A stretch of DNA of 64,000 bases, from assembly GCA_963666055.2 (NCBI GenBank), contig CAXWPH010000002.1, forward strand, positions 32,001 to 96,000, given 5' to 3'. The notes beneath the pieces are model-generated. The model saw nothing but the letters and a program-made list of their open reading frames with translations. It was not told where the DNA came from and did not search any database. The DNA is from Acidobacteriota bacterium (GTDB lineage: Bacteria > Acidobacteriota > UBA890 > WLXD01). Positions 1 to 64,000 of this stretch are shown one piece after another. The number at the start of each line of letters is the position of its first letter. The first letter of the stretch is position 1. Made by a program: the position numbers and the translations under genes.

Positions 1-425
1 AGGTCGCCGACATCGTGGCGGTCAACAAGGCCGACGGCAGCAACGTCGAACGCGCCCGCGAGGCTGTTGCGGACTACAGCGCTGCGCTGCGTTACGGACG
101 CTCCGAGCCGACCAGCTGGCGTCGTCGTGCCGCCATGACAAGCGCCACCACCGGTGACGGCATTGCCGAAATTTGGGCCCTGGTTGAAGAGCATCGCGCC
201 ACGCTGGCAGGCAGTGGCGAGCTCGCCGAGCGTCGACGACGCCAGCGCATCAAGTGGATGTGGGGCCTGATCGAGGAAACCTTGATTCGCGACTTTCGGG
301 CGCGCGGGGAATCTTCCGGGCAGGTGGCTGCCACCGAGCAGGCGCTGCTCGACGGCGCGGTCACCCCGCGCCGTGCGGCACGAGAGCTCATGGCGCGTCT
401 GGCCGGTGAACCGGATTCCCACTGA
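1..425 (+). CDS. meaB: Methylmalonyl-CoA mutase-associated GTPase MeaB/ArgK, 3' part (truncated by window edge)
   Basis: Frame reads VADIVAVNKADG (G4 motif) ... TSATTGDGIAEIW ... RRRQRIKWMW ... VTPRRAA, typical of the MeaB C-terminus. Confidence 0.85.
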   Translation, partial: VADIVAVNKADGSNVERAREAVADYSAALRYGRSEPTSWRRRAAMTSATTGDGIAEIWALVEEHRATLAGSGELAERRRRQRIKWMWGLIEETLIRDFRARGESSGQVAATEQALLDGAVTPRRAARELMARLAGEPDSH

Positions 426-605
426 ACTTGTGGAAATCCCTGTGGAAGAGCGCCGCCGCTTCGCACGTCGGTGCCGCAGGGTCGGCCACTTCTCCGTTTT
501 GCACCACGAACGGTGCAGCCCTATGTCATTTGCCGAAACGGCTCGCAGCTTGTTAGCTATGCGGCGGCCCCGGCCCGCTCAGCTCACCGCATCGAGGTGT
601 GAAGA

Positions 606-3214
606 ATGTTGAAGGCGACCCGACCTGACTGTCGCATGCGCACTCGTTCCGTGTCGCTCGTTCTGCTAGCCACGGTTCTTGTCGTCGCGCCGTCGTTTGC
701 CCAGGAAGAAGGTCAGGCGGTGCGCGCCAACCGCGAGCTGGCGATGCGGTTCAGCCAGGACAAGATGGACAAGATGATCTTCGACACTCAGGTGCAGCCG
801 CACTGGCTCGAGGGTAGCGATCGCTTCTGGTACTCCTGGGAAAGCTCGGAGGGCAAGAGCTTCTGGCTGGTTGATCCTGCACGCCGCAGCAAGACGCCGA
901 TCTTCGACAACGACGACATGGCGGCGCAGCTCACCCTGCTCACCAAAGACCCGTACGACGCCAAGCACCTGCCGATCGAAAAAATCCGCTGGGTAAACGA
1001 CAACACCACCCTGCAGTTCGATGTCGTCAGCTCGCTAGACGAGGAGCGCGAGGCATCCGAAGGTGAACAGGAAGAAGACGATTCTGAACCCCGCCGCAAG
1101 CCGAAGAAGAAGGTGCACCACTTCGAGTACGAGCTCGGCACCGGCCAGGTGCGTGAGCTCACCGACTTCGAGGCACCCGCCGACCATCCCGAGTGGGCTG
1201 CCATCTCTCCCGACCAGCAGTGGGTGTTGTTCGGGCGCGCTTACGACCTCTACATGATGGACGCCGCCAACTATCAGAAGTACTTGGAGAAGGAGAAGGC
1301 AAAGGAGGATTCCGGCGAGGGCGATGACGAGGAGGACACTGACGATGAGCAGGAGTCCGACGTCGATCCGGACATCGAGGAGATCCGTCTGACAAAGGAC
1401 GGCGAGCAACACTATGCCTACACGCGGCGGCAGCGCGGCATGACCGACAAAGAGCGCGCCAAGAAACTCGGCCGTCGACAGCCGGTTGCCATTACCTGGT
1501 CACGCGATTCCTCGAAGTTTGCTCTCGAGCGCGCCGATCGTCGCGAGGTCGACGAGCTCTGGGTGATCAATGCTGTGGCCGAGCCGCGCCCGACGCTCGA
1601 GACCTACCGCTACGAGATGCCCGGCGAGGAACACGTCACCCAGTCGGAGATCTGGGTGTTCGACATCGCGGCGCGGCAGGGCAAGAAGATCGACACGGAG
1701 CGATTCACCGATCAGACAGTGAACATCCTCAGCGCCCGGCAGTTCCCGCGCCCCGACGCCGAGGACCCGATCCCGTCACTGTGGCTGTCGGAAAGCGCCA
1801 ACGAGCTTTATTTTGGCCGCATCAGCCGCGACCTGAAGCGCTACGACGTTGCAGTGGCTGACCTGGGGTCGGGTTCTACCCGAGTGTTGATCGAGGAGCG
1901 GCTCAATACCTACGTGGAGGTCCAGCCGGTCGAGCTGCTCAGCACCGGCGAGATGGTCTGGTGGTCGGAGCGTGATGGATGGGGCCATTACACCTCTACG
2001 GCTCCGACGGCAACGTGCGCAACCGCATCACCTCGGGCCCGTACTCTAACCGGCGCATCGAGGGCATCGACGAGGACAACCGGGTGCTGTACTTCACCGC
2101 CAACGCTCACGAGGAGGGCGAAGACCCGTACTACACGCACCTGTATCGCGTTCGACTCGATGGCACCGGCATGACGTTGCTCAACCCCGGCGACGCCAAC
2201 CACCAAACCAGCATCAGCGAGAGCAACGACTACTTTGTCGACAACCTGTCGCGCGTTGATACCGTGCCGATGTCGATGTTGCATGACGGCGACGGCGAGG
2301 TGTTGATGGAGCTCGAGCAGGCTGATCTGTCGCTCCTGATGGAGGCTGGCTACGAGTTCCCTGAGCCGTTCATGGTCAAGGCGGACGACGGCGTCACCAA
2401 CCTCTACGGCGTGGTGTACAAGCCATTCGACTTCGACGAGGACCGCCGCTACCCGATCATTGCCTACGTCTACCCGGGGCCGCAGACCGAAGCTGTCACC
2501 AAGTCGTTCAGCACCCGGGCGCAGAACGTCCATCTGGCGCAGCTCGGCTTCGTGGTCATCGAAGTTGGAAACCGCGGCGGCCATCCGGCGCGCTCGAAGT
2601 GGTACCACAACTACGGATACGGCGATCTGCGTGACTATGGCCTGGCCGACAAGAAGGCTGCCATTGAGCAATTGGCGCTGCGCCACGACTACGTAGACAT
2701 CGACCGGGTGGGGATCTTCGGCCACTCCGGCGGTGGCTTCATGTCAACCGCCGCAATGCTCGTCTACCCCGACTTCTTCAAGGTGGCGGTGTCGTCGTCC
2801 GGCAACCACGAGAACCAGATCTACAACCGCTGGTGGAGCGAGAAGCACCACGGTGTGAAGGAGGTCATCGACGATGAAGGCAACGTCAGCTTCGAATACG
2901 GCATCGAGACCAATTCGCAGCTGGCCAAGAACCTAAAGGGCAAGCTGCTGCTCACCACCGGCGATATCGACAACAACGTCCACCCGTCGCTGACCTACCG
3001 AATGGCCCACGCCCTCATCAAAGCCAACAAGCGCTTCGACTTCTTCGTGTTCCCGGGCGAGCGCCACGGCTATCGCGATACTGCCGACTACTGGGCGTGG
3101 CTACGGGCAGAGTACTTCTGCGAGCACTTGCTAGGTGATCGGCCCGGCGGCGTCGACATGGACGTGCTGAACCGGGAGATCGGCATGACCGGGGGCTCGG
3201 GGACGGATCGCTAG
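606..3214 (+). CDS. Secreted S9 family (DPP IV-like) peptidase, split by a 1-nt frameshift near 1991
   Basis: Signal peptide; DPP IV N-terminal propeller in ORF 606-2174 up to SERDGWGHY; continues LYG... in ORF 1979-3214 with GHSGGG nucleophile, GDIDNNVH and GERH catalytic motifs. Confidence 0.88.
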
Positions 3215-3253
3215 CAGGCCATCCGCGGGAGCGGTTCGCCGGGGGCCCCAATG

Positions 3254-5083
<1,830 letters not shown>

Positions 5084-5307
5084 GTCTGTGAGCAGACGAG
5101 CGCCCGTTCAGGGAGATTTCGGGAGGTGACCGTACTCGACCAGCACGACCAGACCACCATTGTAGCCGGGTGCTGGCCGCACCGTTCGCATAGCCGCGCC
5201 GCCAGGCGAGCGGAAACCAACCCCCAGCTTGGCACCAACTATCCGTCGACTGCTACAGTGAGCAACGAGCGACGAACGAGTCCACTGAAGGGTGGCGAGG
5301 AGCAGCC

Positions 5308-6348
5308 ATGTTGATCAGGAAGCGGCGCGGCTGGGAGATCCCGGAGCGGCAGGTTACCCCGGAGAGCATCTATCTGAATCGCCGCAAGGTTCTGCAGGGC
5401 ATGGGTCTGGCGGCGATCGGCGCAGGGGGCGCGTACGGGGCGTCGAGGGCGCTGGCCAACGGCGGGCTGATGATGCAACAGGCCGTTCCCATGCCCGACT
5501 CGGTGGTCTACCCGAGCGGCCCTGCGGCCGACCTGTACCCGGCGACTCCTCATCCACGCCTGACGCTCGAGGACGCCGGCCGACCGCTGACTGAGCCGGC
5601 ATTGACGCATGCCTACAACAACTTCTACGAGTTCGAGACGCCCAAGCAGGGCGTGTGGCGCAACGTTGGCAACTTCCAGACCGAACCCTGGGCTTTCGAG
5701 GTGACGGGGCTGGTCAGCAAGCCGGGCACCTACGACCTCGAGGAAGTGATGCGCAAGATGCCGCTCGAGGAGCGCGTCTGTCGTTTCCGCTGCGTCGAGC
5801 GCTGGGCCGCGGTTATCCCGTGGTCGGGCTTTCCGTTCCGGGCGTTCCTCGAGCTCGTCGAGCCGCAGCCTCGCGCCAAGTACGTCGCCATGTACACGGC
5901 CAATCGGCCGGATGAGATGCCCGGCATCCGGTCGCAGCCGTGGTACTCGTGGCCGTACCACGACGGCCTGTCGATCGAGGAGGCCAACAACGAGCTGGCG
6001 TTCCTGGTCACGGGCTCCTACGGCAAGCCGAACCCGAAGCAGAACGGCGCCCCGATCCGCTTCATCACGCCGTGGAAGTTCGGCTTCAAGCAGGTGAAGT
6101 CGATCGTCAAGTTCGACTTCGTCGAGCGCCAGCCACGCACCTTCTGGAACGATTCGCAGCCGAGCGAATACGGCTTCTGGGCCAACATCAATCCGAAGGT
6201 CCCCCACCCGCGCTGGTCGCAAGCACAAGAATGGTTGATTAACAACGGCGACGTTTACGACACCCAGATCTACAACGGCTACGGTGAGTGGGTGGCTGAC
6301 ATGTACGCGCCGATGGAGAAGGAGCTCGGCCTCTGGCTCTACCGCTGA
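5308..6348 (+). CDS. msrP: Protein-methionine-sulfoxide reductase catalytic subunit MsrP (YedY)
   Basis: TPESIYLNRRKVL Tat leader, YNNFYEF, RCVERW Mo-ligand Cys, QNGAPIR..PWKFGFK, EYGFWANINP..PHPRWSQA. Confidence 0.92.
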   Translation: MLIRKRRGWEIPERQVTPESIYLNRRKVLQGMGLAAIGAGGAYGASRALANGGLMMQQAVPMPDSVVYPSGPAADLYPATPHPRLTLEDAGRPLTEPALTHAYNNFYEFETPKQGVWRNVGNFQTEPWAFEVTGLVSKPGTYDLEEVMRKMPLEERVCRFRCVERWAAVIPWSGFPFRAFLELVEPQPRAKYVAMYTANRPDEMPGIRSQPWYSWPYHDGLSIEEANNELAFLVTGSYGKPNPKQNGAPIRFITPWKFGFKQVKSIVKFDFVERQPRTFWNDSQPSEYGFWANINPKVPHPRWSQAQEWLINNGDVYDTQIYNGYGEWVADMYAPMEKELGLWLYR

Positions 6349-8406
<2,058 letters not shown>

Positions 8407-8507
8407 CAGGGAGCTCCGGTCGAGTTTCGGTGGAAGCGTCGTTTGCAGCGAGTCCGCCAGGCCCCTCGGGTTTGCGGCCGCCACCCGGCGTTGGGTACCT
8501 TGTCAGT

Positions 8508-9506
8508 ATGTGCTCCCGACAGCAATCACTGCTGCGCGGCTCGGCATTCGTGACGCTGGGACTGGCTTTGGCCGTCAGCGGTGCCAGTGCCCAGCAGGCG
8601 CCCGGCTTCCGCACGTCGGTCGATATCGTGCGGCACAGCGTTGCCGTGCTCGACTCTCGGGGGGAGCCGGTTCCGGGGTTGCAGGCGGCCGATTTCAGGA
8701 TCGAGGAAGACGGCGTGCTGCAGCAGATCAGCGTATTTCTGGCACCGGGGTCGACACCGCTCGACGTGGCGCTGCTACTCGACTCGAGCACCAGTCTCTT
8801 GCACTGGTCACGCGTCGTGCGCCACGCCGCCAAGACGTTCTTGCGACGGCTCGACGTGCGCGACTGCGTCTACTTGCTGCCGTTCAACGATGTGGTCGGC
8901 CCGGGAAGATGGGCGCGGTCGCTCGAGCCGGCTCTGGCGGCGCGCGTCGACGGCATCTTCATGGATGGAGGTACGGCGCTGCACGACGCCCTGATCGACG
9001 GGTTGAGCACCGTGTACTCGATGAGCACCGGCCGGCCTCGCATCGAGCTCGATTCCCGCGCCGGAGAGGTCGCCGATCGGGGCTCGTGCAGCTCGCGCTC
9101 CGAGGCCGACACCGACTCCATGCCGATCCGACGGGCCGCCTTGGTGCTGCTGACCGATGGCGACGACCATGACAGTGAGCGTCGCTTCGACGAGGTTCTC
9201 GACGCCGCGCGTGAGACCGCCGTTCCGGTCTTCCCGATGATTCTCGGTGCGGCGCGAAGCGATGAGCGGCTGCGCGAAAAGCTCAGCCGGCTCGCCGGCG
9301 AAACCGGGGGTACGATCATCGACGCCATCCGGCCCGATGAGCTCGAGAGCGCCTACGACGACGTGGTGATCATGCTGCGGGCGTCGTACTTGCTCGGTTA
9401 CGACCCGGAGAGCCCCGCGGCGCAGCCGGTTCGCCAGCGGCAAGTATCGGTGCGCTCACGTCGACCGAGCTATCGGCTGGTGTTCCGCGAATACTACTAC
9501 CGCTAG
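8508..9506 (+). CDS. Secreted VWA-domain protein (VWFA-related acidobacterial type)
   Basis: Signal peptide, [40 protein letters not shown]-like [32 protein letters not shown]. Confidence 0.82.
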
Positions 9507-9522
9507 CGTTCCGCACCGAGCG

Positions 9523-10101
9523 TTAGCCGACGCGGCGGACTTCCGGATAGCGGAAACAATCCACCGTATGGTCGTTCACCAATCCGGCAGCCTGCATGAA
9601 GGCGTAGCAGATTGTCGGTCCGACGAAGCGAAACCCGCGCTGCCGCAACTCCTTGCTCATGGCCTCGGATGTCGGGGTCTGCGCCGGGATGTCACTCAGC
9701 GCGCGCCAGGCGTTCTGCACCGGGACACCGTCGACGAAATCCCAGATGTAACTGGTGAACGACCCCTCCGCGACCTGCAGACGCAAGAACGCGCGCGCGT
9801 TGTCGATGGCCGACGTCACCTTGAGGCGGTTGCGTACGATCCCCGCATCCCGCATCAAACGCTCGATGGAGCGCCGGTTGAACCGGGCAATACGCTCGGC
9901 GTCGAAGCCGGCAAAAGCCCTTCGATATCCTTCACGCTTCTTCAGGATTATCGACCAGCTGAGGCCGGCTTGCGCGCCTTCGAGCAACAGGAATTCGAAC
10001 AGCCGGCGATCGTCGCGAACCGGGACGCCCCACTCCAGGTCGTGGTACTCAATATCCAGAGGTCGACTCGATCCTGCCCACTCGCAACGCGTCAAGCTCA
10101 T
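9523..10101 (-). CDS. tag: DNA-3-methyladenine glycosylase I
   Basis: RCEWA, YHDLEWGVP, LEGAQAGLSW, GIVRNRLK, FVGPTICYAFMQAAGLVNDH. Confidence 0.95.
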   Translation of the reverse strand: MSLTRCEWAGSSRPLDIEYHDLEWGVPVRDDRRLFEFLLLEGAQAGLSWSIILKKREGYRRAFAGFDAERIARFNRRSIERLMRDAGIVRNRLKVTSAIDNARAFLRLQVAEGSFTSYIWDFVDGVPVQNAWRALSDIPAQTPTSEAMSKELRQRGFRFVGPTICYAFMQAAGLVNDHTVDCFRYPEVRRVG

Positions 10102-10121
10102 GAGGCACCCGGCGAGGGCTG

Positions 10122-11321
10122 CTATTCGCTCCGCAGCGCGTCGACCGGGTCAAGCGCCGCGGCACGGCGCGCCGGCAGCACACCGGCGGCGAGACCGGTA
10201 GCAAAGCTCACCGCCAGCGCAGCGATGACGAACTGGGTGGGGACATGTACGGGTAGCCCCGGCACTGCGGCGCGCGCCAGCATCGCCAGCCCGAAGCCCA
10301 GGCCGACACCTAGCGCGCCGCCCGCCAGCGAAAGCGCTCCCGACTCCGCCAGGAACAGCAGCTGTACCTGGGTCGAGGTTGCGCCGAGCGCCTTCAGGAG
10401 GCCGATCTCGGAGGTTCGCTCACCAACCGCGATCCACATGATGGTGAGGATACCGATCGAGCCAACCAGTAACGAAATGCCGCCGATGGCCATTACGCCC
10501 GCGGTGACCATGTCCATGACGTTGCCGAACACGGCAAGCATCTGGGTCTGCGTGGTGACGGTGAAATCCTCCCTCCCGTGGCGCTCGGTGAGTCGCGCCC
10601 GCACCGACGCCTCTACCTGCCGCTCGAGGCCACCGTGCGCGAAGATAACATCGATTTCCCACAGCTCGTCCTGGTTGAGCAGCTTCATCCCTTGTGCCAC
10701 CGGCACGTAGACCACGTCGTCGATGTCCATTCCGAGGATCTGGCCCTTGGGTTCCATGACCCCGATGACGCGAAACCTCTGACCGCCAACGCGTACGAAC
10801 TTGCCGAGCGCGCTGACCTCGCCAAACAACTCCCGTTTCAACGTTGGCCCCAGCACCGCCACCGAGCTCCCTCGTCGTGGGTCACCCGCCGGCAGGAAAC
10901 TGCCCTGCCGTACGCTGAACTTGAGCACATCGGTGAGCGCTTCAGTGGCTCCGTAGATGAATACCGAGCGTCCGCGCCCCTCCGCCTCGACTCTTCCCGA
11001 GCCGAGGGAGAACATCGCTACGCGCTCCACTCCAGGCAGCCTGGCGAGGGCCTCCGCATCGTCGATCGTCAGCTTCTTGGTAGTGCCGCCCAGCACACCC
11101 GGGATGCCGATGGTCTCCTGTTTGCCAGGGTTGACGGCAATGATATTGGTACCGAACTGGGTGAACTGGTCGAGCACGTAGCGGCGGGTTCCCTCGCCGA
11201 TGGCGGTGAGTAGGATCACCGCACAGACGCCGATGGCGATGCCCAGCATCGACAGGAACGTCCGTAGCCGGTGCCCGCGCAACGCCCCAGCGGCCAGCCT
11301 CAGCAGATCGGTGGTCGCCAC
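10122..11321 (-). CDS. ABC transporter permease (MacB/FtsX family)
   Basis: RTFLSMLGIAIGV, ISLLVGSIGI, ERTSEIGLLKALGA, PARRAAALDPVDALR. Confidence 0.9.
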   Translation of the reverse strand: MATTDLLRLAAGALRGHRLRTFLSMLGIAIGVCAVILLTAIGEGTRRYVLDQFTQFGTNIIAVNPGKQETIGIPGVLGGTTKKLTIDDAEALARLPGVERVAMFSLGSGRVEAEGRGRSVFIYGATEALTDVLKFSVRQGSFLPAGDPRRGSSVAVLGPTLKRELFGEVSALGKFVRVGGQRFRVIGVMEPKGQILGMDIDDVVYVPVAQGMKLLNQDELWEIDVIFAHGGLERQVEASVRARLTERHGREDFTVTTQTQMLAVFGNVMDMVTAGVMAIGGISLLVGSIGILTIMWIAVGERTSEIGLLKALGATSTQVQLLFLAESGALSLAGGALGVGLGFGLAMLARAAVPGLPVHVPTQFVIAALAVSFATGLAAGVLPARRAAALDPVDALRSE

Positions 11322-11322
11322 G

Positions 11323-12522
11323 TCAGCCTCTCAGTGCGGCGATCGGGTCGAGCCTGGTTGCGGCACGCGCCGGCAGCACACCGAAGATCGCGCCGACGCC
11401 GATCGAGACGATCAAGGCGCCAGCAATCGCCCACGTCGGAGGTGTGGCATCGAGGGCCGGCAGAGCGACAACCAGGGTCTCGAGCGAGGCGGCGGCGATC
11501 CCCAGACCGACCAAGCCGCCGGCGGTGCTCAGCAGCACCGCTTCGGTCAGAAAGGCGAACAGTATCTGACGTGGATGGGCGCCAACCGCCTTGAGCAACC
11601 CGATTTCGTGGGTGCGCTCCGATACCGAAACTAGCATGACGTTCATGATACCGATCCCGGCAACGCTCAACGAGATCGCCGCGATCCCCGCTAGCGCGGC
11701 GGTCAACGCCGCGAAGATCTGAGAGAACGCGGACATTACGGCGTCCTGGGTTATGAGGGTGAAATCCTCTTCATCATGACGATCGACGAGAATCCTTGTA
11801 ACGTTGGCCTGGATACGATCGACGTCTGCTTGGGGATCATGCTGCAGCATGATACGGAACAGCGAGCTGCGGTTGAACAGGCGCATGCCGGTCGCCAGCG
11901 GCACCATCACGATCTGATCGAAGTCCATTCCCAGCGTCACGCCACGCGCCGCCATGACGCCGATCACGCGCATACGGAAGTCGCCGATGCGCACCACCCT
12001 GCCGATCGCGCCGGTGCCCGGAAAGAGGTCTCGGGCGATGCCGCTCCCGAGCACCGCCACCGAGGTGCCACGCTCCCAGTCGCCCTCAGGCAAGTAGCGA
12101 CCCGCACGCATCTCGATGTTGCGGAGGCCGCGCATCTCCGCCGTAGTTCCGAGGATCATCACTTGCTTGCTGCGTCCGCCGGCCGAGACCGTCTCGTTGC
12201 CGTTGGACACCGGTGCCACGCGGGTGACAGCGCGAACCTCGCAGGCCAGTGCTTCGGCGTCGGCGATGGTCAGATCGTTTGCTACTCCGCCGATTCCTGG
12301 AAACCCGCCTGTGGTCTCCGTTCGCCCCGGCACCACGATCAGGATGTTGGTGCCGAGCGAGGCGAACTGATCGATGACGTAGGTGCGGGCACCCTCGCCG
12401 AGTGACGTCAGGATGATCACCGAGGCGACACCAATGGCCACGCCGGTCATGCTCAGCCCCGTGCGCAGAGCATGGCCGCGTAGCGCCCGAATCGCGAAGC
12501 GCAGGATGTCGAGCGCGCTCAT
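11323..12522 (-). CDS. ABC transporter permease (MacB/FtsX family)
   Basis: GVAIGVASVI, GIGIMNVMLVSVSERTHEIGLLKAVGA, PARAATRLDPIAALR. Confidence 0.9.
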   Translation of the reverse strand: MSALDILRFAIRALRGHALRTGLSMTGVAIGVASVIILTSLGEGARTYVIDQFASLGTNILIVVPGRTETTGGFPGIGGVANDLTIADAEALACEVRAVTRVAPVSNGNETVSAGGRSKQVMILGTTAEMRGLRNIEMRAGRYLPEGDWERGTSVAVLGSGIARDLFPGTGAIGRVVRIGDFRMRVIGVMAARGVTLGMDFDQIVMVPLATGMRLFNRSSLFRIMLQHDPQADVDRIQANVTRILVDRHDEEDFTLITQDAVMSAFSQIFAALTAALAGIAAISLSVAGIGIMNVMLVSVSERTHEIGLLKAVGAHPRQILFAFLTEAVLLSTAGGLVGLGIAAASLETLVVALPALDATPPTWAIAGALIVSIGVGAIFGVLPARAATRLDPIAALRG

Positions 12523-13295
12523 CGGGCAGGTTCGCCGCTAGAGACGCCGACCGCCGACGGCACCGCGGCGCCATCCGCCGCCTCGACGGCGGCGATATAA
12601 GGGTTCACGTCGCCCAGGTCCGCGCCCCGCATCCTCGACACGATGTGCCCGTCCACCAACGTGATAACTCGATCGGCCCGCCGCGCTACTCCGGGGTCGT
12701 GGGTGACCAACAGCAGGGTCAACCCATGGCTTCTGAGCTCCTCGAGAAGGTCGAGCACCAGACCCCCGGAACGAGTATCGAGGTTGCCGGTAGGCTCGTC
12801 GGCGAGCAACAAACTCGGCTCCATGGTGATCGCCCGGGCGATGGCGACCCGCTGGCGCTCGCCGCCCGAGAGCTGATCCGGGCGGTGGTCGGCGCGGTCC
12901 AACAGGTTGACGGACTCCAGAGCGGCGTTTGCCAGCCGCCGCCGGTCGCGCCGCCCGACGCCGGCGAACATCATCGGCAGCTCGACGTTGCCTACCGAGG
13001 TGAGCCGCGGAACCAGGTGGAACGACTGGAAAACGAAGCCAATCAGGTCCCGGCGGATGCTGGTCAGCTGTGATTCGCTGAGCTGGGCAACTTCCTGGCC
13101 GTCGAGCTCATAGGAGCCACGGCTCGGGCGGTCGAGGCAGCCCAGGAGGTTCAGCAGCGTCGACTTACCCGAGCCCGAAGGGCCCATGATGGCGACGTGT
13201 TCCCCGGCCTCGATGTCCTCGTTGATCTCGCGCAATGCGTGTAGCGGCCGGCCGCCGACGTCGTACGTGCGCCAGATGTCGCGCAGCCGGATCAT
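12519..13295 (-). CDS. ABC transporter ATP-binding protein (MacB/LolD type)
   Basis: Walker A GPSGSGKST, signature LSGGERQRVAIARA, Walker B LLLADEPTGNLD. Confidence 0.93.
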   Translation of the reverse strand: MIRLRDIWRTYDVGGRPLHALREINEDIEAGEHVAIMGPSGSGKSTLLNLLGCLDRPSRGSYELDGQEVAQLSESQLTSIRRDLIGFVFQSFHLVPRLTSVGNVELPMMFAGVGRRDRRRLANAALESVNLLDRADHRPDQLSGGERQRVAIARAITMEPSLLLADEPTGNLDTRSGGLVLDLLEELRSHGLTLLLVTHDPGVARRADRVITLVDGHIVSRMRGADLGDVNPYIAAVEAADGAAVPSAVGVSSGEPAR

Positions 13296-13296
13296 G

Positions 13297-14451
13297 TCAG
13301 CCCGCGCTGCTCTCCCCGGCGACCACCACCTCGGCGCCGGGTTGCACCTCGACGCGGTCGAGCGAGGTCACGACCCGATCGTTAGCGCCAAGGCCAGAGA
13401 GGATCTCGGTGAAATTCCAGTTGCGCAGCCCGATCTGCACTTCACGCCGTACCAGCGTGCCGTCTTCAACGACAAGCACTGCGCTGCCCTCGAGCAGGGT
13501 CGCGGTGGGCAGCCGCAGCGCGTCGTCGTGTGTTTCCAAGATGACCTCGACGTCCGCCGAGGTGCCAGGCAGCAGCGAGGAGGCGAGCTCCTGATCGTCG
13601 AGCTCCACTTCGATCTCCACCGTGCGATTCTGCGCCTCGATGTCGAGCACGTAGGGGGCAACGCGCGACACGGTGCCAGGGAATATCTTGCCGGGGTACG
13701 AATCGATGGTCGTGCGCACCTGTTGGCCGGCCATGATGCGCGCCGAGTCCACCTCGTCCATCGGTGCGCTGATGAAGATCGACGTGGTATCGATGATCTC
13801 CATCACCGGCGGTATCGGCAGCCCCGGTGGCGATGGTGTGGTGTATTCGCCGAGCTCGATCGATAGCTCCGAGACAACGCCGCCGAACGGCGCTCGTAGC
13901 ACCGTCTTACGCAGCTCGCTCTCGATTAGGCCGATCGACGCATCGGCACTCGCGACCATCGCATCGGCAGCTTCGCAGGATGCCGCCGAAGTCTGGGCCC
14001 GGCTGTCGAGCTGATCGAGCAGATTCTGCGACACGATCTGACGTGCCGCCAGCTCCTCATAGCGGGCGTACTCACGGCGCACTTGGTCGGCTGCGAGGCA
14101 AGCCTCACGGTGACGTGCCTCGGCGGTGATGACATCGCGCCGGGCCTTTTCCAATTGGGCCCGATGGGTCGAGTCATCGAGCTGCATCAGGACCTGGCCG
14201 CGTCGGACCTCTGAGCCGGCGCGCACCGGAAGCTCGACGACGCGCCCACCGATCTCGGGCGAGAGACTGGCCCGCCGCCTTGCCTTTACGGTGCCCGCCT
14301 TCGAGTTTGTGACCGTCGACTCGACTCGACCGCGGGTCGGCTGCAACACGCTCACTTCGATCGGCTGTGGCGCGAAGTACGTGAAACGCGCGTAAAAACC
14401 CGCCGCAACGAGCGCCGTCAGCACGACGATGCGGACCACCCACCTGAGCAT
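13297..14451 (-). CDS. Efflux periplasmic adaptor (MacA/HlyD family)
   Basis: N-terminal TM helix, lipoyl-like SPEIGGRVVELPV..G..V..GQVL, coiled hairpin, LRAPFGGVV; first gene of the ABC operon. Confidence 0.88.
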   Translation of the reverse strand: MLRWVVRIVVLTALVAAGFYARFTYFAPQPIEVSVLQPTRGRVESTVTNSKAGTVKARRRASLSPEIGGRVVELPVRAGSEVRRGQVLMQLDDSTHRAQLEKARRDVITAEARHREACLAADQVRREYARYEELAARQIVSQNLLDQLDSRAQTSAASCEAADAMVASADASIGLIESELRKTVLRAPFGGVVSELSIELGEYTTPSPPGLPIPPVMEIIDTTSIFISAPMDEVDSARIMAGQQVRTTIDSYPGKIFPGTVSRVAPYVLDIEAQNRTVEIEVELDDQELASSLLPGTSADVEVILETHDDALRLPTATLLEGSAVLVVEDGTLVRREVQIGLRNWNFTEILSGLGANDRVVTSLDRVEVQPGAEVVVAGESSAG

Positions 14452-14546
14452 GAGGAAACTCTAGCACCCACACGCTTCGGCCAACTGCCGGGCGGACCGC
14501 CCGAGGACCTTCATGGACAACGCCGGCCGGCCGGTGAACGGCGCGG

Positions 14547-15620
14547 CTACGCCTTGCCGGCCACGGCGGTCGCCTGCAGGCGCTCAAGGACTGCGGACCC
14601 CGCTATCGCGGTGTCGATCGCCCCCGTGGAGTCTAGGTCGCGCGGCAGGAACCCATCGTGCAGCGCGGCGTCGACCGCCGCCTCTACAGCGGCCGCCTCC
14701 GCCTGGAGGCCAAGCGAGTGTCGCAGGAGCATCGCCACGCTGAGGATGGCTGCATACGGATTGGCAACCCCCTGCCCAGCGATATCGGGTGCCGACCCAT
14801 GTACCGGCTCGTAGAGGCCACGCTGGCCGATCCCCAGGGACGCGGATGGGAGCATGCCCAGCGATCCAACCAGTACGGCCGCCTCGTCCGACAGAATGTC
14901 GCCGAACATGTTCTCGGTGACGATGATATCGAAGTCCGCCGGGCGGGTCACCAGGTGCATCGCCATGGAGTCGACCAGACCGTGCTCGAGGGTGATGTCG
15001 GGAAACTCGTCGGCAGCGATCGTGCTGGCCGTCTCCCGCCACAGCCGCGAGGTATCGAGTACGTTCGCCTTGTCGACAGAGGTTACGAGTTGCCGCCGCT
15101 CGCCGGCCATCTGACAGGCGATCCGGACCACCCTCGCGATCTCGGCACGGGTGTACACGCAGGTGTCGAATGCACGATCGGCGTCGCGGCCACGCTCACC
15201 GTAATAGAGGCCGCCGGTGAGCTCACGTACGATCATCAGGTCCACGCCGTGGAGGTATTCCGGGCGTATCGGGGAGGCGTCGGTCAGCGACTCGTGCGTA
15301 CGGATTGGTCGGAGGTTGACGAACAGCTCCAGCTCACTGCGCAGCCTGAGCAGCCCATTCTCGGGTCGCAGGTCCTGGCCGTCGAACCGCGGGTGGCCGA
15401 CGGCGCCCAACAGCACCGCGTCGGCGTCGCGACAGAGCTCGACCGTGGCTGCCGGAAGGGGGTCGTCAGCAGCATCGATCGCCTCACCGCCGATGGCGGC
15501 ACGCCGCACCTCGAACGTGTGGCCGTACAGCTCGCCGAGCTTCTCGAGCACACGGAGCGCCTGTTCACATACCTCGGGTCCGACGCCGTCGCCGCTCAGC
15601 ACGGCGATCAGCGATCTCAT
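14547..15620 (-). CDS. leuB: 3-isopropylmalate dehydrogenase
   Basis: GDGVGPEV, VRELTGGLYYG, SVDKANVL, NMFGDILSDEA, EPVHGSAPDIAG; ATG at 15620 overlaps the leuD stop. Confidence 0.96.
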   Translation of the reverse strand: MRSLIAVLSGDGVGPEVCEQALRVLEKLGELYGHTFEVRRAAIGGEAIDAADDPLPAATVELCRDADAVLLGAVGHPRFDGQDLRPENGLLRLRSELELFVNLRPIRTHESLTDASPIRPEYLHGVDLMIVRELTGGLYYGERGRDADRAFDTCVYTRAEIARVVRIACQMAGERRQLVTSVDKANVLDTSRLWRETASTIAADEFPDITLEHGLVDSMAMHLVTRPADFDIIVTENMFGDILSDEAAVLVGSLGMLPSASLGIGQRGLYEPVHGSAPDIAGQGVANPYAAILSVAMLLRHSLGLQAEAAAVEAAVDAALHDGFLPRDLDSTGAIDTAIAGSAVLERLQATAVAGKA

Positions 15621-16207
15621 GGCCGTGGCTCGAGACGGCGCTCGAATGCAGCGATTGCGTCCTCCTTGGAGCGCAGGAATCCGAGCTCGTCGGTTCCCTC
15701 CAGTAGACAGCGGCGCGCGAACGGATCGATCTCGAAGGTTACCGACGTACCTCCCGGCAGGTCGACGCGACGCTCCACGAGGTCGATGGTGACGGTGCCG
15801 AACCCAGCTTCCAGCAACTGCCCCAAGCTTTCGGCGGCAACATCGATTGCCAGCAGCCTGTTCTTGAGCGCGTTGGCGCGGAAGATGTCGGCGATGCTTG
15901 TGCTGATCACGGCACGGAACCCGTTGTCCACCAGGGCCCACGGAGCGTGTTCACGTGACGAGCCGCAACCGAAGTTCTCGCCTGCCACAAGTACCTGAGC
16001 TCCGCGCGCATCGTCGTGATTGAGTGGAAAGTCGGCGCGCTGGTTCCCCTGCTCGTCGACGCGCCAGTCAGCGAACAAACCCTCGGCTAGGCCGCTACGA
16101 TCCGTCACCGTCAGGTAGCGGGCGGGAATAATCCGATCGGTGTCTATGTCCTGCATCGGCAACGCGACAAACGGCGATGTCACTACGGTGAACGGCTCGA
16201 AGCTCAT
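15617..16207 (-). CDS. leuD: 3-isopropylmalate dehydratase small subunit
   Basis: [41 protein letters not shown]. Confidence 0.95.
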
Positions 16208-17601
16208 GCCAGCAACTCCCGGGGGTCGGCCACGCAGCCCGCCACGGCGCTGGCTGCGGCGGTTAGCGGGCTTGCCAGGAACGTGCGCCCGCCGCGCCCC
16301 TGTCGGCCCTCGAAGTTCCGGTTGCTGGTGCTTACGCAATACTGTCCTGCCTCGAGCGCGTCGCCGTTCATGGCGATGCACATGGAGCAGCCGGAATCTC
16401 TCCACTCGGCGCCAGCCTCTCGAAACACTCGATCGAGGCCCTCGGATTCAGCCTGTCGCTTGACTGCCGCCGATCCCGGCACGACCACCATACGCACACC
16501 GTCAGCGACGCGTCTGGTTTTCAAGATGCTTGCCGCCGCCCGCAGGTCCGAGATGCGGGAGTTTGTGCAACTGCCAACGAACACTACGTCGATCGGATGA
16601 TCGAGCAGCGGTACCCCTGGCTCGAGCCCCATGTAGCTCAGGGCGCGCTCAATTGCCGCATCGCCGTTGGGCGCTGGCACCTCACCGTGCAACGGGATGC
16701 TCATGCCAGGATTGGTGCCGTAGGTGACCATTGGTTCGATCTCGGCCGCGGGCATCGAAACCTCGCGGTCGAATACCGCGTCGGCGTCGCTGTGGAGCTC
16801 CCGCCATCGCGCCACGGTTGCGTCCCAGTCGTCGGCGCTCGGCGCGTGAGGGCGGCCGGCGAGGTACTCGAACGTGGTCTCGTCGGGAGCGATCAAGCCG
16901 GCACGGGCACCAGCTTCGATGGACATGTTGCAGACCGTCATGCGACCCTCCATCGATAGCCTGCGCACTGCATCGCCGACGTACTCGATCACGTGCTCGG
17001 TCGCCCCGCCGACGCCGATCTGTTGGATCAGCGCCAGCACCAGATCCTTGGCCGTTACTCCCTTTTGCAGGCTCCCTTCGACCCGCACGCGCATGGTCTT
17101 CGACTTGCGTTGCAGTAGGCATTGCGTGGCTAGCACATGGGCTACCTGGCTAGTGCCGATACCGAACGCCAGAGCGCCGAAAGCACCGTGGGTGCTGGTG
17201 TGGCTATCGCCACAAACGATGGTCATACCGGGCTGCGTGAGCCCCAGTTCCGGGCCTATGACGTGAACGATGCCCTGCTCCGGGGCACCGAGCTCATACA
17301 GCCGGATCTGGTGCTCGCCACAGTTGCTCGCCAGGCACTCGACCTGGATCCGCGCCTGGTCCGTTACATAGAGGAAATCGCCTGCATCGTCGCGCCGCGT
17401 GGGGGTGGAATGATCCATCGTGGCGACGGTCAGATCCGGTCGGCGCACCGCAAGGCCGTCGGAGCGCAGACGGTCGAACGCCTGCGGCGAGGTGACCTCG
17501 TGGATCAAGTGAAGGTCGACGTAGAGCACCGCGGGCGTATCGGTGGATTCGGGTCGTACGAGGTGCGCGTCCCACAGCTTGTCGTACAGCGTCGACGGCA
17601 T
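16204..17601 (-). CDS. leuC: 3-isopropylmalate dehydratase large subunit
   Basis: [50 protein letters not shown]. Confidence 0.96.
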
Positions 17602-17605
17602 GGTG

Positions 17606-19192
17606 TCAGCGCGCGTCGGCATGTTTGCGTGAGCGCCGCGGCTCCGCGACCTCTTTGGGCGTCGGTGTGGCCAACTGCGGCACCTCGTCGGCAAGGACCT
17701 GGTTGACCAGGCTCATGTAGGCGTCTGCACTGGCCTCGATGACGTCGGTGCTCACCGCACGGGCACGATATAGGCGACCGTCGCGCATGGTCTCGATCGT
17801 GACCTCGCCCTGGGCGTCCTTTCCCCGGGTGACGCTCTGAACGTTGTAGTCGTGCAGCTCGACACGCACCCCAGTAGCGCGGTCCATCGCCTTGAAAAGT
17901 GAATCCACCGGCCCGTCGCCGCACGCTGCTTCCTGCCGCTCCTCGCCGTCTCGGTGCTCGATTCTGACTTCCGCCACGTGCTGAATGCCCTTGCCGGCGA
18001 TGGTCTGGAAGCCGACGATGCTCCAGACTTGCGGCGTATCCTGTAGGCAGTCGTCGATCAGCGCCCGAATGTCGGCGTCGTACACGGTGCGCTTCACGTC
18101 GGCCAGCTTCTTGAACTCGGCGAACACCTCCACGAGCTGATCCTCGTCGAGCTCGAAACCCATCTTCTCGACGTGACTGCGGAAGGCGTGGCGACCGCTG
18201 TGCTTGCCCAGCACGAGGTTGCTCGCACCTACCCCAACATCCTCGGGGCGCATGATCTCGTAGGTCGAGTGGTGCATCAGCATGCCGTGCTGGTGGATGC
18301 CGGCTTCATGAGCGAACGCGTTATCGCCCACGATCGCCTTGTTACGCTGCACCGCCAGGCCGGTAATATTCGAGAGCAGCTGACTCGTGGGGTACAGTTT
18401 GGTGGCGTCGATGGCAGTATCGAGCTCAAAGAAGTCGCTGCGCGTGCGGAGCGCCATCACGACCTCCTCTAGCGAGCAATTGCCAGCCCGCTCGCCGATA
18501 CCGTTGATGGTGCATTCCACCTGCCGGGCGCCGGCGCTGAGCGCCGCGACCGTGTTGGCTACCGCGAGCCCGAGATCGTCGTGGCAATGAACGCTCAACA
18601 CCGCGTCGGCGAGCTCCTCGACCCGCTCTCGCAACCCAGCAATGCGTTCAGCGAACTCGCTCGGTACCGCGTAGCCGACGGTGTCAGGGATATTGATCGT
18701 CGTAGCGCCGGCCTGAAGCGCGCAGCGTACGACCTCATCGAGAAAGTCGGGCTCGGTTCGTGAGGCGTCCTCGGGAGAAAATTCTACGTCGTCGCAAAGG
18801 CTCCGGGCGAGCTCAACCGATTCCGCCGTGCGCCGCAGGATCTCTTCCTTGGCCATCTTGAGCTTGTGCTCTCGGTGGATCGCGCTGGTGGCCAAGAAGA
18901 CGTGCAATCGAGGACGGCCCGACTCTTTCACCGCCTCCCAGGCGCGTTCGATGTCCTTGCTGTTACAGCGTGCGAGCCCGGCGATTATCGGTCCGTCGAT
19001 GTTGCGCGCCACGGCGCGCACTGCTTCGAAGTCGCCCGGCGAGGCGATCGGGAAACCCGCCTCGATGATGTCGACACCGAGGTCGGCCAGCGCCTCCGCC
19101 ATGCGCAGCTTTTCGGGGATATTCATGCTCGCGCCGGGAGACTGCTCTCCGTCGCGCAGCGTTGTGTCGAAGATCAGAACGCGACCGCTCAT
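17606..19192 (-). CDS. leuA: 2-isopropylmalate synthase
   Basis: [44 protein letters not shown]-terminal allosteric domain with GDGPVD. Confidence 0.96.
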
Positions 19193-19253
19193 GGTGTTTC
19201 CTCACATCGGAGGTCGACTATTTCGGGGTATGAGATCGAGATCATTTGGGCAC

Positions 19254-19286
19254 AAGAAAAGCCCCGCCCTGACTCAGGGACGGGGC
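19254..19286 (-). terminator. Attenuator terminator of the leu operon
   Basis: Minus-strand hairpin GCCCCGTCCCTGAGTCAGGGCGGGGC followed by TTTTCTT, about 60 nt upstream of leuA. Confidence 0.85.
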
Positions 19287-19302
19287 GTCGATCGTACGCT
19301 GG

Positions 19303-19395
19303 CTAAGTGGATCGAGCGCCCCTCCCCAGAAGGAGGAGCGGGCTAAGAGCGAGAGCATCCCGGCTGTTGCCGTGGCTCGGAAACATGTCGTGCAT
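19303..19395 (-). CDS. leuL: leu operon leader peptide (30 aa; alternative start at 19386)
   Basis: Hand translation MHDMFPSHGNSRDALALSPLLLLGRGARST* with tandem Leu codons CTC CTC CTT CTG directly upstream of the antiterminator and terminator. Confidence 0.85.
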   Translation of the reverse strand: MHDMFPSHGNSRDALALSPLLLLGRGARST

Positions 19396-19565
19396 GGCTT
19401 CGATCCGCCAGTTGTCATGCCGGTGGGCGCTGCGTCAGGGTCGGCGCTCGCGCGGCAGTCTGTCAGGCTGCGAAGTATGGTGTGCGGCGGGTGGTTGAGT
19501 CAACACGCCGCCATCCCACGTTCGCCGGCCGACCGATCCGGATGCTGGACAGAGCGATCCCGCCA

Positions 19566-21650
19566 TCACTCGACGGTAGCTTCATCTGCGTCGTCGTCGG
19601 GAGCCTTGGGGGCTGAGAACAGACCGGCCGCCAGCCGCTGGAAGCCCTCCACGGTAAGCGACTGGGCGCCATCGCTGAGAGCCTCGTCGGGTCGCGGATG
19701 CATCTCCACCATCACGCCTTGCGCTCCCGCCGCCAGCGCTGCCCGCGCCAAAGGTGCCACCCAGCGGCGCACACCAGCAGCGTGCGACGGGTCAACGATT
19801 ACCGGTAGGTGGGTGCGCTCACGTACCACCGGGATTGCCGTGAGGTCGAGCGTCCCGCGGGTCGCCGTCTCGAAAGTGCGGATGCCACGCTCGCACAGGA
19901 TCACATCCTGGTTGCCCTGCGCCAGGATGTACTCGGCGGCGGCGATCCACTCGTCGATCGACGACATCATGCCGCGCTTCAGCAAGACCGGACGCTGCGT
20001 CAGCCCGACCTCGCGCAGTAGTGCGAAGTTCTGCATGTTGCGAGCTCCGACTTGCAGCACGTCGGCATGCTCCGCGACGCGCTGGACGTCGGACGTGTGG
20101 AGCACCTCGGTGACGATCGGAAGACCGTACTCCCGTCCTGCCTCCACGAGTAGATCAAGGCCGTCGTAGCCGAGCCCCTGGAAGGAGTACGGGGATGTGC
20201 GAGGCTTGAAGCAGCCGCCGCGGAGCATCGCCCCGCCGGCCTGGCGTACGGCTGCGGCGCAGGCGTGGATCTGCTCGCGGGATTCGACTGAGCAGGGACC
20301 CCCGATCAGTATCGGCTCCGGGCCGCCGACCGCCACGTCGCCGATTCGCACCACGGTGTCTTCGGCGCGCGTCGATCTGGAAGCGAGCCTGTAGGGCTTT
20401 TTCTCCAGCTGCGCTATGAGCATCGCTTGCTCGTCGTCGACCGATGGTTCGACCGCTGTTTCAATAACCGGTTTGGCAGTTATGGGTACGTTGAGCTTGG
20501 TACTTTCCGTCAGGGCGGCATGCGTAGGGTACGAGCCGAGTACCTTCAGGAAACGCGTTCGTGCCGCCACCGCGGTGAGCGCGCTCTGCACGTTGTCGTC
20601 AGCGACGTTGCCCTCGAAGTCCAAGTAAAAGAGGTACTCCCACGGCGCCCGTCGCCGTGGCCTCGACTCGAGTTTGGTGAGGTTGAGGTCATGATCGGCA
20701 AGCACCTGCAAGCACGCCGCAAGCGCGCCGTGCTCGTGTCGTGTGGCCAGCATCAGCGATGTCTTGCACGGGATGCGCGGATCGCACTTCAGCGGCTCGC
20801 GTGCCACCACCAGGAAACGCGTGTAGTTCTCGGCCACGTTGGCGAGGTCGCGGCGGATCACCGTCAGCCCGTGCAGTCGCGCCGCCTCCTCGCTTGCGAT
20901 CGCCGCCTGCGACAGATCGCGCTCCCGAACGATGCGCTCGACCGCCATCGCGGTGTCGGTGTACGACTCCGCCTGACACCTCGGCAACGAGTCGATGAAC
21001 TCACTGCACTGGGCCAGCGCCTGCGGGTGCGAAACGATACGGCGAATGCTCTCGATGGGTACCGATTCGATCGCTACGAGGCAGTGCTCTATACGTAGGA
21101 CCTCTTCTCCCACCGCCGACAGTATTGAGCTCCCAAGCAGATCATAGGCTTCGTTGACCGAGCCCGCGGTGCTGTTTTCGACCGGCAAGATGGCGTAGCG
21201 GGCGCGCCCTTCTTGCACCGCTTGCAGCGTTTCCCGGAAAGAGGGGAAACCGATGAACTGGACCTCGCCCGGTCGTTCTGCGAAGTAGCGCTTGCCGGCG
21301 ATCTGACTGTAGGCACCGGCGCTACCCTGGTAGCTAACATACAGCGTCTCGCCGCGCGTTTCCGGGTCCGACAGCTCGACGAGATGTGATGTCTGGTGGC
21401 GCACCGACTGCTCCAGAATGCGGTGGAATATGGCCGTGACGTATCCGGGGTCGAGCCCCTGCCGGGCGCCCTCCTCGGTGAGCGCGCCCAACAGGAGCCG
21501 TTCACGTTCGGGGTCGCGAGGTGATGCCCCGGTGGCTGCCTTGGACGCAGCAGCCTCGGCGACCATCCGTTGGCGCTCGGCGAGCGCGCTCACCAGACGC
21601 CGGTCGATCTTGTCGAGCTCGCCTCGTATGCGTTCCAGGTCGGTTCCCAT
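19566..21650 (-). CDS. pheA: Trifunctional chorismate mutase / prephenate dehydratase (with ACT) / DAHP synthase (type I-beta) fusion
   Basis: N-terminal AroQ-type CM (LERIRGELDKIDRRLV..LAER, RDPERE); PDT (YQGSAGAYS, PVENSTAGSV, SHPQALAQC, NYTRF); ACT (NLTKLESRP); DAHPS (GPCSVES, FKPRTSPYSFQG, GARNMQNF, CERGIRTF, DPSHAAG). Confidence 0.92.
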   Translation of the reverse strand: MGTDLERIRGELDKIDRRLVSALAERQRMVAEAAASKAATGASPRDPERERLLLGALTEEGARQGLDPGYVTAIFHRILEQSVRHQTSHLVELSDPETRGETLYVSYQGSAGAYSQIAGKRYFAERPGEVQFIGFPSFRETLQAVQEGRARYAILPVENSTAGSVNEAYDLLGSSILSAVGEEVLRIEHCLVAIESVPIESIRRIVSHPQALAQCSEFIDSLPRCQAESYTDTAMAVERIVRERDLSQAAIASEEAARLHGLTVIRRDLANVAENYTRFLVVAREPLKCDPRIPCKTSLMLATRHEHGALAACLQVLADHDLNLTKLESRPRRRAPWEYLFYLDFEGNVADDNVQSALTAVAARTRFLKVLGSYPTHAALTESTKLNVPITAKPVIETAVEPSVDDEQAMLIAQLEKKPYRLASRSTRAEDTVVRIGDVAVGGPEPILIGGPCSVESREQIHACAAAVRQAGGAMLRGGCFKPRTSPYSFQGLGYDGLDLLVEAGREYGLPIVTEVLHTSDVQRVAEHADVLQVGARNMQNFALLREVGLTQRPVLLKRGMMSSIDEWIAAAEYILAQGNQDVILCERGIRTFETATRGTLDLTAIPVVRERTHLPVIVDPSHAAGVRRWVAPLARAALAAGAQGVMVEMHPRPDEALSDGAQSLTVEGFQRLAAGLFSAPKAPDDDADEATVE

Positions 21651-21682
21651 CTGGTTGCTCCTCGTTGCGGCTTTCAGGCCAC

Positions 21683-21712
21683 AAAAAAACCCGCCGGGCT
21701 GCCCCGGCGGGT
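21683..21712 (-). terminator. Attenuator terminator upstream of the pheA fusion
   Basis: Minus-strand ACCCGCCGGG-GCAG-CCCGGCGGGT stem running into a 7-T tract, about 30 nt before the ATG. Confidence 0.9.
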
Positions 21713-21734
21713 CGCGGCCGAGGATCGTTTTCGG

Positions 21735-21860
21735 CTACACGACCCGCAGGCTCCCGCGGGTAAACAAAAAGAACGCGCAGTCCTGAGTCAGCACGGCCGC
21801 GCTGACCGCTGTGCGGGTCGCGCGAGCATCGCGTGATTGTCTGGAGGCGTCGTTGAACAT
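21735..21860 (-). CDS. pheL: Phe leader peptide (41 aa)
   Basis: Hand translation MFNDASRQSRDARATRTAVSAAVLTQDCAFFLFTRGSLRVV* with Phe cluster TTC TTT TTG TTT just before the alternative hairpins. Confidence 0.8.
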   Translation of the reverse strand: MFNDASRQSRDARATRTAVSAAVLTQDCAFFLFTRGSLRVV

Positions 21861-22100
21861 GGCCTGACGATCCGCCATTGCGCCGGTCGCTGTCAAGGCC
21901 CCCGCCCTTCGGCCTCGAACCGAAGCTGCCAGGGCTGGTCAACGCGGCCGACTTGCACCGCTCCCTGACGTTCTCCAACATCTGGACATGGGCGATTCGA
22001 GTCTCGGCGGGAACCTTGCGGCCATCTGGATCAAGAGGTCCCAGCGCGGTCCGATGGACGCCGGCGAGACGGTGCCGTGTCGCTTGATGGACGAGGTGCC

Positions 22101-22769
22101 GTGATCCGGGCTGCCGTCTTCGATCTGGATGGCCTGTTGATCGACTCCGAGCCCTTCTGGCAGCAAGCCGAGGCCGAGGGCTTTGGCGCCGCCGGCCTGA
22201 GCCTGTCGCCAAGCGATCTGCGCCAGACGGTTGGCCGGCGTATCGACGAGGTGGTGGCCTATTGGCTCGAGCGGCGCCCGTGGGACGTCGAACGCCATCC
22301 TCCAGAGAGCGTGCAGGGCAGCATCGTCGAGCGCGTCATCGACCTCATCGAAACGCGTGGCGAGCCGATGCCTGGCGTGCTGTCGGCGGTGAGCCTCTTC
22401 GAAAGCCTCGATCTGCTTCTTGCCGTGGCCTCGTCGTCCTCCAGGCGCATTATCGAGGCCGTATTGGGCCGTTTACGAATGAATGATCGGTTCGCGGTAG
22501 TGCACTCGGCGGAGCTCGAGTCACGCGGCAAGCCCGACCCTGCCGTGTTCCTCACCGCGGCTCGCAAGCTCGGCGTCTCGCCAGGGGAGTGCGTGGCGCT
22601 GGAGGACTCGATAATAGGCCTGCGCGCCGCTCGCGCTGCCGGCATGCGCTGCATCATGGTGCCCGATCCACGCCTTCGCGATGATCCGGCGCTCGGACAA
22701 GCCGACCTGGTGCTCGATACGCTGGCCCAGCTCGACGCCGAAATGCTACGCCGCGCCGTCGACGTCTAG
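22101..22769 (+). CDS. HAD-family phosphatase (HxpB/YniC-like)
   Basis: AAVFDLDGLLIDSEP, VASSS, GKPDPAVFL, LEDS..G..AARAAGM; GTG start after GAGG. Confidence 0.88.
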   Translation: MIRAAVFDLDGLLIDSEPFWQQAEAEGFGAAGLSLSPSDLRQTVGRRIDEVVAYWLERRPWDVERHPPESVQGSIVERVIDLIETRGEPMPGVLSAVSLFESLDLLLAVASSSSRRIIEAVLGRLRMNDRFAVVHSAELESRGKPDPAVFLTAARKLGVSPGECVALEDSIIGLRAARAAGMRCIMVPDPRLRDDPALGQADLVLDTLAQLDAEMLRRAVDV

Positions 22770-23046
22770 CAGGCCGTGGTGGAAGTGTGGCGGGCCTGGC
22801 GACAGGGTCTTGCGAGGAGGAGGCAAGGAGAGAGGAGGAGGCGATGGCTACCCCATCGTTGACGAGGAACGACGCAGCATAGGCGCGCAACCCCCTATCG
22901 CCCGGAGGGTTACGGCGATTTGGGGTCATCTGCGACGTTGGCCCTTCTGGACGATGGCTGGAGCATTGCCGGCGTCAGGCCGCCTTCCATCTGACCCCAA
23001 CTCGCCGCAACCAGGCCCGCTACACTTCCACCACGGCCTGCTCTAG
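22766..23046. mobile_element. Palindromic MITE-like element E1 (271 bp, 22770-23040) at the CTAG stop of the HAD gene
   Basis: 30-bp TIR CAGGCCGTGGTGGAAGTGTGGCGGGCCTGG (29/30 match to the right end), flanked by CTAG and CTCTAG; inverted homolog at 30005-30283; no transposase. Confidence 0.85.
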
Positions 23047-23324
23047 CAGATCTTCAGCACCCCGCTGCCGGGTCGCGCTGCCGTCTGCGCTCGCTTCATT
23101 GATTCAACAGTCTGGCAACGGCAGGGAGGACGTGTCGACGCTACTTCCGCAAGGCCGATCACGGGATTGCGTCAGCTACTACTTCCGCGCCGCCACACGT
23201 ACTCGTATGATCGCCGGAGCGAGGGGGTGAGCATGCGCTTCGAGCTCCAGGCCGGTCGGTGGATACGACCTGTGCTCGAGGAGCCTGACCGGTTCGTCGA
23301 AGAGATCAGCCGGCGCGTTTCGTC

Positions 23325-25067
23325 GTGATCAGCCGCGGGCAGAGCAACAAGAAGACAGGTCGTGGCGGTGTGATCTCCCTACTGCTGCTCGCCCTGCCCT
23401 TCGCAGGCGCCGGGACGTTCGTCGGTTACCTGGCGGGTGCCAGCGTCTCGAGCTGGATCAGAGCGCAGTCGTGGGAGATGGTCCCGGCCCGCATCCTGAG
23501 CGCCAACCTCGAGGTGAGCCATGACAGCGACACCACGACGTATCGTGTCGAGGCCGTCTACGAATACGCCTATCGGGGGGAGCTGCACACCTCGGACGTC
23601 GTTCGCTTCGGCTTCGGATCTGACAACGTCGGCTCGTTCCATCAGGACAAGCACGCTGAGCTGCAGCCCTATGTGGGCTCGGATCGTCGATTCCGTTGCT
23701 TTGTCAACCCGGACGATCCGACCGAGGCCGTCCTCTATCGCGAGATGCGCTGGGGCATGCTCGGGCTCATGGTCATCTTCGCGCTGGTCTTCAGCCTGGT
23801 CGGCTACGGCCTCATGTTTGCGGCCGTCTACGGCAGTCGTCTTGTTGCGGTGGTCGACAAGCTCAAGAAGGGTAACCCGGCCGAGCCGTGGCGTTGGGAG
23901 CATGAATGGACCACCGGTCGCGTATCGTCGGGCGCCAAGGGGACCGTGATCGGTGCTGCCATCTTCGCGACTCTCTGGAACCTGATATCAGCGCCCGCTC
24001 TTTTCTTCGTTCCGACCGAAGTTGCCGACGGCAACCGTCTGGCATTGATCGCCCTCATCTTTCCTGTCATTGGTCTCCTGCTGGTGGGGTGGACGGTGCG
24101 GGCGTTCTTGCGTTGGCGCAAGTTCGGCAGCGCTACCTTCGAGCTGGCCACCAACCCGGGTGTGCTGGGCGGCTACCTCGAGGGGCTGATTCACACCAAC
24201 ATCCGCGGCAATTTGGATGAGGGCTTCGAAGTGACGTTGACCTGCACCCGCACGGTCAGCACCGGCAGCGGCGACAACCGCAGCACCCGCGACGATGTCC
24301 TGTGGCAGGACGCCGCCTTCGTGCGGCGCGGCGCCCTCGGTCTGGGGCCCGAGGGAATCACGGTTCCGGTGCGCTTCGCCATTCCCTTCGGCGCCGCTCC
24401 GGCCAGCGATCCCGGCGGCTACCAGCCGATCCACTGGACGCTGGCGGCCGAGGCCGAGATGACCGGGATGGACTTCGCCGCCGAGTTCAAGGTACCGGTA
24501 TTCAAGACCGACGACAGCGATCCCGATCTGGAGATCGAGTCGGCCGAGGCCGATCGAACGAGCCCACACGACTGGGCCGCCGAGCTCGCCGCGATGGGGA
24601 TCGAGGAGGTTACCGGGGCTGGCGGGCGTCGTTACGTCTTCCGACGCGCCCGGCACAAGGGAGTTGCCGCCGGCGTGACGGCTTTTACGGCGGTCTGGTG
24701 CGGCTTCATCTGGATGATGGTCTCGCTCGGAGCGCCGCTGGTGTTCCCGATCATGTTCGGCCTCTTCGCGGCGATCATGCTCTGGTTCCTGCTCGAACTG
24801 TGGGTCGCCGAGATCAGTGTCGAGGTTGGCAACGGAACACTCGCGTTCACCAAGCGGCTGCTCGGGCCCGGCCGCTCCAGGTCCTTCACGCGCGACCAGA
24901 TCACCGCCCTGCGACCCACCCCCGGCATGCAGGCCAACAACAAGCTCTACTACCGCATCGAGCTCGCGACGCGCACCGACGACGAGCACATCATCGCCAC
25001 TCAACTCGACAGCCAACGTCTCGCCCGCCGCCTGATCGGCGAGATGCAGGAGGCGCTCCGAGCTTGA
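23325..25067 (+). CDS. Multi-pass membrane protein with DUF3592-like domain
   Basis: TM helices, W..VPARILSA...YRVEAVYEY.Y.G..H and CFVNPDDPTEAVL pattern of DUF3592. Confidence 0.7.
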   Translation: MISRGQSNKKTGRGGVISLLLLALPFAGAGTFVGYLAGASVSSWIRAQSWEMVPARILSANLEVSHDSDTTTYRVEAVYEYAYRGELHTSDVVRFGFGSDNVGSFHQDKHAELQPYVGSDRRFRCFVNPDDPTEAVLYREMRWGMLGLMVIFALVFSLVGYGLMFAAVYGSRLVAVVDKLKKGNPAEPWRWEHEWTTGRVSSGAKGTVIGAAIFATLWNLISAPALFFVPTEVADGNRLALIALIFPVIGLLLVGWTVRAFLRWRKFGSATFELATNPGVLGGYLEGLIHTNIRGNLDEGFEVTLTCTRTVSTGSGDNRSTRDDVLWQDAAFVRRGALGLGPEGITVPVRFAIPFGAAPASDPGGYQPIHWTLAAEAEMTGMDFAAEFKVPVFKTDDSDPDLEIESAEADRTSPHDWAAELAAMGIEEVTGAGGRRYVFRRARHKGVAAGVTAFTAVWCGFIWMMVSLGAPLVFPIMFGLFAAIMLWFLLELWVAEISVEVGNGTLAFTKRLLGPGRSRSFTRDQITALRPTPGMQANNKLYYRIELATRTDDEHIIATQLDSQRLARRLIGEMQEALRA

Positions 25068-25080
25068 GCCGGAGCCTGCG

Positions 25081-26070
25081 TCAGCCGGCCGCCGCCTGGT
25101 AGGCGCTGGCGATCGCCGCCAGCGCCAGGATGTAGAAGAGGAACATGAGCCCGAGGAAGGTATTGGTCTTGCCGTCGGCGCCCTCGAACTCCTTCCAGAC
25201 GAAGATTCCCCACGCCGCCGCGACCATCGGCGCAGCCTGACCGATCGCGTACGCGATGGCTACGCCGACGAGGCTCGCGGAGACGAAGTTGAAGACCGCG
25301 CCGGTGCCCCATACGATGCCGCCCAGGAGCCCGAACGCATGGTTCGCCGGTGGCGCGGAAAAAAAGCCGGAGAAGTCGACGGGCGCACCCACGAGCGGGT
25401 TCTTCATGAAGTAGACGTTGAAGACGAAACTGCTCAGCAGCGCTGCCAGCGTGAAGAACACGGCGATGCTGTAGGGCGTCAGCGGATGCCCCGCGGTGAG
25501 CGCCCGGGTCACGAACGGGGCGAACAAGCCCATCAGCAGTCCGGAGATCACACACACCACCAGGCTTTTCCTCGACACCGCTTCGCTTGCCGACGACAGG
25601 CGCGCATAGGCCTTGCCGTCGAAGAACACGGCACCGAGCGCCAGGGCGACGCCGAGACCGAGAATCATTGGGTTCCCGACCGGCTGCAGCGCGTAGCTGA
25701 GCACGACGCCGACCACCAGCGCGATGCCGATGGCCACCGGCAGCGCGACGGCGAGGCCGGCCATCTCGATGCCGGCGACGAGGAGGAGGTTGGCGATGTT
25801 GAAGATCGTCCCGCCCAGCATGGCGTAGGCGATGTTGCTTGAGTCGGCGGACGCGACGTTCTCGAGAAAGCCCTCTCCGGCGCCACCCGTGGAGCCCAGC
25901 GTGAAGGCGTAGACGAGCGACGCGAGAAAGATGCCGAGGGCGAAGTCCCAGTAGTAGTGCTCGAACCGATAGTTCTTGGTGAGCTTGATCGTATTGGCCC
26001 ACGACCCCCAGCAGATGGTGCTCACGATCATCATCAGCATCGCCATACCGAACGTTTCCGCGACGAACAT
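25081..26070 (-). CDS. DMT-superfamily transporter (ureide permease / GRP sugar transporter-like)
   Basis: ICWGSWANT, RFEHYYWDF, GGTIFNIANLLL, AYAIGQAAPMVAAAWGIFVWKEF; AGGAGG RBS before ATG 26070. Confidence 0.8.
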   Translation of the reverse strand: MFVAETFGMAMLMMIVSTICWGSWANTIKLTKNYRFEHYYWDFALGIFLASLVYAFTLGSTGGAGEGFLENVASADSSNIAYAMLGGTIFNIANLLLVAGIEMAGLAVALPVAIGIALVVGVVLSYALQPVGNPMILGLGVALALGAVFFDGKAYARLSSASEAVSRKSLVVCVISGLLMGLFAPFVTRALTAGHPLTPYSIAVFFTLAALLSSFVFNVYFMKNPLVGAPVDFSGFFSAPPANHAFGLLGGIVWGTGAVFNFVSASLVGVAIAYAIGQAAPMVAAAWGIFVWKEFEGADGKTNTFLGLMFLFYILALAAIASAYQAAAG

Positions 26071-26404
26071 GTGCCCTCCTTCTACCAGGCTGCGGTCGCC
26101 GCTCACCGAGCGTCGACAGCGAGAATTGCGCGGAGTCTAGCCAACCTCGCCAACAGGCGCCATGTTGAGGGCCGCCACGCATGACGCAGTTGACGCCGGC
26201 GGGATAGGGCTGGGAGGGCGCGCTCCCGCCGGTACCCTGAGCAGATAAACTCGCCATTGCTTTGGCCACCGAGGTGCGGTGCTGCGAAACTCGAAGCTCG
26301 GCGCGCTTGTCGGCGTGACCGACCGGCGCCGCGACCCGAGAGCGATCGGTCGCGCGATCAACTTTCCGTCGTCGGCTAGGCGGCGACTCGAACCGAGGAC
26401 AATC

Positions 26405-29400
26405 ATGCGTAGGATCAGCCCTCTCGTCACCATGGCAACCCTCCTCGCGTTGGCGATGCCCGCCGCCGGATCTGCCGGGCAGGCGTCGCCCGCCGGGGCG
26501 CAGCAATACCTGGCGCCGCCAGAGGAGCGCAGCACGGATCGCATCGTCCTGCCGCCCTGGTTGCACGGTGTGCCCGTCGACCCCATTACCGGCTACCCGT
26601 ACGGGTACGTGGTATTCGGCCAGGAAGACGAGGAAGGCGACGACGACGAAGAGTCGCAGGACGACTGGGACAAGAAGGACCTGCCACTCGAACCGACACG
26701 CACTGTGGCATTCACCGCCACGGAGGGCTCCTGGCTATCTCTGGACGGCAGCCCCGCCGGGTCGACGGTGCTCTTCGACTTGCTCGGTGACCTCTACACC
26801 GTTCCGATGACCGGCGGAGAGGCGGTGCGAGTCACCGAAGGGATGAGCTTCGACAGCATGCCGAGCTATAGCCCCGACGGCACCGAGGTGCTGTTCGTCT
26901 CGGATCGTAGCGGCTCGGAGAACCTGTGGGTGTTGAAGCTCGATGAGGACGACGAGGACGAGCGCTTTCGCCAGGTGACCAAGGACAAGAGCAGCAACTT
27001 CGCGTCGTCCGAATGGACTCCCGACGGGAAGTACATCGTTGCCGCCAAGGCGGGGGCGGGTGTTCGTGCCCAGAAACTCTTTCTGATCCACGCCGAGAAG
27101 GGCGGCGACGGTATCCAGATCGGAGAAGCGAGCAGCTCCATACGCCAGATGGGCCCCGCGTTCGGCGACGACGATCGTTGGATCTGGTTTGCCACGCGCA
27201 CCGGAGCCTGGCAGTACAACGCGATCTTTCCGCAGTACCAGCTCGCGGTCTACGACCGTCAGACCGGTGAGGTAAGCCAACGTAGCTCACGATATGGCTC
27301 AGCATTCCGGCCGACGCTCTCGCCAGACGGAAGGTGGCTGGCCTACGGAACCAGACACGAGGACCAGACCGGACTGCGGCTGCGAGATCTCGCCACCGGC
27401 GATGAAAGCTGGTTAGCGTATCCGGTGCAGCGCGACGACCAGGAGTCCGTCGCATCGCGCGACGTGCTTCCCGGAATGTCGTTCACGCCCGACTCCGCGG
27501 CGCTGGTGGCGTCGTATGGGGGCAAGATCTGGCGTATCCCGATCGATGGTTCCGCCGCGGTGGAGATTACGTTTACCGCCGAGGTGGAGCTCGAGGCGGG
27601 ACCGAAGCTCGACTTCGACTACCCGGTCGATGATCGTCCCGAGTTCGAGGTGCGCCAGATACGCGATGCGGTGCCCTCTCCCGATGGCCGCCAGCTCGCG
27701 TTCACCGCTCTCGACCGTCTCTACGTGATGGATTGGCCGGACGGTGAGCCGCGACGATTGACCGAGTCGGACAACGTCGAAGCCATGCCCGCCTGGTCAC
27801 CCGACGGCGCCACGCTGGCGTTCGTGACCTGGGACCAGACCGACGGAGGGCATATTTGGGCGATCTCCGCCGCTGGTGGTACGGCGCGCCGGCTGACGAG
27901 AATGAACGGCACCTACACGCAGGTGCCGTGGGCGCCGGACGGCGAGCGCATCGTCGCCGTCCGGGGACCGGCGCGTGACTATCAGGAGGCCACCGGTCCG
28001 TCCTTCGGCGGGGGTGCGAGGGCCGATCTGGTATGGATTCCGGCTGGCGGCGGTGACTGGACGCGAATCGCCTCAATGAGCGGCCGTACCGCTCCACACT
28101 TCGGTGCCGATGCCGATCGCGTCTATCTGTATGCGGGTCGCGCCGGCCTGGTCTCGCTTCGTTGGGACGGCACCGATCTGAAGGAGCATCTCAAGGTCAC
28201 CGGCCCGCCGATCCCGGGGGCGGAAGGGCCGCCGCCGCCTGCCAGATGGGTGAAGATCGCGCCCACCGGCGACAAGGCGCTGGCACGCGTTGGTATGGAC
28301 CTCTATGCCATCGAGGCCATTCCACTGGTTGGCGCCGAGGCGCCATCGATCTCGATGGCGAACATCTCCGACGCACCGGTTCCGGTGCGCAAGCTCACCG
28401 ATATCGGCGGCGAATTTCCGGCGTGGAGTGCCGACGGCAATACTGTGCACTGGTCGATCGGCAACGCCCATGTGACCTACGACCTCGAGGAAGCCGAGCG
28501 TGTCGACGAGGAGCTCGAGGCCGAGAAGAAGCGCAAGGCGAAAGAGGAGAAGGAGAAGGCCGCCGCTGAGAAGGAGGCCGGCGAAGAGGGCGCAGACGTT
28601 GCCGAGGGCGACGAAGACGAAGCCGGGGAGGATGACGACGGCGCTGGCGAGGACGACGAAGACGAGGGTTATGAGCCGTTCGAGAAGCGCGTCGTGGTCA
28701 TGGCGTCGCGAGATCTTTCAACCAGCACCGTAGTGCTACGGCGCGCGCGCGTCATCACCATGAACGGCGACGAGGTGATCGACAACGCCGATATCGTGAT
28801 CGAGGGCAACCGCATCAAGGCGGTCGGGCGGCGCGGCCGCGTGCAGATCCCGGATGGCGCCGAGCGCATCGATCTGCGCGGCAAGACCATCGTGCCGGGC
28901 TTCGTCGATACACATGCCCACATGTGGCCGAACTGGGGTCTGCACAAGCAACAGGTGTGGATGTACCTCGCTAACCTGGCGTACGGGGTGACCACCACAC
29001 GTGACCCGCAGACCGCCACCACCGATGTGCTGACATACTCCGACAAGGTCGAGACTGGAGAGCTCATTGGCCCGCGCGTGTACTCGACTGGGCCAGGGGT
29101 GTTCTCGGGCGAACGCTGGCGCGACGCCGACCACGCCCGCGACGTGCTCAAGCGTTACTCCGAGTATTACCAGACCAACACCATCAAGATGTACATGTCG
29201 GGCAGCCGCCAGACCCGGCAGTGGATCATCAATGCTGCCCGTGAGCAGGAGCTCATGCCGACGACCGAAGGTGGGCTCGACCTCGAGTACAACCTGACGA
29301 TGGCGATCGACGGGTACCCGGGGCAGGAGCACTCGCTGCCGATCTATCCTCTGTACGAGGACGTCGTGCAGCTGTTCGCGCAAACCGGGATCACATACTC

Positions 29401-30008
29401 GCCAACCCTGATCGTTAGCTACGGTGGGCCGTTTGGCGAGAACTACTTTTACACTAACGAGAATCCGTACAACGATCCAAAGATCCAGCGCTTCTATCCC
29501 TATTCGGTATTGGCGTCCAAAGCGCGACGGCGAGGTACCGGGGGTGGCGGGAGCCCGGGCCCGGGCGGCTGGTTCATGGACGAGGAATACGCCTTCGAGG
29601 GCCACGCTGAGGTGCTCAGGCGCATCGTCGAGGCCGGTGGTCGTGGCGGTGTCGGCAGCCATGGCCAGTTCGACGGCCTCGGATACCACTGGGAGCTGTG
29701 GATGATCGCCTCTGGCGGTATGTCGAACCACGACGCGCTTCGGGTGGCGACGATCCACGGCGCGGAGGGTATCGGCGTTGAGAACGACCTGGGCTCGATC
29801 GAGCCGGGAAAGATCGCCGACCTGATCGTGCTCGATGCCGATCCGTTGCAGAACATTCGCAACACGAGCCGCATCCACCGGGTGATGAAGGACGGCCGCT
29901 TGTACGGACGGCGCCACCCTCGCCGAGATCTACCCGCGCCAGCGGGAGGTGCAAGGGATGTACTGGTCGGATAGCTATAGTCCCTCTTCGCCTGCGGGGA
30001 TACGCTAG
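26405..30008 (+). CDS. Large secreted amidohydrolase with TolB/PD40 repeats; +1 frameshift at about 29906 in the last ~35 codons
   Basis: Repeated P..SPDG motifs, PGFVDTHAH metal site, GSIEPGKIADL; removing one G at 29906 gives RLYDGATLAEIYPRQR... ending at TAG 30006-30008. Confidence 0.85.
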
Positions 30009-30283
30009 CAGGCCGTGGTGAAAGTGTGGTGGGTCTGGTTACGGCGAGTTGGGGCCGGATACAAGGCGGCCTGACACAGGCGATGCCCTAGCCATCGTCG
30101 AAGAAGGCCAACGCTGCAGATGGCCCCAAAATCGCGCAACCCTTCGGGCGACAGGGGGTTGCGCGCGTATGCTGCGTCGTTCCTCGTCAACGATGGGGTA
30201 ACCATCGCCTTCTCCTCTCTCCTTGCCTCCACTTCGCAAGACCCTGTCGCCAGACCCACCACACTTTCACCACGGCCTGCTAG
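30005..30283. mobile_element. Palindromic MITE-like element E2 (271 bp, 30009-30279), inverted relative to E1
   Basis: Perfect 30-bp TIR CAGGCCGTGGTGAAAGTGTGGTGGGTCTGG with CTAG on both sides; roughly 85-90% identical to E1 by manual alignment. Confidence 0.88.
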
Positions 30284-30551
30284 GAAGCCGCCAGAGTTTT
30301 CCGGTCGTTCGGCGGTGGCGACGCCTCCTCCAGCGCGACTCTTGGGTGAGCCAGGCCCAAACTCCGTAGATGATCTGGATGAGCAAGAACGGGTAGAAGG
30401 CGGCGAAGAACGCGAATTTCCCCAGCGTCCCGCAGAAGATCTTCAGGACGGGACTCACCAGAGGGTGGGTGGGCTCTTCCGGCTGGCGCACCAGCAGCCA
30501 CTCCAGCAAGCCCACAGAAATCAAGAATAGACCGATCCCGCCGACTGCCAA
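30267..30551 (-). CDS. Small hypothetical membrane protein (3' end runs into E2)
   Basis: Two hydrophobic segments and a basic tail; no recognised family. Confidence 0.4.
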   Translation of the reverse strand: MAVGGIGLFLISVGLLEWLLVRQPEEPTHPLVSPVLKIFCGTLGKFAFFAAFYPFLLIQIIYGVWAWLTQESRWRRRRHRRTTGKLWRLPSRPW

Positions 30552-30609
30552 ATATCGGGTTCTCGGAGGTAACGTGACTCCCTGAAACTCGTCCTTGCTT
30601 CACTTGTCG

Positions 30610-30643
30610 TTGACACTAGGCGCCTGATAGCTCAAGCTATCAG
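30610..30643 (+). promoter_or_regulatory. Putative TA promoter and operator
   Basis: TTGACA at 30610-30615; perfect inverted repeat CTGATAGCT-CA-AGCTATCAG (30624-30643) over the expected -10 position. Confidence 0.6.
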
Positions 30644-30664
30644 TGAACAGAGAGGAGAGGCGCC

Positions 30665-30904
30665 ATGGCCACGGCGACCGTACGAATACCGGCGGAAAAG
30701 CGAGACATCCTGAGGATCATCGCCAGCATCGAGAAGACCGAGATGAAGGAGATCCTCTCCGAGCTCATCGACGAGTACATCGAGCGGCACCAGGAAACGC
30801 TGGACCTTCTCTCGAAGCCGGGGTGGGTCGACATCATCACTCGCGGCAAGCGAGAAGTGGAGACCGGCGTCAAGGGAAAGTCTCTCGATGAGCTGGCGGA
30901 TTGA
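30665..30904 (+). CDS. Type II antitoxin (RHH-like N-terminus, RelB/YefM-like tail)
   Basis: 79 aa, TATVRIP beta strand then helices, ETLDLLS.P...I.RG..E tail; overlaps the downstream toxin. Confidence 0.75.
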   Translation: MATATVRIPAEKRDILRIIASIEKTEMKEILSELIDEYIERHQETLDLLSKPGWVDIITRGKREVETGVKGKSLDELAD

Positions 30905-31154
30905 GATCAAGCCATCCGCCGAAAAGCAGTACCTCAGGCTGGACGCGGTCACTCGTCGGCGGATCAAGGAAACACTGCGCGATCTCGAAGACACCGAGAA
31001 GCCACTGCAACACCCGCGCGTACGACCCCTGACCGGGAAGCTGAAGGGGGACTGGAGAGTGAGGGTCGGGGGCTGGCGCCTTCTCATGACTCCCGATCGC
31101 GAGTCCGAAGTGCTCTACATCTACGCCATTCTTCCCCGCGGCGACGCCTATTGA
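30888..31154 (+). CDS. Type II toxin, RelE/ParE family
   Basis: WRIEIKPSAEKQY.RLD...RRRI, PLTGKLKGDWRVRVGGWRL, ILPRGDAY. Confidence 0.88.
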   Translation: MSWRIEIKPSAEKQYLRLDAVTRRRIKETLRDLEDTEKPLQHPRVRPLTGKLKGDWRVRVGGWRLLMTPDRESEVLYIYAILPRGDAY

Positions 31155-31190
31155 TCTCCTGAGACACGATGGGCGCTGACCCATGAAACG

Positions 31191-31628
31191 ATGAACCGAA
31201 CGATGCACATCCACCGCGAGACACTCGAGCGGTCCACGCAGCCCGACACCGACATCCACGACCTCACCGAAGAGGTCCGGGCTGTAATCGAGCGCTCGGG
31301 GGTGATGGACGGCCAGGTGCTGGTGTTCACACCCGGCTCCACGGCCGGAGTCACCGTGATCGAATTCGAGAGCGGGGCGGTGGCCGATCTCGAGAGGGCG
31401 ATCGACCGGCTCGCGCCCACCGGCGAGCACTACAAGCACGACGCCCGTTGGGGAGATGGCAATGGCTATTCGCATGTGCGGGCGGCACTGCTCGGGCCGT
31501 CTGTCACGGCACCGATCGTGGACGGCCAGCCCGTTCTCGGCACCTGGCAGCAGATCATCCTGTGCGACTTCGACAACCGGCCACGGAGTCGGAAGATCGT
31601 CGTGCAGGTGACGGGAGTAGTGGCGTAA
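31191..31628 (+). CDS. yjbQ: YjbQ family protein (UPF0047)
   Basis: GSTAGVTVIE, YKHDARWGDGNGYSHVRAALLGPS, LGTWQQI..CDFD. Confidence 0.9.
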   Translation: MNRTMHIHRETLERSTQPDTDIHDLTEEVRAVIERSGVMDGQVLVFTPGSTAGVTVIEFESGAVADLERAIDRLAPTGEHYKHDARWGDGNGYSHVRAALLGPSVTAPIVDGQPVLGTWQQIILCDFDNRPRSRKIVVQVTGVVA

Positions 31629-31993
31629 GGGGCTCTGGATTCAGCGCCACAGTCAAGTTTTAGCGCTTGGCGAAGTCGATCATCCGCTCGATGGCCACGA
31701 GCGGGATTGACGCCCGTAGGCGGCTGGCGGCCGCCAGCTGGCCGTCGTCGAACCAGTCGGGGTTGAAGCGTGAACCGAAGGCAATGAGCCCAGCGAAGCG
31801 CTCGTGGTGCCTTTCGCTTAAGTGCGCGCCGGAGAAGTATGCCGAGCAGGAAACTCTCAATCACAGCTACATATTGTCATGAAAGCTGATAATGATTATT
31901 TAATTCTTTTTCAGATCAACTATTGACTTATCTATGGTCTATTGACTATTTCTAATCAAAAGAAACTACTAATAACGTTTACTACGATACAAG

Positions 31994-33043
31994 ATGATCA
32001 TCCAGCCACGAGCAGATCCGATCCGATCGATTCCCAGAGCCGCGCCCCGGCGCGTCCGGGTCGACAACCTGCGCTTGACGCAGTCGTTCGTCAACACGCT
32101 GTCGGCCGCGTACACCGGCCTGTGGATCTTCGAGCGCTCGTTGTGCCGGCTCGAGCCCGAAGTCGACCGCACCGACGAGCTCGCACAGGCGGAACACGCC
32201 ATGCAACGCATCCAAAGGTGGGAGCGCGAGACGTTGCAGGGCGAAACGCTCTCCGAGCGCCCTCTCCTGAGCGATGACGCGTCGCGCGCCTGGCGACTCC
32301 TGCATGTAGCCGAGGGGCGGATACGTTCGCTCATCGGCGAGCTGATCCAATCAAGCGACCTGAGGGTGCTAGCGGATGATCCGTTTGCGCGCAGCGTACG
32401 TATTGCGACGCACTGCGAGGCGGCCTACGCGAGCGAGGCGAGTGCCCTCGGCATGCTTCGATGGACCGAGGTCCACGCTCCGCTCGAGGCGGGTCGGTGG
32501 CGTCACCGTCTACTCACGTACCACAGGCAGGTCGAGGAGGCGGATGCGCTTCTGGAGCGTTTCAGCGATCGGAAGATCGAGCCGGACGATCGCGACCTGG
32601 CGTGCTTGCTCGATTCATCGCTGTTGCTGCCTGCCGATCTTGCCGAGCGCGTGGTCGACATCTGTCACGTATTCAGCCTCTACACGGGGGTGTTCGAGTA
32701 TGCCGATGTCGGCATCCCCGAAGCACAAAACGTCAGCTGGGAGACCGCCGGGTTCGGGCCGTACGCTGCCGGCCGCTGGTTTGCTGCCGGTCTCAACGCC
32801 CGTCACGCCATCGATTGGATGAAGGTTGGCGCCGAGGATCCGCTCGTGGCGGCCGGCTTCATGTGGCGTGGGTTTACGCCGCAGGAGGCTCAGCCCTGGT
32901 TGTCGGCATACATCGGCGGCCGCATCGCTGCCTCCTGGGCGTCCAATGGCTCCGACCCGCAGGAGGCACGTGAGTGGATTTCCCTGGGTGTTCGCGACCC
33001 TGCCGAGGTGGCACATTGGAACGGCGCGAGCCGCCTGATGTAG
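31994..33043 (+). CDS. Hypothetical protein with C-terminal ~13-residue Trp-Gly repeats
   Basis: 349-aa ORF after an AT-rich spacer; periodic W-x3-G-x2-P-x2-A repeats. Confidence 0.7.
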   Translation: MIIQPRADPIRSIPRAAPRRVRVDNLRLTQSFVNTLSAAYTGLWIFERSLCRLEPEVDRTDELAQAEHAMQRIQRWERETLQGETLSERPLLSDDASRAWRLLHVAEGRIRSLIGELIQSSDLRVLADDPFARSVRIATHCEAAYASEASALGMLRWTEVHAPLEAGRWRHRLLTYHRQVEEADALLERFSDRKIEPDDRDLACLLDSSLLLPADLAERVVDICHVFSLYTGVFEYADVGIPEAQNVSWETAGFGPYAAGRWFAAGLNARHAIDWMKVGAEDPLVAAGFMWRGFTPQEAQPWLSAYIGGRIAASWASNGSDPQEAREWISLGVRDPAEVAHWNGASRLM

Positions 33044-33129
33044 GTCTGCTGTAGGATTCGTCAGCGATTCCGCAGCGATCAGCGTACCGAGCCGGCCGCC
33101 TGTCGCCAGGCTCGCAGGGAGGCTTCACC

Positions 33130-33555
33130 ATGGCGGAAGACACCGCATTCGAGGGCGGTTGTTTCTGCGGTGCCGTTCGTTACCGAGCCCACCGACCTAT
33201 CGACGTGGCCATCTGTCATTGTCGCGATTGCCAGCATGTCAGCGGCGCGCCAATGCTTGCCTGGGTCGAGATCGACAAGGGCGATCTCGAGTGGACCGAC
33301 GGCACGCCAAGCTACTATCACCACACCTCGGATTGGCCCACACCTGTACGGCGCGCCTTCTGCAACCAGTGCGGTACTTCGTTGACCTACGAACGCGAGG
33401 GGTCGGCCGAGCTCGACGTGACCGTGGCGAGCATGGACGCGCCGGAGTCCGTTCGACCGACTCACCATGTCTATGCCAGCAGCCAGATGCCCTGGTTGCA
33501 TGTCGACGACGACATAATCGGATACCAGCGCCTGCGCACCGATCCCGACGACTAG
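33130..33555 (+). CDS. GFA (CENP-V-like) zinc-binding protein
   Basis: GGCFCGAVRY, CHCRDCQ, RAFCNQCGTSL, PTHHVY..SQMPW. Confidence 0.9.
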   Translation: MAEDTAFEGGCFCGAVRYRAHRPIDVAICHCRDCQHVSGAPMLAWVEIDKGDLEWTDGTPSYYHHTSDWPTPVRRAFCNQCGTSLTYEREGSAELDVTVASMDAPESVRPTHHVYASSQMPWLHVDDDIIGYQRLRTDPDD

Positions 33556-33567
33556 TCGTCGGGATCG
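33540..33567. repeat. Perfect 28-bp palindrome centred on the CTAG stop of the GFA gene
   Basis: CGATCCCGACGACTAGTCGTCGGGATCG equals its own reverse complement. Confidence 0.9.
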
Positions 33568-33591
33568 CCCGGTTGGGCTCGGAGGAACATT

Positions 33592-34242
33592 GTGGTTCGC
33601 GTAAAGGTCTGCTGCATCTCGTCTGTCGACGAGGCGCAGGTGGCTATCCGCGCCGGCGCTTCTGCGGTCGGTCTGGTGTCGGCGATGCCCACCGGCCCGG
33701 GCGTGATCGACGAATCTGAGGTCACCACCATCGCCGCGACGATTCCGCCGGCACTGGGCTCGTTCTTGCTCACTTCGCTGCAATCGGCGCAGGCGATCAT
33801 CACGCAGCAGCGGCGCTGTCGTACGAACACCGTGCAGATCGTCGATCGGTTGCTGCGTGGGACCTACGCCGATCTGCGCGCCGGGATGCCTGGGGTCTCG
33901 GTCGTTCAGGCGATCCACGTGACCGGCGCGGAATCGATCGGCGAGGCCGACGAGGTTGCCCCGCACGTGGACGCCGTGCTGCTGGATTCCGGCAACCCGG
34001 CGCTTGCCGCCAAGCAGCTGGGCGGTACGGGCCGGGTACACGATTGGCGGATCAGTCGCCAGATCCGGGAGCGTCTCGACGTACCGGTGTTTCTTGCTGG
34101 CGGTCTGCGGCCCGGCAACGTGGCCGCGGCGATCGAGGCGGTGCGCCCCTACGGGATCGATGTCTGTAGCGGAGTCCGGTCGAACGACCGGCTCGACCCC
34201 GCCAAGCTCCAAGCGTTCTTGAGTGCCGCCTTCGCCGCCTGA
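33592..34242 (+). CDS. trpF: Phosphoribosylanthranilate isomerase
   Basis: RVKVCCI, DAVLLDSG, GGTGRVHDW, FLAGGLRPGNV, GIDVCSGV. Confidence 0.85.
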   Translation: MVRVKVCCISSVDEAQVAIRAGASAVGLVSAMPTGPGVIDESEVTTIAATIPPALGSFLLTSLQSAQAIITQQRRCRTNTVQIVDRLLRGTYADLRAGMPGVSVVQAIHVTGAESIGEADEVAPHVDAVLLDSGNPALAAKQLGGTGRVHDWRISRQIRERLDVPVFLAGGLRPGNVAAAIEAVRPYGIDVCSGVRSNDRLDPAKLQAFLSAAFAA

Positions 34243-34252
34243 CCCGCCAGGC

Positions 34253-34794
34253 TCAATCGCCGCAGCGTCGCGTCGACGGCGCCAGCTTGGCCCGCCATGC
34301 GGGGTTGAAACGGGCGTGCAGAACCACGTCGAAGCCCTTCCACTGCAAATGGCGCTCGTAGCTCAACCCGAGCTTGCGCATGACGTTTAGCGAGGCGCGG
34401 TTCTCGGGGACGGCGATGGCGACCACCCGTTCCAGGCCGATCTTCTGGAAGCCATGGCGCATCGCACAGCTGGCGGCTTCAGTCGCCAGTCCCCGTCCCC
34501 AGTAGGGCTCGTCGAGCGCCAGCCGATCTCGACCTCGCCGGAGTCGCCGAGGGGCTGTAGGCCGACGTAGCCGGCGGCTTCGATCTCGTCGAGTGGCTGC
34601 AGTGCCCAGAGACAGTAGCCGAGCTCGCGCACGTGTCGCTGCTGTCGGGTGATGAACTCCACCACCCGGGCATCGGTCCAGAATCGTCCGCCGCCAACGT
34701 GGCGCACCACGCTGCGTTTGTTGGTAATGGCGCGGAGTCGAACGCTGTCGGCGTTCTGCCAGGGGCGCAGGCGCAGGCGGTCGGTGCTGAGCAT
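34253..34794 (-). CDS. GNAT N-acetyltransferase (RimJ/RimL type), frameshift near 34517
   Basis: LSTDRLRLRPW...EVEIGW in one frame; LDEPYWGRGLATEAA...N.ASLNVMRKLG in the next. Confidence 0.8.
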
Positions 34795-34951
34795 GGAACA
34801 AGCTTAACCGCGAGCGCCCTTCGCCCGTGCCTCTCGGTGCTGCGGAGGGCGCAGGTGGCGTAGTTGCAGAGGGGCACGTGGCGTATCCTTCCCGCCGGCA
34901 GCCGCATGATCCCCGCTCAGTAGACCCACCCCGAGCCGCCAGGAGGCGACC

Positions 34952-35936
34952 ATGGAGCGACCGCGGATGGATCGCCCGCGTCAGGCAAGGGGGACCCCGT
35001 TCACACGCCAGGCCGGCCGTTTGCTAAAGGCTGGCCTGCTGATCATCGCCGTGGTGCTAGCGGTCGGCTCGCTGCCGGTGATTCTGCTCTGGTTCTGGAC
35101 CGACGACCTGGAGCAACCTAAAACTGCTTCAGTGGCCTACGTCGACGAGGAAATGACAATCCTTAGCGGTGGCGTAGAGCTCGCAGCTCGATTGCGCCTC
35201 CCGGCATTCGGCGGACCCCATCCGGCACTTGTCGTCGCACATGGATCGGGGCGCGTCACTCGCGATCGGTATGCCGAGATCTCCGAGAACCTGGCGACAA
35301 ACGGCTACGCGCTACTCACCTACGACAAGCGCGGGGTGGGTGACTCCGGTGGCACCTACGTAGGCGTTAGCCCGGCCAACAGCGATGAAGTGTTCCGCCA
35401 ACTGTCCGATGACATCATCGCCGGCGTCGAGCTTCTTAAGCGGCGCCCCGACATTCGTGCCGATCGCATCGGTGTATACGGCGTCAGCCAGGGTGGATGG
35501 ATCGCGCCGCTCACCGCGGCAAGATCGTCCGACGTAATCGTTTATGGTCATCGTCTCTGGCCCCACGGTGACGGTGGGCGAGGAGGTCTACTACAGCGAG
35601 CTGAGCGGCGAGCGTGAAGGCGCCGGAGCGGACGCCTCCGACGACCAGTTGTCCGAGCTACTGGCAGCCTACGACGGCCCGCGCGGCTTCGATCCGCTGC
35701 TCGCTCTGGAGGCGATCAATGTCCCGGCGCTGTGGCTGCTGGGCGACGCCGACCGCAGCATCCCGATTCCGGAGACGGTGGCCATTCTCGATCGACTCGC
35801 GGCGTCGGGGAAGCCATACTCGCGGCGAGTGCTCCCGGGCGTCGGCCACGGCATGCGCGATGTTCGCAGTGGCGAGCGCGCACCGGTGTTCGCCCACATC
35901 TTCCCGTGGCTGGTGGCCAACGCCAGCGACCGCTGA
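34952..35936 (+). CDS. Alpha/beta hydrolase, frameshift near 35537
   Basis: HGSG, YDKRGVGDS, GVSQGG nucleophile; removing one A gives DVSFMVIVSGP continuing to GDADRSIP and GVGH. Confidence 0.8.
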
Positions 35937-36122
35937 CCCTTCGATACTGCCCGAGCCTGCCGAGCGGTGCATCTGGCAACGCCGTTCGAGGGTCATTCCG
36001 TGCCGCCGGCTCCCCGCCGCGCCCTTCCAACAGGATTTGCACTCGGCCCATTGCACGATAGGCGATACTGAAGGTCAGGCGCCGTCGTAAGCCTATCCAG
36101 CTCCGGCGCCGGAGGTCGGTCA

Positions 36123-37736
36123 ATGTCTGCTACACCGCGGCGTATTCCCCAGCTCATGTGGGGCCTTTGGGTGCTCGCCCTGGTCGCCATCGTCGTAGTG
36201 CGCTACGTCATCGACGTCGGCGATCGCGGCATGATGAACGGCATCTCCCTCGGGGTTCTGTTCGTTCTCGTCATGCCGCTCACGCTGATCTGGTTCATCT
36301 TCTTCTCGGCATGGCCACGTCGGCTCCGCTTCGGGTCTCTCGGTGCCCTGGTAGTGCTTGGTCTGGGGTTCTCGTGGCTGTTCGAGTTTCAGGGCTTTCG
36401 CAGCGAGATCGTGCCAATTTTCACCTCGCGGTTTGCCCCCCGCGCCGACCCGGCGCCCGAGCTCGTTGCGCCGGGGATCGTGCCAATCGATCTGATCAAC
36501 ACGACGCCCTACGACTTTCCGGGATTTCTGGGTGCGAACCGCGACCTGCGCGTCGACAACGTGATGCTGGCCACCGATTGGGAAGCGCGGCCGCCGGAGC
36601 TGCTGTGGCGACAGCAGATCGGTGCCGGTTGGGCTGGCTTTGCGGTGGTGAACGGCTTCGCCGCTACCCTGGAGGAGCGCGACGGTCGTGAGCTCGTCAC
36701 GCTGTACGACGCGCGCACCGGCAGACTGCTCTGGGAGCGGCAGCTGGGTGGTGAGTACAACCACGTGCTCGCTGGCCGCGGTCCGCGTAGCACTCCGACG
36801 ATCGATGAAGGCAACGTGTACGCGCTCGGCGTGTGGGGCAACCTGGTCGCTCTCGATGGCACCACCGGCGACCTGCTCTGGGAGCACGACCTGCTCGCCG
36901 AGTACGGCATTTCATTGGCGGAAGAGGTGCAGGCGATCCAGTACGGCCGCTCCAACTCGCCTCTGATCGTGCGCGACATGCTGATCATCGGTGTTGGCGG
37001 ATCTCGGGCTCGCCGCGTGTCCGTCGCCGCGTACGACAAGCACACCGGCGATGTGATCTGGGAGGCGGGCCAGCGCCAGGTCAGTATGGCGTCGCCGCGG
37101 CTTGCTCAGCTCGGCGGCCGTGAGCAGATTCTGCTGGTCAACCAGAACGCCGTGAGCGGCCACGATCCGGATAGCGGTACGGTGCTCTGGGAGTTCGACT
37201 GGCCCGGCATCACGCCGGCCGACTCCAATGTGTCGCAGGCGGTGCCAGTTGGATCGAACCGCGTGTTCGTCTCCAAGGGCTACGGCGGCGGCGCCGCGCT
37301 TTACCAGCTCGACGCCCGGCCCGACGGGACATTCAATGCCCGCCAGCTCTGGCACCAGCCGCGCGTGCTGCGCACCAAGATCACCAACGTCGCCATGCGC
37401 GACGGCTACGTCTACGGTCTGTCCGAGGGCATCCTCGAATGCGTCGATCTAGCCACCGGCGAGCGCGTCTGGAAGGCTGGTCGTTACCACCACGGCCAGA
37501 TCCTCATGGTGGGCGAGGTGCTGCTCGTTCTCACCGAGGACGGCGAGCTGGTGATGGTCGAAGTCTCGCCTGAGAATCGCAACAATGTCCTTGGCCGTTT
37601 CCAGGCGATCAACGGGCATACCTGGAACAACTTCGCCCTCTATGGCGACATCTTGTTGGTGCGCAACGGGCAGGAGGCGGCCGCGTATCGGTTGCCGGTT
37701 GCCGGTGGGCTGGAGCTCATCGCCGACTCGCGATGA
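36123..37736 (+). CDS. Membrane-anchored PQQ-like beta-propeller protein (BamB-like)
   Basis: Three N-terminal TMs, FPGFLG..R, repeated D..TG...W motifs, GPRSTPTI. Confidence 0.82.
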   Translation: MSATPRRIPQLMWGLWVLALVAIVVVRYVIDVGDRGMMNGISLGVLFVLVMPLTLIWFIFFSAWPRRLRFGSLGALVVLGLGFSWLFEFQGFRSEIVPIFTSRFAPRADPAPELVAPGIVPIDLINTTPYDFPGFLGANRDLRVDNVMLATDWEARPPELLWRQQIGAGWAGFAVVNGFAATLEERDGRELVTLYDARTGRLLWERQLGGEYNHVLAGRGPRSTPTIDEGNVYALGVWGNLVALDGTTGDLLWEHDLLAEYGISLAEEVQAIQYGRSNSPLIVRDMLIIGVGGSRARRVSVAAYDKHTGDVIWEAGQRQVSMASPRLAQLGGREQILLVNQNAVSGHDPDSGTVLWEFDWPGITPADSNVSQAVPVGSNRVFVSKGYGGGAALYQLDARPDGTFNARQLWHQPRVLRTKITNVAMRDGYVYGLSEGILECVDLATGERVWKAGRYHHGQILMVGEVLLVLTEDGELVMVEVSPENRNNVLGRFQAINGHTWNNFALYGDILLVRNGQEAAAYRLPVAGGLELIADSR

Positions 37737-37829
37737 GCGCAGCCGTGATCGAGGGCGCCAGTCGGGTGAGCTACCGCGACACCTCGATGCTTCACTGACC
37801 GACCTGCTCGTGAACCCGGGCTCGCGAAG

Positions 37830-37854
37830 TTAGTGTCCTGAGTCAGGACATTAG
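37830..37854. repeat. Short palindrome TAGTGTCCTGA-G-TCAGGACATTA
   Basis: 11-bp arms with one mismatch, in the intergenic gap between convergent genes. Confidence 0.7.
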
Positions 37855-38029
37855 TCGCCCAGCAGTTGGAGCAACAGCTCCCTTCGCAGCGCCTTCGAGT
37901 CGGCGGGGCGAAGCAGGAACGGCTCGACGTTTTCGCGCACGAGATTTCAATCGACCGACCGCACTTGGTCCACCGTGACGCGCCGCCAGCTGTCTTCCGA
38001 GATCGTCGTGCCTGCATGAACACATAGAA

Positions 38030-39448
38030 CTACGGAACCAGGTCTCGAACTCTGATCTCGCGGCCCCAACGCTCAGCGCCGTCCTGGTCGACGAGGGTGA
38101 TGGTGAGCACCCGGTCGGTGCGTGGGCCCTCGACGTGGAGCAGGGCGAAGTTGTGATCCTGCAGCAGCGTGCCGTCGATGCGAAGTGTGTTGTTCTCGGT
38201 CTCGCCGCGATAGACGCCGGCGGTGAGCGGCGACACGGTGAGGTCGTAAAGCGGGTACAGCCCGGGTCGTTCGAGCATGCTCAGCTCGGTGCGATGGCGA
38301 TCGCCGGTGAGGAAGAACACGCCAGGAATACGCTCGGCCTCGAGCAGTCGGAGGATGCGTTCGCGCTCTTCGGGGAACGTGGCGAAGGTCTCGAAGCCGT
38401 CGTGCGGATTGAGGAACTGGCCGCCGACCGCAACGAACTTCAGGGTCGCGGTGCTAGAGACCAGCGTGTCGATGAGCCATTCGACTTGCGCGTCGCCGAG
38501 CATGGTGCGCTTGCCGGTGACCCGGTCGTTGGGGCTGCGGTTGGTACGGTTGTCTAGCAGCACAAAGAGAGTGTCGGCCCACTCGAACACAGTGGTGATG
38601 CCCGGAACCCCCGCCACGCCGTGCGACGGATTGGGCCAAAACAGCTCGAATGCCTCGCGTGTAAGGTTGTTGCCCCAATAACTTCGGTCGGAGTTGTCGG
38701 GGCCGTAGTCGTGATCGTCCCAGATGGCGTAGTGGTGCGTCGATGCGAGCAGCGGTTGCAGCCCGGGGTAGGCACGCGTATGCGAATAGCGGTGCAGGAT
38801 GCCCGAGCGCGAGTTCCAGTCGGCCTCCCGCAGGTAGGTATTGTCGCCCAACCACACCATCGCGTCGGCGCGGCGCGCATGCAGGTGCTCGAGGATCTGG
38901 AAGTCGCCACCGTACGGCGGCGGCGGCCGGTCGAGCGCCTCCTCGTTGACATAGAAACAGCTCGCCACCGCGATCGTGAACGGCGGCGGATCGTGTCGCC
39001 AGTGCCACAGCTCCTGGCTGGTGAAGGTTGTCGGGTAGGGGAGGGCTACGGGAGCGCCGGCGACCAAGACCTCGTAGTCGTAACGCGTGCCCGGCGCCAA
39101 GCCTTCTGCGAGTAGCGTTGCCGTGTTGGCCGTCGCGGCAGCAGTATCGACCGTGGCGGTGAGCGCTCGCGCGGCCTCGTCGCCCTGCGGCCAATATGCG
39201 ATCTGCACGCTCGTCGACTCGATAGTCTGGACCCAGATGGCGACCTCGGTCATCTGCGAGTAGCCGAGCATCGGGCCGGCTCGCAGTGCCGCGCTCTGCG
39301 CCCCCGGGCGGGCCTCGGCCGCGGCCGTCACGGTGACCAGCGACACGAGCGCCGTGCCAGCGACGATGGTTTGGCCGGCCAGGGCCAGCCGTTGCCGCCA
39401 GCGCTGCAGTCGCGATGCACGGACCTTGGAGCGGTCGACCAGTTTCAT
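38030..39448 (-). CDS. phoD: Alkaline phosphatase D family protein
   Basis: GPMLG, GL.PGTRYDY, WLGDNTY, IWDDHDYGPDNS, LDNRT, LTGDRH. Confidence 0.82.
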   Translation of the reverse strand: MKLVDRSKVRASRLQRWRQRLALAGQTIVAGTALVSLVTVTAAAEARPGAQSAALRAGPMLGYSQMTEVAIWVQTIESTSVQIAYWPQGDEAARALTATVDTAAATANTATLLAEGLAPGTRYDYEVLVAGAPVALPYPTTFTSQELWHWRHDPPPFTIAVASCFYVNEEALDRPPPPYGGDFQILEHLHARRADAMVWLGDNTYLREADWNSRSGILHRYSHTRAYPGLQPLLASTHHYAIWDDHDYGPDNSDRSYWGNNLTREAFELFWPNPSHGVAGVPGITTVFEWADTLFVLLDNRTNRSPNDRVTGKRTMLGDAQVEWLIDTLVSSTATLKFVAVGGQFLNPHDGFETFATFPEERERILRLLEAERIPGVFFLTGDRHRTELSMLERPGLYPLYDLTVSPLTAGVYRGETENNTLRIDGTLLQDHNFALLHVEGPRTDRVLTITLVDQDGAERWGREIRVRDLVP

Positions 39449-41631
39449 TGCTCAACTCCATCGGACGAGAATCGGACGCTGAGCGCTTCTGTCAACTCGT
39501 CGACCCGCCGCGACAGCTCGCCGATGGTGTTGGTATACACCGTTTCCCAGAAGGCCAGCTGGTCGGGGTTGTCGGTCTCGATCTCGTAACGCAGGCCTGG
39601 GAGCATCCACGACGCGTAGCCGCTGAAGGGGTCTGGCGAAGCGTAGAGCGATCGGTACCAGGGGCGCTCCTGGAGTCCTTCCTCGTGCAGCAGGGTTCGT
39701 TCGAGCGATAGCAGCAGGCGGTTGATGGCGCGAAGCTCGACGTCAGGGAAGCGCAACTGAACGACGGCCTTATCGCGTGCCGCGACGTAGCGACTCGACG
39801 CCTCAGCCAGTCGCCGCGTCGCCGCCGACAGGTCGTCCAAGCGCACCTCGATGTCGTGCTCAGCGGCGAGCTCGCGCAGGGTGTTCGTGTGCGTCTCGAG
39901 GTCTGTGGCATAGCGCTCGACGTCGTAGGGGAGCACATCGGCGTTGGCCAGCCGCAGCGCCAGCACGCCGTCTAGCCGCGCCAGCGTCGGGCCGTAGATG
40001 AACTCGTTGTCGCCGAAGCGTTCGTACCAAGCGAAGTTGTCGTAGTTGGAATGGTAGACGCCACCGTCGCCGCCGAACCCGAGGGATCCCGACGGCACCC
40101 CGACATGGGCATAGAAGCCGACGTGATCGGAGCCGCCGCCGAGGTCGCCGATGCGCGGTCCGTCCTGTTCCGAGGCGCGAAGCCACTCGCCATAAACCGT
40201 CGTGCTGGTCTTCGGATAGTCGACTGCCTTGGTGACCTCGATGATCAATCCTTTGAGCGAAGGCGAGGCCGACGAGCCGAACCGGGGTCCCGACACCGCC
40301 GAGTCGGCGTTGATGTAGGCGATTGCCCTGGCGTCGAGCTCGTCGCGGAACTGCTCGACCCATTCAGAGGATCCGATGATGCCGTACTCCTCGGCGTCCC
40401 AGTGGGCGATCAGAATCGAGCGGCGCGGCTGACAGCCGTTCGCAGCCAGCTCGCCGAGCGCCTCGGCCATGGTCAGCAACATCGCCGTGCCACCGTTGGG
40501 ATCGACGGCGCCGAATCCCCAGGGGTCGTAGTGCGATCCGAAGATGACCCATTCGTCGGGTAGCTCTGCGCCGCGAACCGTTCCAACAACGTTCACGGCG
40601 CGGGTCAGCGCCTTCGGCTGGTTCACCCGCACACGGACCGTCAAATCATTGCCGCCGGTGAGCCGATACGGCACGTCGAGGCCGCCGTGCCACTCCTCCG
40701 GAGCTACCTCTCCGGTCATCCGCTCGAGGATCTGCAATGCTGCACCGTAGCCGAGGGGTAGCACCGGAATCGTGTGGAGGGCCACCTCGGACGGATCGAG
40801 TCGGTTGACCTCGATGCCGGAGTCGATCGGGTAGGCGGGCTCGAACGGTGTTAGCGGGTCGCCTTCGTAGCTGAGTGTCAGCACCGAGCCGCGCTGGATC
40901 GTACCGGCGCTCATGTTCGGTCCCTGTGGGTACTCGTCGATCCCCATCGCCTCGCCAGGATCGTTGAACATGATCACGCCGGCGGCGCCGTGCTCCTGTG
41001 CGAACTTCACCTTGTAGCCGCGGTAGTTGCCCCCGTATCGCGCGATTACTACCTTGCCGGTGATCGATATACCCATGTCGCCGAGGTGGTCGAAGTCCTC
41101 CTGGCGGCCGAAGTTGGCGTATACGACCTGCGCGGTGACGTCGCCCGAGCCTGAATAGGCGTTCCAGCCATTGAGCAGATCCGGATGGCCCGAGAAGCGA
41201 TCCTCGGGCAGCGCCGGCTCCTGATTCGACAACGGCACGGGCTCGGGGGTGACGATCTCGGCGTTCACTTCGTCGGTGAGTTGTGGCAGGTAGACGTCGT
41301 AGGGGTAGCGCTCGACCTCGAGCCCGGCGTCCTCCATCACCTGCGCTAGATAATCCTCCACGTCGCGTTGGGCTGCTGACCCTGCCGGATGTGGTACCCG
41401 GGTAATAGCCTCCAGGTGCCCGCGGAACTGCGCCGGGCGTGGAAGCGCCATCAGCCGAGCCTCGCAGGCCAGCTGTGCCTCGACGTGCCGCGGCGCGAAC
41501 CCCGTCGGTGGGTCCATCAAGGCCGCTTGACCGGAGGTAGTTCCGGAGACGACCGCAGCGGTCCAGCAAGCGACTGCGGCGAGAACGCCAGCGGAGGCGT
41601 GGAGAGCTCCCCTATGGGGCATCATCGGCAT
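39445..41631 (-). CDS. M28 peptidase, glutamate carboxypeptidase II / transferrin-receptor-like
   Basis: PHPAGS, PA domain (VVYANFG, RYG...RG.KV), GSHYDPW, DPNGGTA, WDAEEYG, GGGSDH, YHSNYD. Confidence 0.88.
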   Translation of the reverse strand: MPMMPHRGALHASAGVLAAVACWTAAVVSGTTSGQAALMDPPTGFAPRHVEAQLACEARLMALPRPAQFRGHLEAITRVPHPAGSAAQRDVEDYLAQVMEDAGLEVERYPYDVYLPQLTDEVNAEIVTPEPVPLSNQEPALPEDRFSGHPDLLNGWNAYSGSGDVTAQVVYANFGRQEDFDHLGDMGISITGKVVIARYGGNYRGYKVKFAQEHGAAGVIMFNDPGEAMGIDEYPQGPNMSAGTIQRGSVLTLSYEGDPLTPFEPAYPIDSGIEVNRLDPSEVALHTIPVLPLGYGAALQILERMTGEVAPEEWHGGLDVPYRLTGGNDLTVRVRVNQPKALTRAVNVVGTVRGAELPDEWVIFGSHYDPWGFGAVDPNGGTAMLLTMAEALGELAANGCQPRRSILIAHWDAEEYGIIGSSEWVEQFRDELDARAIAYINADSAVSGPRFGSSASPSLKGLIIEVTKAVDYPKTSTTVYGEWLRASEQDGPRIGDLGGGSDHVGFYAHVGVPSGSLGFGGDGGVYHSNYDNFAWYERFGDNEFIYGPTLARLDGVLALRLANADVLPYDVERYATDLETHTNTLRELAAEHDIEVRLDDLSAATRRLAEASSRYVAARDKAVVQLRFPDVELRAINRLLLSLERTLLHEEGLQERPWYRSLYASPDPFSGYASWMLPGLRYEIETDNPDQLAFWETVYTNTIGELSRRVDELTEALSVRFSSDGVEQ

Positions 41632-41677
41632 TGGATCGACTCGGTGCTGCAGAATTCGGGCGGCTACGTCCGGGCGG

Positions 41678-41989
41678 TTATCCCGATGGGTAACTGTACC
41701 GGATCAACACGATCACCCAAGCTACCGCGGCGCTGGTCACAATGGACCCCGCCAATAGCTTCCCGACGCGGCTCAGACGCCATCCGTCGAACAGCACTCG
41801 CGGAAAGTTGAGGCCGACAACCTCGATCAGCGCCGCGAGCGCGTAGACACCAATCGGTACGCGGTTGTCACCGTGCTCGAGATCGTGGCGAAGGCGTTCG
41901 TAGCACGCCGGCTCGAACACCCGTTCGCGAATGTCTTCCGGTAGCAGGGTACCTAGCCGTTGCCAGAGCGGCGCCGCTGGCTCAGGCAC
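41678..41989 (-). CDS. Small PadR-partner membrane protein
   Basis: Overlaps the padR stop; LLPEDIRERVFEP motif and C-terminal TM. Confidence 0.6.
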   Translation of the reverse strand: MPEPAAPLWQRLGTLLPEDIRERVFEPACYERLRHDLEHGDNRVPIGVYALAALIEVVGLNFPRVLFDGWRLSRVGKLLAGSIVTSAAVAWVIVLIRYSYPSG

Positions 41990-42308
41990 GAGCGGCCTCG
42001 CCGGAGTCGCCGAAGCGATCGATGACCTTCAGATGAAACTCGCGGTTTCGGTTCCAAGTCGACACACCGCTGGCCAGCAGCTCGTAGTTGCGCTCGCGGA
42101 TGATCTGGCCGCTGACGATCTCCTGCGAGTACCAGCCTCTTATGTGGCCGGCTTCCTCGAGTCGAGACATCAGCTGGTAGAAACCCGGGCCCGTTTTTCG
42201 AGCGCCGAACTCGGCCAGGCGCGCGCGTATGACTCGCCCACTGAGCGGTCCGGCACGAAGCGCTCCGAGCACCACGAACTGCAGATTGGATAGACGCGGT
42301 AGAGCCAT
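41982..42308 (-). CDS. PadR family transcriptional regulator
   Basis: QFVVLGAL..GPLSG, GPGFYQLMSRLEEAGHI, RERNYELLASG winged-helix pattern. Confidence 0.82.
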   Translation of the reverse strand: MALPRLSNLQFVVLGALRAGPLSGRVIRARLAEFGARKTGPGFYQLMSRLEEAGHIRGWYSQEIVSGQIIRERNYELLASGVSTWNRNREFHLKVIDRFGDSGEAARA

Positions 42309-42321
42309 TTGATTCTTGTTC

Positions 42322-42350
42322 TAGTAATATAATACTAAGTTATGTTACTA
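42322..42350. promoter_or_regulatory. AT-rich inverted repeat, candidate PadR operator in a divergent promoter
   Basis: TAGTAATATAA-N7-TTATGTTACTA (10/11 match) between padR and the DoxX gene. Confidence 0.55.
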
Positions 42351-42391
42351 CTAATTATATCAGCCTTCACCATCTTCAGAGTTCAAGCGCC

Positions 42392-42757
42392 ATGTCAAAA
42401 CGCTGGTCCACCGTCGCCTCCTGGGCGCTCGCGCTGCTGCTCGGAGCGCTTTTCGTGCTTGCTGGCGCCGGCAAGTTCCTCGATTTCGGGAGAAACGCCC
42501 GAGCCTTCGCGAACTGGGGATATGCCAGTTGGTTCGTGATCGTCATCGGCGGCCTCGAGACACTCGGCGGCGTACTCGTTTTCGTGCCACGGCTGGCGTC
42601 GTATGGCGCCATGGTTATCACGGTGGTGATGATGGGGGCCGCCTACACACACGCGAGCACCGGCATCGGCTCGCCGGTCGGCGCGTTGATCATCATTGGT
42701 TTGGCGGCGATTCTGGCGCGGCTGCGCTGGGCGGATAGGCGCCCCTTCAACGTCTGA
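42392..42757 (+). CDS. DoxX family membrane protein
   Basis: LFVLAGAGKF, FANWGY, IGGLE.LGG, MMGAAYTH. Confidence 0.85.
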   Translation: MSKRWSTVASWALALLLGALFVLAGAGKFLDFGRNARAFANWGYASWFVIVIGGLETLGGVLVFVPRLASYGAMVITVVMMGAAYTHASTGIGSPVGALIIIGLAAILARLRWADRRPFNV

Positions 42758-42894
42758 CCCGGGGTAAGCAGCCAGGCTGCTGCCGCTGCGCCGGCGCCAG
42801 CGGTACCCTGTTCGCGAACCGCTCGGCGCGCCGATGCTCGCGGCGCCCCGATCGGCCTGCCGACGCGTTGTTTTCTATCGAAGACGCCGATGGA

Positions 42895-43626
42895 ATGCCG
42901 ATGACCCAGCAGTTGTTCCAACTCGACGCCTACGTACGCCGGTTCGACGCCGTCGTGCAGAGCATCGATGCAGAGCAATGCGCCGTGGTTCTGAACCGCA
43001 CGGCATTCTACGCCGGGGGCGGCGGGCAGCCGTGTGACCTCGGCTCGCTTCAGTTCGGCAGTCGCGCAGTCGAGGTCGCGAAAGTTCGACGCGTCGGCAC
43101 GGACATCGTGCACACCCTGGGCGGCCCGATGCCACCGGTGGGCGAAATGGTGCACGGCATGATCGATTGGAGTCGCCGGCATGCGCTCATGCGAACCCAC
43201 ACCGCGCTGCATATTCTGTGTGGTGTGGTGTGGCGCGACTACGGCGCCCAGGTCACCGGCGGCAGCATGCATCCGTTGCGCGGACGGCTGGACTTCGAGT
43301 TCGAGGCGCTGAGCGCGGAGCTGGCTTGCGAGATCGAAGAAAAACTCAACGTGGAAGTTGATGCGGCGCGCGATATCAAGGTGGCGATTCTGCCTCGCGC
43401 GGAGGCTTTCCGAATCCCCGATTTGATTCGCACCAAGGTCAATCTGCTGCCCGAGAGCCTTAGGGAGATTCGCACCGTGGAGATCGTCGGGCTCGACTTG
43501 CAGGCCGATGGCGGCACCCACGTGGCCAACACCCGAGAGGTGGGTCGCATCCGGATTACCGGGCACAGGAACAAGGGGCGCATCAACAAGCGTATCGAGA
43601 TCGAGTTAGCATCACGGAGGCCATGA
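42895..43626 (+). CDS. alaX: Alanyl-tRNA editing protein AlaX
   Basis: TAFYAGGGGQPCDLG, MRTHTALH, DLQADGGTHV. Confidence 0.88.
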   Translation: MPMTQQLFQLDAYVRRFDAVVQSIDAEQCAVVLNRTAFYAGGGGQPCDLGSLQFGSRAVEVAKVRRVGTDIVHTLGGPMPPVGEMVHGMIDWSRRHALMRTHTALHILCGVVWRDYGAQVTGGSMHPLRGRLDFEFEALSAELACEIEEKLNVEVDAARDIKVAILPRAEAFRIPDLIRTKVNLLPESLREIRTVEIVGLDLQADGGTHVANTREVGRIRITGHRNKGRINKRIEIELASRRP

Positions 43627-44666
43627 GCAAGATCGTCGAGTTTGACCTACAGATGCAGCAGTCGCGCGAGCTGTCTCTGGAGGAGTTCTTGCGCGATGGC
43701 CCGCGCCACAACCTCGCCTACTGGGCCGACCTCAACGGCTCTTCGGACGAGGAGCTAGCGGCGATTGCCGAGCCCTTCGCGATGCCGGGTCGAGTGCTAC
43801 GCCGATGGCAGAATCCGGATTCGTCGCGGCAGATAATCGAGGACGCCGACTCGATCGCGCTGATGCTCGAGTACTGGAACCCGGGCTACACGACCGGGGC
43901 CATCGATGACCCGGATGCGACGCTGGGGATAAGCGCGCAGGCGATGCCGGCACCATCGCCTGGCGAGGCGCCCGCTTCGCGATCAGCCACCAAGCTGAGC
44001 CTCTTCCTGAGCGAGCGGTTCTTCGTGAGCTACTCGCCCGAGCCGGTTCGGTGTCTCGCTAAAGTGAATCGCGTTTACGAGCGTAACGTGCGCTTCGCGC
44101 AGTCGATCGGATTCCTGTTGTTTCTGGTGTTCGACCAGGTAGTGCAGGACTACGTCGGCATGCTACAGCCGCTGGAGAACGAGTCGGAGGCGATCGATAA
44201 TTGCATCTTCGCGGAATCGACCGAGACGATCAACGAGGACATCCTGCGGCTCAAACGCCGCACGCTCCGCTACAAGCGTGGCGCCAGTGCGGTGCGCGAT
44301 CTGTTGATGCACGTCTCGGCGCGCAAGATTCCGGTGATTACCGAGGCGGGCCGTGGCTCCCTGGCACAGGTGTACCACCATGCGCAGGTGCTGGTGACCT
44401 CCATCGAGGGCCTGCGCGAGATGATCAACAGCTCGCTCGACTCCTATCGCTCGCTGCAGGGGCAGAAGCTCAACGAGACGATGAAGGTCGTGACCCTTTT
44501 CGCGTCGATCATCATGCCGATGACACTGATTGCCGGTATCTACGGCATGAACTTCCACAACATGCCGGAGCTCGCCTGGCCGCTGGGCTATTTCATGGTG
44601 CTCGGCGTCATGGCGCTGACCGGCATCGGCCTGCTGCTGTTCTTTCGCGCCAGGGGATGGTTCTGA
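43623..44666 (+). CDS. corA: CorA family Mg2+/Co2+ transporter
   Basis: LNETMKVVT...PMTLIAGIYGMNF.NMPEL with two C-terminal TMs. Confidence 0.9.
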   Translation: MSKIVEFDLQMQQSRELSLEEFLRDGPRHNLAYWADLNGSSDEELAAIAEPFAMPGRVLRRWQNPDSSRQIIEDADSIALMLEYWNPGYTTGAIDDPDATLGISAQAMPAPSPGEAPASRSATKLSLFLSERFFVSYSPEPVRCLAKVNRVYERNVRFAQSIGFLLFLVFDQVVQDYVGMLQPLENESEAIDNCIFAESTETINEDILRLKRRTLRYKRGASAVRDLLMHVSARKIPVITEAGRGSLAQVYHHAQVLVTSIEGLREMINSSLDSYRSLQGQKLNETMKVVTLFASIIMPMTLIAGIYGMNFHNMPELAWPLGYFMVLGVMALTGIGLLLFFRARGWF

Positions 44667-44707
44667 CGGCGACGCCAACGACCTGGCAACTCGCGGTCAC
44701 CTTCTGA

Positions 44708-46351
44708 CTACTGGCCGAGCAGCGGGGTCGTCCACGGCTGCTGCCGGTGCAGTGTGGCCTGCTCGTACGAATAGGCGAGCTCGATGAGTCGTGCTTCGTT
44801 CCACGCCGTCGACAGGAAGGTGATGCCGGCCGGTAGGCCGGGGCCTCCGTAGGGTCGTGCGTCGGGTGTGTCGGATTGGCGCCGCGTGAAGCCCATGGGC
44901 ACGGTGATGGCGGGGAAGCCGGTGTGTGGTGACAGATCCTGGCTGTTGTCGCCGCCCGGGCTCTGCAGATCGCCAATGAGCCTCGGCGGGTTGCTCCAGG
45001 TCGGGTACACCAGCGCGTCGAGCCCGTCTGCCTCCATCACCCGACGCACGCCGTCGGCGAGCCGCCGCCCATTGGCCCGCGCCGTGTGGCAGGCCTCATC
45101 GTCATCGGGGTTGCGCGGCGCCTTCAGCGACTCCTGCAGGCCGTTTCTCACCGACCCGTGGAATTTCCGCGACTCGATAATCTCGGCCAGCGTGGCATAG
45201 GGTGCAGCCTCGCCGAGCGACGCCAGGTAGGCCTCGAGGTCGTAACGGAATCGGTCACACCAGCGCGCGTCGCGGGGAATCGTGTCGAGCTCGACGATCT
45301 CCACGTCGACCGTCTCGGCTCCGCGGCGGCGCATGTCCTCGAGCGCACGCTCGAACACCTCCTGAATCTCGGCGTCGGTGGTGTCGGTTTCTGACAGCTG
45401 CCTCACAACGCCGAGCCGGGCTCCTGCAAGCGCACCATCGCGTAGGTAGTCAAGGTAGCTGGCGGCCCGCCTCGGCGTTCCGTCGGCGCGATTGTCACGA
45501 CTTCTGGCAGTCACTTCGTCGGCCGGGTCGTAGCCGGCGATAACGTCGAAGACGGCCACTGCGTCGGCTAGACTACGGGCGAGCGGCCCACCGATGTCGT
45601 GGTCGAGATCCAGTGGCACGATGCCGTCGCGGCTAGTCAGGCCCATAGTCGAGCGGATCCCCGTCAGCAGGTTGTGCGACGAGGGCCCGCGAATCGAGTT
45701 GCCGGTATCGGTTCCGAGTCCCACCACCCCCAGGCTCGCCGCCACGGCGGCTGCCGTGCCGCCGCTGCTGCCGGCGGGGACACGGTTCAGCGCATAGGGG
45801 TTACGGGTATAGCCGGGAATGATGCTGCCTACGGTCTGGTATGGCGAGAACGCCCACTCGGCCATGTGGGACTTGGCCAGAACGATCGCGCCGGCCTGGC
45901 GAATCCGTTGCACCTGGAAGGCGTCGTCCGGCGGCACAGAGCCCGCAAGCGCCGCCGACCCGGCGCTTGTTTGCATGTCGGCGGTATCGTAGTTGTCCTT
46001 GACGATCATCGGAATACCGTGAAGCGGCCCGACGAGCCCTCCGGAGGCGAGTGCCGCGTCGAGCTCGTCGGCACGTTCCAGGGCCCTGTGGTTCAACGTC
46101 ACGATGGCGTTGAGCGCCGGTCCCTGCTTGTCGTAGGCGTGGATCCGCGCCAGATAGGCTTCGACCAGTTGCCGTGAGGTCAGCTCGCCGGCCTGCATGG
46201 CTGCGTGGATTTGCACGATCGTCGCCTCCACCACCTGCCACGACCCGGCGCTGCGGTCCTCATCGGCTGGTGTGCATGCCGCGACGGCGCCCAGGGCGCT
46301 GCACAACAGGGTGATGATCGTGATCAGATGTACCCGGTGACGTATGCGCAT
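44708..46351 (-). CDS. Amidase signature family protein (probably secreted or lipoprotein)
   Basis: [47 protein letters not shown]. Confidence 0.9.
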
Positions 46352-46448
46352 TCCTAATCCCTCCGTTCGGTTTAGCGTACGGCCGGAGTGCGAGAGAATC
46401 GAGCCGCCAGATACCCTGCCACGGATAACTCGACCGGGATCGTTGACC

Positions 46449-48173
46449 ATGAACCGAGACGCGGATGCGACCGGAAGCAGAGCTCGTCAGCTCGGGGGCG
46501 CGTTCCTGACGCTGCCCGCCCTGGTGGCGCTATGCGCATGTGCCGAGCCCGGCGCACACTTCGACGTTCTGATCCGCGGCGGGGCGGTGTTCGACGGCAC
46601 CGGCGGCGTGTCGCAACGGGCGGACATCGGAATCCGGGGCGAGCTGGTGGCAGCCATCGGAGACCTGTCGGGCGCCTCCGGCGACTCGGAGATCGACGCC
46701 ACCGGGCTGGCCGTGGCGCCCGGGTTCATCGATATGCACTCGCACTCCGATCGGACGCTGCTGGTGGATGGACGCGCGCTGTCGAAGGTGAAGCAGGGGG
46801 TCACAACCGAGCTCCTGGGCGAATCCGGCTCCCCCGCCCCCGTATTTCACCGGGCTGCCACCGCAGTGCTGGGCACGTCGGGCGAAACTGCACCAGCCGA
46901 TGGATCTACGGGCGAAACATGGACGACGTTCGCTGAGTACTTCACCCTGCTCGAACAGCGGGGCATTAGCGTCAACGTTTTGTCGACGGTGGGCTCGGGA
47001 GCGCTACGGGCCGGGGTGATCGGGCTCGACGATGTGCCGGCCACGTCCGAGCAACTCGAGGAGATGAAGGGGCACGTCGAGCAGGCCATGCTCGACGGCG
47101 CCTTCGGGCTGTCGAGCGGGCTGATTTACATCCCGAACCGATACGCATCGACGGAAGAGCTGATCGAGCTCGCCAAGGTCGCCGCGGCGCACGGGGGCTT
47201 CTACACGAGCCACCTGCGCGACGAGGCCGATGCGCTGGTGGCCGGCGTCGAGGAAGCGGTGCGCATCGGACGCGAGGCCGGTCTGCCGGTGCACATTCTG
47301 CACTTCAAGTACTCGGGTACCCGCAGCAAGCTGCACCACGAGCGCTCACCGTTTCCAGCCGCCGTGCAGGTCGTGGAGGCGGCGCGCGCTGACGGACTGG
47401 AGGTCTACGCCGACGTCTATCCGTACGTCGCGAGCTCCTCGACGCTCAACCTCCGGATTCCCGATTGGGCTCGCGAGGGCGGGCCCGCGGCGCTCACGGC
47501 GCGCCTTCGCGACCCGACCCTTCGGGCCCGCATCCGTCAGGAGGTCGCCGACCACCTGGCGAAGGGAATTCCGGCGGGGACGCCCGAGACCGTGCTGCTT
47601 TCCCGCACCCCCTACGAAGGGCACCGCTCCTATCAGGGGATGACGATCGCCGAGATCGCCGAGCAGATGAGCGCCGATCCCGTTGACACGATTCTGGAGC
47701 TAGTGGAGCGATCGGGGGCCAGAGCCGGCGCAATCTTCTTCGGCATTCGAGAGGAAGATCTGGAGCATGCACTGACCTTGCCGTGGACCAGCATCGGCAG
47801 CGACGGATCGGCGCTGTCGCCGGTCGGCGAGCTGGCGCAATCCCACCCGCACCCCCGCTCCTACGGCACCTTCCCACGGGTGCTGGCGCGCTACGTGCGC
47901 GAGCGCGGCGTGCTGACCCTGAGCGAAGCGATCCACAAGATGACCGGATTGCCGGCCGCTCAGCTGGGGCTGGCGGACCGCGGCACGCTGGTGGTCGGTA
48001 GCAAGGCCGACATCGTGGTGTTCGATCCGCAGACGATCCGCGATCTGGCCACATTCGAGGCGCCGCACCAGCTGGCCGAGGGCGTTGCCCACTTGCTGGT
48101 AAACGGCGAGATCGTGCTCGAGAACGGAGAGCACACGGGGATGTTGCCGGGGCAGGTGATTCGACGGAGGTAG
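46449..48173 (+). CDS. N-acyl-D-amino-acid deacylase (D-aminoacylase family)
   Basis: [47 protein letters not shown]. Confidence 0.9.
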
Positions 48174-48317
48174 GTTCCGGCGGCCGCTCGGGGTGGGGAC
48201 GACACGATTACGCCGGCGCCGCAGCAACGCCGCGGGCCTGGCGAGTTTCCGGGTGGCGCTGTCGAACCCCAGTTAGGGCAGGTACAGTGCGATGAGCCCG
48301 CTCTCCTCCCCGACGTC

Positions 48318-49928
48318 ATGAGGCCCATGCGCAGACCCACCGCCGTTGTTGCCACGCTGCTGATCGTCCTCCTCCTGTCGCCCGTTCTGGGTAACGCTTC
48401 TGCAGCTGCCGACGACGCTATGCTGGCGCGGATCCTGGCCGAGGGAATGGACCGATCGGAGATCATGCGTACGCTGCATTTCCTCACCGATCGGTACGGT
48501 CCGCGGCTGACGGGGTCGCCGAATCTACGTCTCGCCGGCGAGTGGGCCGTACGGCAGATGGTTTCGTGGGGACTGACCAACGGTCATCTAGAGCCGTTCG
48601 ATTTCGGCCGGCCCGGATGGGCCACCGAGCGGCACTCGGTCTACCTGGTCTCGCCGGTCCAGGACACCCTCGTGGCCGAGGTGCTGGCGTGGACGCCGAG
48701 CACCAAAGGTACCGTGCGGACCAGGGTAGTTCACATGGAGCCGGCCGCCGCGGAACAGCCGACCGCCGAGAAGCTCGATGAGCATCTGGCCGGGTACGCT
48801 CAGCAGGTTCGCGGGCGCATCGTGCTGGTTGGGGCTCCGGCGGCCCTCGGGGTGGAGTTCGATCCGGCGCTCAAGCGGCGTGCCGACGACGAGGTCCAGC
48901 GCAGGGTGGACCCCACCATCCCGCCCGAGGAGCGGCGGGGCTCGCCGCGTCGCGAGCCGCCTGAGCGGCCTGAAGGCGCCTTGTCGGCACGTGAGATCAG
49001 CGCCCGGATTGACGAGTTTCTGGTCGCCAACGGCGCCGCCGTGCGTATCAACGATGCGGGTCGCCGGCACGGCCAGATTCGCGCCTTCAGCAACCGCACC
49101 TACGACGCCGACAAGGCGGTGCCGACGCTGGTGATGCGCAACGAGGACTACGGTCGCATCGCGCGCCTGGTCGCCGACGGAGACGAAGTGCAGCTCGAGG
49201 TGCAGATCATCAACCGCTGGTATCCCGAGGGTGCGACATCGTACAACGCGGTCGCCGAGATCCGTGGAATGGAGATGCCCGACCAAGTGGTGATGCTCGG
49301 CGGACACCTCGATTCGTGGCATGCGGCTACCGGCGCGACGGACAATGCCACCGGCTGTTCCATCATGCTGGAAGCGGCGCGGATTCTGGCGGCCCTCGAC
49401 GTCGAGCCACGGCGTACGATCCGGGTAGCGCTATGGGGAGGGGAGGAGCAGGGTCTTCTCGGCTCGCAGGCGTACGTCGCCGAGCACTTCGGCTCCTTCG
49501 AGGAGCCCAAGCCCGGCTACGACAAGTTCGGCGGCTACTTGAACATCGATTCTGGCACGGGGCGGCCACGCGGCGCCTCGGTGTTCGGCCCACCGGAGAC
49601 CGGCGACATTCTGCGTGCGATCCTGGCGCCGCTCGCGGAGCTGGGAGTGGCGGGTGGGATCGATACCGCCAGCCGCCGGCGCGGCGGCACCGACTCCACG
49701 TCGTTCAATGCTGCTGGGCTGCCCGGCATAGGTTTTTTCCAGGATCCGATCGAGTACGGTAGCCACACGTGGCACACCAACCTCGATACCTACGAGCGAG
49801 TCGTCGAAGACGACGTCAAGGCGGCGGCCGTTGTGATCGCCTCGACGGTCTACGAGCTGGCCATGCGCGACGAGCTACTGCCGCGCTTCAGCGCGGAGGA
49901 GATGCCAGCGCCGGCGCTACCGCGTTAG
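48318..49928 (+). CDS. Secreted M28 peptidase (carboxypeptidase Q-like)
   Basis: [50 protein letters not shown]. Confidence 0.88.
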
Positions 49929-49969
49929 GGCGGATCGGCTGCTTCGGCCCCCTCGAGCAATCGGCGACT

Positions 49970-50003
49970 GGCCATGGCGCGGCGACCCGCACGCGCCATG
50001 GCC
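49970..50003. terminator. Hairpin between convergent genes (possible bidirectional terminator)
   Basis: GGCCATGGCGCG-N10-CGCGCCATGGCC; no U tract. Confidence 0.4.
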
Positions 50004-50010
50004 CACCGAC

Positions 50011-52131
50011 TCAGTGGAATTGGCGCGGGATGGTCTCGTCCCAGGTCTTTTCTCGCAGCAGCTCGCCGTTCTCGAAGAGCCTGCGCGTGTAGACGTAGTA
50101 GAAGTTCTCGAGGTCGGTGTGGAAATCGAGGACCGCCTCGAAGAGTAGCTCGCGATCGTCGACGAGGATCGTCCTCGAGTACTCGGTGCGCACCGAGGTG
50201 TCGGCCGGGTCGTGCTTGTTGGTCGAGTGGGTGATCTTCTGCGACGTATGGGCCTGCGCCCAGGGATACTGAGTGCCGCCGCTGTTGGTCGCCACCAGAG
50301 TCGCCTTTCCGGTCTCCTCGTCGTAGACGAGGCCCTCGACCTCCGCGTACCCGGATGTCGTCGGCTCGCCCTCGGCGGCGGCTAGGCGGCCGTAGCCTGG
50401 CAGCCGCGGTCCGGGCGCTGCCGGAGGCAGGAACTCAGGCGCCGGGCGATCCTCGTACGGGATCACCGGCAGAACCATGTGTGTAGCGCTCTCGCCGCCG
50501 AGACGAAGTGAAGTGGTCATCGCGTACGGCGTCGGCCAGAACATCGGCCACTGGGAGTTGGTAACGGCGACGCGAATCCGGTGCCCGGGCTGGAAGACCC
50601 ACGAGGTGAAGTGGAGCTCGATCTCGAACGCGTACTCGCGACCGGGCTCGAGCGCCTCAGGCGTCTGCGAGGAGTTTCGATGCGCGCCGTTGAACCCGGC
50701 GCCGGCGACCTGGGTCACCGAGCCGTCCGGAGCGATGTCCGACAGCCGCACCACCCAACTCGCCAGCGGCGCATCGGCAGAGGCGTTCAGGAAGGCCTGT
50801 GGAAATCCGAGGATCTCGACTTCCTCCTCGAGCGGCGCGCTGTCGTAGACCAGGCTGGCGTCGTCCATCGGTTGCTGGTCGGGCGTCAGGTCACCCCACC
50901 ACATCACCGGCCCGCCGCCCTCCATACCGACCGTCGGGTCGTATTCGAGGGAGTGCGTGCCGGGGCGCGAGGCGCCCTCGCCGAGCGAGTTGTCGGCGCC
51001 AAGGAACATGTCGCGGTACTCGGTGCGCTCGAGCGGGAAGCCCTCCTCGAAGCGCCACTGTCCGGGGATCTCCTCCAACGACACGTCTGGTGGATACCAG
51101 TGGCGTACATAGACCGCGAACGCCGGCTCGTCCATGATCCCGGTGTCCTCGCCCTTGAGCCACTGGTCGTACCAGCGCACCGCCTCGTGGCGCCACTCCA
51201 TCTGCGGTTTCGGATAGCCATTGTGGGGCAGCGAGTGGGCCCAGGGTCCCACCATCGCCTTCACCGGCGCGTCCATATGCTCGAGCATACGCGGCACGCT
51301 GTCGCGATAGCCGTCGTACCAGCCGCCGATGACGAACGTGGGGATCTTGATCGAGTCATAGCGTGTGTTGAGTGAGGCGCGGTCCCAGAACGGCCCGTCC
51401 AGCTGCTGCGACTTGTAGATCAGCGTCCACGGCTTGGTGTCGAAGCGGTTCTCGAAATACGCATCGTCGATGATGTAGTCGGGCCCTGCCGGCACGGTGT
51501 TGGCCAGGTCCTGGCCGGCCTCGTAGGCGTCGATGTGGGCGATGCCGTCCATGTAGTGGACGTCGTCCTCGTACAGATCGTCGGTAGCCTCGATAGCGAT
51601 GATCGCCTTGAGCGCCGGCGGGTTGCGCATCGCCATGTGGATGGAGTTGAACCCGCCCCAGGAGATCCCGAACATGCCGACGTTGCCGTCCGAGAACGGC
51701 TGCCTCGACAGCCAGTCGATGACGACCTCGCCGTCTTCCTGCTCCTGATCGGTGTACTCGTACTCGATCAGCTTGCCCTCGCTGTTGCCGCTGCCGCGGA
51801 TGTCGACCCGGGCGACGACGTAGCCGTGCTCCAGGAAGTAGGAGTACATCGAGTAGTTGCGCGATCGCGATTCGTTCTTTCGGTAGGGGAGGTATTCCAG
51901 CAGCACCGGGTATGTTGCTGTGGCGTCGGTGCCCTCGGGAACCCAGAGGTCGGCGGCTAGCCGTACGCCGTCAGGCATTGGGATCCACGCCTCGCGAAAC
52001 TCGATCCCATCGTCGGCCAGCGAGCCGTCGAGGTCGGAGCTGCCGGACGAGCTTGGCGCACAAGCTGTCGAGACAACGACTACGGAGGCGAGCAGGAGCG
52101 GAATGCCTCGGCCGATGACAGGTACTCTCAC
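50011..52131 (-). CDS. CocE/NonD family hydrolase (lipoprotein)
   Basis: MPDGVRLAADL, EYLPYRK, DIRGSGNSEG, GISWGG, GGWYDGY, GPWAH. Confidence 0.9.
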   Translation of the reverse strand: MRVPVIGRGIPLLLASVVVVSTACAPSSSGSSDLDGSLADDGIEFREAWIPMPDGVRLAADLWVPEGTDATATYPVLLEYLPYRKNESRSRNYSMYSYFLEHGYVVARVDIRGSGNSEGKLIEYEYTDQEQEDGEVVIDWLSRQPFSDGNVGMFGISWGGFNSIHMAMRNPPALKAIIAIEATDDLYEDDVHYMDGIAHIDAYEAGQDLANTVPAGPDYIIDDAYFENRFDTKPWTLIYKSQQLDGPFWDRASLNTRYDSIKIPTFVIGGWYDGYRDSVPRMLEHMDAPVKAMVGPWAHSLPHNGYPKPQMEWRHEAVRWYDQWLKGEDTGIMDEPAFAVYVRHWYPPDVSLEEIPGQWRFEEGFPLERTEYRDMFLGADNSLGEGASRPGTHSLEYDPTVGMEGGGPVMWWGDLTPDQQPMDDASLVYDSAPLEEEVEILGFPQAFLNASADAPLASWVVRLSDIAPDGSVTQVAGAGFNGAHRNSSQTPEALEPGREYAFEIELHFTSWVFQPGHRIRVAVTNSQWPMFWPTPYAMTTSLRLGGESATHMVLPVIPYEDRPAPEFLPPAAPGPRLPGYGRLAAAEGEPTTSGYAEVEGLVYDEETGKATLVATNSGGTQYPWAQAHTSQKITHSTNKHDPADTSVRTEYSRTILVDDRELLFEAVLDFHTDLENFYYVYTRRLFENGELLREKTWDETIPRQFH

Positions 52132-53444
52132 TGTTGATCTCCCCTGGGACGTGGCCTTCCGCTGTAGCGTTCGTACAGCCGGTCGTGCTTGTTGTCTCTG
52201 GGATCGACGGGCAGACCGGCGATCACGAGGTGTTCGATCTGGGTGGTGGTCTCGAGCGGGTCGCCATCGCTGATGAACAGGTTGGCGAGCTTGCCGACCT
52301 CGATGGTCCCCAGCCGGTCGTCGACGCCGAGGATCTCGGCCGGGCTGATGGTGATCGCACGTAGCGCATCGTGATGCGAGAGCCCGAACGGAACCGCCTG
52401 GGCGGCCTCGTACGGGAGCGTTCGCGCAGCCGACGCGTTGAACGTCGAGATAGCGAACCTCACCCCCGCCGAGTGCAATTTCGCCGGCGCGGTGAAGGGT
52501 GCGTCATAGGGGTCGTCGTCGTTCGTCGGCAGCGCTTGCGTCGGACCGAGAATCACCGCCACATTTTTTTCCGCAAGCATCTCTGCAACCTTCCAGGCTG
52601 CGCTCCCACCGGCGATGATGATCCGCACATTGTTGCGCTCGGCGAAATCAACCGCGTCGCCGATGCCGCGTTCGGTATCGACGTTGATCAGCATCGGCAT
52701 GTCGCCGCCGGTTACCCAGGCGAGCGCCTCGAGTTTCAGGCTGCGTCGCGTCGGGTCGTCGCCGACGTCGGCCTCGGCGTAGCGGCGCGCGTCGGCGAGC
52801 AGTGCCTCGAGATCGGCGATTGACTCGTCGTACAGCTCCTTCGCCTCCTGGTAGGTGCGGTTGATGCGTGTGCGGGTGGCGCGGTCGAAGCCACGTGTCT
52901 GGACGGTTGGCCATTGCACCGCCATGTACACGCCGCCCTCGATCAGCATCTCTTCAATCGTCCAGCCGTCCAGATGAATCAACGAGCCCTGCCCGGCGAT
53001 GCCCGGGCCTTGGGGAGCAGCGACGGCATGGGTGAGGCCATTCGAGCGGCTCACCGGCAGAATCTCGCTGGCGGGATGCACCGCCGTCGCTCCCCGTAGT
53101 TGCGGGTTGTTCTCGCCCAACTCGCGAAAGTCCGATGTAACCGCCACCGCGCCGATCTCCGTAAGCCCCAAGCGCGTTACCGCGTCGAAGAAGCCGGGAA
53201 ACACCTGCAGGCCGCTGGCGTCGATTACCGTAGCGCCCGAGGGGATGATGGTGTCGGGACCGCCGACCGCGGTGATATGGCCATTACGAATCACTACTGT
53301 GCCGTTGTCGATGGCGCTCTCGTCCACCATCGTGTGGACGCGGCCGCCACGGATCACCAGGGCTTCTTGCTGTGCGGATGCCGCCGTGCCCACGAACACG
53401 AGGACGGCCGCGGCCAAAGCGGACCTCATTGCTCCCATCTTCAT
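52128..53444 (-). CDS. Amidohydrolase-family protein lacking the HxH motif
   Basis: Signal peptide, VFPGFFDAVT where HxH is expected, LGTIEVGKLANL. Confidence 0.8.
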   Translation of the reverse strand: MKMGAMRSALAAAVLVFVGTAASAQQEALVIRGGRVHTMVDESAIDNGTVVIRNGHITAVGGPDTIIPSGATVIDASGLQVFPGFFDAVTRLGLTEIGAVAVTSDFRELGENNPQLRGATAVHPASEILPVSRSNGLTHAVAAPQGPGIAGQGSLIHLDGWTIEEMLIEGGVYMAVQWPTVQTRGFDRATRTRINRTYQEAKELYDESIADLEALLADARRYAEADVGDDPTRRSLKLEALAWVTGGDMPMLINVDTERGIGDAVDFAERNNVRIIIAGGSAAWKVAEMLAEKNVAVILGPTQALPTNDDDPYDAPFTAPAKLHSAGVRFAISTFNASAARTLPYEAAQAVPFGLSHHDALRAITISPAEILGVDDRLGTIEVGKLANLFISDGDPLETTTQIEHLVIAGLPVDPRDNKHDRLYERYSGRPRPRGDQQ

Positions 53445-56176
53445 CGCTTCAACTCCTCCTGTGGGCTCGGGTCGCCGTCGTGCCGTGGCCGGGGCGCATT
53501 GGCCGGTCGCCCGTCCCCCTCCTCGTCGTCACTCGTGACCATCTGGCGCTCCAACAGCATCTCCTTTTCCTCGGCTAGCGCAGCGCGCATTTCCATGTCG
53601 TGCCGACGATCGAAGTACACTTGGCCGTCGACGATCGTCCGCTCTACGACCGCATAGTTGCTGAGCGGGTCGTTGCTGTAGATCACCAGGTCGGCGTCCT
53701 TGCCGACCTCGATCGAGCCGACGCGGTCATCGATGCCGAGCTGGATCGCCGGGTTGAGGGTCACCAGCCGTATGGCCTCGTCGCGGGTGTTGCCACCCCA
53801 TTTGATCGTCTTGGCGGCCTCCAGATTGAGATGCCGCATCTCCTCACCGGAGTCGGAGTTGATCGACACCACCACGCCGCGATCGGTCATCAGCGCGGCG
53901 TTGTGCGGAATCGCCTCGTAGGCCTCGACCTTGTAGCCCCACCAATCGGAGAATGTCGAGGCGCCGGCGCCGTGCTCGGCAATCTCGTCGGCCACCCGGT
54001 AGCCTTCCAGCACGTGCTGCAGGGTGGCGATGCGGAAGCCGAAATCCTCGGCGGTTCGTAGCAGCTGCAGGATCTCGTCGGCCCGGTACGAGTGGGCGTG
54101 TACCAGGCGCGTGCCCTCGAGGATCTCCACCAGCGGCTCCAGCTTGAGGTCACGGCGAGGCGGAATGATGCCCTCGTCGCCGGCGGCGAGCGCCTGTTCG
54201 TAGCGGCGCCCTTCGGCCTGGTATGCCTGAGCGTCGAGAAACGCCTGGCGGATGACATCCTGCACGCCCATGCGCGAATTGGGGTAGCGGTCCGGATCAC
54301 GGTCACGCTTGGTGTTCTCACCCAGCGCGAACTTGATGCCCTGCGGCGCGCCCTCGAACATCAACCCCTGCGCGTTGGCGCCCCAGCGCAGCTTCACCAC
54401 GGCGTTTTGGCCGCCGATCGGGTTGGCTGAGCCGTGCAGGATGTTGGCGGAGGTGACCCCGCCCGCCAGGGCCCGATAGATCGACACCTGGTCGGGGTTG
54501 AGCACGTCGCGGATGCCGACCATTGCCGAGACCGAGACGCTACCTTCGTTGATCGATTCGGCAGCGATGTGCGAGTGGGCGTCGACGATGCCGGGAATTA
54601 CCCACTTGCCGGTAGCGTCGATCACCTGGGCGCCGGCCGGCGCGTCGACGTTGGTGCCGATCGATGCGATGCGTCCATCGCGGATGAGCAGCGAAGCGTT
54701 CTCGAGGGTGCCGGCTGCGCTTACCGTCATTATGGTGGCGTTGCGCACCACAGTAACGGCGTGCTCGCTCACCGGGCCCCGGTCGCGCACCATCGGTACG
54801 GGTTCGTACGTCTCGACGTCGGCGTCATTCTCTCCGTCATCGCCGACCGAGTCGTCAACCGGGGCGCTGTCGAAGCGCTGACCATCGACGATGACCGTGC
54901 GGATGCGCGTGCCGGCGTCGAACAGATCGCCGTCGGCGAGCGCGATGTTGGCGATCTTGCCGACCTCGATGCTCCCCAGTCGGTCGTCGACGCCGAAGAT
55001 CTCGGCTGCGCCCAGGGTCAGGGCTCGTAGGGCAGCGGCTTCGGGCAGCCCGGCGCGTACCGCCAACCGAGCGTTGTCGAGCAACTCGTCCGGATCGCTC
55101 ATGTCCCCGGAGTAGAACGCGAAGCGCACTCCGGCGGCGTGAAGCGCCGCTGGCGCGGTCGGGGCGCGGTCACGATAGCGCAATACCTGAAGTGATTCCT
55201 CGGCGTTGGGATCGCCGTCGGGGTCACGCTCAGGCCAATCGAGGTTGATCAGCACCGCTACGTCGGCTGCCGCCAGCGTCTCTGTCACGGCCCAGGCCTG
55301 GCGGCCTCCGTAGAGGATCGGTCGCACGCCGACGGTGCGCGCGATGCGCAGTGCGCGCTCGATCTCGCGCGCCCAATCGGCAGGTAGCAGCACGGGCCAG
55401 TCATCACGCACCGCGGCTCGCAAGGGCTCCAGCGTACGGTCGTACTCGGGCCGCTCGGTGCCAACGGGCGAGGATTCGTAGATCGACCAGGCCTGCTCGT
55501 AGTGTTGGGCGTCGAGCAACAGCTGCTTCACGTAGGCGATGATGCCCATGATCGAGCCCGGGTAACCCTCGAATGCGCGACCTTTGTTGAAGCTCACCGG
55601 TAGCGCCACCGGCGTGGCCACGACCATGTCGTTGGGGCGTTCTCCGCTGAGGTCGATGATCGAGGCCTGCCCAGGGAACAGGCCACGCTCCGGTGCCGAC
55701 ACGACGGTGGTGAAGCCGGCAGCGCGCCACGCGGCGATCCGCGTGTCCTCGGTGTCCAGGTGATCCGCCGCACTGATCCAGGTGAACGTGGCAGGGCGGT
55801 CCTCCGGACCCCGGGCGTAGTCGTCGTTCGCGTCTTCCGCTCCGCCGCCGCTGCGGCTGTTGTCCGCCCGATCGCGCAGCTCCGCAGGCAGCCCGACGGT
55901 GGATAGCGCGTCGATGAGGCCGGGGTAGGCGGTCAAGCCCGAGCCGTCGATGCTCCAGGCACCCGCCGGTGCGGTGACTTCGGCGCCGACCGCGGCGATC
56001 AAGCCGTTCCGAACGACGATGGTGCCGCGGTCGACCACCGAGCCATCGCCCACCACGATGCGCACGTCCTTGATCGCGAAGTGGGGCGGCGGCGCTTGGG
56101 CGACTGCGCTGTGGGCGAGAGCGACAAAGCCGATGGTGAGGGTCACCGCCAGGCGCCGGGTGGGCCTGTTGAGCAT
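53441..56176 (-). CDS. Tandem two-domain amidohydrolase
   Basis: Domain 1 YPGLIDALST (no HxH); domain 2 PGIVDAHSH, LHGSANPIGG, KFALGEN, HSYRADE, INSDS. Confidence 0.85.
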   Translation of the reverse strand: MLNRPTRRLAVTLTIGFVALAHSAVAQAPPPHFAIKDVRIVVGDGSVVDRGTIVVRNGLIAAVGAEVTAPAGAWSIDGSGLTAYPGLIDALSTVGLPAELRDRADNSRSGGGAEDANDDYARGPEDRPATFTWISAADHLDTEDTRIAAWRAAGFTTVVSAPERGLFPGQASIIDLSGERPNDMVVATPVALPVSFNKGRAFEGYPGSIMGIIAYVKQLLLDAQHYEQAWSIYESSPVGTERPEYDRTLEPLRAAVRDDWPVLLPADWAREIERALRIARTVGVRPILYGGRQAWAVTETLAAADVAVLINLDWPERDPDGDPNAEESLQVLRYRDRAPTAPAALHAAGVRFAFYSGDMSDPDELLDNARLAVRAGLPEAAALRALTLGAAEIFGVDDRLGSIEVGKIANIALADGDLFDAGTRIRTVIVDGQRFDSAPVDDSVGDDGENDADVETYEPVPMVRDRGPVSEHAVTVVRNATIMTVSAAGTLENASLLIRDGRIASIGTNVDAPAGAQVIDATGKWVIPGIVDAHSHIAAESINEGSVSVSAMVGIRDVLNPDQVSIYRALAGGVTSANILHGSANPIGGQNAVVKLRWGANAQGLMFEGAPQGIKFALGENTKRDRDPDRYPNSRMGVQDVIRQAFLDAQAYQAEGRRYEQALAAGDEGIIPPRRDLKLEPLVEILEGTRLVHAHSYRADEILQLLRTAEDFGFRIATLQHVLEGYRVADEIAEHGAGASTFSDWWGYKVEAYEAIPHNAALMTDRGVVVSINSDSGEEMRHLNLEAAKTIKWGGNTRDEAIRLVTLNPAIQLGIDDRVGSIEVGKDADLVIYSNDPLSNYAVVERTIVDGQVYFDRRHDMEMRAALAEEKEMLLERQMVTSDDEEGDGRPANAPRPRHDGDPSPQEELKR

Positions 56177-56370
56177 GGAGGAGCTCCTGCGAGATGGGGG
56201 TCAGGAAAGGGCCCATAGACTATGTTGCAGGCCAACGGCGATCCACGGAGTACCGTGCCAGGTGTGCAAGTTCCTCGCCGTTGCGCGTCTCAGGCTCGAA
56301 GGCACGTCAAGGCGCCGCGGCGGCGGGACAGTGCGACACTAGGGGCCGTTGATCAACCAGCGAGGACACC

Positions 56371-57600
56371 GTGAAAACTTCCGAGGAACACCCGAACCGA
56401 ACCCGTAGGCATTGCGTCGCCGCCATCGGACTGATCCTTACCGTCGCCACAGCGGTCCCCGGTGTTGCCCAGGAGCGCGCCGCGACGAGCCTCACCATCT
56501 ACTCGCAGGGCCTGGCGCTGGTACGCGCCGAGCTCGACCGGCCGCTACCCGCCGGCACCCACGCCGTTCGCATCGACGGTCTGCCGACCAGCGTCGAGCA
56601 GGCCAGCCTCATCGTGCTCAACCCCGGTGCCGTCTTGCAGGGTGTGCGCGGGTACCGAACGTACGAGGGTGGCAGCGCCGTGGGCGCTTCGTTGGTAGTC
56701 GACATCGAGCTGTCGGAGCCGGTCCAGACGCTGCGCATCGCGTACCTGGCCCGGGGTATCGACTGGTCGGCTTCCTACACCATGCAGGTGGCTCCTGACC
56801 AGCGCTCGGCTCGCATTGATGGGTACGCCAGCATCAGCAACGGCTCGGGGGCCCGCTTTACCGACGCCGAGGTTCAGCTGTTGGCTGGCGACGTCAACGT
56901 CGCTTCGCCGCGGCGCCAGGCCTTTCGGGCAATGGAGGCCGTTGCCGTGGCGGCGGTTTCGGCCGCGCCGGAAGTGCAGGAGGAGGCGTTCGCCGGGTAC
57001 CACGTCTATACGGTCTCCGAGCCGCTGATGATCGAACCAGGGGAGTCGCGTCGCATCCGCCTGATGGGCGGCGATGCCATCGCGGTGGTGAAGGAGTACG
57101 TGTTGACCGGGGGCGTCAGCCCGCGCCAGCGACAGCCAGAACCGCAGCCAGTCGCTGTGGGTGTTCGCTACCGTGTCGGCAGGACGATCGAGACCGAGTT
57201 CGGTGTCGTCCCGCTGCCGGCCGGGACGGTGCGCATCTACAGCCCCGATCCCGGCGGCCGGCTGCAGTTGCTCGGTGTGTCCCGGATCGGCAATACCCCG
57301 GCCGGCCAAGAGCTCCTGCTGTCGGTGGGGCGCGCCTTCGACGTTACCGCGGTGCGATCGCAGACCGGATTCCGCCGCGTCGCCAACAACGAGCGCGAGT
57401 CCGACTGGAGCCTGAAGCTGAGCAACGTCTCCGCCCAGGAGGTCACCGTACAGGTCATCGAGCGCATCGTTGGTGACTGGCGAATTCTCAGCTCCAGCCA
57501 TGAACCGCAGATCATCTCGGCGGCGGCGGTCCGCTTCGACGTGACTGTGCCGGCCGGCGGGGAGGCGGAGCTGCTGTACAGCGTGTCCGTCCGCAGCTAG
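56371..57600 (+). CDS. DUF4139 domain secreted protein
   Basis: SLTIYSQGLALVR, YL..GIDWSASY, LLAGDVN, YHVY, PLPAG.VRIY. Confidence 0.8.
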   Translation: MKTSEEHPNRTRRHCVAAIGLILTVATAVPGVAQERAATSLTIYSQGLALVRAELDRPLPAGTHAVRIDGLPTSVEQASLIVLNPGAVLQGVRGYRTYEGGSAVGASLVVDIELSEPVQTLRIAYLARGIDWSASYTMQVAPDQRSARIDGYASISNGSGARFTDAEVQLLAGDVNVASPRRQAFRAMEAVAVAAVSAAPEVQEEAFAGYHVYTVSEPLMIEPGESRRIRLMGGDAIAVVKEYVLTGGVSPRQRQPEPQPVAVGVRYRVGRTIETEFGVVPLPAGTVRIYSPDPGGRLQLLGVSRIGNTPAGQELLLSVGRAFDVTAVRSQTGFRRVANNERESDWSLKLSNVSAQEVTVQVIERIVGDWRILSSSHEPQIISAAAVRFDVTVPAGGEAELLYSVSVRS

Positions 57601-57628
57601 CCGGTGTGATCACCGGTGCGACGCCGGG

Positions 57629-57662
57629 CCAGGCCCGCCACACTTTCACCGCGGTCTGCCAG
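57629..57662. repeat. Solo right-end TIR of the E1/E2 family
   Basis: CCAGGCCCGCCACACTTTCACCGCGGTCTG-CCAG compared with the E1 right end CCAGGCCCGCTACACTTCCACCACGGCCTG. Confidence 0.75.
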
Positions 57663-57674
57663 GACGACCCTCGC

Positions 57675-57702
57675 TTGACAGCAGGCGCCGGCACACGAGA
57701 AT
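57675..57702 (+). promoter_or_regulatory. Putative sigma70 promoter of the M20-M20-argF operon
   Basis: TTGACA-N16-GAGAAT about 80 nt upstream of a GGGAGG RBS and GTG start. Confidence 0.35.
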
Positions 57703-57779
57703 GATCGGGCGACGGCTCCCCCACTCCACTGCGGATCGTTGCCCGCCGTCTTGTACGCCCGCCTAAGCAGGGAGGTCCC

Positions 57780-59429
57780 GTGGATCCTGCATCCCGCTAT
57801 CGTCTAAAGCGCATCCTGGTCATGTTGTTGTTGGTCGCCTGCGCCCCTGCTCTCACCGGCGCGACCGCAGTAGCGCAGCGTCCGTCGGCCGAGGCGCTGA
57901 AGGAGCAGGTGCGCGAGATCGTCGGCTCTATGAAGAAGCAGTCGCAGGTCATTGTCGACTCGATCTTCTCGTTCGCCGAGCTCGGGTTTCAGGAACACGA
58001 GACGGTCAAGTTGGTCACCGGCCTGCTGCGCGACGAGGGCTTCGACATAGAAACAGGCTGTGCCGGTATGCCGACTTGCTACGTCGCCAGCTGGGGACAT
58101 GGCAAACCGGTGATCGGCCTCATGGGCGACATCGACGGGTTACCGGAGACTTCGCAGAAACCCGGTGTTGCGTACCATGACCCGCTGATCGAAGGCGGCC
58201 CCGGCCACGGCGAGGGACACAACAGCGCGGCTGCAGTGGACGTGGTGGCGGCGGTGGCCATCAAGCGGGTCATGGAGGCGCACGGCCTCGAGGGCACCAT
58301 CAAGGTGATTCCCGGGGTGGCCGAGGAGCTGGTGGCGTCGCGTACCTACATGGTGAACGACGGGCTGTTCGAGGGGATGGACGTGATGATCTCCCCACAT
58401 ATCGGCAGCACGCTCGCTGTCGGATACGGTGCCTGGGGCTCCGGCATGGTGTCGACGCAGTTCACCTTCCATGGCACCTCGGCGCACGGTGCCGGCTCTC
58501 CTTGGGCTGGGCGCAGCGCGCTCGACGCCGTCGAGCTGATGAATGTCGGCTGGAACTTCCGCCGCGAGCACCTGCGACTGCACCAGCGATCACACTACAT
58601 AATCCCGCATGGCGGCAACCAGCCGAACGTCGTGCCGTCAGAAGCGAGCGTTTGGTACTACTTCCGCGAGCTGGACTACGACCGCATCAAGGAGCTCCAC
58701 GAGCTCGGCAAGACCATGGCGGAAGCGGCGGCGATGATGATGACCGGCACCACGGTTACGGAGCGTGTGCTGGGCGTCGCGTGGCCACCCAACGACAGCA
58801 AGCCGCTGGCCGAGCTGATGCACGACAACATCCTGGAGGTCGGTCTGCCGAAGTGGTCAGAGGCCGACCAGAACCTGGCCCGAGCCGTGCAGCGAGAGCT
58901 GGGGGTACTCGGCGAGCGTGACTTCTTCGGCCAGCTCGCCGACGGATTGCCGACGGAGATCACAAGCGAAGAGGCGATTGCCTTCGAACAGGGAATGGGC
59001 GGCGGATCGGACGACATCGCCGAGGTGTCGTGGAACGTCCCGACCGTACGCCTGTGGTACCCGGGCAACATCCCCGGGGCCATTGCGCACCACTGGTCAT
59101 CCTCCATCTCCATGGCGACACCAATCGCCCACGAGGGCGCCAATTACGCGGCGCGGGTCATCGCCATGACGGTGATCGACTTGCTCACCGATCCCGCCAG
59201 GGTGGAAGAAGCTTGGGCCTATTTCCGCGAGGTCACCACCAAGGACTATCAGTGGAGGTCGCTCATTCCCGAGGGCACGCCGCCGCCTGTTCACATGAAC
59301 GCCGACAAGATGGCCCGGTATCGTCCGCAGCTTGAGGCGCTGCGCTACGACCCGACCCGGTTCGAAACCTACCTCGAACAGCTGGGAATCGAGTACCCCA
59401 CGGTCCGAGACCCCCAGCAAGAAGACTAG
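57780..59429 (+). CDS. Secreted M20 amidohydrolase (AbgB-like), paralog 1
   Basis: [38 protein letters not shown]. Confidence 0.85.
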   Translation: MDPASRYRLKRILVMLLLVACAPALTGATAVAQRPSAEALKEQVREIVGSMKKQSQVIVDSIFSFAELGFQEHETVKLVTGLLRDEGFDIETGCAGMPTCYVASWGHGKPVIGLMGDIDGLPETSQKPGVAYHDPLIEGGPGHGEGHNSAAAVDVVAAVAIKRVMEAHGLEGTIKVIPGVAEELVASRTYMVNDGLFEGMDVMISPHIGSTLAVGYGAWGSGMVSTQFTFHGTSAHGAGSPWAGRSALDAVELMNVGWNFRREHLRLHQRSHYIIPHGGNQPNVVPSEASVWYYFRELDYDRIKELHELGKTMAEAAAMMMTGTTVTERVLGVAWPPNDSKPLAELMHDNILEVGLPKWSEADQNLARAVQRELGVLGERDFFGQLADGLPTEITSEEAIAFEQGMGGGSDDIAEVSWNVPTVRLWYPGNIPGAIAHHWSSSISMATPIAHEGANYAARVIAMTVIDLLTDPARVEEAWAYFREVTTKDYQWRSLIPEGTPPPVHMNADKMARYRPQLEALRYDPTRFETYLEQLGIEYPTVRDPQQED

Positions 59430-59613
59430 TGGCCTGTAACAGATGATCGTTGCATATCGTGGTCGCCATCCTGCGGACAGATGGGCAGTTGCGGGCGATC
59501 TCGGCGTTGCGCCTCCTCGACGATGCCCATTGCATCGCCTTCCTCGCCGCGCCTTGATCTCACCCGCAAATCCCATCTGCGATGTGCAACGATCATCTGT
59601 TACAGGCCACTCG
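59426..59613. mobile_element. Palindromic element E3 at the CTAG stop of paralog 1
   Basis: 32-bp TIR AGTGGCCTGTAACAGATGATCGTTGCATATCG (31/32), internal stems CAGATGGG/CCCATCTG and TTGCGGG/CCCGCAA, same core motif as E1/E2. Confidence 0.82.
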
Positions 59614-59636
59614 ACATACTGATTCGGAGGAAACCC

Positions 59637-61262
59637 ATGCCGCGTAACCACTCTCCTCGTTCACCTCGGTGCCTTGCTGCCGCCGTCGGCGCGCTGTCGA
59701 TCGGCTTCTTGGGCGTTGGTGGCTTGTCGGCGCAGCAGCGGCCTTCCGCCGAAGCGCTGAAGGAAGAGGCGCGCGAGATCGTCGGCTCCATGCGCAAGCA
59801 ATCGCAGGTCATGGTCGACTCGATCTTCTCGTTCGGCGAGCTCGGCTTCCAGGAGTACCAGACCGCCGCGTACATCACCGGGATGCTGCGCGACGAGGGG
59901 TTCGACATCCAGATGGGATGCGCCGGGATGCCCACCTGCTACGTCGCCAGCTGGGGCGTGGGCAAGCCGGTGATCGGAATCATGGGTGATATCGACGGGC
60001 TACCGGAGACCTCACAGAAGCCCGGTGTCGCGTACCACGATCCGCTGATCGAAGGCGGGCCGGGACACGGGGAAGGCCACAACAGCGCCGGTGCGGTCGA
60101 CACGATCGCCGCCATCGCCATCAAACGGGTGATGGAGGTTCACGGCCTTCGAGGCACGATCAAGGTGATTCCCGGGGTTGCCGAGGAGCTGGTGTCGTCG
60201 CGCACCTATATGGTCAACGACGGGCTCTTCGCCGATATGGACGTCATGCTGTCGACCCACATCAGCGACAACATGAGCGCCCGCTGGGGGATTTCCGGCT
60301 CCGGGTTGGTATCGACGCAGTTCACCTTCCACGGCACCTCGGCGCACGGCGCGGGCTCTCCCTGGGCCGGACGCAGCGCGCTCGACGCGGTGGAGCTGAT
60401 GAACGTCGGCTGGAACTTTCGCCGCGAACATCTGCGTCTGCACCAACGGTCGCACTACATAATTCCGCATGGTGGCAATCAGCCAAACGTCGTGCCGTCG
60501 GAGGCCAGCGTCTGGTACTACTTCCGCGAGCTCGACTACGACCGCATCAAAGAGCTGCACGAGCTTGGCCGCACCATGGCCGAGGCCGCCAGCATGATGA
60601 CCGGTACCGAGGTTACCGAGCGTGTCTTCGGAGCGGCCTGGCCCTCCAGCATGAGCAAGCCGCTCGCCGAGCTCATGCACGCCAACATCCTGGAGGTGGG
60701 GCTGCCCGAGTGGAGCGAGGCAGACCAGCAGCTCGCCCGCGCGTTGCAGCGTGAGCTCGGAAGCGACGAGATCGAGGGCCTGCCCACCGAGCTGAGCGAC
60801 GAGGAGCTACAGGAATCGGATCAGGGGATGGGGGGTGGCTCGGATGACATCGCCGAGGTTTCGTGGAACCTACCCACGATTCGATTGCGCTATCCCGGCA
60901 ACATTCCCGGGCGCACCGGGCACCACTGGTCGTCGGGCATCGCCATGGCGACACCGATCGCCCACAAGGGCGCCAACTACGCTTCTCGCGTGATCGCCAT
61001 GACGGCGATCGACCTATTCGCCAACCCTGAGAAGGTCGAGGAAGCGTGGAAGTACCACCGCGAGGTGACTACCAAGGATCGTCAGTGGGAGTCGCTCGTC
61101 CCCGAGGGGACCGAGCCGCCGATCTTTCTCAACGCCGAGAAGATGGAACGCTACCGTGCGCGGCTCGACGAGCTGCGCTACGACCCGGCACGTTTCGACA
61201 CCTATCTCGAACAGCTCGGCATTGACTATCCGACGGTGCGTGAAGCCGAAGATCGCGAATGA
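59637..61262 (+). CDS. Secreted M20 amidohydrolase (AbgB-like), paralog 2
   Basis: Same motifs as paralog 1; GGAGG RBS before ATG 59637. Confidence 0.85.
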
Positions 61263-62260
61263 GCGTCGACCTGCGGAATCGCAGCTTCGTCAAGCTGCTC
61301 GACTTCAGCCCCGAGGAGATCGGCTATCTGCTCGATCTGTCGGCCGAGCTCAAGGCGGCGAAGCAGGCGCACACCGAGCGGCCTTCGCTGGTCGGCAAGA
61401 ACATCGCGCTGATCTTCGAGAAGGCCTCGACGCGCACCCGCTGTGCCTTCGAGGTGGCGGCGTACGATCAGGGAGCCCATACCACCTGCCTGGGGCCGAG
61501 CGGCTCGCAGATCGGTCACAAGGAGACGATGAAGGACACCGCCCGGGTGCTCGGTCGCATGTATGACGGCATTGAGTACCGCGGCTTCAAGCAGGCGACC
61601 TGCGAAGAGCTCGCCGAGCATGCCGGCGTGCCGGTGTGGAACGGGCTGACTGACGAGTTTCATCCCACCCAGATGTTGGGTGACGTGCTCACCATGAGCG
61701 AGAACTGCGACAAGCCTCGCCGCGAGATCGCCTACTGCTATCTGGGCGACGCACGCAACAACATGGGCAACTCGCTGCTCGTGGTCGGCGCCAAGCTGGG
61801 CATGGATGTGCGCATCGCCGCGCCAGAGAGCCTTTGGCCCGAGGAGGGGCTCCGGTCCACCTGCGAGGCCATCGCCTCAGAGACCGGCGCGCGGCTGACC
61901 TTCACCGAGAGTGTTGCCGACGGCGTGGCGGGGGTCGATTTCGTCCATACCGACGTCTGGGTGTCGATGGGCGAGCCGGACGAAGTTTGGCAGCAGCGCA
62001 TCGAGCTGCTGCGGCCCTACCAGGTGAACGGCGAGGCGATGCGGTTGACCGGCAACCCCGATGCCCGTTTCATGCATTGCCTGCCAGCGTTCCACAATCG
62101 TGACACGAAGGTAGGCGCGGAGGTTTTTCAGAAGTTCGGCCTCGACGGCGTCGAGGTTACCGACGAGGTGTTCGAATCACCGGCGGCGATCGTCTTCGAG
62201 CAGGCCGAGAATCGCATGCACACCATCAAGGCGGTAATGGTGGCGACCTTGACCGGATAG
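61259..62260 (+). CDS. argF: Ornithine carbamoyltransferase
   Basis: [31 protein letters not shown]. Confidence 0.93.
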
Positions 62261-62322
62261 TCTCGCTGGCCTGCCGCCGCTTCGACACCGACCGGTACCA
62301 CAGTCCAACAAGGAGAGCTGGA

Positions 62323-62625
62323 ATGGCTGCCTACATGATCGGCATTGGGCGTATCGATGACCCGGAGCGCTTCGGCAAGTACCTGGAGGCGGTCCCGGCA
62401 ACGGTGATGAGCTTCGGGGGGGAAGTGCTCGGAATCGAGGATCCGGCCGAAGTGCTCGAGGGCACCGCGCCGTACCCGCGGGTCGTCTTGTTGCGCTTCC
62501 CGTCGAAGGAAGACGCGCGGGCGTGGAAGAGCTCGCCGGAATACCAGGACATCGTCGAGCACCGGCTCGCTTCATCGGAACACGTACTGTCTCTGGTGGA
62601 CGAGTTTGTAATGCCGGCGGAATGA
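62323..62625 (+). CDS. DUF1330 domain protein
   Basis: AAYMI, DPERF..Y, FGGE.L, LEG....RVVLLRFPS.EDARAW..SPEYQ. Confidence 0.88.
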   Translation: MAAYMIGIGRIDDPERFGKYLEAVPATVMSFGGEVLGIEDPAEVLEGTAPYPRVVLLRFPSKEDARAWKSSPEYQDIVEHRLASSEHVLSLVDEFVMPAE

Positions 62626-62655
62626 AGGCCTGCTGCGAGGCGGTCGAGCAACCGG

Positions 62656-62906
62656 TTGGTGGACACGGGCGGCGTACTGCGGAGTAAGTTCGACGCCTTC
62701 CAGCGGGGCTGACCCTGATCAAGATCTTCGACGCCGATACTGGGGCAGAGCAGGCTCGTTTCAAGCATCGCTTCGGTAGGAAGCGGGCAGTCACCGTCGC
62801 CGCGTGTGATCTCGATGCGGACGGGTTCGCGGAGGTGCTCGCCGCCGGCGGCGGGCGTGTACGGATCTGGGACGGTGAGACGCTCGAGTCGGAGACGACG
62901 TTCTGA
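62656..62906 (+). pseudogene. Remnant of an FG-GAP/VCBS-like repeat gene
   Basis: LVDTGGVLRSKFDAF, then in a shifted frame LIKIFDADTG...VTVAACDLDADGFAEVLAAGGGRVRIWDG; no continuous ORF. Confidence 0.5.
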
Positions 62907-62995
62907 CCCGACCGCGACGGACCCGATGATCTCGCCATCTCCTGTGCTTCCCTTTGAACCGCGTCGTTGGCTAACGCCAAGAGCGGGGGCGGGTC

Positions 62996-64000
62996 TCAGG
63001 CGCTGCGACGGATCTCGACGATCAAGGTCAGGCCGTCGATGCTGTGCTCCCGAGTGATCTCCGGAGTGGCGATCCCATCGGTAGAGATCTCGCTGAGCGT
63101 CTCGCCCTCGACAAGGTCGCGGTTCGCTTCCATGGCGGCGACGATCTCCGCCGCTGCGGCCTGGAATCCGACCTTGATGCGCGCTTCGACGGGAAGATCG
63201 AGATCCTTGCGCATGCGCTGGATGCGGTTGACCAGGTCCCGGGCGATACCCTCCGCTCGCAACGCATCGTCGAGTCGCGGATCGAGCGCCACCACGAGGT
63301 GGCCCTGGGCGGCGACCAGCGAGCCCTCTTCGGTGGGTTTCATGCGGACCTGCACGTCATCGGAGGAAAGCTCCACTCCGGCTACCTGAACCGTCTCCCC
63401 GAAGGCCAGTGCTCGGGCGGTAGCCGGGTCGAGGTGGCGCAGCGCTGCGGCCACCTCTTTGGCCTGGGCGCCGAGTCTTGGCCCCAGCGCCCGCATGTTG
63501 GGCACAACCTCGGGGCTCGCCACCTGGGTCGGGTCCTCGATGACCTCGAGCTGTTTGATGTTGAGCTCGTCGAGGATGACTGCGCTGCTGGCTTGCAGCC
63601 ACTCTGCCTCGTGGTGGCTGGTGGTGCCGACGCGGATGGCGCGCAGCGGTTGGCGGTTGCGTATCTTCGCCTGGCCGCGCAGGCTGCGTCCCATCTCGCA
63701 TACGACACGGGTCAGGTCGATGCGCCCCTCGATCTCCTGTTCGTGGGGCGTGAGCTCCCGGCGCGCCGGGACATCGCGCAGGTGCACGCTGTCGACAGCC
63801 TGCGTCTCGGGCGTGGCGCGTAGCATCTCGTATACATAGTCGGCCATGAACGGCGTGAAGGGCGCCATCAGCTCGGAGAACTGGAGCAACACGCCGTACA
63901 AAGTCGTGTAGGCGCTACGTTTGTCGTCGTCCGACTCCGACTTCCAAAACCGGCGCCGCGATCGGCGGATATACCAGTTGGTGAGATCGTCGAGGAACGC
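62996..64000 (-). CDS. ileS: Isoleucyl-tRNA synthetase, C-terminal part (type 2 / eukaryote-like)
   Basis: FLDDLTNWYIRRSRRRFWK, APFTPF, SVHL, KIRNRQPL, ELNIK, EGIARDLVNRIQRMRK; no C-terminal Zn finger. Confidence 0.92.
   Translation of the reverse strand, partial: AFLDDLTNWYIRRSRRRFWKSESDDDKRSAYTTLYGVLLQFSELMAPFTPFMADYVYEMLRATPETQAVDSVHLRDVPARRELTPHEQEIEGRIDLTRVVCEMGRSLRGQAKIRNRQPLRAIRVGTTSHHEAEWLQASSAVILDELNIKQLEVIEDPTQVASPEVVPNMRALGPRLGAQAKEVAAALRHLDPATARALAFGETVQVAGVELSSDDVQVRMKPTEEGSLVAAQGHLVVALDPRLDDALRAEGIARDLVNRIQRMRKDLDLPVEARIKVGFQAAAAEIVAAMEANRDLVEGETLSEISTDGIATPEITREHSIDGLTLIVEIRRSA

Follow-up and report, generated by a model that had tools for sequence, protein, structure and literature searches.

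MITEs of a known kind in an Acidobacteriota genome carry an apparently undescribed, selected structural module

Results

The window, the whole stretch of 64,000 nucleotides analysed here from an Acidobacteriota bacterium (contig CAXWPH010000002.1), contains three repeat elements, E1, E2, and E3 (Table 1). E1 and E2 belong to one family (A) and lie in opposite orientations. The left TAG of E1 doubles as the stop codon for a gene encoding an HxpB-like phosphatase, and the right junction of E1 carries two additional bases. In arm 1 of E1, the loop reads AAGG-A/G-ACGC and a purine zipper replaces the middle stem. E3 lies within the TAG that terminates an amidohydrolase gene and has CTCG at its right junction. 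An earlier note on this DNA had described E3 as a separate one-arm design; it is instead a 276-bp two-arm family-C element minus 90 bases of one arm. The E3 site is empty in the 94%-identical relative G002, and the same CTAG holds an independent family-B remnant in G004.

Table 1. Probable MITEs in the window and their predicted folding arms.
Feature	Position	Strand	Description
E1	22766..23046	.	probable family-A two-arm MITE with CTAG at either end; IS1182-like inverted ends of 33 bp
E1 arm 1	22796..22903	+	purine-rich folding strand on +; 56 bits
E1 arm 2	22907..23014	-	degenerate core; folding strand on -; 69.9 bits
E2	30005..30283	.	probable family-A two-arm MITE; 279 bases including both CTAG
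E2 arm 2	30035..30142	+	folding strand on +; 82.7 bits
E2 arm 1	30146..30253	-	folding strand on -; 59.1 bits
E3	59426..59613	.	probable family-C MITE, IS630-type ends; one arm with 90-base internal deletion
E3 remaining arm	59475..59583	-	folding strand on -; 91.5 bits

The arms share a core, which the earlier note had picked out. Its first 37 bases (GCGTYG-N7-TCRACGATG-N7-CATCGCCT) match exactly at 22839-22875(-), 30078-30114(-), 30174-30210(+), and 59504-59540(+), with 0 matches expected from 100 shuffles. The fifth core, at 22935-22987, is degenerate as described there and was recovered by the covariance model. The spacers keep a constant length, as had been claimed, but their sequence is not free: they consist mostly of base-paired stems and the hairpin loop. 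The two-arm shape of E1 and the one-arm shape of E3 were confirmed, and both fold far better than shuffled sequences (as DNA, z -7.4 for E1 and -10.9 for E3). The repeat element also occurs in independent assemblies of public runs, at a summed depth far above that of its flanks, and is therefore no assembly artefact. The host genome contains 240 cores at 147 loci, falling into four end-families (A-D) of ~277 bp at CTAG sites.

The alignment of 44 arms showed covariation (score 0.54 vs 0.17 in shuffles, reached by 0/500 shuffles), and 89% of cells were paired vs 67% in shuffles; the arms are related, so that p-values overstate the case, and the search pattern itself accounts for part of the column invariance. 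At positions outside that pattern, the purine strand carries 66 G·T and 12 A·C pairs. One non-canonical pair switches between C·A (25 arms) and A·G (17 arms), with other combinations in 2, that is, in 42/44 arms after removal of a coding chance match (L072) and two copies with a deleted flank (L035 and L073). The GTAC-apex variant mentioned in the earlier note exists, although no tie to Nitrospira was established. In this independent, apex-only set, relaxing the pattern to AGG, with a separate shuffle control, recovered the loop in 22/46 elements (shuffle mean 2.1, maximum 7); strict AAGG in a narrow register gave 6/50. The same switch recurs there (C·A 11, A·G 8, other 3; 19/22). Furthermore, the distance from the element end to AAGG is 56-58 bases in 44/54 distinct elements, whatever the end sequence. 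The one-strand fold and the covariation support strand-specific structural selection on the core.

The core was found in at least five phyla. Viral contigs gave 0 matches to the CGATG core, and E2 had no match among plasmids. Of the eight matches to a first GTAC pattern there, seven were one coding chance match. Rfam returned nothing in the window at the gathering threshold; by E-value, weak miRNA, snoRNA, and lncRNA matches on four element loci were dismissed as chance.

We additionally observed single core copies that lack TA, lie directly behind tRNA genes, and are conserved as well as the neighbouring rplQ. Five occur at one tRNA-Ala site, and others stand behind tRNA-Asp, -Asn, -Ala, and -Thr genes. 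These hairpins of 163-166 bases have no TA or IS end and keep the end distance. Their identity is 0.69-0.84, and the DNA beyond them is at the background of 0.51-0.58. Since they keep the fold without IS ends, the core is maintained where transposition should not matter.

The ends of the families resemble those of three kinds of insertion sequence. The family A end equals the first 20 bases (20/20) of a four-copy, 1503-bp IS in G011 (L020), whose protein fits the IS1182 model best but scores 158 bits, below the NF033551 cut-off of 270. The family B end resembles that of an IS5 element (18/22), and the end of a related MITE does so at 21/22. Families D (19/23) and C (17/23) resemble the right end of the host IS630, by a count made by eye that gives an inexact, type-level match; an MITE end of a relative matches the same IS end at 22/22. 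The host genome holds one intact IS630 (NF033545, 282 bits), so that families C and D, including E3, combine IS630-like ends, a TA target within CTAG, and an IS630 in the same genome. For families A and B, tblastn recovered neither the IS1182-like nor the IS5 partner from the host assembly (95.7% complete), and no partner IS for family A was detected there. G004 contains 30 exact cores, yet no match to IS630 or DUF772. An eight-copy host IS5 (8 DUF772 matches) was rejected as a partner, having different ends, a TTAA/CTAA target, and no core within 2.5 kb. No autonomous element with A-D ends was detected among the unpaired ends of the host genome; these 220 end matches, with C and D counted twice, include many deleted and truncated copies.

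Type II MITEs are shorter than 500 bp, with terminal inverted repeats and no transposase gene (PMC10969869). In line with that description, the present elements typically measure 154-281 bp with inverted ends of ~33 bp, their likeness to ISs is confined to the ends (matching L017, L018, and L020), and the empty E3 site and TA-type flanks indicate target duplication. In family A, 90/114 elements have CTAG/CTAG flanks; mixed pairs such as TTAG/CTAG (four in family B) are consistent with duplication of TA but not of four bases. It is conceivable that only ISs with palindromic targets are used. TA is absent at both detected ends in 21/142 elements; most of these are TA types that have degenerated or whose boundaries were misplaced, and the remainder form the TA-less, mostly tRNA-linked class.

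Ends may be exchanged around the core. At L028, a two-arm element adjoins an IS630 end at a common TAG, and at 12 host-genome junctions different families lie back to back at one TA, some possibly counted twice, as C and D ends cross-match. End classes do not cluster on the arm tree (9 changes vs a shuffled mean of 10.3), which left out the 21/44 arms without a classed end and in which some labels are rough (L039 is probably of IS630 type).

Discussion

Judging from their ends and flanks, E1-E3 are very probably non-autonomous MITEs in CTAG sites, moved in trans by DDE transposases; the candidate movers would be the IS1182-like transposase for E1 and E2 and IS630 for E3. The modular system proposed in the earlier note, a constant structured core within unrelated ends, is upheld. 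Its contention that this is not an ordinary MITE is not supported: the ends resemble those of ordinary DDE elements from three IS families, and the flanks fit TA duplication. Ends might be swapped when an IS inserts at the common CTAG and the new end is copied to the other side via fold-back. For the core itself, we favour, at a probability of about 0.45, a putative structure-specific docking site on a folded single DNA strand. The folded form would be DNA (a cruciform or single strand at a fork), not RNA, and docking on it would aid mobilisation or survival of the element. Because three transposase families use the same core, the binder would be a conserved host protein and not a transposase.

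The same MITEs and transposases could instead carry a core selected as RNA, bound by a host RNA-binding protein or set for cleavage or termination, with insertions behind stops and tRNA genes being tolerable or useful. We consider this rather unlikely, although several observations suit it. Predicted stop codons are occupied by 69/136 elements, vs 551/2053 non-genic background CTAG sites, as judged from simple in-house gene calls. Family A is oriented by transcription, with arm 1 upstream in a ratio of 39:7 (27:2 if gene and GC skew concur, 8:4 if they conflict), and this orientation suggests an effect at the RNA level. The purine strand is the better-folding one in 41/46 arms when treated as RNA (by our own count) and in 35/46 when treated as DNA. 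Both DNA and RNA can form sheared G·A pairs and G·T wobbles, which therefore do not decide the molecule. The C·A/A·G/U·A set fits the trans Hoogsteen/sugar-edge family of RNA pairs. The conserved tRNA-linked copies can be read in the same way. RNase E and RNase III cleave the RNAs of both ERIC and Correia elements, and for ERIC the cleavage depends on orientation (PMC2229807). Against an RNA role, read-through strand bias is not significant in single-arm copies (14:8 in Bacillota; 10:14 in the host genome, where some of the copies counted are two-arm ones in which one core went undetected). Two-arm elements present a motif arm whichever way they lie, so the 39:7 ratio could stem from a harmful C/U-rich reverse of arm 1 and not from use of the core. 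Moreover, in all TA-less copies observed next to tRNA genes, read-through from the tRNA yields the strand without the motif, and the fixed distance to a DNA end would have no obvious use. Two other signals were discarded. A replication-strand bias of family A, 54:26 when judged from local GC skew and 19:12 where the adjacent genes converge or diverge, is weaker than, and confounded with, gene direction. An ATG-to-TAG frame, open in 53/70 family A copies, is absent from the other core types and has a high chance of arising at this GC content.

The trans-acting core mobiliser of the earlier note is retained as an improbable rival, in which a separate enzyme would bind the folded core, gauge a distance of ~57 bases, and mobilise the hairpin as a unit; the IS-like ends would be passengers or a second route. 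The end distance, kept under many end sequences and in the tRNA hairpins, speaks for such an enzyme, as does the absence of the best-matching A and B transposases from the host assembly. Of the two types of mobiliser then named, the IS5-like one fits family B. The HUH/RAYT one is not supported, with no Y1_Tnp match in 9/9 core-bearing genomes of this order (the host and eight relatives); RVT_1 is absent from the host genome and four more of the 10 searched, the other 5/10 having one. Among 87 transposase loci, four of which have a core nearby, no core lies inside an IS (57 IS630 or DUF772 loci) or forms a flank pair of a Y1 gene (30 Y1 loci of other core-bearing genomes). The end matches of up to 20/20 and 22/22 and the TA-type flanks also argue against a separate core mobiliser.

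Least probable of all, the core would have no function and be inherited from one old MITE. Template switching within quasi-palindromes copies one arm onto the other, producing apparent Watson-Crick covariation, and could keep stems paired without selection; the many deleted and truncated copies would agree with this. However, it would erase the mismatched loops, which persist across phyla, and it leaves unexplained both the excess of G·T over A·C and the switch between C·A and A·G. It also sits poorly with tRNA-linked copies whose identity exceeds that of the DNA beyond them.

Relation to Known Repeat Families

Correia elements share only the core with the present elements, and ERIC only the outer loop. 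In the literature searched, the shared core is undescribed; ISfinder and the primary ERIC and Correia papers lay beyond this coverage, so an earlier description is possible. The part of a 2026 preprint (10.64898/2026.09.15.751765) available to us mentions neither MITEs nor Correia elements.

One close counterpart is the short (~107-bp) Correia element of Neisseria (CREE/NEMIS), which aligns end to end with one 108-base arm and shares the AAGG/ACGC loop, the bulged second loop, the spacing to the tip, and TA flanks. A core-only covariance model detects short Correia elements (E 1e-7) and, weakly, ERIC. It found 8/10 Correia loci at E 1.6e-6 to 0.009, the two misses being long 155-bp forms; a whole N. 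gonorrhoeae record gave seven matches, of which the top four, inspected, are short Correia copies. Correia elements differ in their GTAC apex (not CGATG/CATCG), in a core 26 bases from the end (not 56-58), and in having one arm and AT-rich 26-bp ends. The 26-bp Neisseria inverted ends and lengths of 107 or 155 bp that define them are replaced here by other ends and sizes.

ERIC (IRU/RU-1) of Enterobacteriaceae, labelled MITEEc1_IS630 in ISfinder (quoted in PMC11602168), shows the AAGG-C/T ... A-ACGC loop in register in 5/12 E. coli K-12 copies, together with TA flanks and a long hairpin. Only 1/12 copies reached E <0.01, and 7/12 have a variant right strand; across the complete K-12 chromosome the model gave a single match (E 0.007), which on visual inspection is another ERIC-type copy. 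The tip of ERIC is longer and unrelated, its core lies ~27 bases from the end, and its 127-bp consensus with a central inverted repeat is not reproduced beyond the outer loop. According to a 2007 review, ERIC had by then yielded no motif beyond its inverted ends, and its mobilisation lacked experimental support (PMC2229807).

A 108-base streptococcal repeat that was retrieved with BOX/RUP motifs, presumably a BOX element, displays on visual inspection both AGG-A/G-ACGT and a GTAC apex; the covariance model scores 0/18 RUP/BOX loci at E<0.6, so the link is by eye alone. Streptococcal MITEs have been tied to ISs by their ends, RUP to IS630-Spn1 and BOX to ISSpn2, in the portion of PMC3049150 consulted. 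MITEPye1 of Paracoccus yeei, compared by description from part of PMC11578231, has IS1182-family-like ends and a long stem-loop but differs in its 4-bp direct repeats and its 1-3 copies. Like REP/REPIN sequences with RAYT, the present elements are abundant intergenic hairpins, often in inverted pairs; unlike them, they have long IS-type inverted ends and TA duplication, and the nine genomes searched have no Y1 HUH gene.

Together with Correia, ERIC, and probably BOX, hundreds of unnamed families from different phyla might, tentatively, form one ancient superfamily, though we regard this as doubtful. Its host-recognised folded module of fixed geometry would act via a folded single strand, outlive its transposases by capturing new IS ends, and sometimes be retained by the host in one copy following a tRNA gene. 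For more than 30 years it has been asked by what means ERIC and Correia elements spread and whether their interior has any role. The shared, covarying non-canonical loop at a fixed end distance offers exact mutations and a binding substrate for tests, and intact candidate transposases are at hand. The view that MITEs are hollowed-out ISs would also change: here the inside lasts, and the ends are replaceable.

Core-bearing elements in the window and its genome

Four of the cores claimed in the window (GCGTYG-N7-TCRACGATG...CCTTG, at hairpin tips) fit the first 37 bases of the pattern exactly, against a chance expectation of 0. The fifth, described as degenerate, is so, and still scores 69.9 bits with a covariance model built later from core-bearing arms (hairpins of ~108 bases, each capped by one core). 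The two-arm shape of repeats E1 and E2, which lie in opposite orientations, and the single arm of E3 were likewise as the earlier note described. Comparison with Rfam gave no family at its threshold. The E3 insertion site is vacant in one relative (G002; flank 94% identical), and in another (G004) the same CTAG carries a family-B remnant. We observed one surplus base at window position 29906, close to the 3' end of a 1231-aa propeller/amidohydrolase gene, relative to contigs from three public runs; an assembly error is the probable cause.

Core-bearing elements, end-families and other sequence features (G000, own genome; other G-numbers, other genomes; L-numbers, fetched loci; counts of families C and D cross-match)
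Feature	Position or loci	Description	Family
E1	22766-23046	two-arm hairpin	A
E2	30005-30283	two-arm hairpin	A
E3	59426-59613	one arm	C minus 90 bases
Family A		114 paired elements, including E1 and E2	A
Family B		9 elements	B
Family C		~12 elements, including E3	C
Family D		few elements	D
tRNA-linked core hairpins	L371-L375 (G011, G023, G022, G013, G020); L321, L361, L366, L369	one orientation always	
Short end remnant	23044-23070	adjoins right CTAG of E1 (by eye)	B
Solitary end	57635-57661, minus strand	degenerate	A
Palindrome	37831-37853	23 bases, two IS630 right-end halves	
Array of five left ends	G000:C11:160027-160400	83-base spacing, each beginning at the internal CTAG-like loop of arm 2	A
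tRNA-adjacent element	G000:C14:8322	at CTAG directly behind tRNA-Arg(CCT)	B

The own genome (5.73 Mb, 95.7% complete) contains 126 exact cores; a looser pattern gave 240 cores at 147 loci, 87 of which are inverted pairs, with a core-to-core distance of 96 bases in 78. The elements have MITE anatomy and form four end-families of near-uniform length (275-278 bp). Because family-A copies have a mean identity of 89%, with one identical pair among 77, there was no very recent burst; the closest named relatives of this family are Acidobacteriota records. The flanks are of TA type. CTAG stands on both sides of 90/114 family-A elements. Where the two sides differ, as in TTAG/CTAG, the flanks are consistent with duplication of TA, the end bases of the element then being G...C. 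According to simple gene calls, 69 of 136 elements occupy a predicted stop codon, compared with 27% of non-genic background CTAG sites.

The left-end array can be read as tandem self-insertion or amplification. Several more minimal palindromes of IS630 right-end halves occur in the own genome, often adjoining family A or C elements. In the family-A consensus, arm 1 carries a Shine-Dalgarno-like run and an ATG that opens a 66-codon frame closing at the terminal TAG; the frame is intact in 53/70 copies and may be due to chance.

Further copies of the core, sought in light of the earlier note, proved numerous in the own genome and were also found in other genomes and phyla. The exact pattern matched in 14 of 61 relatives, and the covariance model detected the core in 43 of 121 genomes of the phylum (own genome and G047 included). 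A species-genome scan returned at least 62 loci, one of them a coding chance match, with titles naming Acidobacteriota, Bacillota, Planctomycetota groups, Myxococcota and Gemmatimonadota.

Structure of the folded core

On the purine-rich strand, the consensus of 44 non-redundant arms begins with an outer stem, C-AAGG-X and a 5-bp stem, continues through a loop (one covarying pair, one bulged G) into GGCGATG-N7-CATCGTY, and ends with GA-N-GA, the 5-bp partner and R-ACGC-N-G. X and R change jointly (C·A 25, A·G 17), and this pair is independent of the search pattern. Isostericity is a known property of sheared base pairs. The stems covary and are paired at 89%, against 67% when shuffled and 32-52% in slid controls. 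The fold belongs to one strand: on the purine-rich strand, G·T is commoner than A·C (66:12) and G·A commoner than C·T (40:12). The arm statistics are inflated by relatedness, and the invariant columns reflect in part the search pattern.

In an independent metagenome set selected by the GTAC apex alone (n=46), the loop occurred in 22 (shuffles, mean 2.1 and maximum 7), with C·A in 11 and A·G in 8; a stricter count found it in 6/50 GTAC-apex elements. Metagenomes hold a very large GTAC-apex superfamily (L422-L501; at least 124 exact matches) with many scaffolds and loop variants.

The geometry is fixed, with 56-58 bases from the terminal TA to AAGG in 44/54 elements regardless of end sequence; in the remainder, the start was taken at an inner TA. 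Arms are shared among end classes, which are dispersed over an arm tree (9 changes against 10.3 when shuffled, equally low in 42/200), a weak tree with rough labels that uses 23/44 arms.

Element ends and proposed mechanism

Judged by sequence, the element ends are those of ordinary ISs from three families. The first 20 bases of a 1503-bp IS present in four copies in G011 are the family-A end; the best model for its protein is IS1182, with a score below the cut-off. Family-B-like ends occur on an IS5 element of the same genome (18/22). The own genome has one intact IS630, whose right end agrees with D in 19/23 bases and with C in 17/23; its agreement with the MITE end of a relative is 22/22. 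Counting against this reading, tblastn did not find the partner ISs of families A and B in the own assembly, and G004 has cores and no IS630 or DUF772 match. At locus L199 (G081), a decayed IS630 gene is flanked by two core-bearing MITEs and further remnants.

Matching DDE enzymes would transpose the elements. New ends may be captured at a common CTAG and then copied through fold-back. The core could be a docking site on a folded single DNA strand, whose two ends would pair into one transposon-end-like duplex. Since the core is common to three transposase families, its partner would probably be a host protein.

A close rival is that the core acts as RNA: the orientation of family A follows transcription (39:7), whereas single-arm copies lack a clear transcription orientation (14:8 and 10:14). 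That a mobiliser of another kind reads the core is less likely. For the HUH/RAYT type suggested in the earlier note, no Y1 HUH gene was found in the own genome or the 8 relatives searched; no reverse transcriptase was found in the own genome. Run on 57 IS630/DUF772 loci plus 30 Y1 loci, cmsearch found no IS with a core inside it. At four searched transposase loci, the nearby core belonged to separate MITEs, one adjoining an IS630 end at a common TAG. Pure neutrality of the core, under which template switching, a known process, would keep the stems paired, is unlikely.

tRNA-linked copies

Single-arm core hairpins of 163-166 bases, without TA or IS ends, lie a few bases from tRNA 3' ends. One stands behind tRNA-Ala(CGC), 3' of rplQ, in 5/10 genomes of family f2 and in 0/7 readable genomes of the own family; others follow tRNA-Asp, -Asn, -Ala and -Thr in two other genomes. 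Among the matches listed, G011, G013, G020 and G022 have one near-full-length match each. The five Ala copies show identities of 0.69-0.84, compared with 0.68-0.86 for rplQ and 0.51-0.58 for the DNA beyond, and their outer 30 bases have diverged in sequence with pairing kept. Predicted transcription gives the non-motif strand in all tRNA-linked copies. Two origins would fit this class: an old insertion that the host has retained, or a route that targets tRNA genes.

The family-B insertion behind tRNA-Arg(CCT) shows that the 3' end of a tRNA gene can serve as an ordinary target. We also observed tandem partial units behind tRNA-Asn and tRNA-Thr (G075), a similar hairpin behind a prfC-like gene (L351; gene name by eye), and, by eye, apparent integrase-led islands at the same tRNA-Ala(CGC) site (L376 in G012, L387 in G001).

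Comparison with known repeats

The elements are MITEs carrying a phylum-spanning structural module that is apparently undescribed. The available portions of PMC2229807, PMC10969869, PMC3184786, PMC3049150, PMC11578231, PMC11602168 and preprint 10.64898/2026.09.15.751765 contain no description of a core common to these repeats and those below; the literature searched, short of ISfinder and the primary papers on ERIC and Correia, gave no account of a shared core.

The covariance model, whose E-values are rough, was built without any ERIC or Correia sequence. It nevertheless aligned the short Correia element end to end (8/10 loci, E 1.6e-6 to 0.009), the missed loci being long forms; these loci were identified as Correia by a 92% match to records of N. 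gonorrhoeae and by the sizes given in PMC2229807. A whole N. gonorrhoeae record gave 7 matches; each of the top four is a short Correia copy (E 1e-7 to 7e-7). The likeness of ERIC is weaker, with the loop in register in 5 of 12 K-12 copies and E < 0.01 in 1; across the whole K-12 chromosome, the model's sole match (E 0.007) is a further copy of ERIC type. In a 108-base streptococcal repeat, the motif is visible by eye only, with no model match. The core of ERIC and Correia lies 26-27 bases from the end, ~30 fewer than in the elements described here.

Follow-up and report, generated by a model that had tools for sequence, protein, structure and literature searches.

Mirrored terminal changes in a gene-less miniature transposon inserted at CTAG sites in an Acidobacteriota genome

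Two inverted copies of one element, E1 and E2, lie in the 64,000-nt stretch of DNA that was analysed (the window), and they raise the question of why the two ends of each copy have changed together. The initial annotation had proposed that either the folded structure was selected or one end was copied from the other during mobilisation. E1 (22770..23040, plus strand) and E2 (30009..30279, minus strand) were each 271 nt long and matched at 235/271 positions in a gapless alignment, in line with the earlier estimate of about 85-90% identity. The terminal pairing was likewise reproduced: the E2 ends paired throughout (30/30), and those of E1 had one mismatch, at position 20 (29/30). Element positions 13/259, 22/250 and 26/246 held the differences seen at both ends; the co-varying arm stem was placed at 157/225, which is T-A in E1 and C-G in E2. 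The layout of the element was 30+101+9+101+30, which could form a four-way junction in the model. In E1, all on the plus strand, it comprised a 30-nt left terminal repeat (22770..22799), the outer 17 nt of which matched an insertion sequence (IS) end at 16/17 positions; arm L of 101 nt (22800..22900), with a conserved core in purine-rich orientation; a central 9-nt mini-hairpin with a 3-bp stem and a 3-nt loop (22901..22909); arm R of 101 nt (22910..23010), homologous to the arm L core in inverted orientation; and the right terminal repeat (23011..23040).

The left flank of E1 was CTAG (22766..22769), formed by the TAG stop of a HAD-family hydrolase gene (22077..22769, plus strand; Pfam), and the right flank at 23041-23046 read CTCTAG. 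The same hydrolase stop was a single CTAG or CTAA without the element in G001, G003 and G004. E2 was flanked by CTAG at 30005..30008 and 30280..30283. The former is likely the true TAG stop of a PD40/amidohydrolase gene starting at 26279 (domains by Pfam); the G002 orthologue stops at the corresponding TAG, and the contigs of runs X1 and X4 had one base fewer near 29906. The loop of E2 arm R contained a further CTAG (30088..30091), a position at which other copies carried nested insertions. The window also held a solitary decayed end of the E1/E2 family (57628..57662, minus strand) and a deleted 180-nt copy of a sister family that combines IS630-type ends with the arm core of E1 and E2 (59430..59609; C2:91430).

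The genome held 86 full-length copies, E1 and E2 among them, and the element is a miniature transposon without genes, a type II MITE, at CTAG sites. The element is short (271 nt), multicopy (86 copies) and non-coding for a transposase, and its terminal inverted repeats of 30 bp exceed the 10-15 bp that is the minimum for the class. CTAG was present at both flanks in 70/86 copies. Among the 16 non-canonical flank pairs, 8 fitted TA only and 0 repeated a variant 4-mer; copies L225 and L231, which had CTAA/CTAA flanks, favoured a duplication of 4 bp. The E1 site was empty in 3/3 and the E2 site in 4/4 relatives in which the upstream gene was found, and the empty orthologous sites read a single CTAG, TTAG or CTAA, so that target-site duplication and empty sites were both observed, as in type II MITEs. 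There were 23 one-arm copies, 4 of them with one junction, which indicates that two arms may be dispensable for spread. The element had no match in the plasmid and phage collections searched, and a literature search returned no description of the family or of end exchange.

The source of the ends was explored among IS elements. The relative G011 carried four identical 1497-bp IS copies, CTAG-flanked and encoding a 472-aa DUF772 transposase, with 17-bp repeats. The left end of this IS was identical to the outer 17 nt of E2 (17/17) and the interiors were unrelated, so the IS likeness is limited to the ends, as in type II MITEs. Homologous IS had same-type repeats of 13-17 nt in 34/49 loci examined. 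The initial annotation had considered that the terminal repeats lacked the sequence conservation of a transposase-bound end; this was not borne out, since the outer 17 nt equalled the IS end and were nearly constant across copies, whereas the interior fell to about 70%. The G011 transposase scored 158.6 bits against NF033551 (IS1182; cut-off 270), 79.7 bits against NF033581 (IS5; cut-off 140), 69.4 for DUF772 (cut-off 23.1) and 21.9 for DDE_Tnp_1_6 (under 25.1). By these profile scores, the partner IS belongs to a related, unnamed group near IS1182/IS5, under both NCBIfam cut-offs. IS1182 family members have short repeats and a 4-bp duplication, and the homologues L170 and L171 were flanked by CCAA/CCAA and CTAA/CTAA, i.e., a 4-bp duplication.

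No transposase of the G011 type was found in the genome of the window. An intact matching transposase was present in 1/26 genomes of the order, most of which carried the MITE. The median nearest-neighbour distance was 8 for the G011 MITE copies and 7 for those studied here, so that the G011 copies were not clearly younger. In the search for an autonomous element, 38 facing end pairs of less than 6 kb (outside 255-275 nt) were listed, and the seven that were translated, of 0.7-3.9 kb, gave ordinary genes, none reading as a transposase. Two 1.86-kb end pairs in G039 were rejected as partners because they were MITEs with a nested IS1182; the loci examined yielded no partner for the G039 or the G058/G106 end types.

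The absence of a cognate DDE enzyme from most carriers would suit another mover, either a hairpin-reading HUH nuclease of the RAYT/REPIN kind or a resident IS630 or IS5, with the IS1182-like ends being incidental. REPINs likewise have compensatory hairpin changes (as outlined in PMC3116915), and the one IS630 returned by the DDE_3 search of this genome was CTAG-flanked. Its ends, however, were unlike those of E1 and E2. The DDE_Tnp_1 search returned an 8-copy IS5, which was TTAA-flanked and had other ends, and one other single transposase gene; the DDE_Tnp_1_6 profile returned none. The Y1_Tnp (RAYT) profile had 0 matches in this genome, which is 95.7% complete, and matched in 1/26 genomes of the order. 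Together with the full 17-nt identity to the G011 IS end, these results make such a mover very improbable. An IS630 derivation of E1 and E2 was not supported by the ends: those of the IS630 in G000, G002 and G007 differed from those of E and matched the sister family instead.

The correlation between left and right ends was then evaluated. At sites 13/22/26, 54 of the 86 copies were ATT/ATT (the E2 type, A13/T22/T26) and 9 were GCC/GCC (the E1 type, G13/C22/C26), and three further species of the genus carried these end haplotypes as well. The r2 values were 0.48, 0.41 and 0.55 for partner sites and 0.51, 0.48 and 0.56 for non-partner cross-end sites. Pair-specific linkage was not found at these sites. 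The three sites mark two end haplotypes and hence are not three independent events; they are mostly inherited haplotypes that predate this species. Taken alone, they amount to ordinary inheritance. The suggestion that the variants might be two subfamilies matching two IS was correct as to the two haplotypes, but one and the same IS had A13 and G13 at its two ends (L170, L171). Positions 22 and 26 fall outside the 17-nt IS match.

Rare end variants were more informative of mirrored change. Four mirrored variants occurred in 84 copies here, a number reached in 10/50,000 within-type shuffles, and 13 occurred in 166 copies of 8 genomes, where the maximum in 20,000 shuffles was 8; these 13 sites sat in 11 copies. 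The mirrored variants leaned to the outer 17 nt (11/62 vs 2/48), a trend with p 0.07. Such an excess and its terminal lean would be expected if end-to-end copying were obligatory at each mobilisation, which was the second option of the initial annotation. However, left-right mismatches were inherited in 18/18 G007 copies, 9/10 IS5-type copies and 23/27 G039 end pairs, so this explanation is largely refuted and hardly credible. The 110 one-sided variants tolerated in the 166 copies and the propagated fixed mismatches indicate that copying was occasional and not part of each jump. The initial interpretation was supported by the co-variation of the stems and by mirrored changes above chance, and it was not supported as to copying with each mobilisation. 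A multi-base templated change was seen in only 1/86 copies: the E2-specific 10-mer at 30133..30142 (minus strand; element 138-147) had 3 differences from the consensus and, read on the opposite strand, was identical to element 115-124 (window 30156-30165); it looks like a template-switch footprint.

Natural IS ends also contained roughly half of the mirrored variants (C4, A12, C11 and C18), which could thus have been recruited from other IS or selected by them, and the mirrored copies L241 and L270 may be minor subfamilies. The ends might then reflect ordinary subfamilies only, each end type or mirrored variant deriving from its own founding IS event without ongoing copying between the ends. 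The haplotype blocks, which account for the three E1/E2 sites, and the persistence of mismatches within families agree with this account. It is nevertheless rather unlikely. C10, T1, G2 and G15 were mirrored in single copies and matched no IS end among the loci examined, and the sister copies C10_90416 and C12_373299 (support 100/89) bore different mirrored variants. Furthermore, positions 18-30 and the arm stems co-varied without an IS counterpart, and a founding event must still make both ends alike.

The fold was evaluated as well. E1 and E2 were far more stable than 200 shuffles each (z -8.0 and -9.4). In 16 copies from 15 genomes, 45/97 pairs had a two-sided change, and 0/500 shuffles reached as high. 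The 30-bp stem with a centred mini-hairpin was obtained in 11/12 elements tested, a count without a shuffled control; ViennaRNA predicted no mini-hairpin, giving either a single long hairpin or a three-way junction in which a 5-nt linker was left unpaired. The 30+101+9+101+30 scaffold was kept, with compensatory stems, under IS1182-like, IS5-type, IS630-type and other ends. In this genome, the IS5-type scaffold ends matched the two ends of L069 (269.7 bits against NF033581, cut-off 140) at 17/18 and 15/16 positions, and the IS630-type scaffold ends matched L084 (292.5 against NF033545, cut-off 100) at 11-12/13. The G035 scaffold ends matched an IS1182 member in G039 at 14/15 (364 bits, cut-off 270). 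Left/right end hybrids were present in this genome at C15:429327, C2:112373 and C6:66350, and all four combinations were seen for 615/820 site pairs. The arm core occurred in 27/101 genomes of the phylum; outside it, the core model matched 1/5 and 2/61 genomes, with weak E-values and a short calibration.

A selected fold might act in host RNA, with copies behind stops forming 3' mRNA structures and compensation arising from selection instead of copying. In agreement with this, 47/86 copies adjoined the TAG stop of an ORF with at least 150 codons, compared with 22.6% of 4700 background CTAG sites (p 1e-10), the covariation was strong, and co-transcription of other MITEs, with an effect on mRNA stability, is described in PMC3184786. 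The enrichment at stops is, however, also expected from the loss of insertions inside genes. Copies stood behind genes in both orientations (30 vs 18), G-U was favoured on neither strand among one-sided changes (72 top, 90 bottom), one-sided variants were tolerated, and the insertion sites were not conserved between species. Selection by the host on an RNA fold is accordingly unlikely. Rfam gave 0 matches over the gathering score in the window, with sub-threshold miRNA-hairpin matches only. Two-arm copies were more often on the locally G-rich strand (52 vs 26, p 0.004) and one-arm cores tended to the opposite strand (14 vs 7, p 0.19), though the skew on contigs carrying copies often flips sign; the bias was confined to copies at stops (33:9), the other copies being 19:17.

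The explanation that we consider probable is a CTAG MITE that was moved by an IS1182/IS5-like transposase through its outer 17 nt, with the interior being an older scaffold shared across end types. The transposase would have acted in trans, in past bursts, reading only these 17 nt. The folded single strand may have let one arm template the other in replication (template switching), giving mirrored changes occasionally and independently of transposition; these changes would then have passed to entire subfamilies, the E1 and E2 types among them. Ends may have been exchanged because elements and IS hit the same CTAG, nest, abut and recombine via shared arms. The fixed geometry and arm core would be kept by selection, most likely on the single-stranded DNA fold, which would favour the spread or tolerance of the element. 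A more far-reaching proposal, possible but doubtful, is that the replicator itself is a folded single-stranded DNA chassis that persists beyond any one transposase, being a four-way junction with a 30-bp stem and an arm core recognised by a protein. Such a chassis would capture the tips of whatever CTAG-targeting IS is available (IS1182-like, IS5, IS630), equalise them by fold-templated copying and expose a single-strand step or host factor, as yet undescribed, that unrelated DDE transposases have in common.

The common picture of a MITE is a pair of IS ends around decaying filler. In the present family, the filler was fixed in geometry and core across the phylum and the ends switched family, which reverses that picture. 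The scaffold model would offer a concrete route for the origin of type II MITEs and their survival past transposase loss. The family would also document end-to-end copying in nature, since mirrored and one-sided changes can be counted over hundreds of copies, and it comes with a defined candidate transposase (G011 type).

Several known systems resemble the family in part. Type II bacterial MITEs, in the account of PMC10969869, have only terminal repeats in common with an IS; like them, the element is short, gene-less and multicopy, with IS-matching terminal repeats, a target repeat, a stable fold and empty sites in relatives. Unlike those described there, its interior geometry and core were conserved across ends of different IS families, its stem was 30 bp although only 13-18 nt matched an IS, and it was G+C-rich. 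As characterised in PMC3184786, bcr1 of the Bacillus cereus group is a mobile, cruciform-like repeat with two stem-loops kept by compensatory changes, and the E family likewise has two internal stem-loops with such changes. E differs in size and flank, being 271 bp with a 4-base flank, whereas bcr1 measures about 155 bp and has direct repeats of 5 bp; the bcr1 description compared here does not mention IS-matching or exchangeable ends. REPINs/RAYT are hairpin replicators in which, according to PMC3116915, length and pairing outweigh interior sequence and compensatory hairpin changes are common, as in E; they are partnered by a HUH nuclease, whereas E has DDE-type ends, a 4-base flank and no HUH found here. 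The IS1182 and IS5 (NF033581) elements resemble the family in being CTAG-flanked, in short repeats starting with CAG and in the DUF772 transposase of the partner, which differs from them in scoring below both NCBIfam cut-offs. Finally, template switching homogenises the arms of inverted repeats and yields multi-base templated changes, as reported in PMC5941160 and PMC8604942. The template-switch reading of the mirrored ends would agree with this quasi-palindrome correction, in which arms are made alike; unlike the cases reported there, it would here have acted on arms 211 nt apart that are joined by internal hairpins.

The elements E1 (22770-23040, plus strand) and E2 (30009-30279, minus strand) were both 271 nt long, lay in inverted orientation and were identical at 235/271 positions, in agreement with the initial annotation of equal-length inverted copies with about 85-90% identity. 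The terminal repeats paired at 29/30 positions in E1 and 30/30 in E2, and the three joint changes reported in these self-complementary repeats were recovered as paired differences at 13/259, 22/250 and 26/246. A fourth paired difference, at 157/225 inside arm R (the right of two inner arms), bore out the claimed covariation of an arm stem. The shuffle-based folding z-scores were -8.0 for E1 and -9.4 for E2, and neither matched any family in the Rfam search. E1 was located directly after the stop of an upstream HAD hydrolase gene, and E2 likely follows the stop of a PD40/amidohydrolase gene. A surplus base in the latter gene at 29906, absent from the contigs of sequencing runs X1 and X4, seems to be an assembly artefact; the orthologue in the congeneric genome G002 continued to the TAG flanking E2. 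Past mobility was evident, and the E1 site was empty in 3/3 congeners in which the upstream gene was found (four congeners searched) and the E2 site in 4/4. G003 had what may be a 7-nt remnant, and downstream synteny was clear for E1 alone, in G001 as well as G004. A ParE-family toxin gene and the 82-aa ORF that precedes it (30643-31154, 360 nt from E2) probably constituted a type II toxin-antitoxin pair. At 57875-61208, two neighbouring genes about 76-86% alike along long stretches (1860-nt spacing) were separated by a copy of an IS630-type element.

The E1/E2 family is a real feature of the genome under study (G000; 5.73 Mb, 95.7% complete), in which 86 full-length copies and 23 one-arm copies (140-210 nt) were found, together with 21 collapsed minis and numerous solitary ends, among 408 end sites overall. 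CTAG was present at both flanks of 70/86 full-length copies, and 47/86 lay directly against the TAG that ends an ORF of 150 or more codons, compared with 1061/4700 background CTAG sites. The family was detected by BLAST in 23/41 genomes (G000 counted), with full-length copies down to about 70% identity, and it agreed with type II MITEs in every tested feature set out in the cited sections of PMC10969869 and PMC11602168. Searches of the open-access literature yielded no account of the family, which the supplementary MITE catalogue of PMC11602168 may list. Four of the one-arm copies shared one junction but not their private changes; the one-arm form may have originated several times or have remained mobile once an arm was deleted. 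Four surplus 83-nt right-hand tails in tandem at G000:C11:160030-160413 were regarded as the footprint of several rounds of nesting at the internal CTAG. The same two-base change at element positions 190-191 had removed this internal CTAG in about 20/86 copies of varied backgrounds, possibly an escape from nested insertion. The CTAG-flanked minis of 24-30 nt (e.g., G000:C15:626771) carried G at position 13 in 16/20 cases, whereas full copies mostly carried A; C at position 26 generates, together with the right tip, a direct repeat of 6 nt that would favour collapse to minis. Non-diagnostic variants across the 86 copies were threefold more numerous in the left repeat (51) than in the right (16).

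The three joint changes had been taken to indicate selection on the fold or copying between ends. The bases at positions 13, 22 and 26 read ATT at both ends of 54 of the 86 copies and GCC at both ends of 9, and both haplotypes were present in G002, G003 and G004. In four ATT/GCC copies an extra right-hand tail followed, the pattern that a nested insertion at the internal CTAG with subsequent deletion should leave. The cross-end correlation at the diagnostic sites (r2 0.4-0.56, versus a median of 0.025 for 91 other distant pairs) was equally seen at non-partner sites, with no partner-site specificity. Hence, the differences between E1 and E2 reflected ordinary block inheritance, and for these three sites the original reading was not sustained. 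G-type ends did not form one clade: the tree built from the interiors required 6 changes, and a single change was enough in 0% of 200 bootstrap trees. All four combinations occurred at 615/820 site pairs, indicating that the copies are mosaics.

The mirroring of ends was real but occasional. Four mirrored rare variants were observed in 84 G000 copies (the 86 minus two gapped rows), a number reached in 3/50,000 shuffles overall and 10/50,000 within type. The left and right substitutions were also compared across eight genomes, and 13 mirrored sites in 11/166 copies exceeded the maximum of 8 in 20,000 shuffles; without G000, the count was 9 against a maximum of 7. The copies of the relatives (83 of 90 fetched) were picked from the listed BLAST matches to E1 and represent a sample rather than a full census; on the G000 side, three copies with a repeat indel were left out of the 166. 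A non-canonical haplotype was equal at both ends in 5/126 copies (2/20,000 shuffles). The proposal that one end is copied from the other during mobilisation was supported only in part, by mirroring beyond chance, as mismatches passed through whole families: the left and right ends differed at position 21 in 18/18 copies of G007 and at position 13 in 9/10 IS5-type copies, and 23/27 tabulated end pairs of G039 kept their mismatch, the other 4 being equalised. Together with 110 one-sided rare variants in the same 166 copies, these mismatches indicated that copying between ends was only occasional. Several mirrored variants were identical to natural IS ends, so capture from another IS could also explain them. 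In E2, a 10-mer with three differences from the consensus, seen in 1/86 copies, corresponded exactly, in reverse complement, to a segment lying 13 nt upstream; template switching produces changes of this kind, according to the cited parts of PMC5941160 and PMC8604942. A 163-nt IS5-type copy (G000:C9:53-215) had identical ends, including an extra base, which could stem either from copying between ends or from fold-back as an artefact of the contig edge.

The element would be cut and pasted in trans by a foreign transposase. None of the transposases found in G000 had MITE ends. In G011, of the same order, four identical CTAG-flanked 1497-bp elements each encoded a 472-aa DUF772 transposase, which had no match in G000; the first 17 nt were identical to E2. 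The top NCBIfam match was IS1182, below the cut-off, and the element was thus named IS1182/IS5-like. Repeats of the same kind (13-17 nt) were found in 34/49 homologous IS loci examined, out of 78 returned; two loci (L170 and L171) had A13 at one end, G13 at the other and exact 4-bp repeats. CTAA at both flanks of two G007 MITE copies and one G000 one-arm copy favoured a 4-bp target duplication, against which none of 16 non-canonical flank pairs of full-length G000 copies repeated its variant and 8 fitted a TA duplication. The intact partner enzyme was present in 1/26 genomes of the order, a real gap in the trans-mobilisation model. Eight near-identical TTAA-flanked IS5 copies (L001-L008), unrelated to the MITE ends, are the recently active IS of G000. 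G000 and G002 carried the single IS630 (L018, L079) at a shared position, beside a 29-nt collapsed E-type end. G007 (5.1 Mb) had 146 DUF772 and 43 DDE_3 matches, a massive IS expansion.

One common scaffold carried tips matching several IS families. Two further end types were found on it in G000, IS5-type (n = 9) and IS630-type (n = 8) in the first count, or 12 and 15 when paired elements of every size were included; they matched the ends of the bona fide IS5 (L069) and IS630 (L084) of G007. The IS5-type MITE retained the left-right difference of its IS, indicating that both ends were captured. Hybrids with one E-type and one foreign end occurred at C15:429327 (full 271 nt), C2:112373 and C6:66350, 13 junctions between families shared a single 4-mer, and IS630 copies of G007 often lay at the flank of a MITE. 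Ends may thus be exchanged via nesting and recombination at common CTAG sites. The core model matched 27/101 genomes of the phylum, and the best loci, one per genome, were elements of about 270 or 165 nt whose ends fell into at least eight types unrelated to one another. Bare hairpins of 102-107 nt with the arm core (L037, L298) were without IS-like ends, and outside the phylum, one-arm elements with a related core (L311, L312, L382) had IS630-like or IS5-like ends. Searches of the open-access literature likewise yielded no description of a single interior beneath ends from several IS families. This scaffold with exchangeable ends is the part that merits experiment, the three E1/E2 sites being ordinary.

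The scaffold comprised 30 + 101 + 9 + 101 + 30 nt, i.e., a terminal stem enclosing arm L, a centred 3-bp mini-hairpin and arm R, and both arms carried one core of about 64 nt in opposite orientations. Two-sided changes were observed at 45/97 predicted pairs in 16 copies from 15 genomes, which are related and hence not independent, and from whose alignment the structure was itself derived; they lay mostly in the outer arm stems, and much of the core was conserved in sequence. The best four-way arrangement retained the 30-bp stem and central mini-hairpin in 11/12 elements, a figure without a shuffled control (one stem counted 29, its cut having begun one base late; L287 failed), and the IS630-type family had a compensated stem in this arrangement. 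Folding programs predicted a three-way junction or long hairpin instead. The mini-hairpin loop was purine-N-A in 158/167 readable copies; GNA triloops are stable in DNA. The fold may be under selection, and it would occasionally let one arm template the other. Mixed orientation to genes (30:18), wobble pairs favouring neither strand (72:90) and the triloop register of the mini-hairpin faintly suggest single-stranded DNA rather than RNA as the selected form. Compensatory change is common to the E1/E2 family and two other mobile repeats, bcr1 and the REPINs, as described in the cited parts of PMC3184786 and PMC3116915, respectively.
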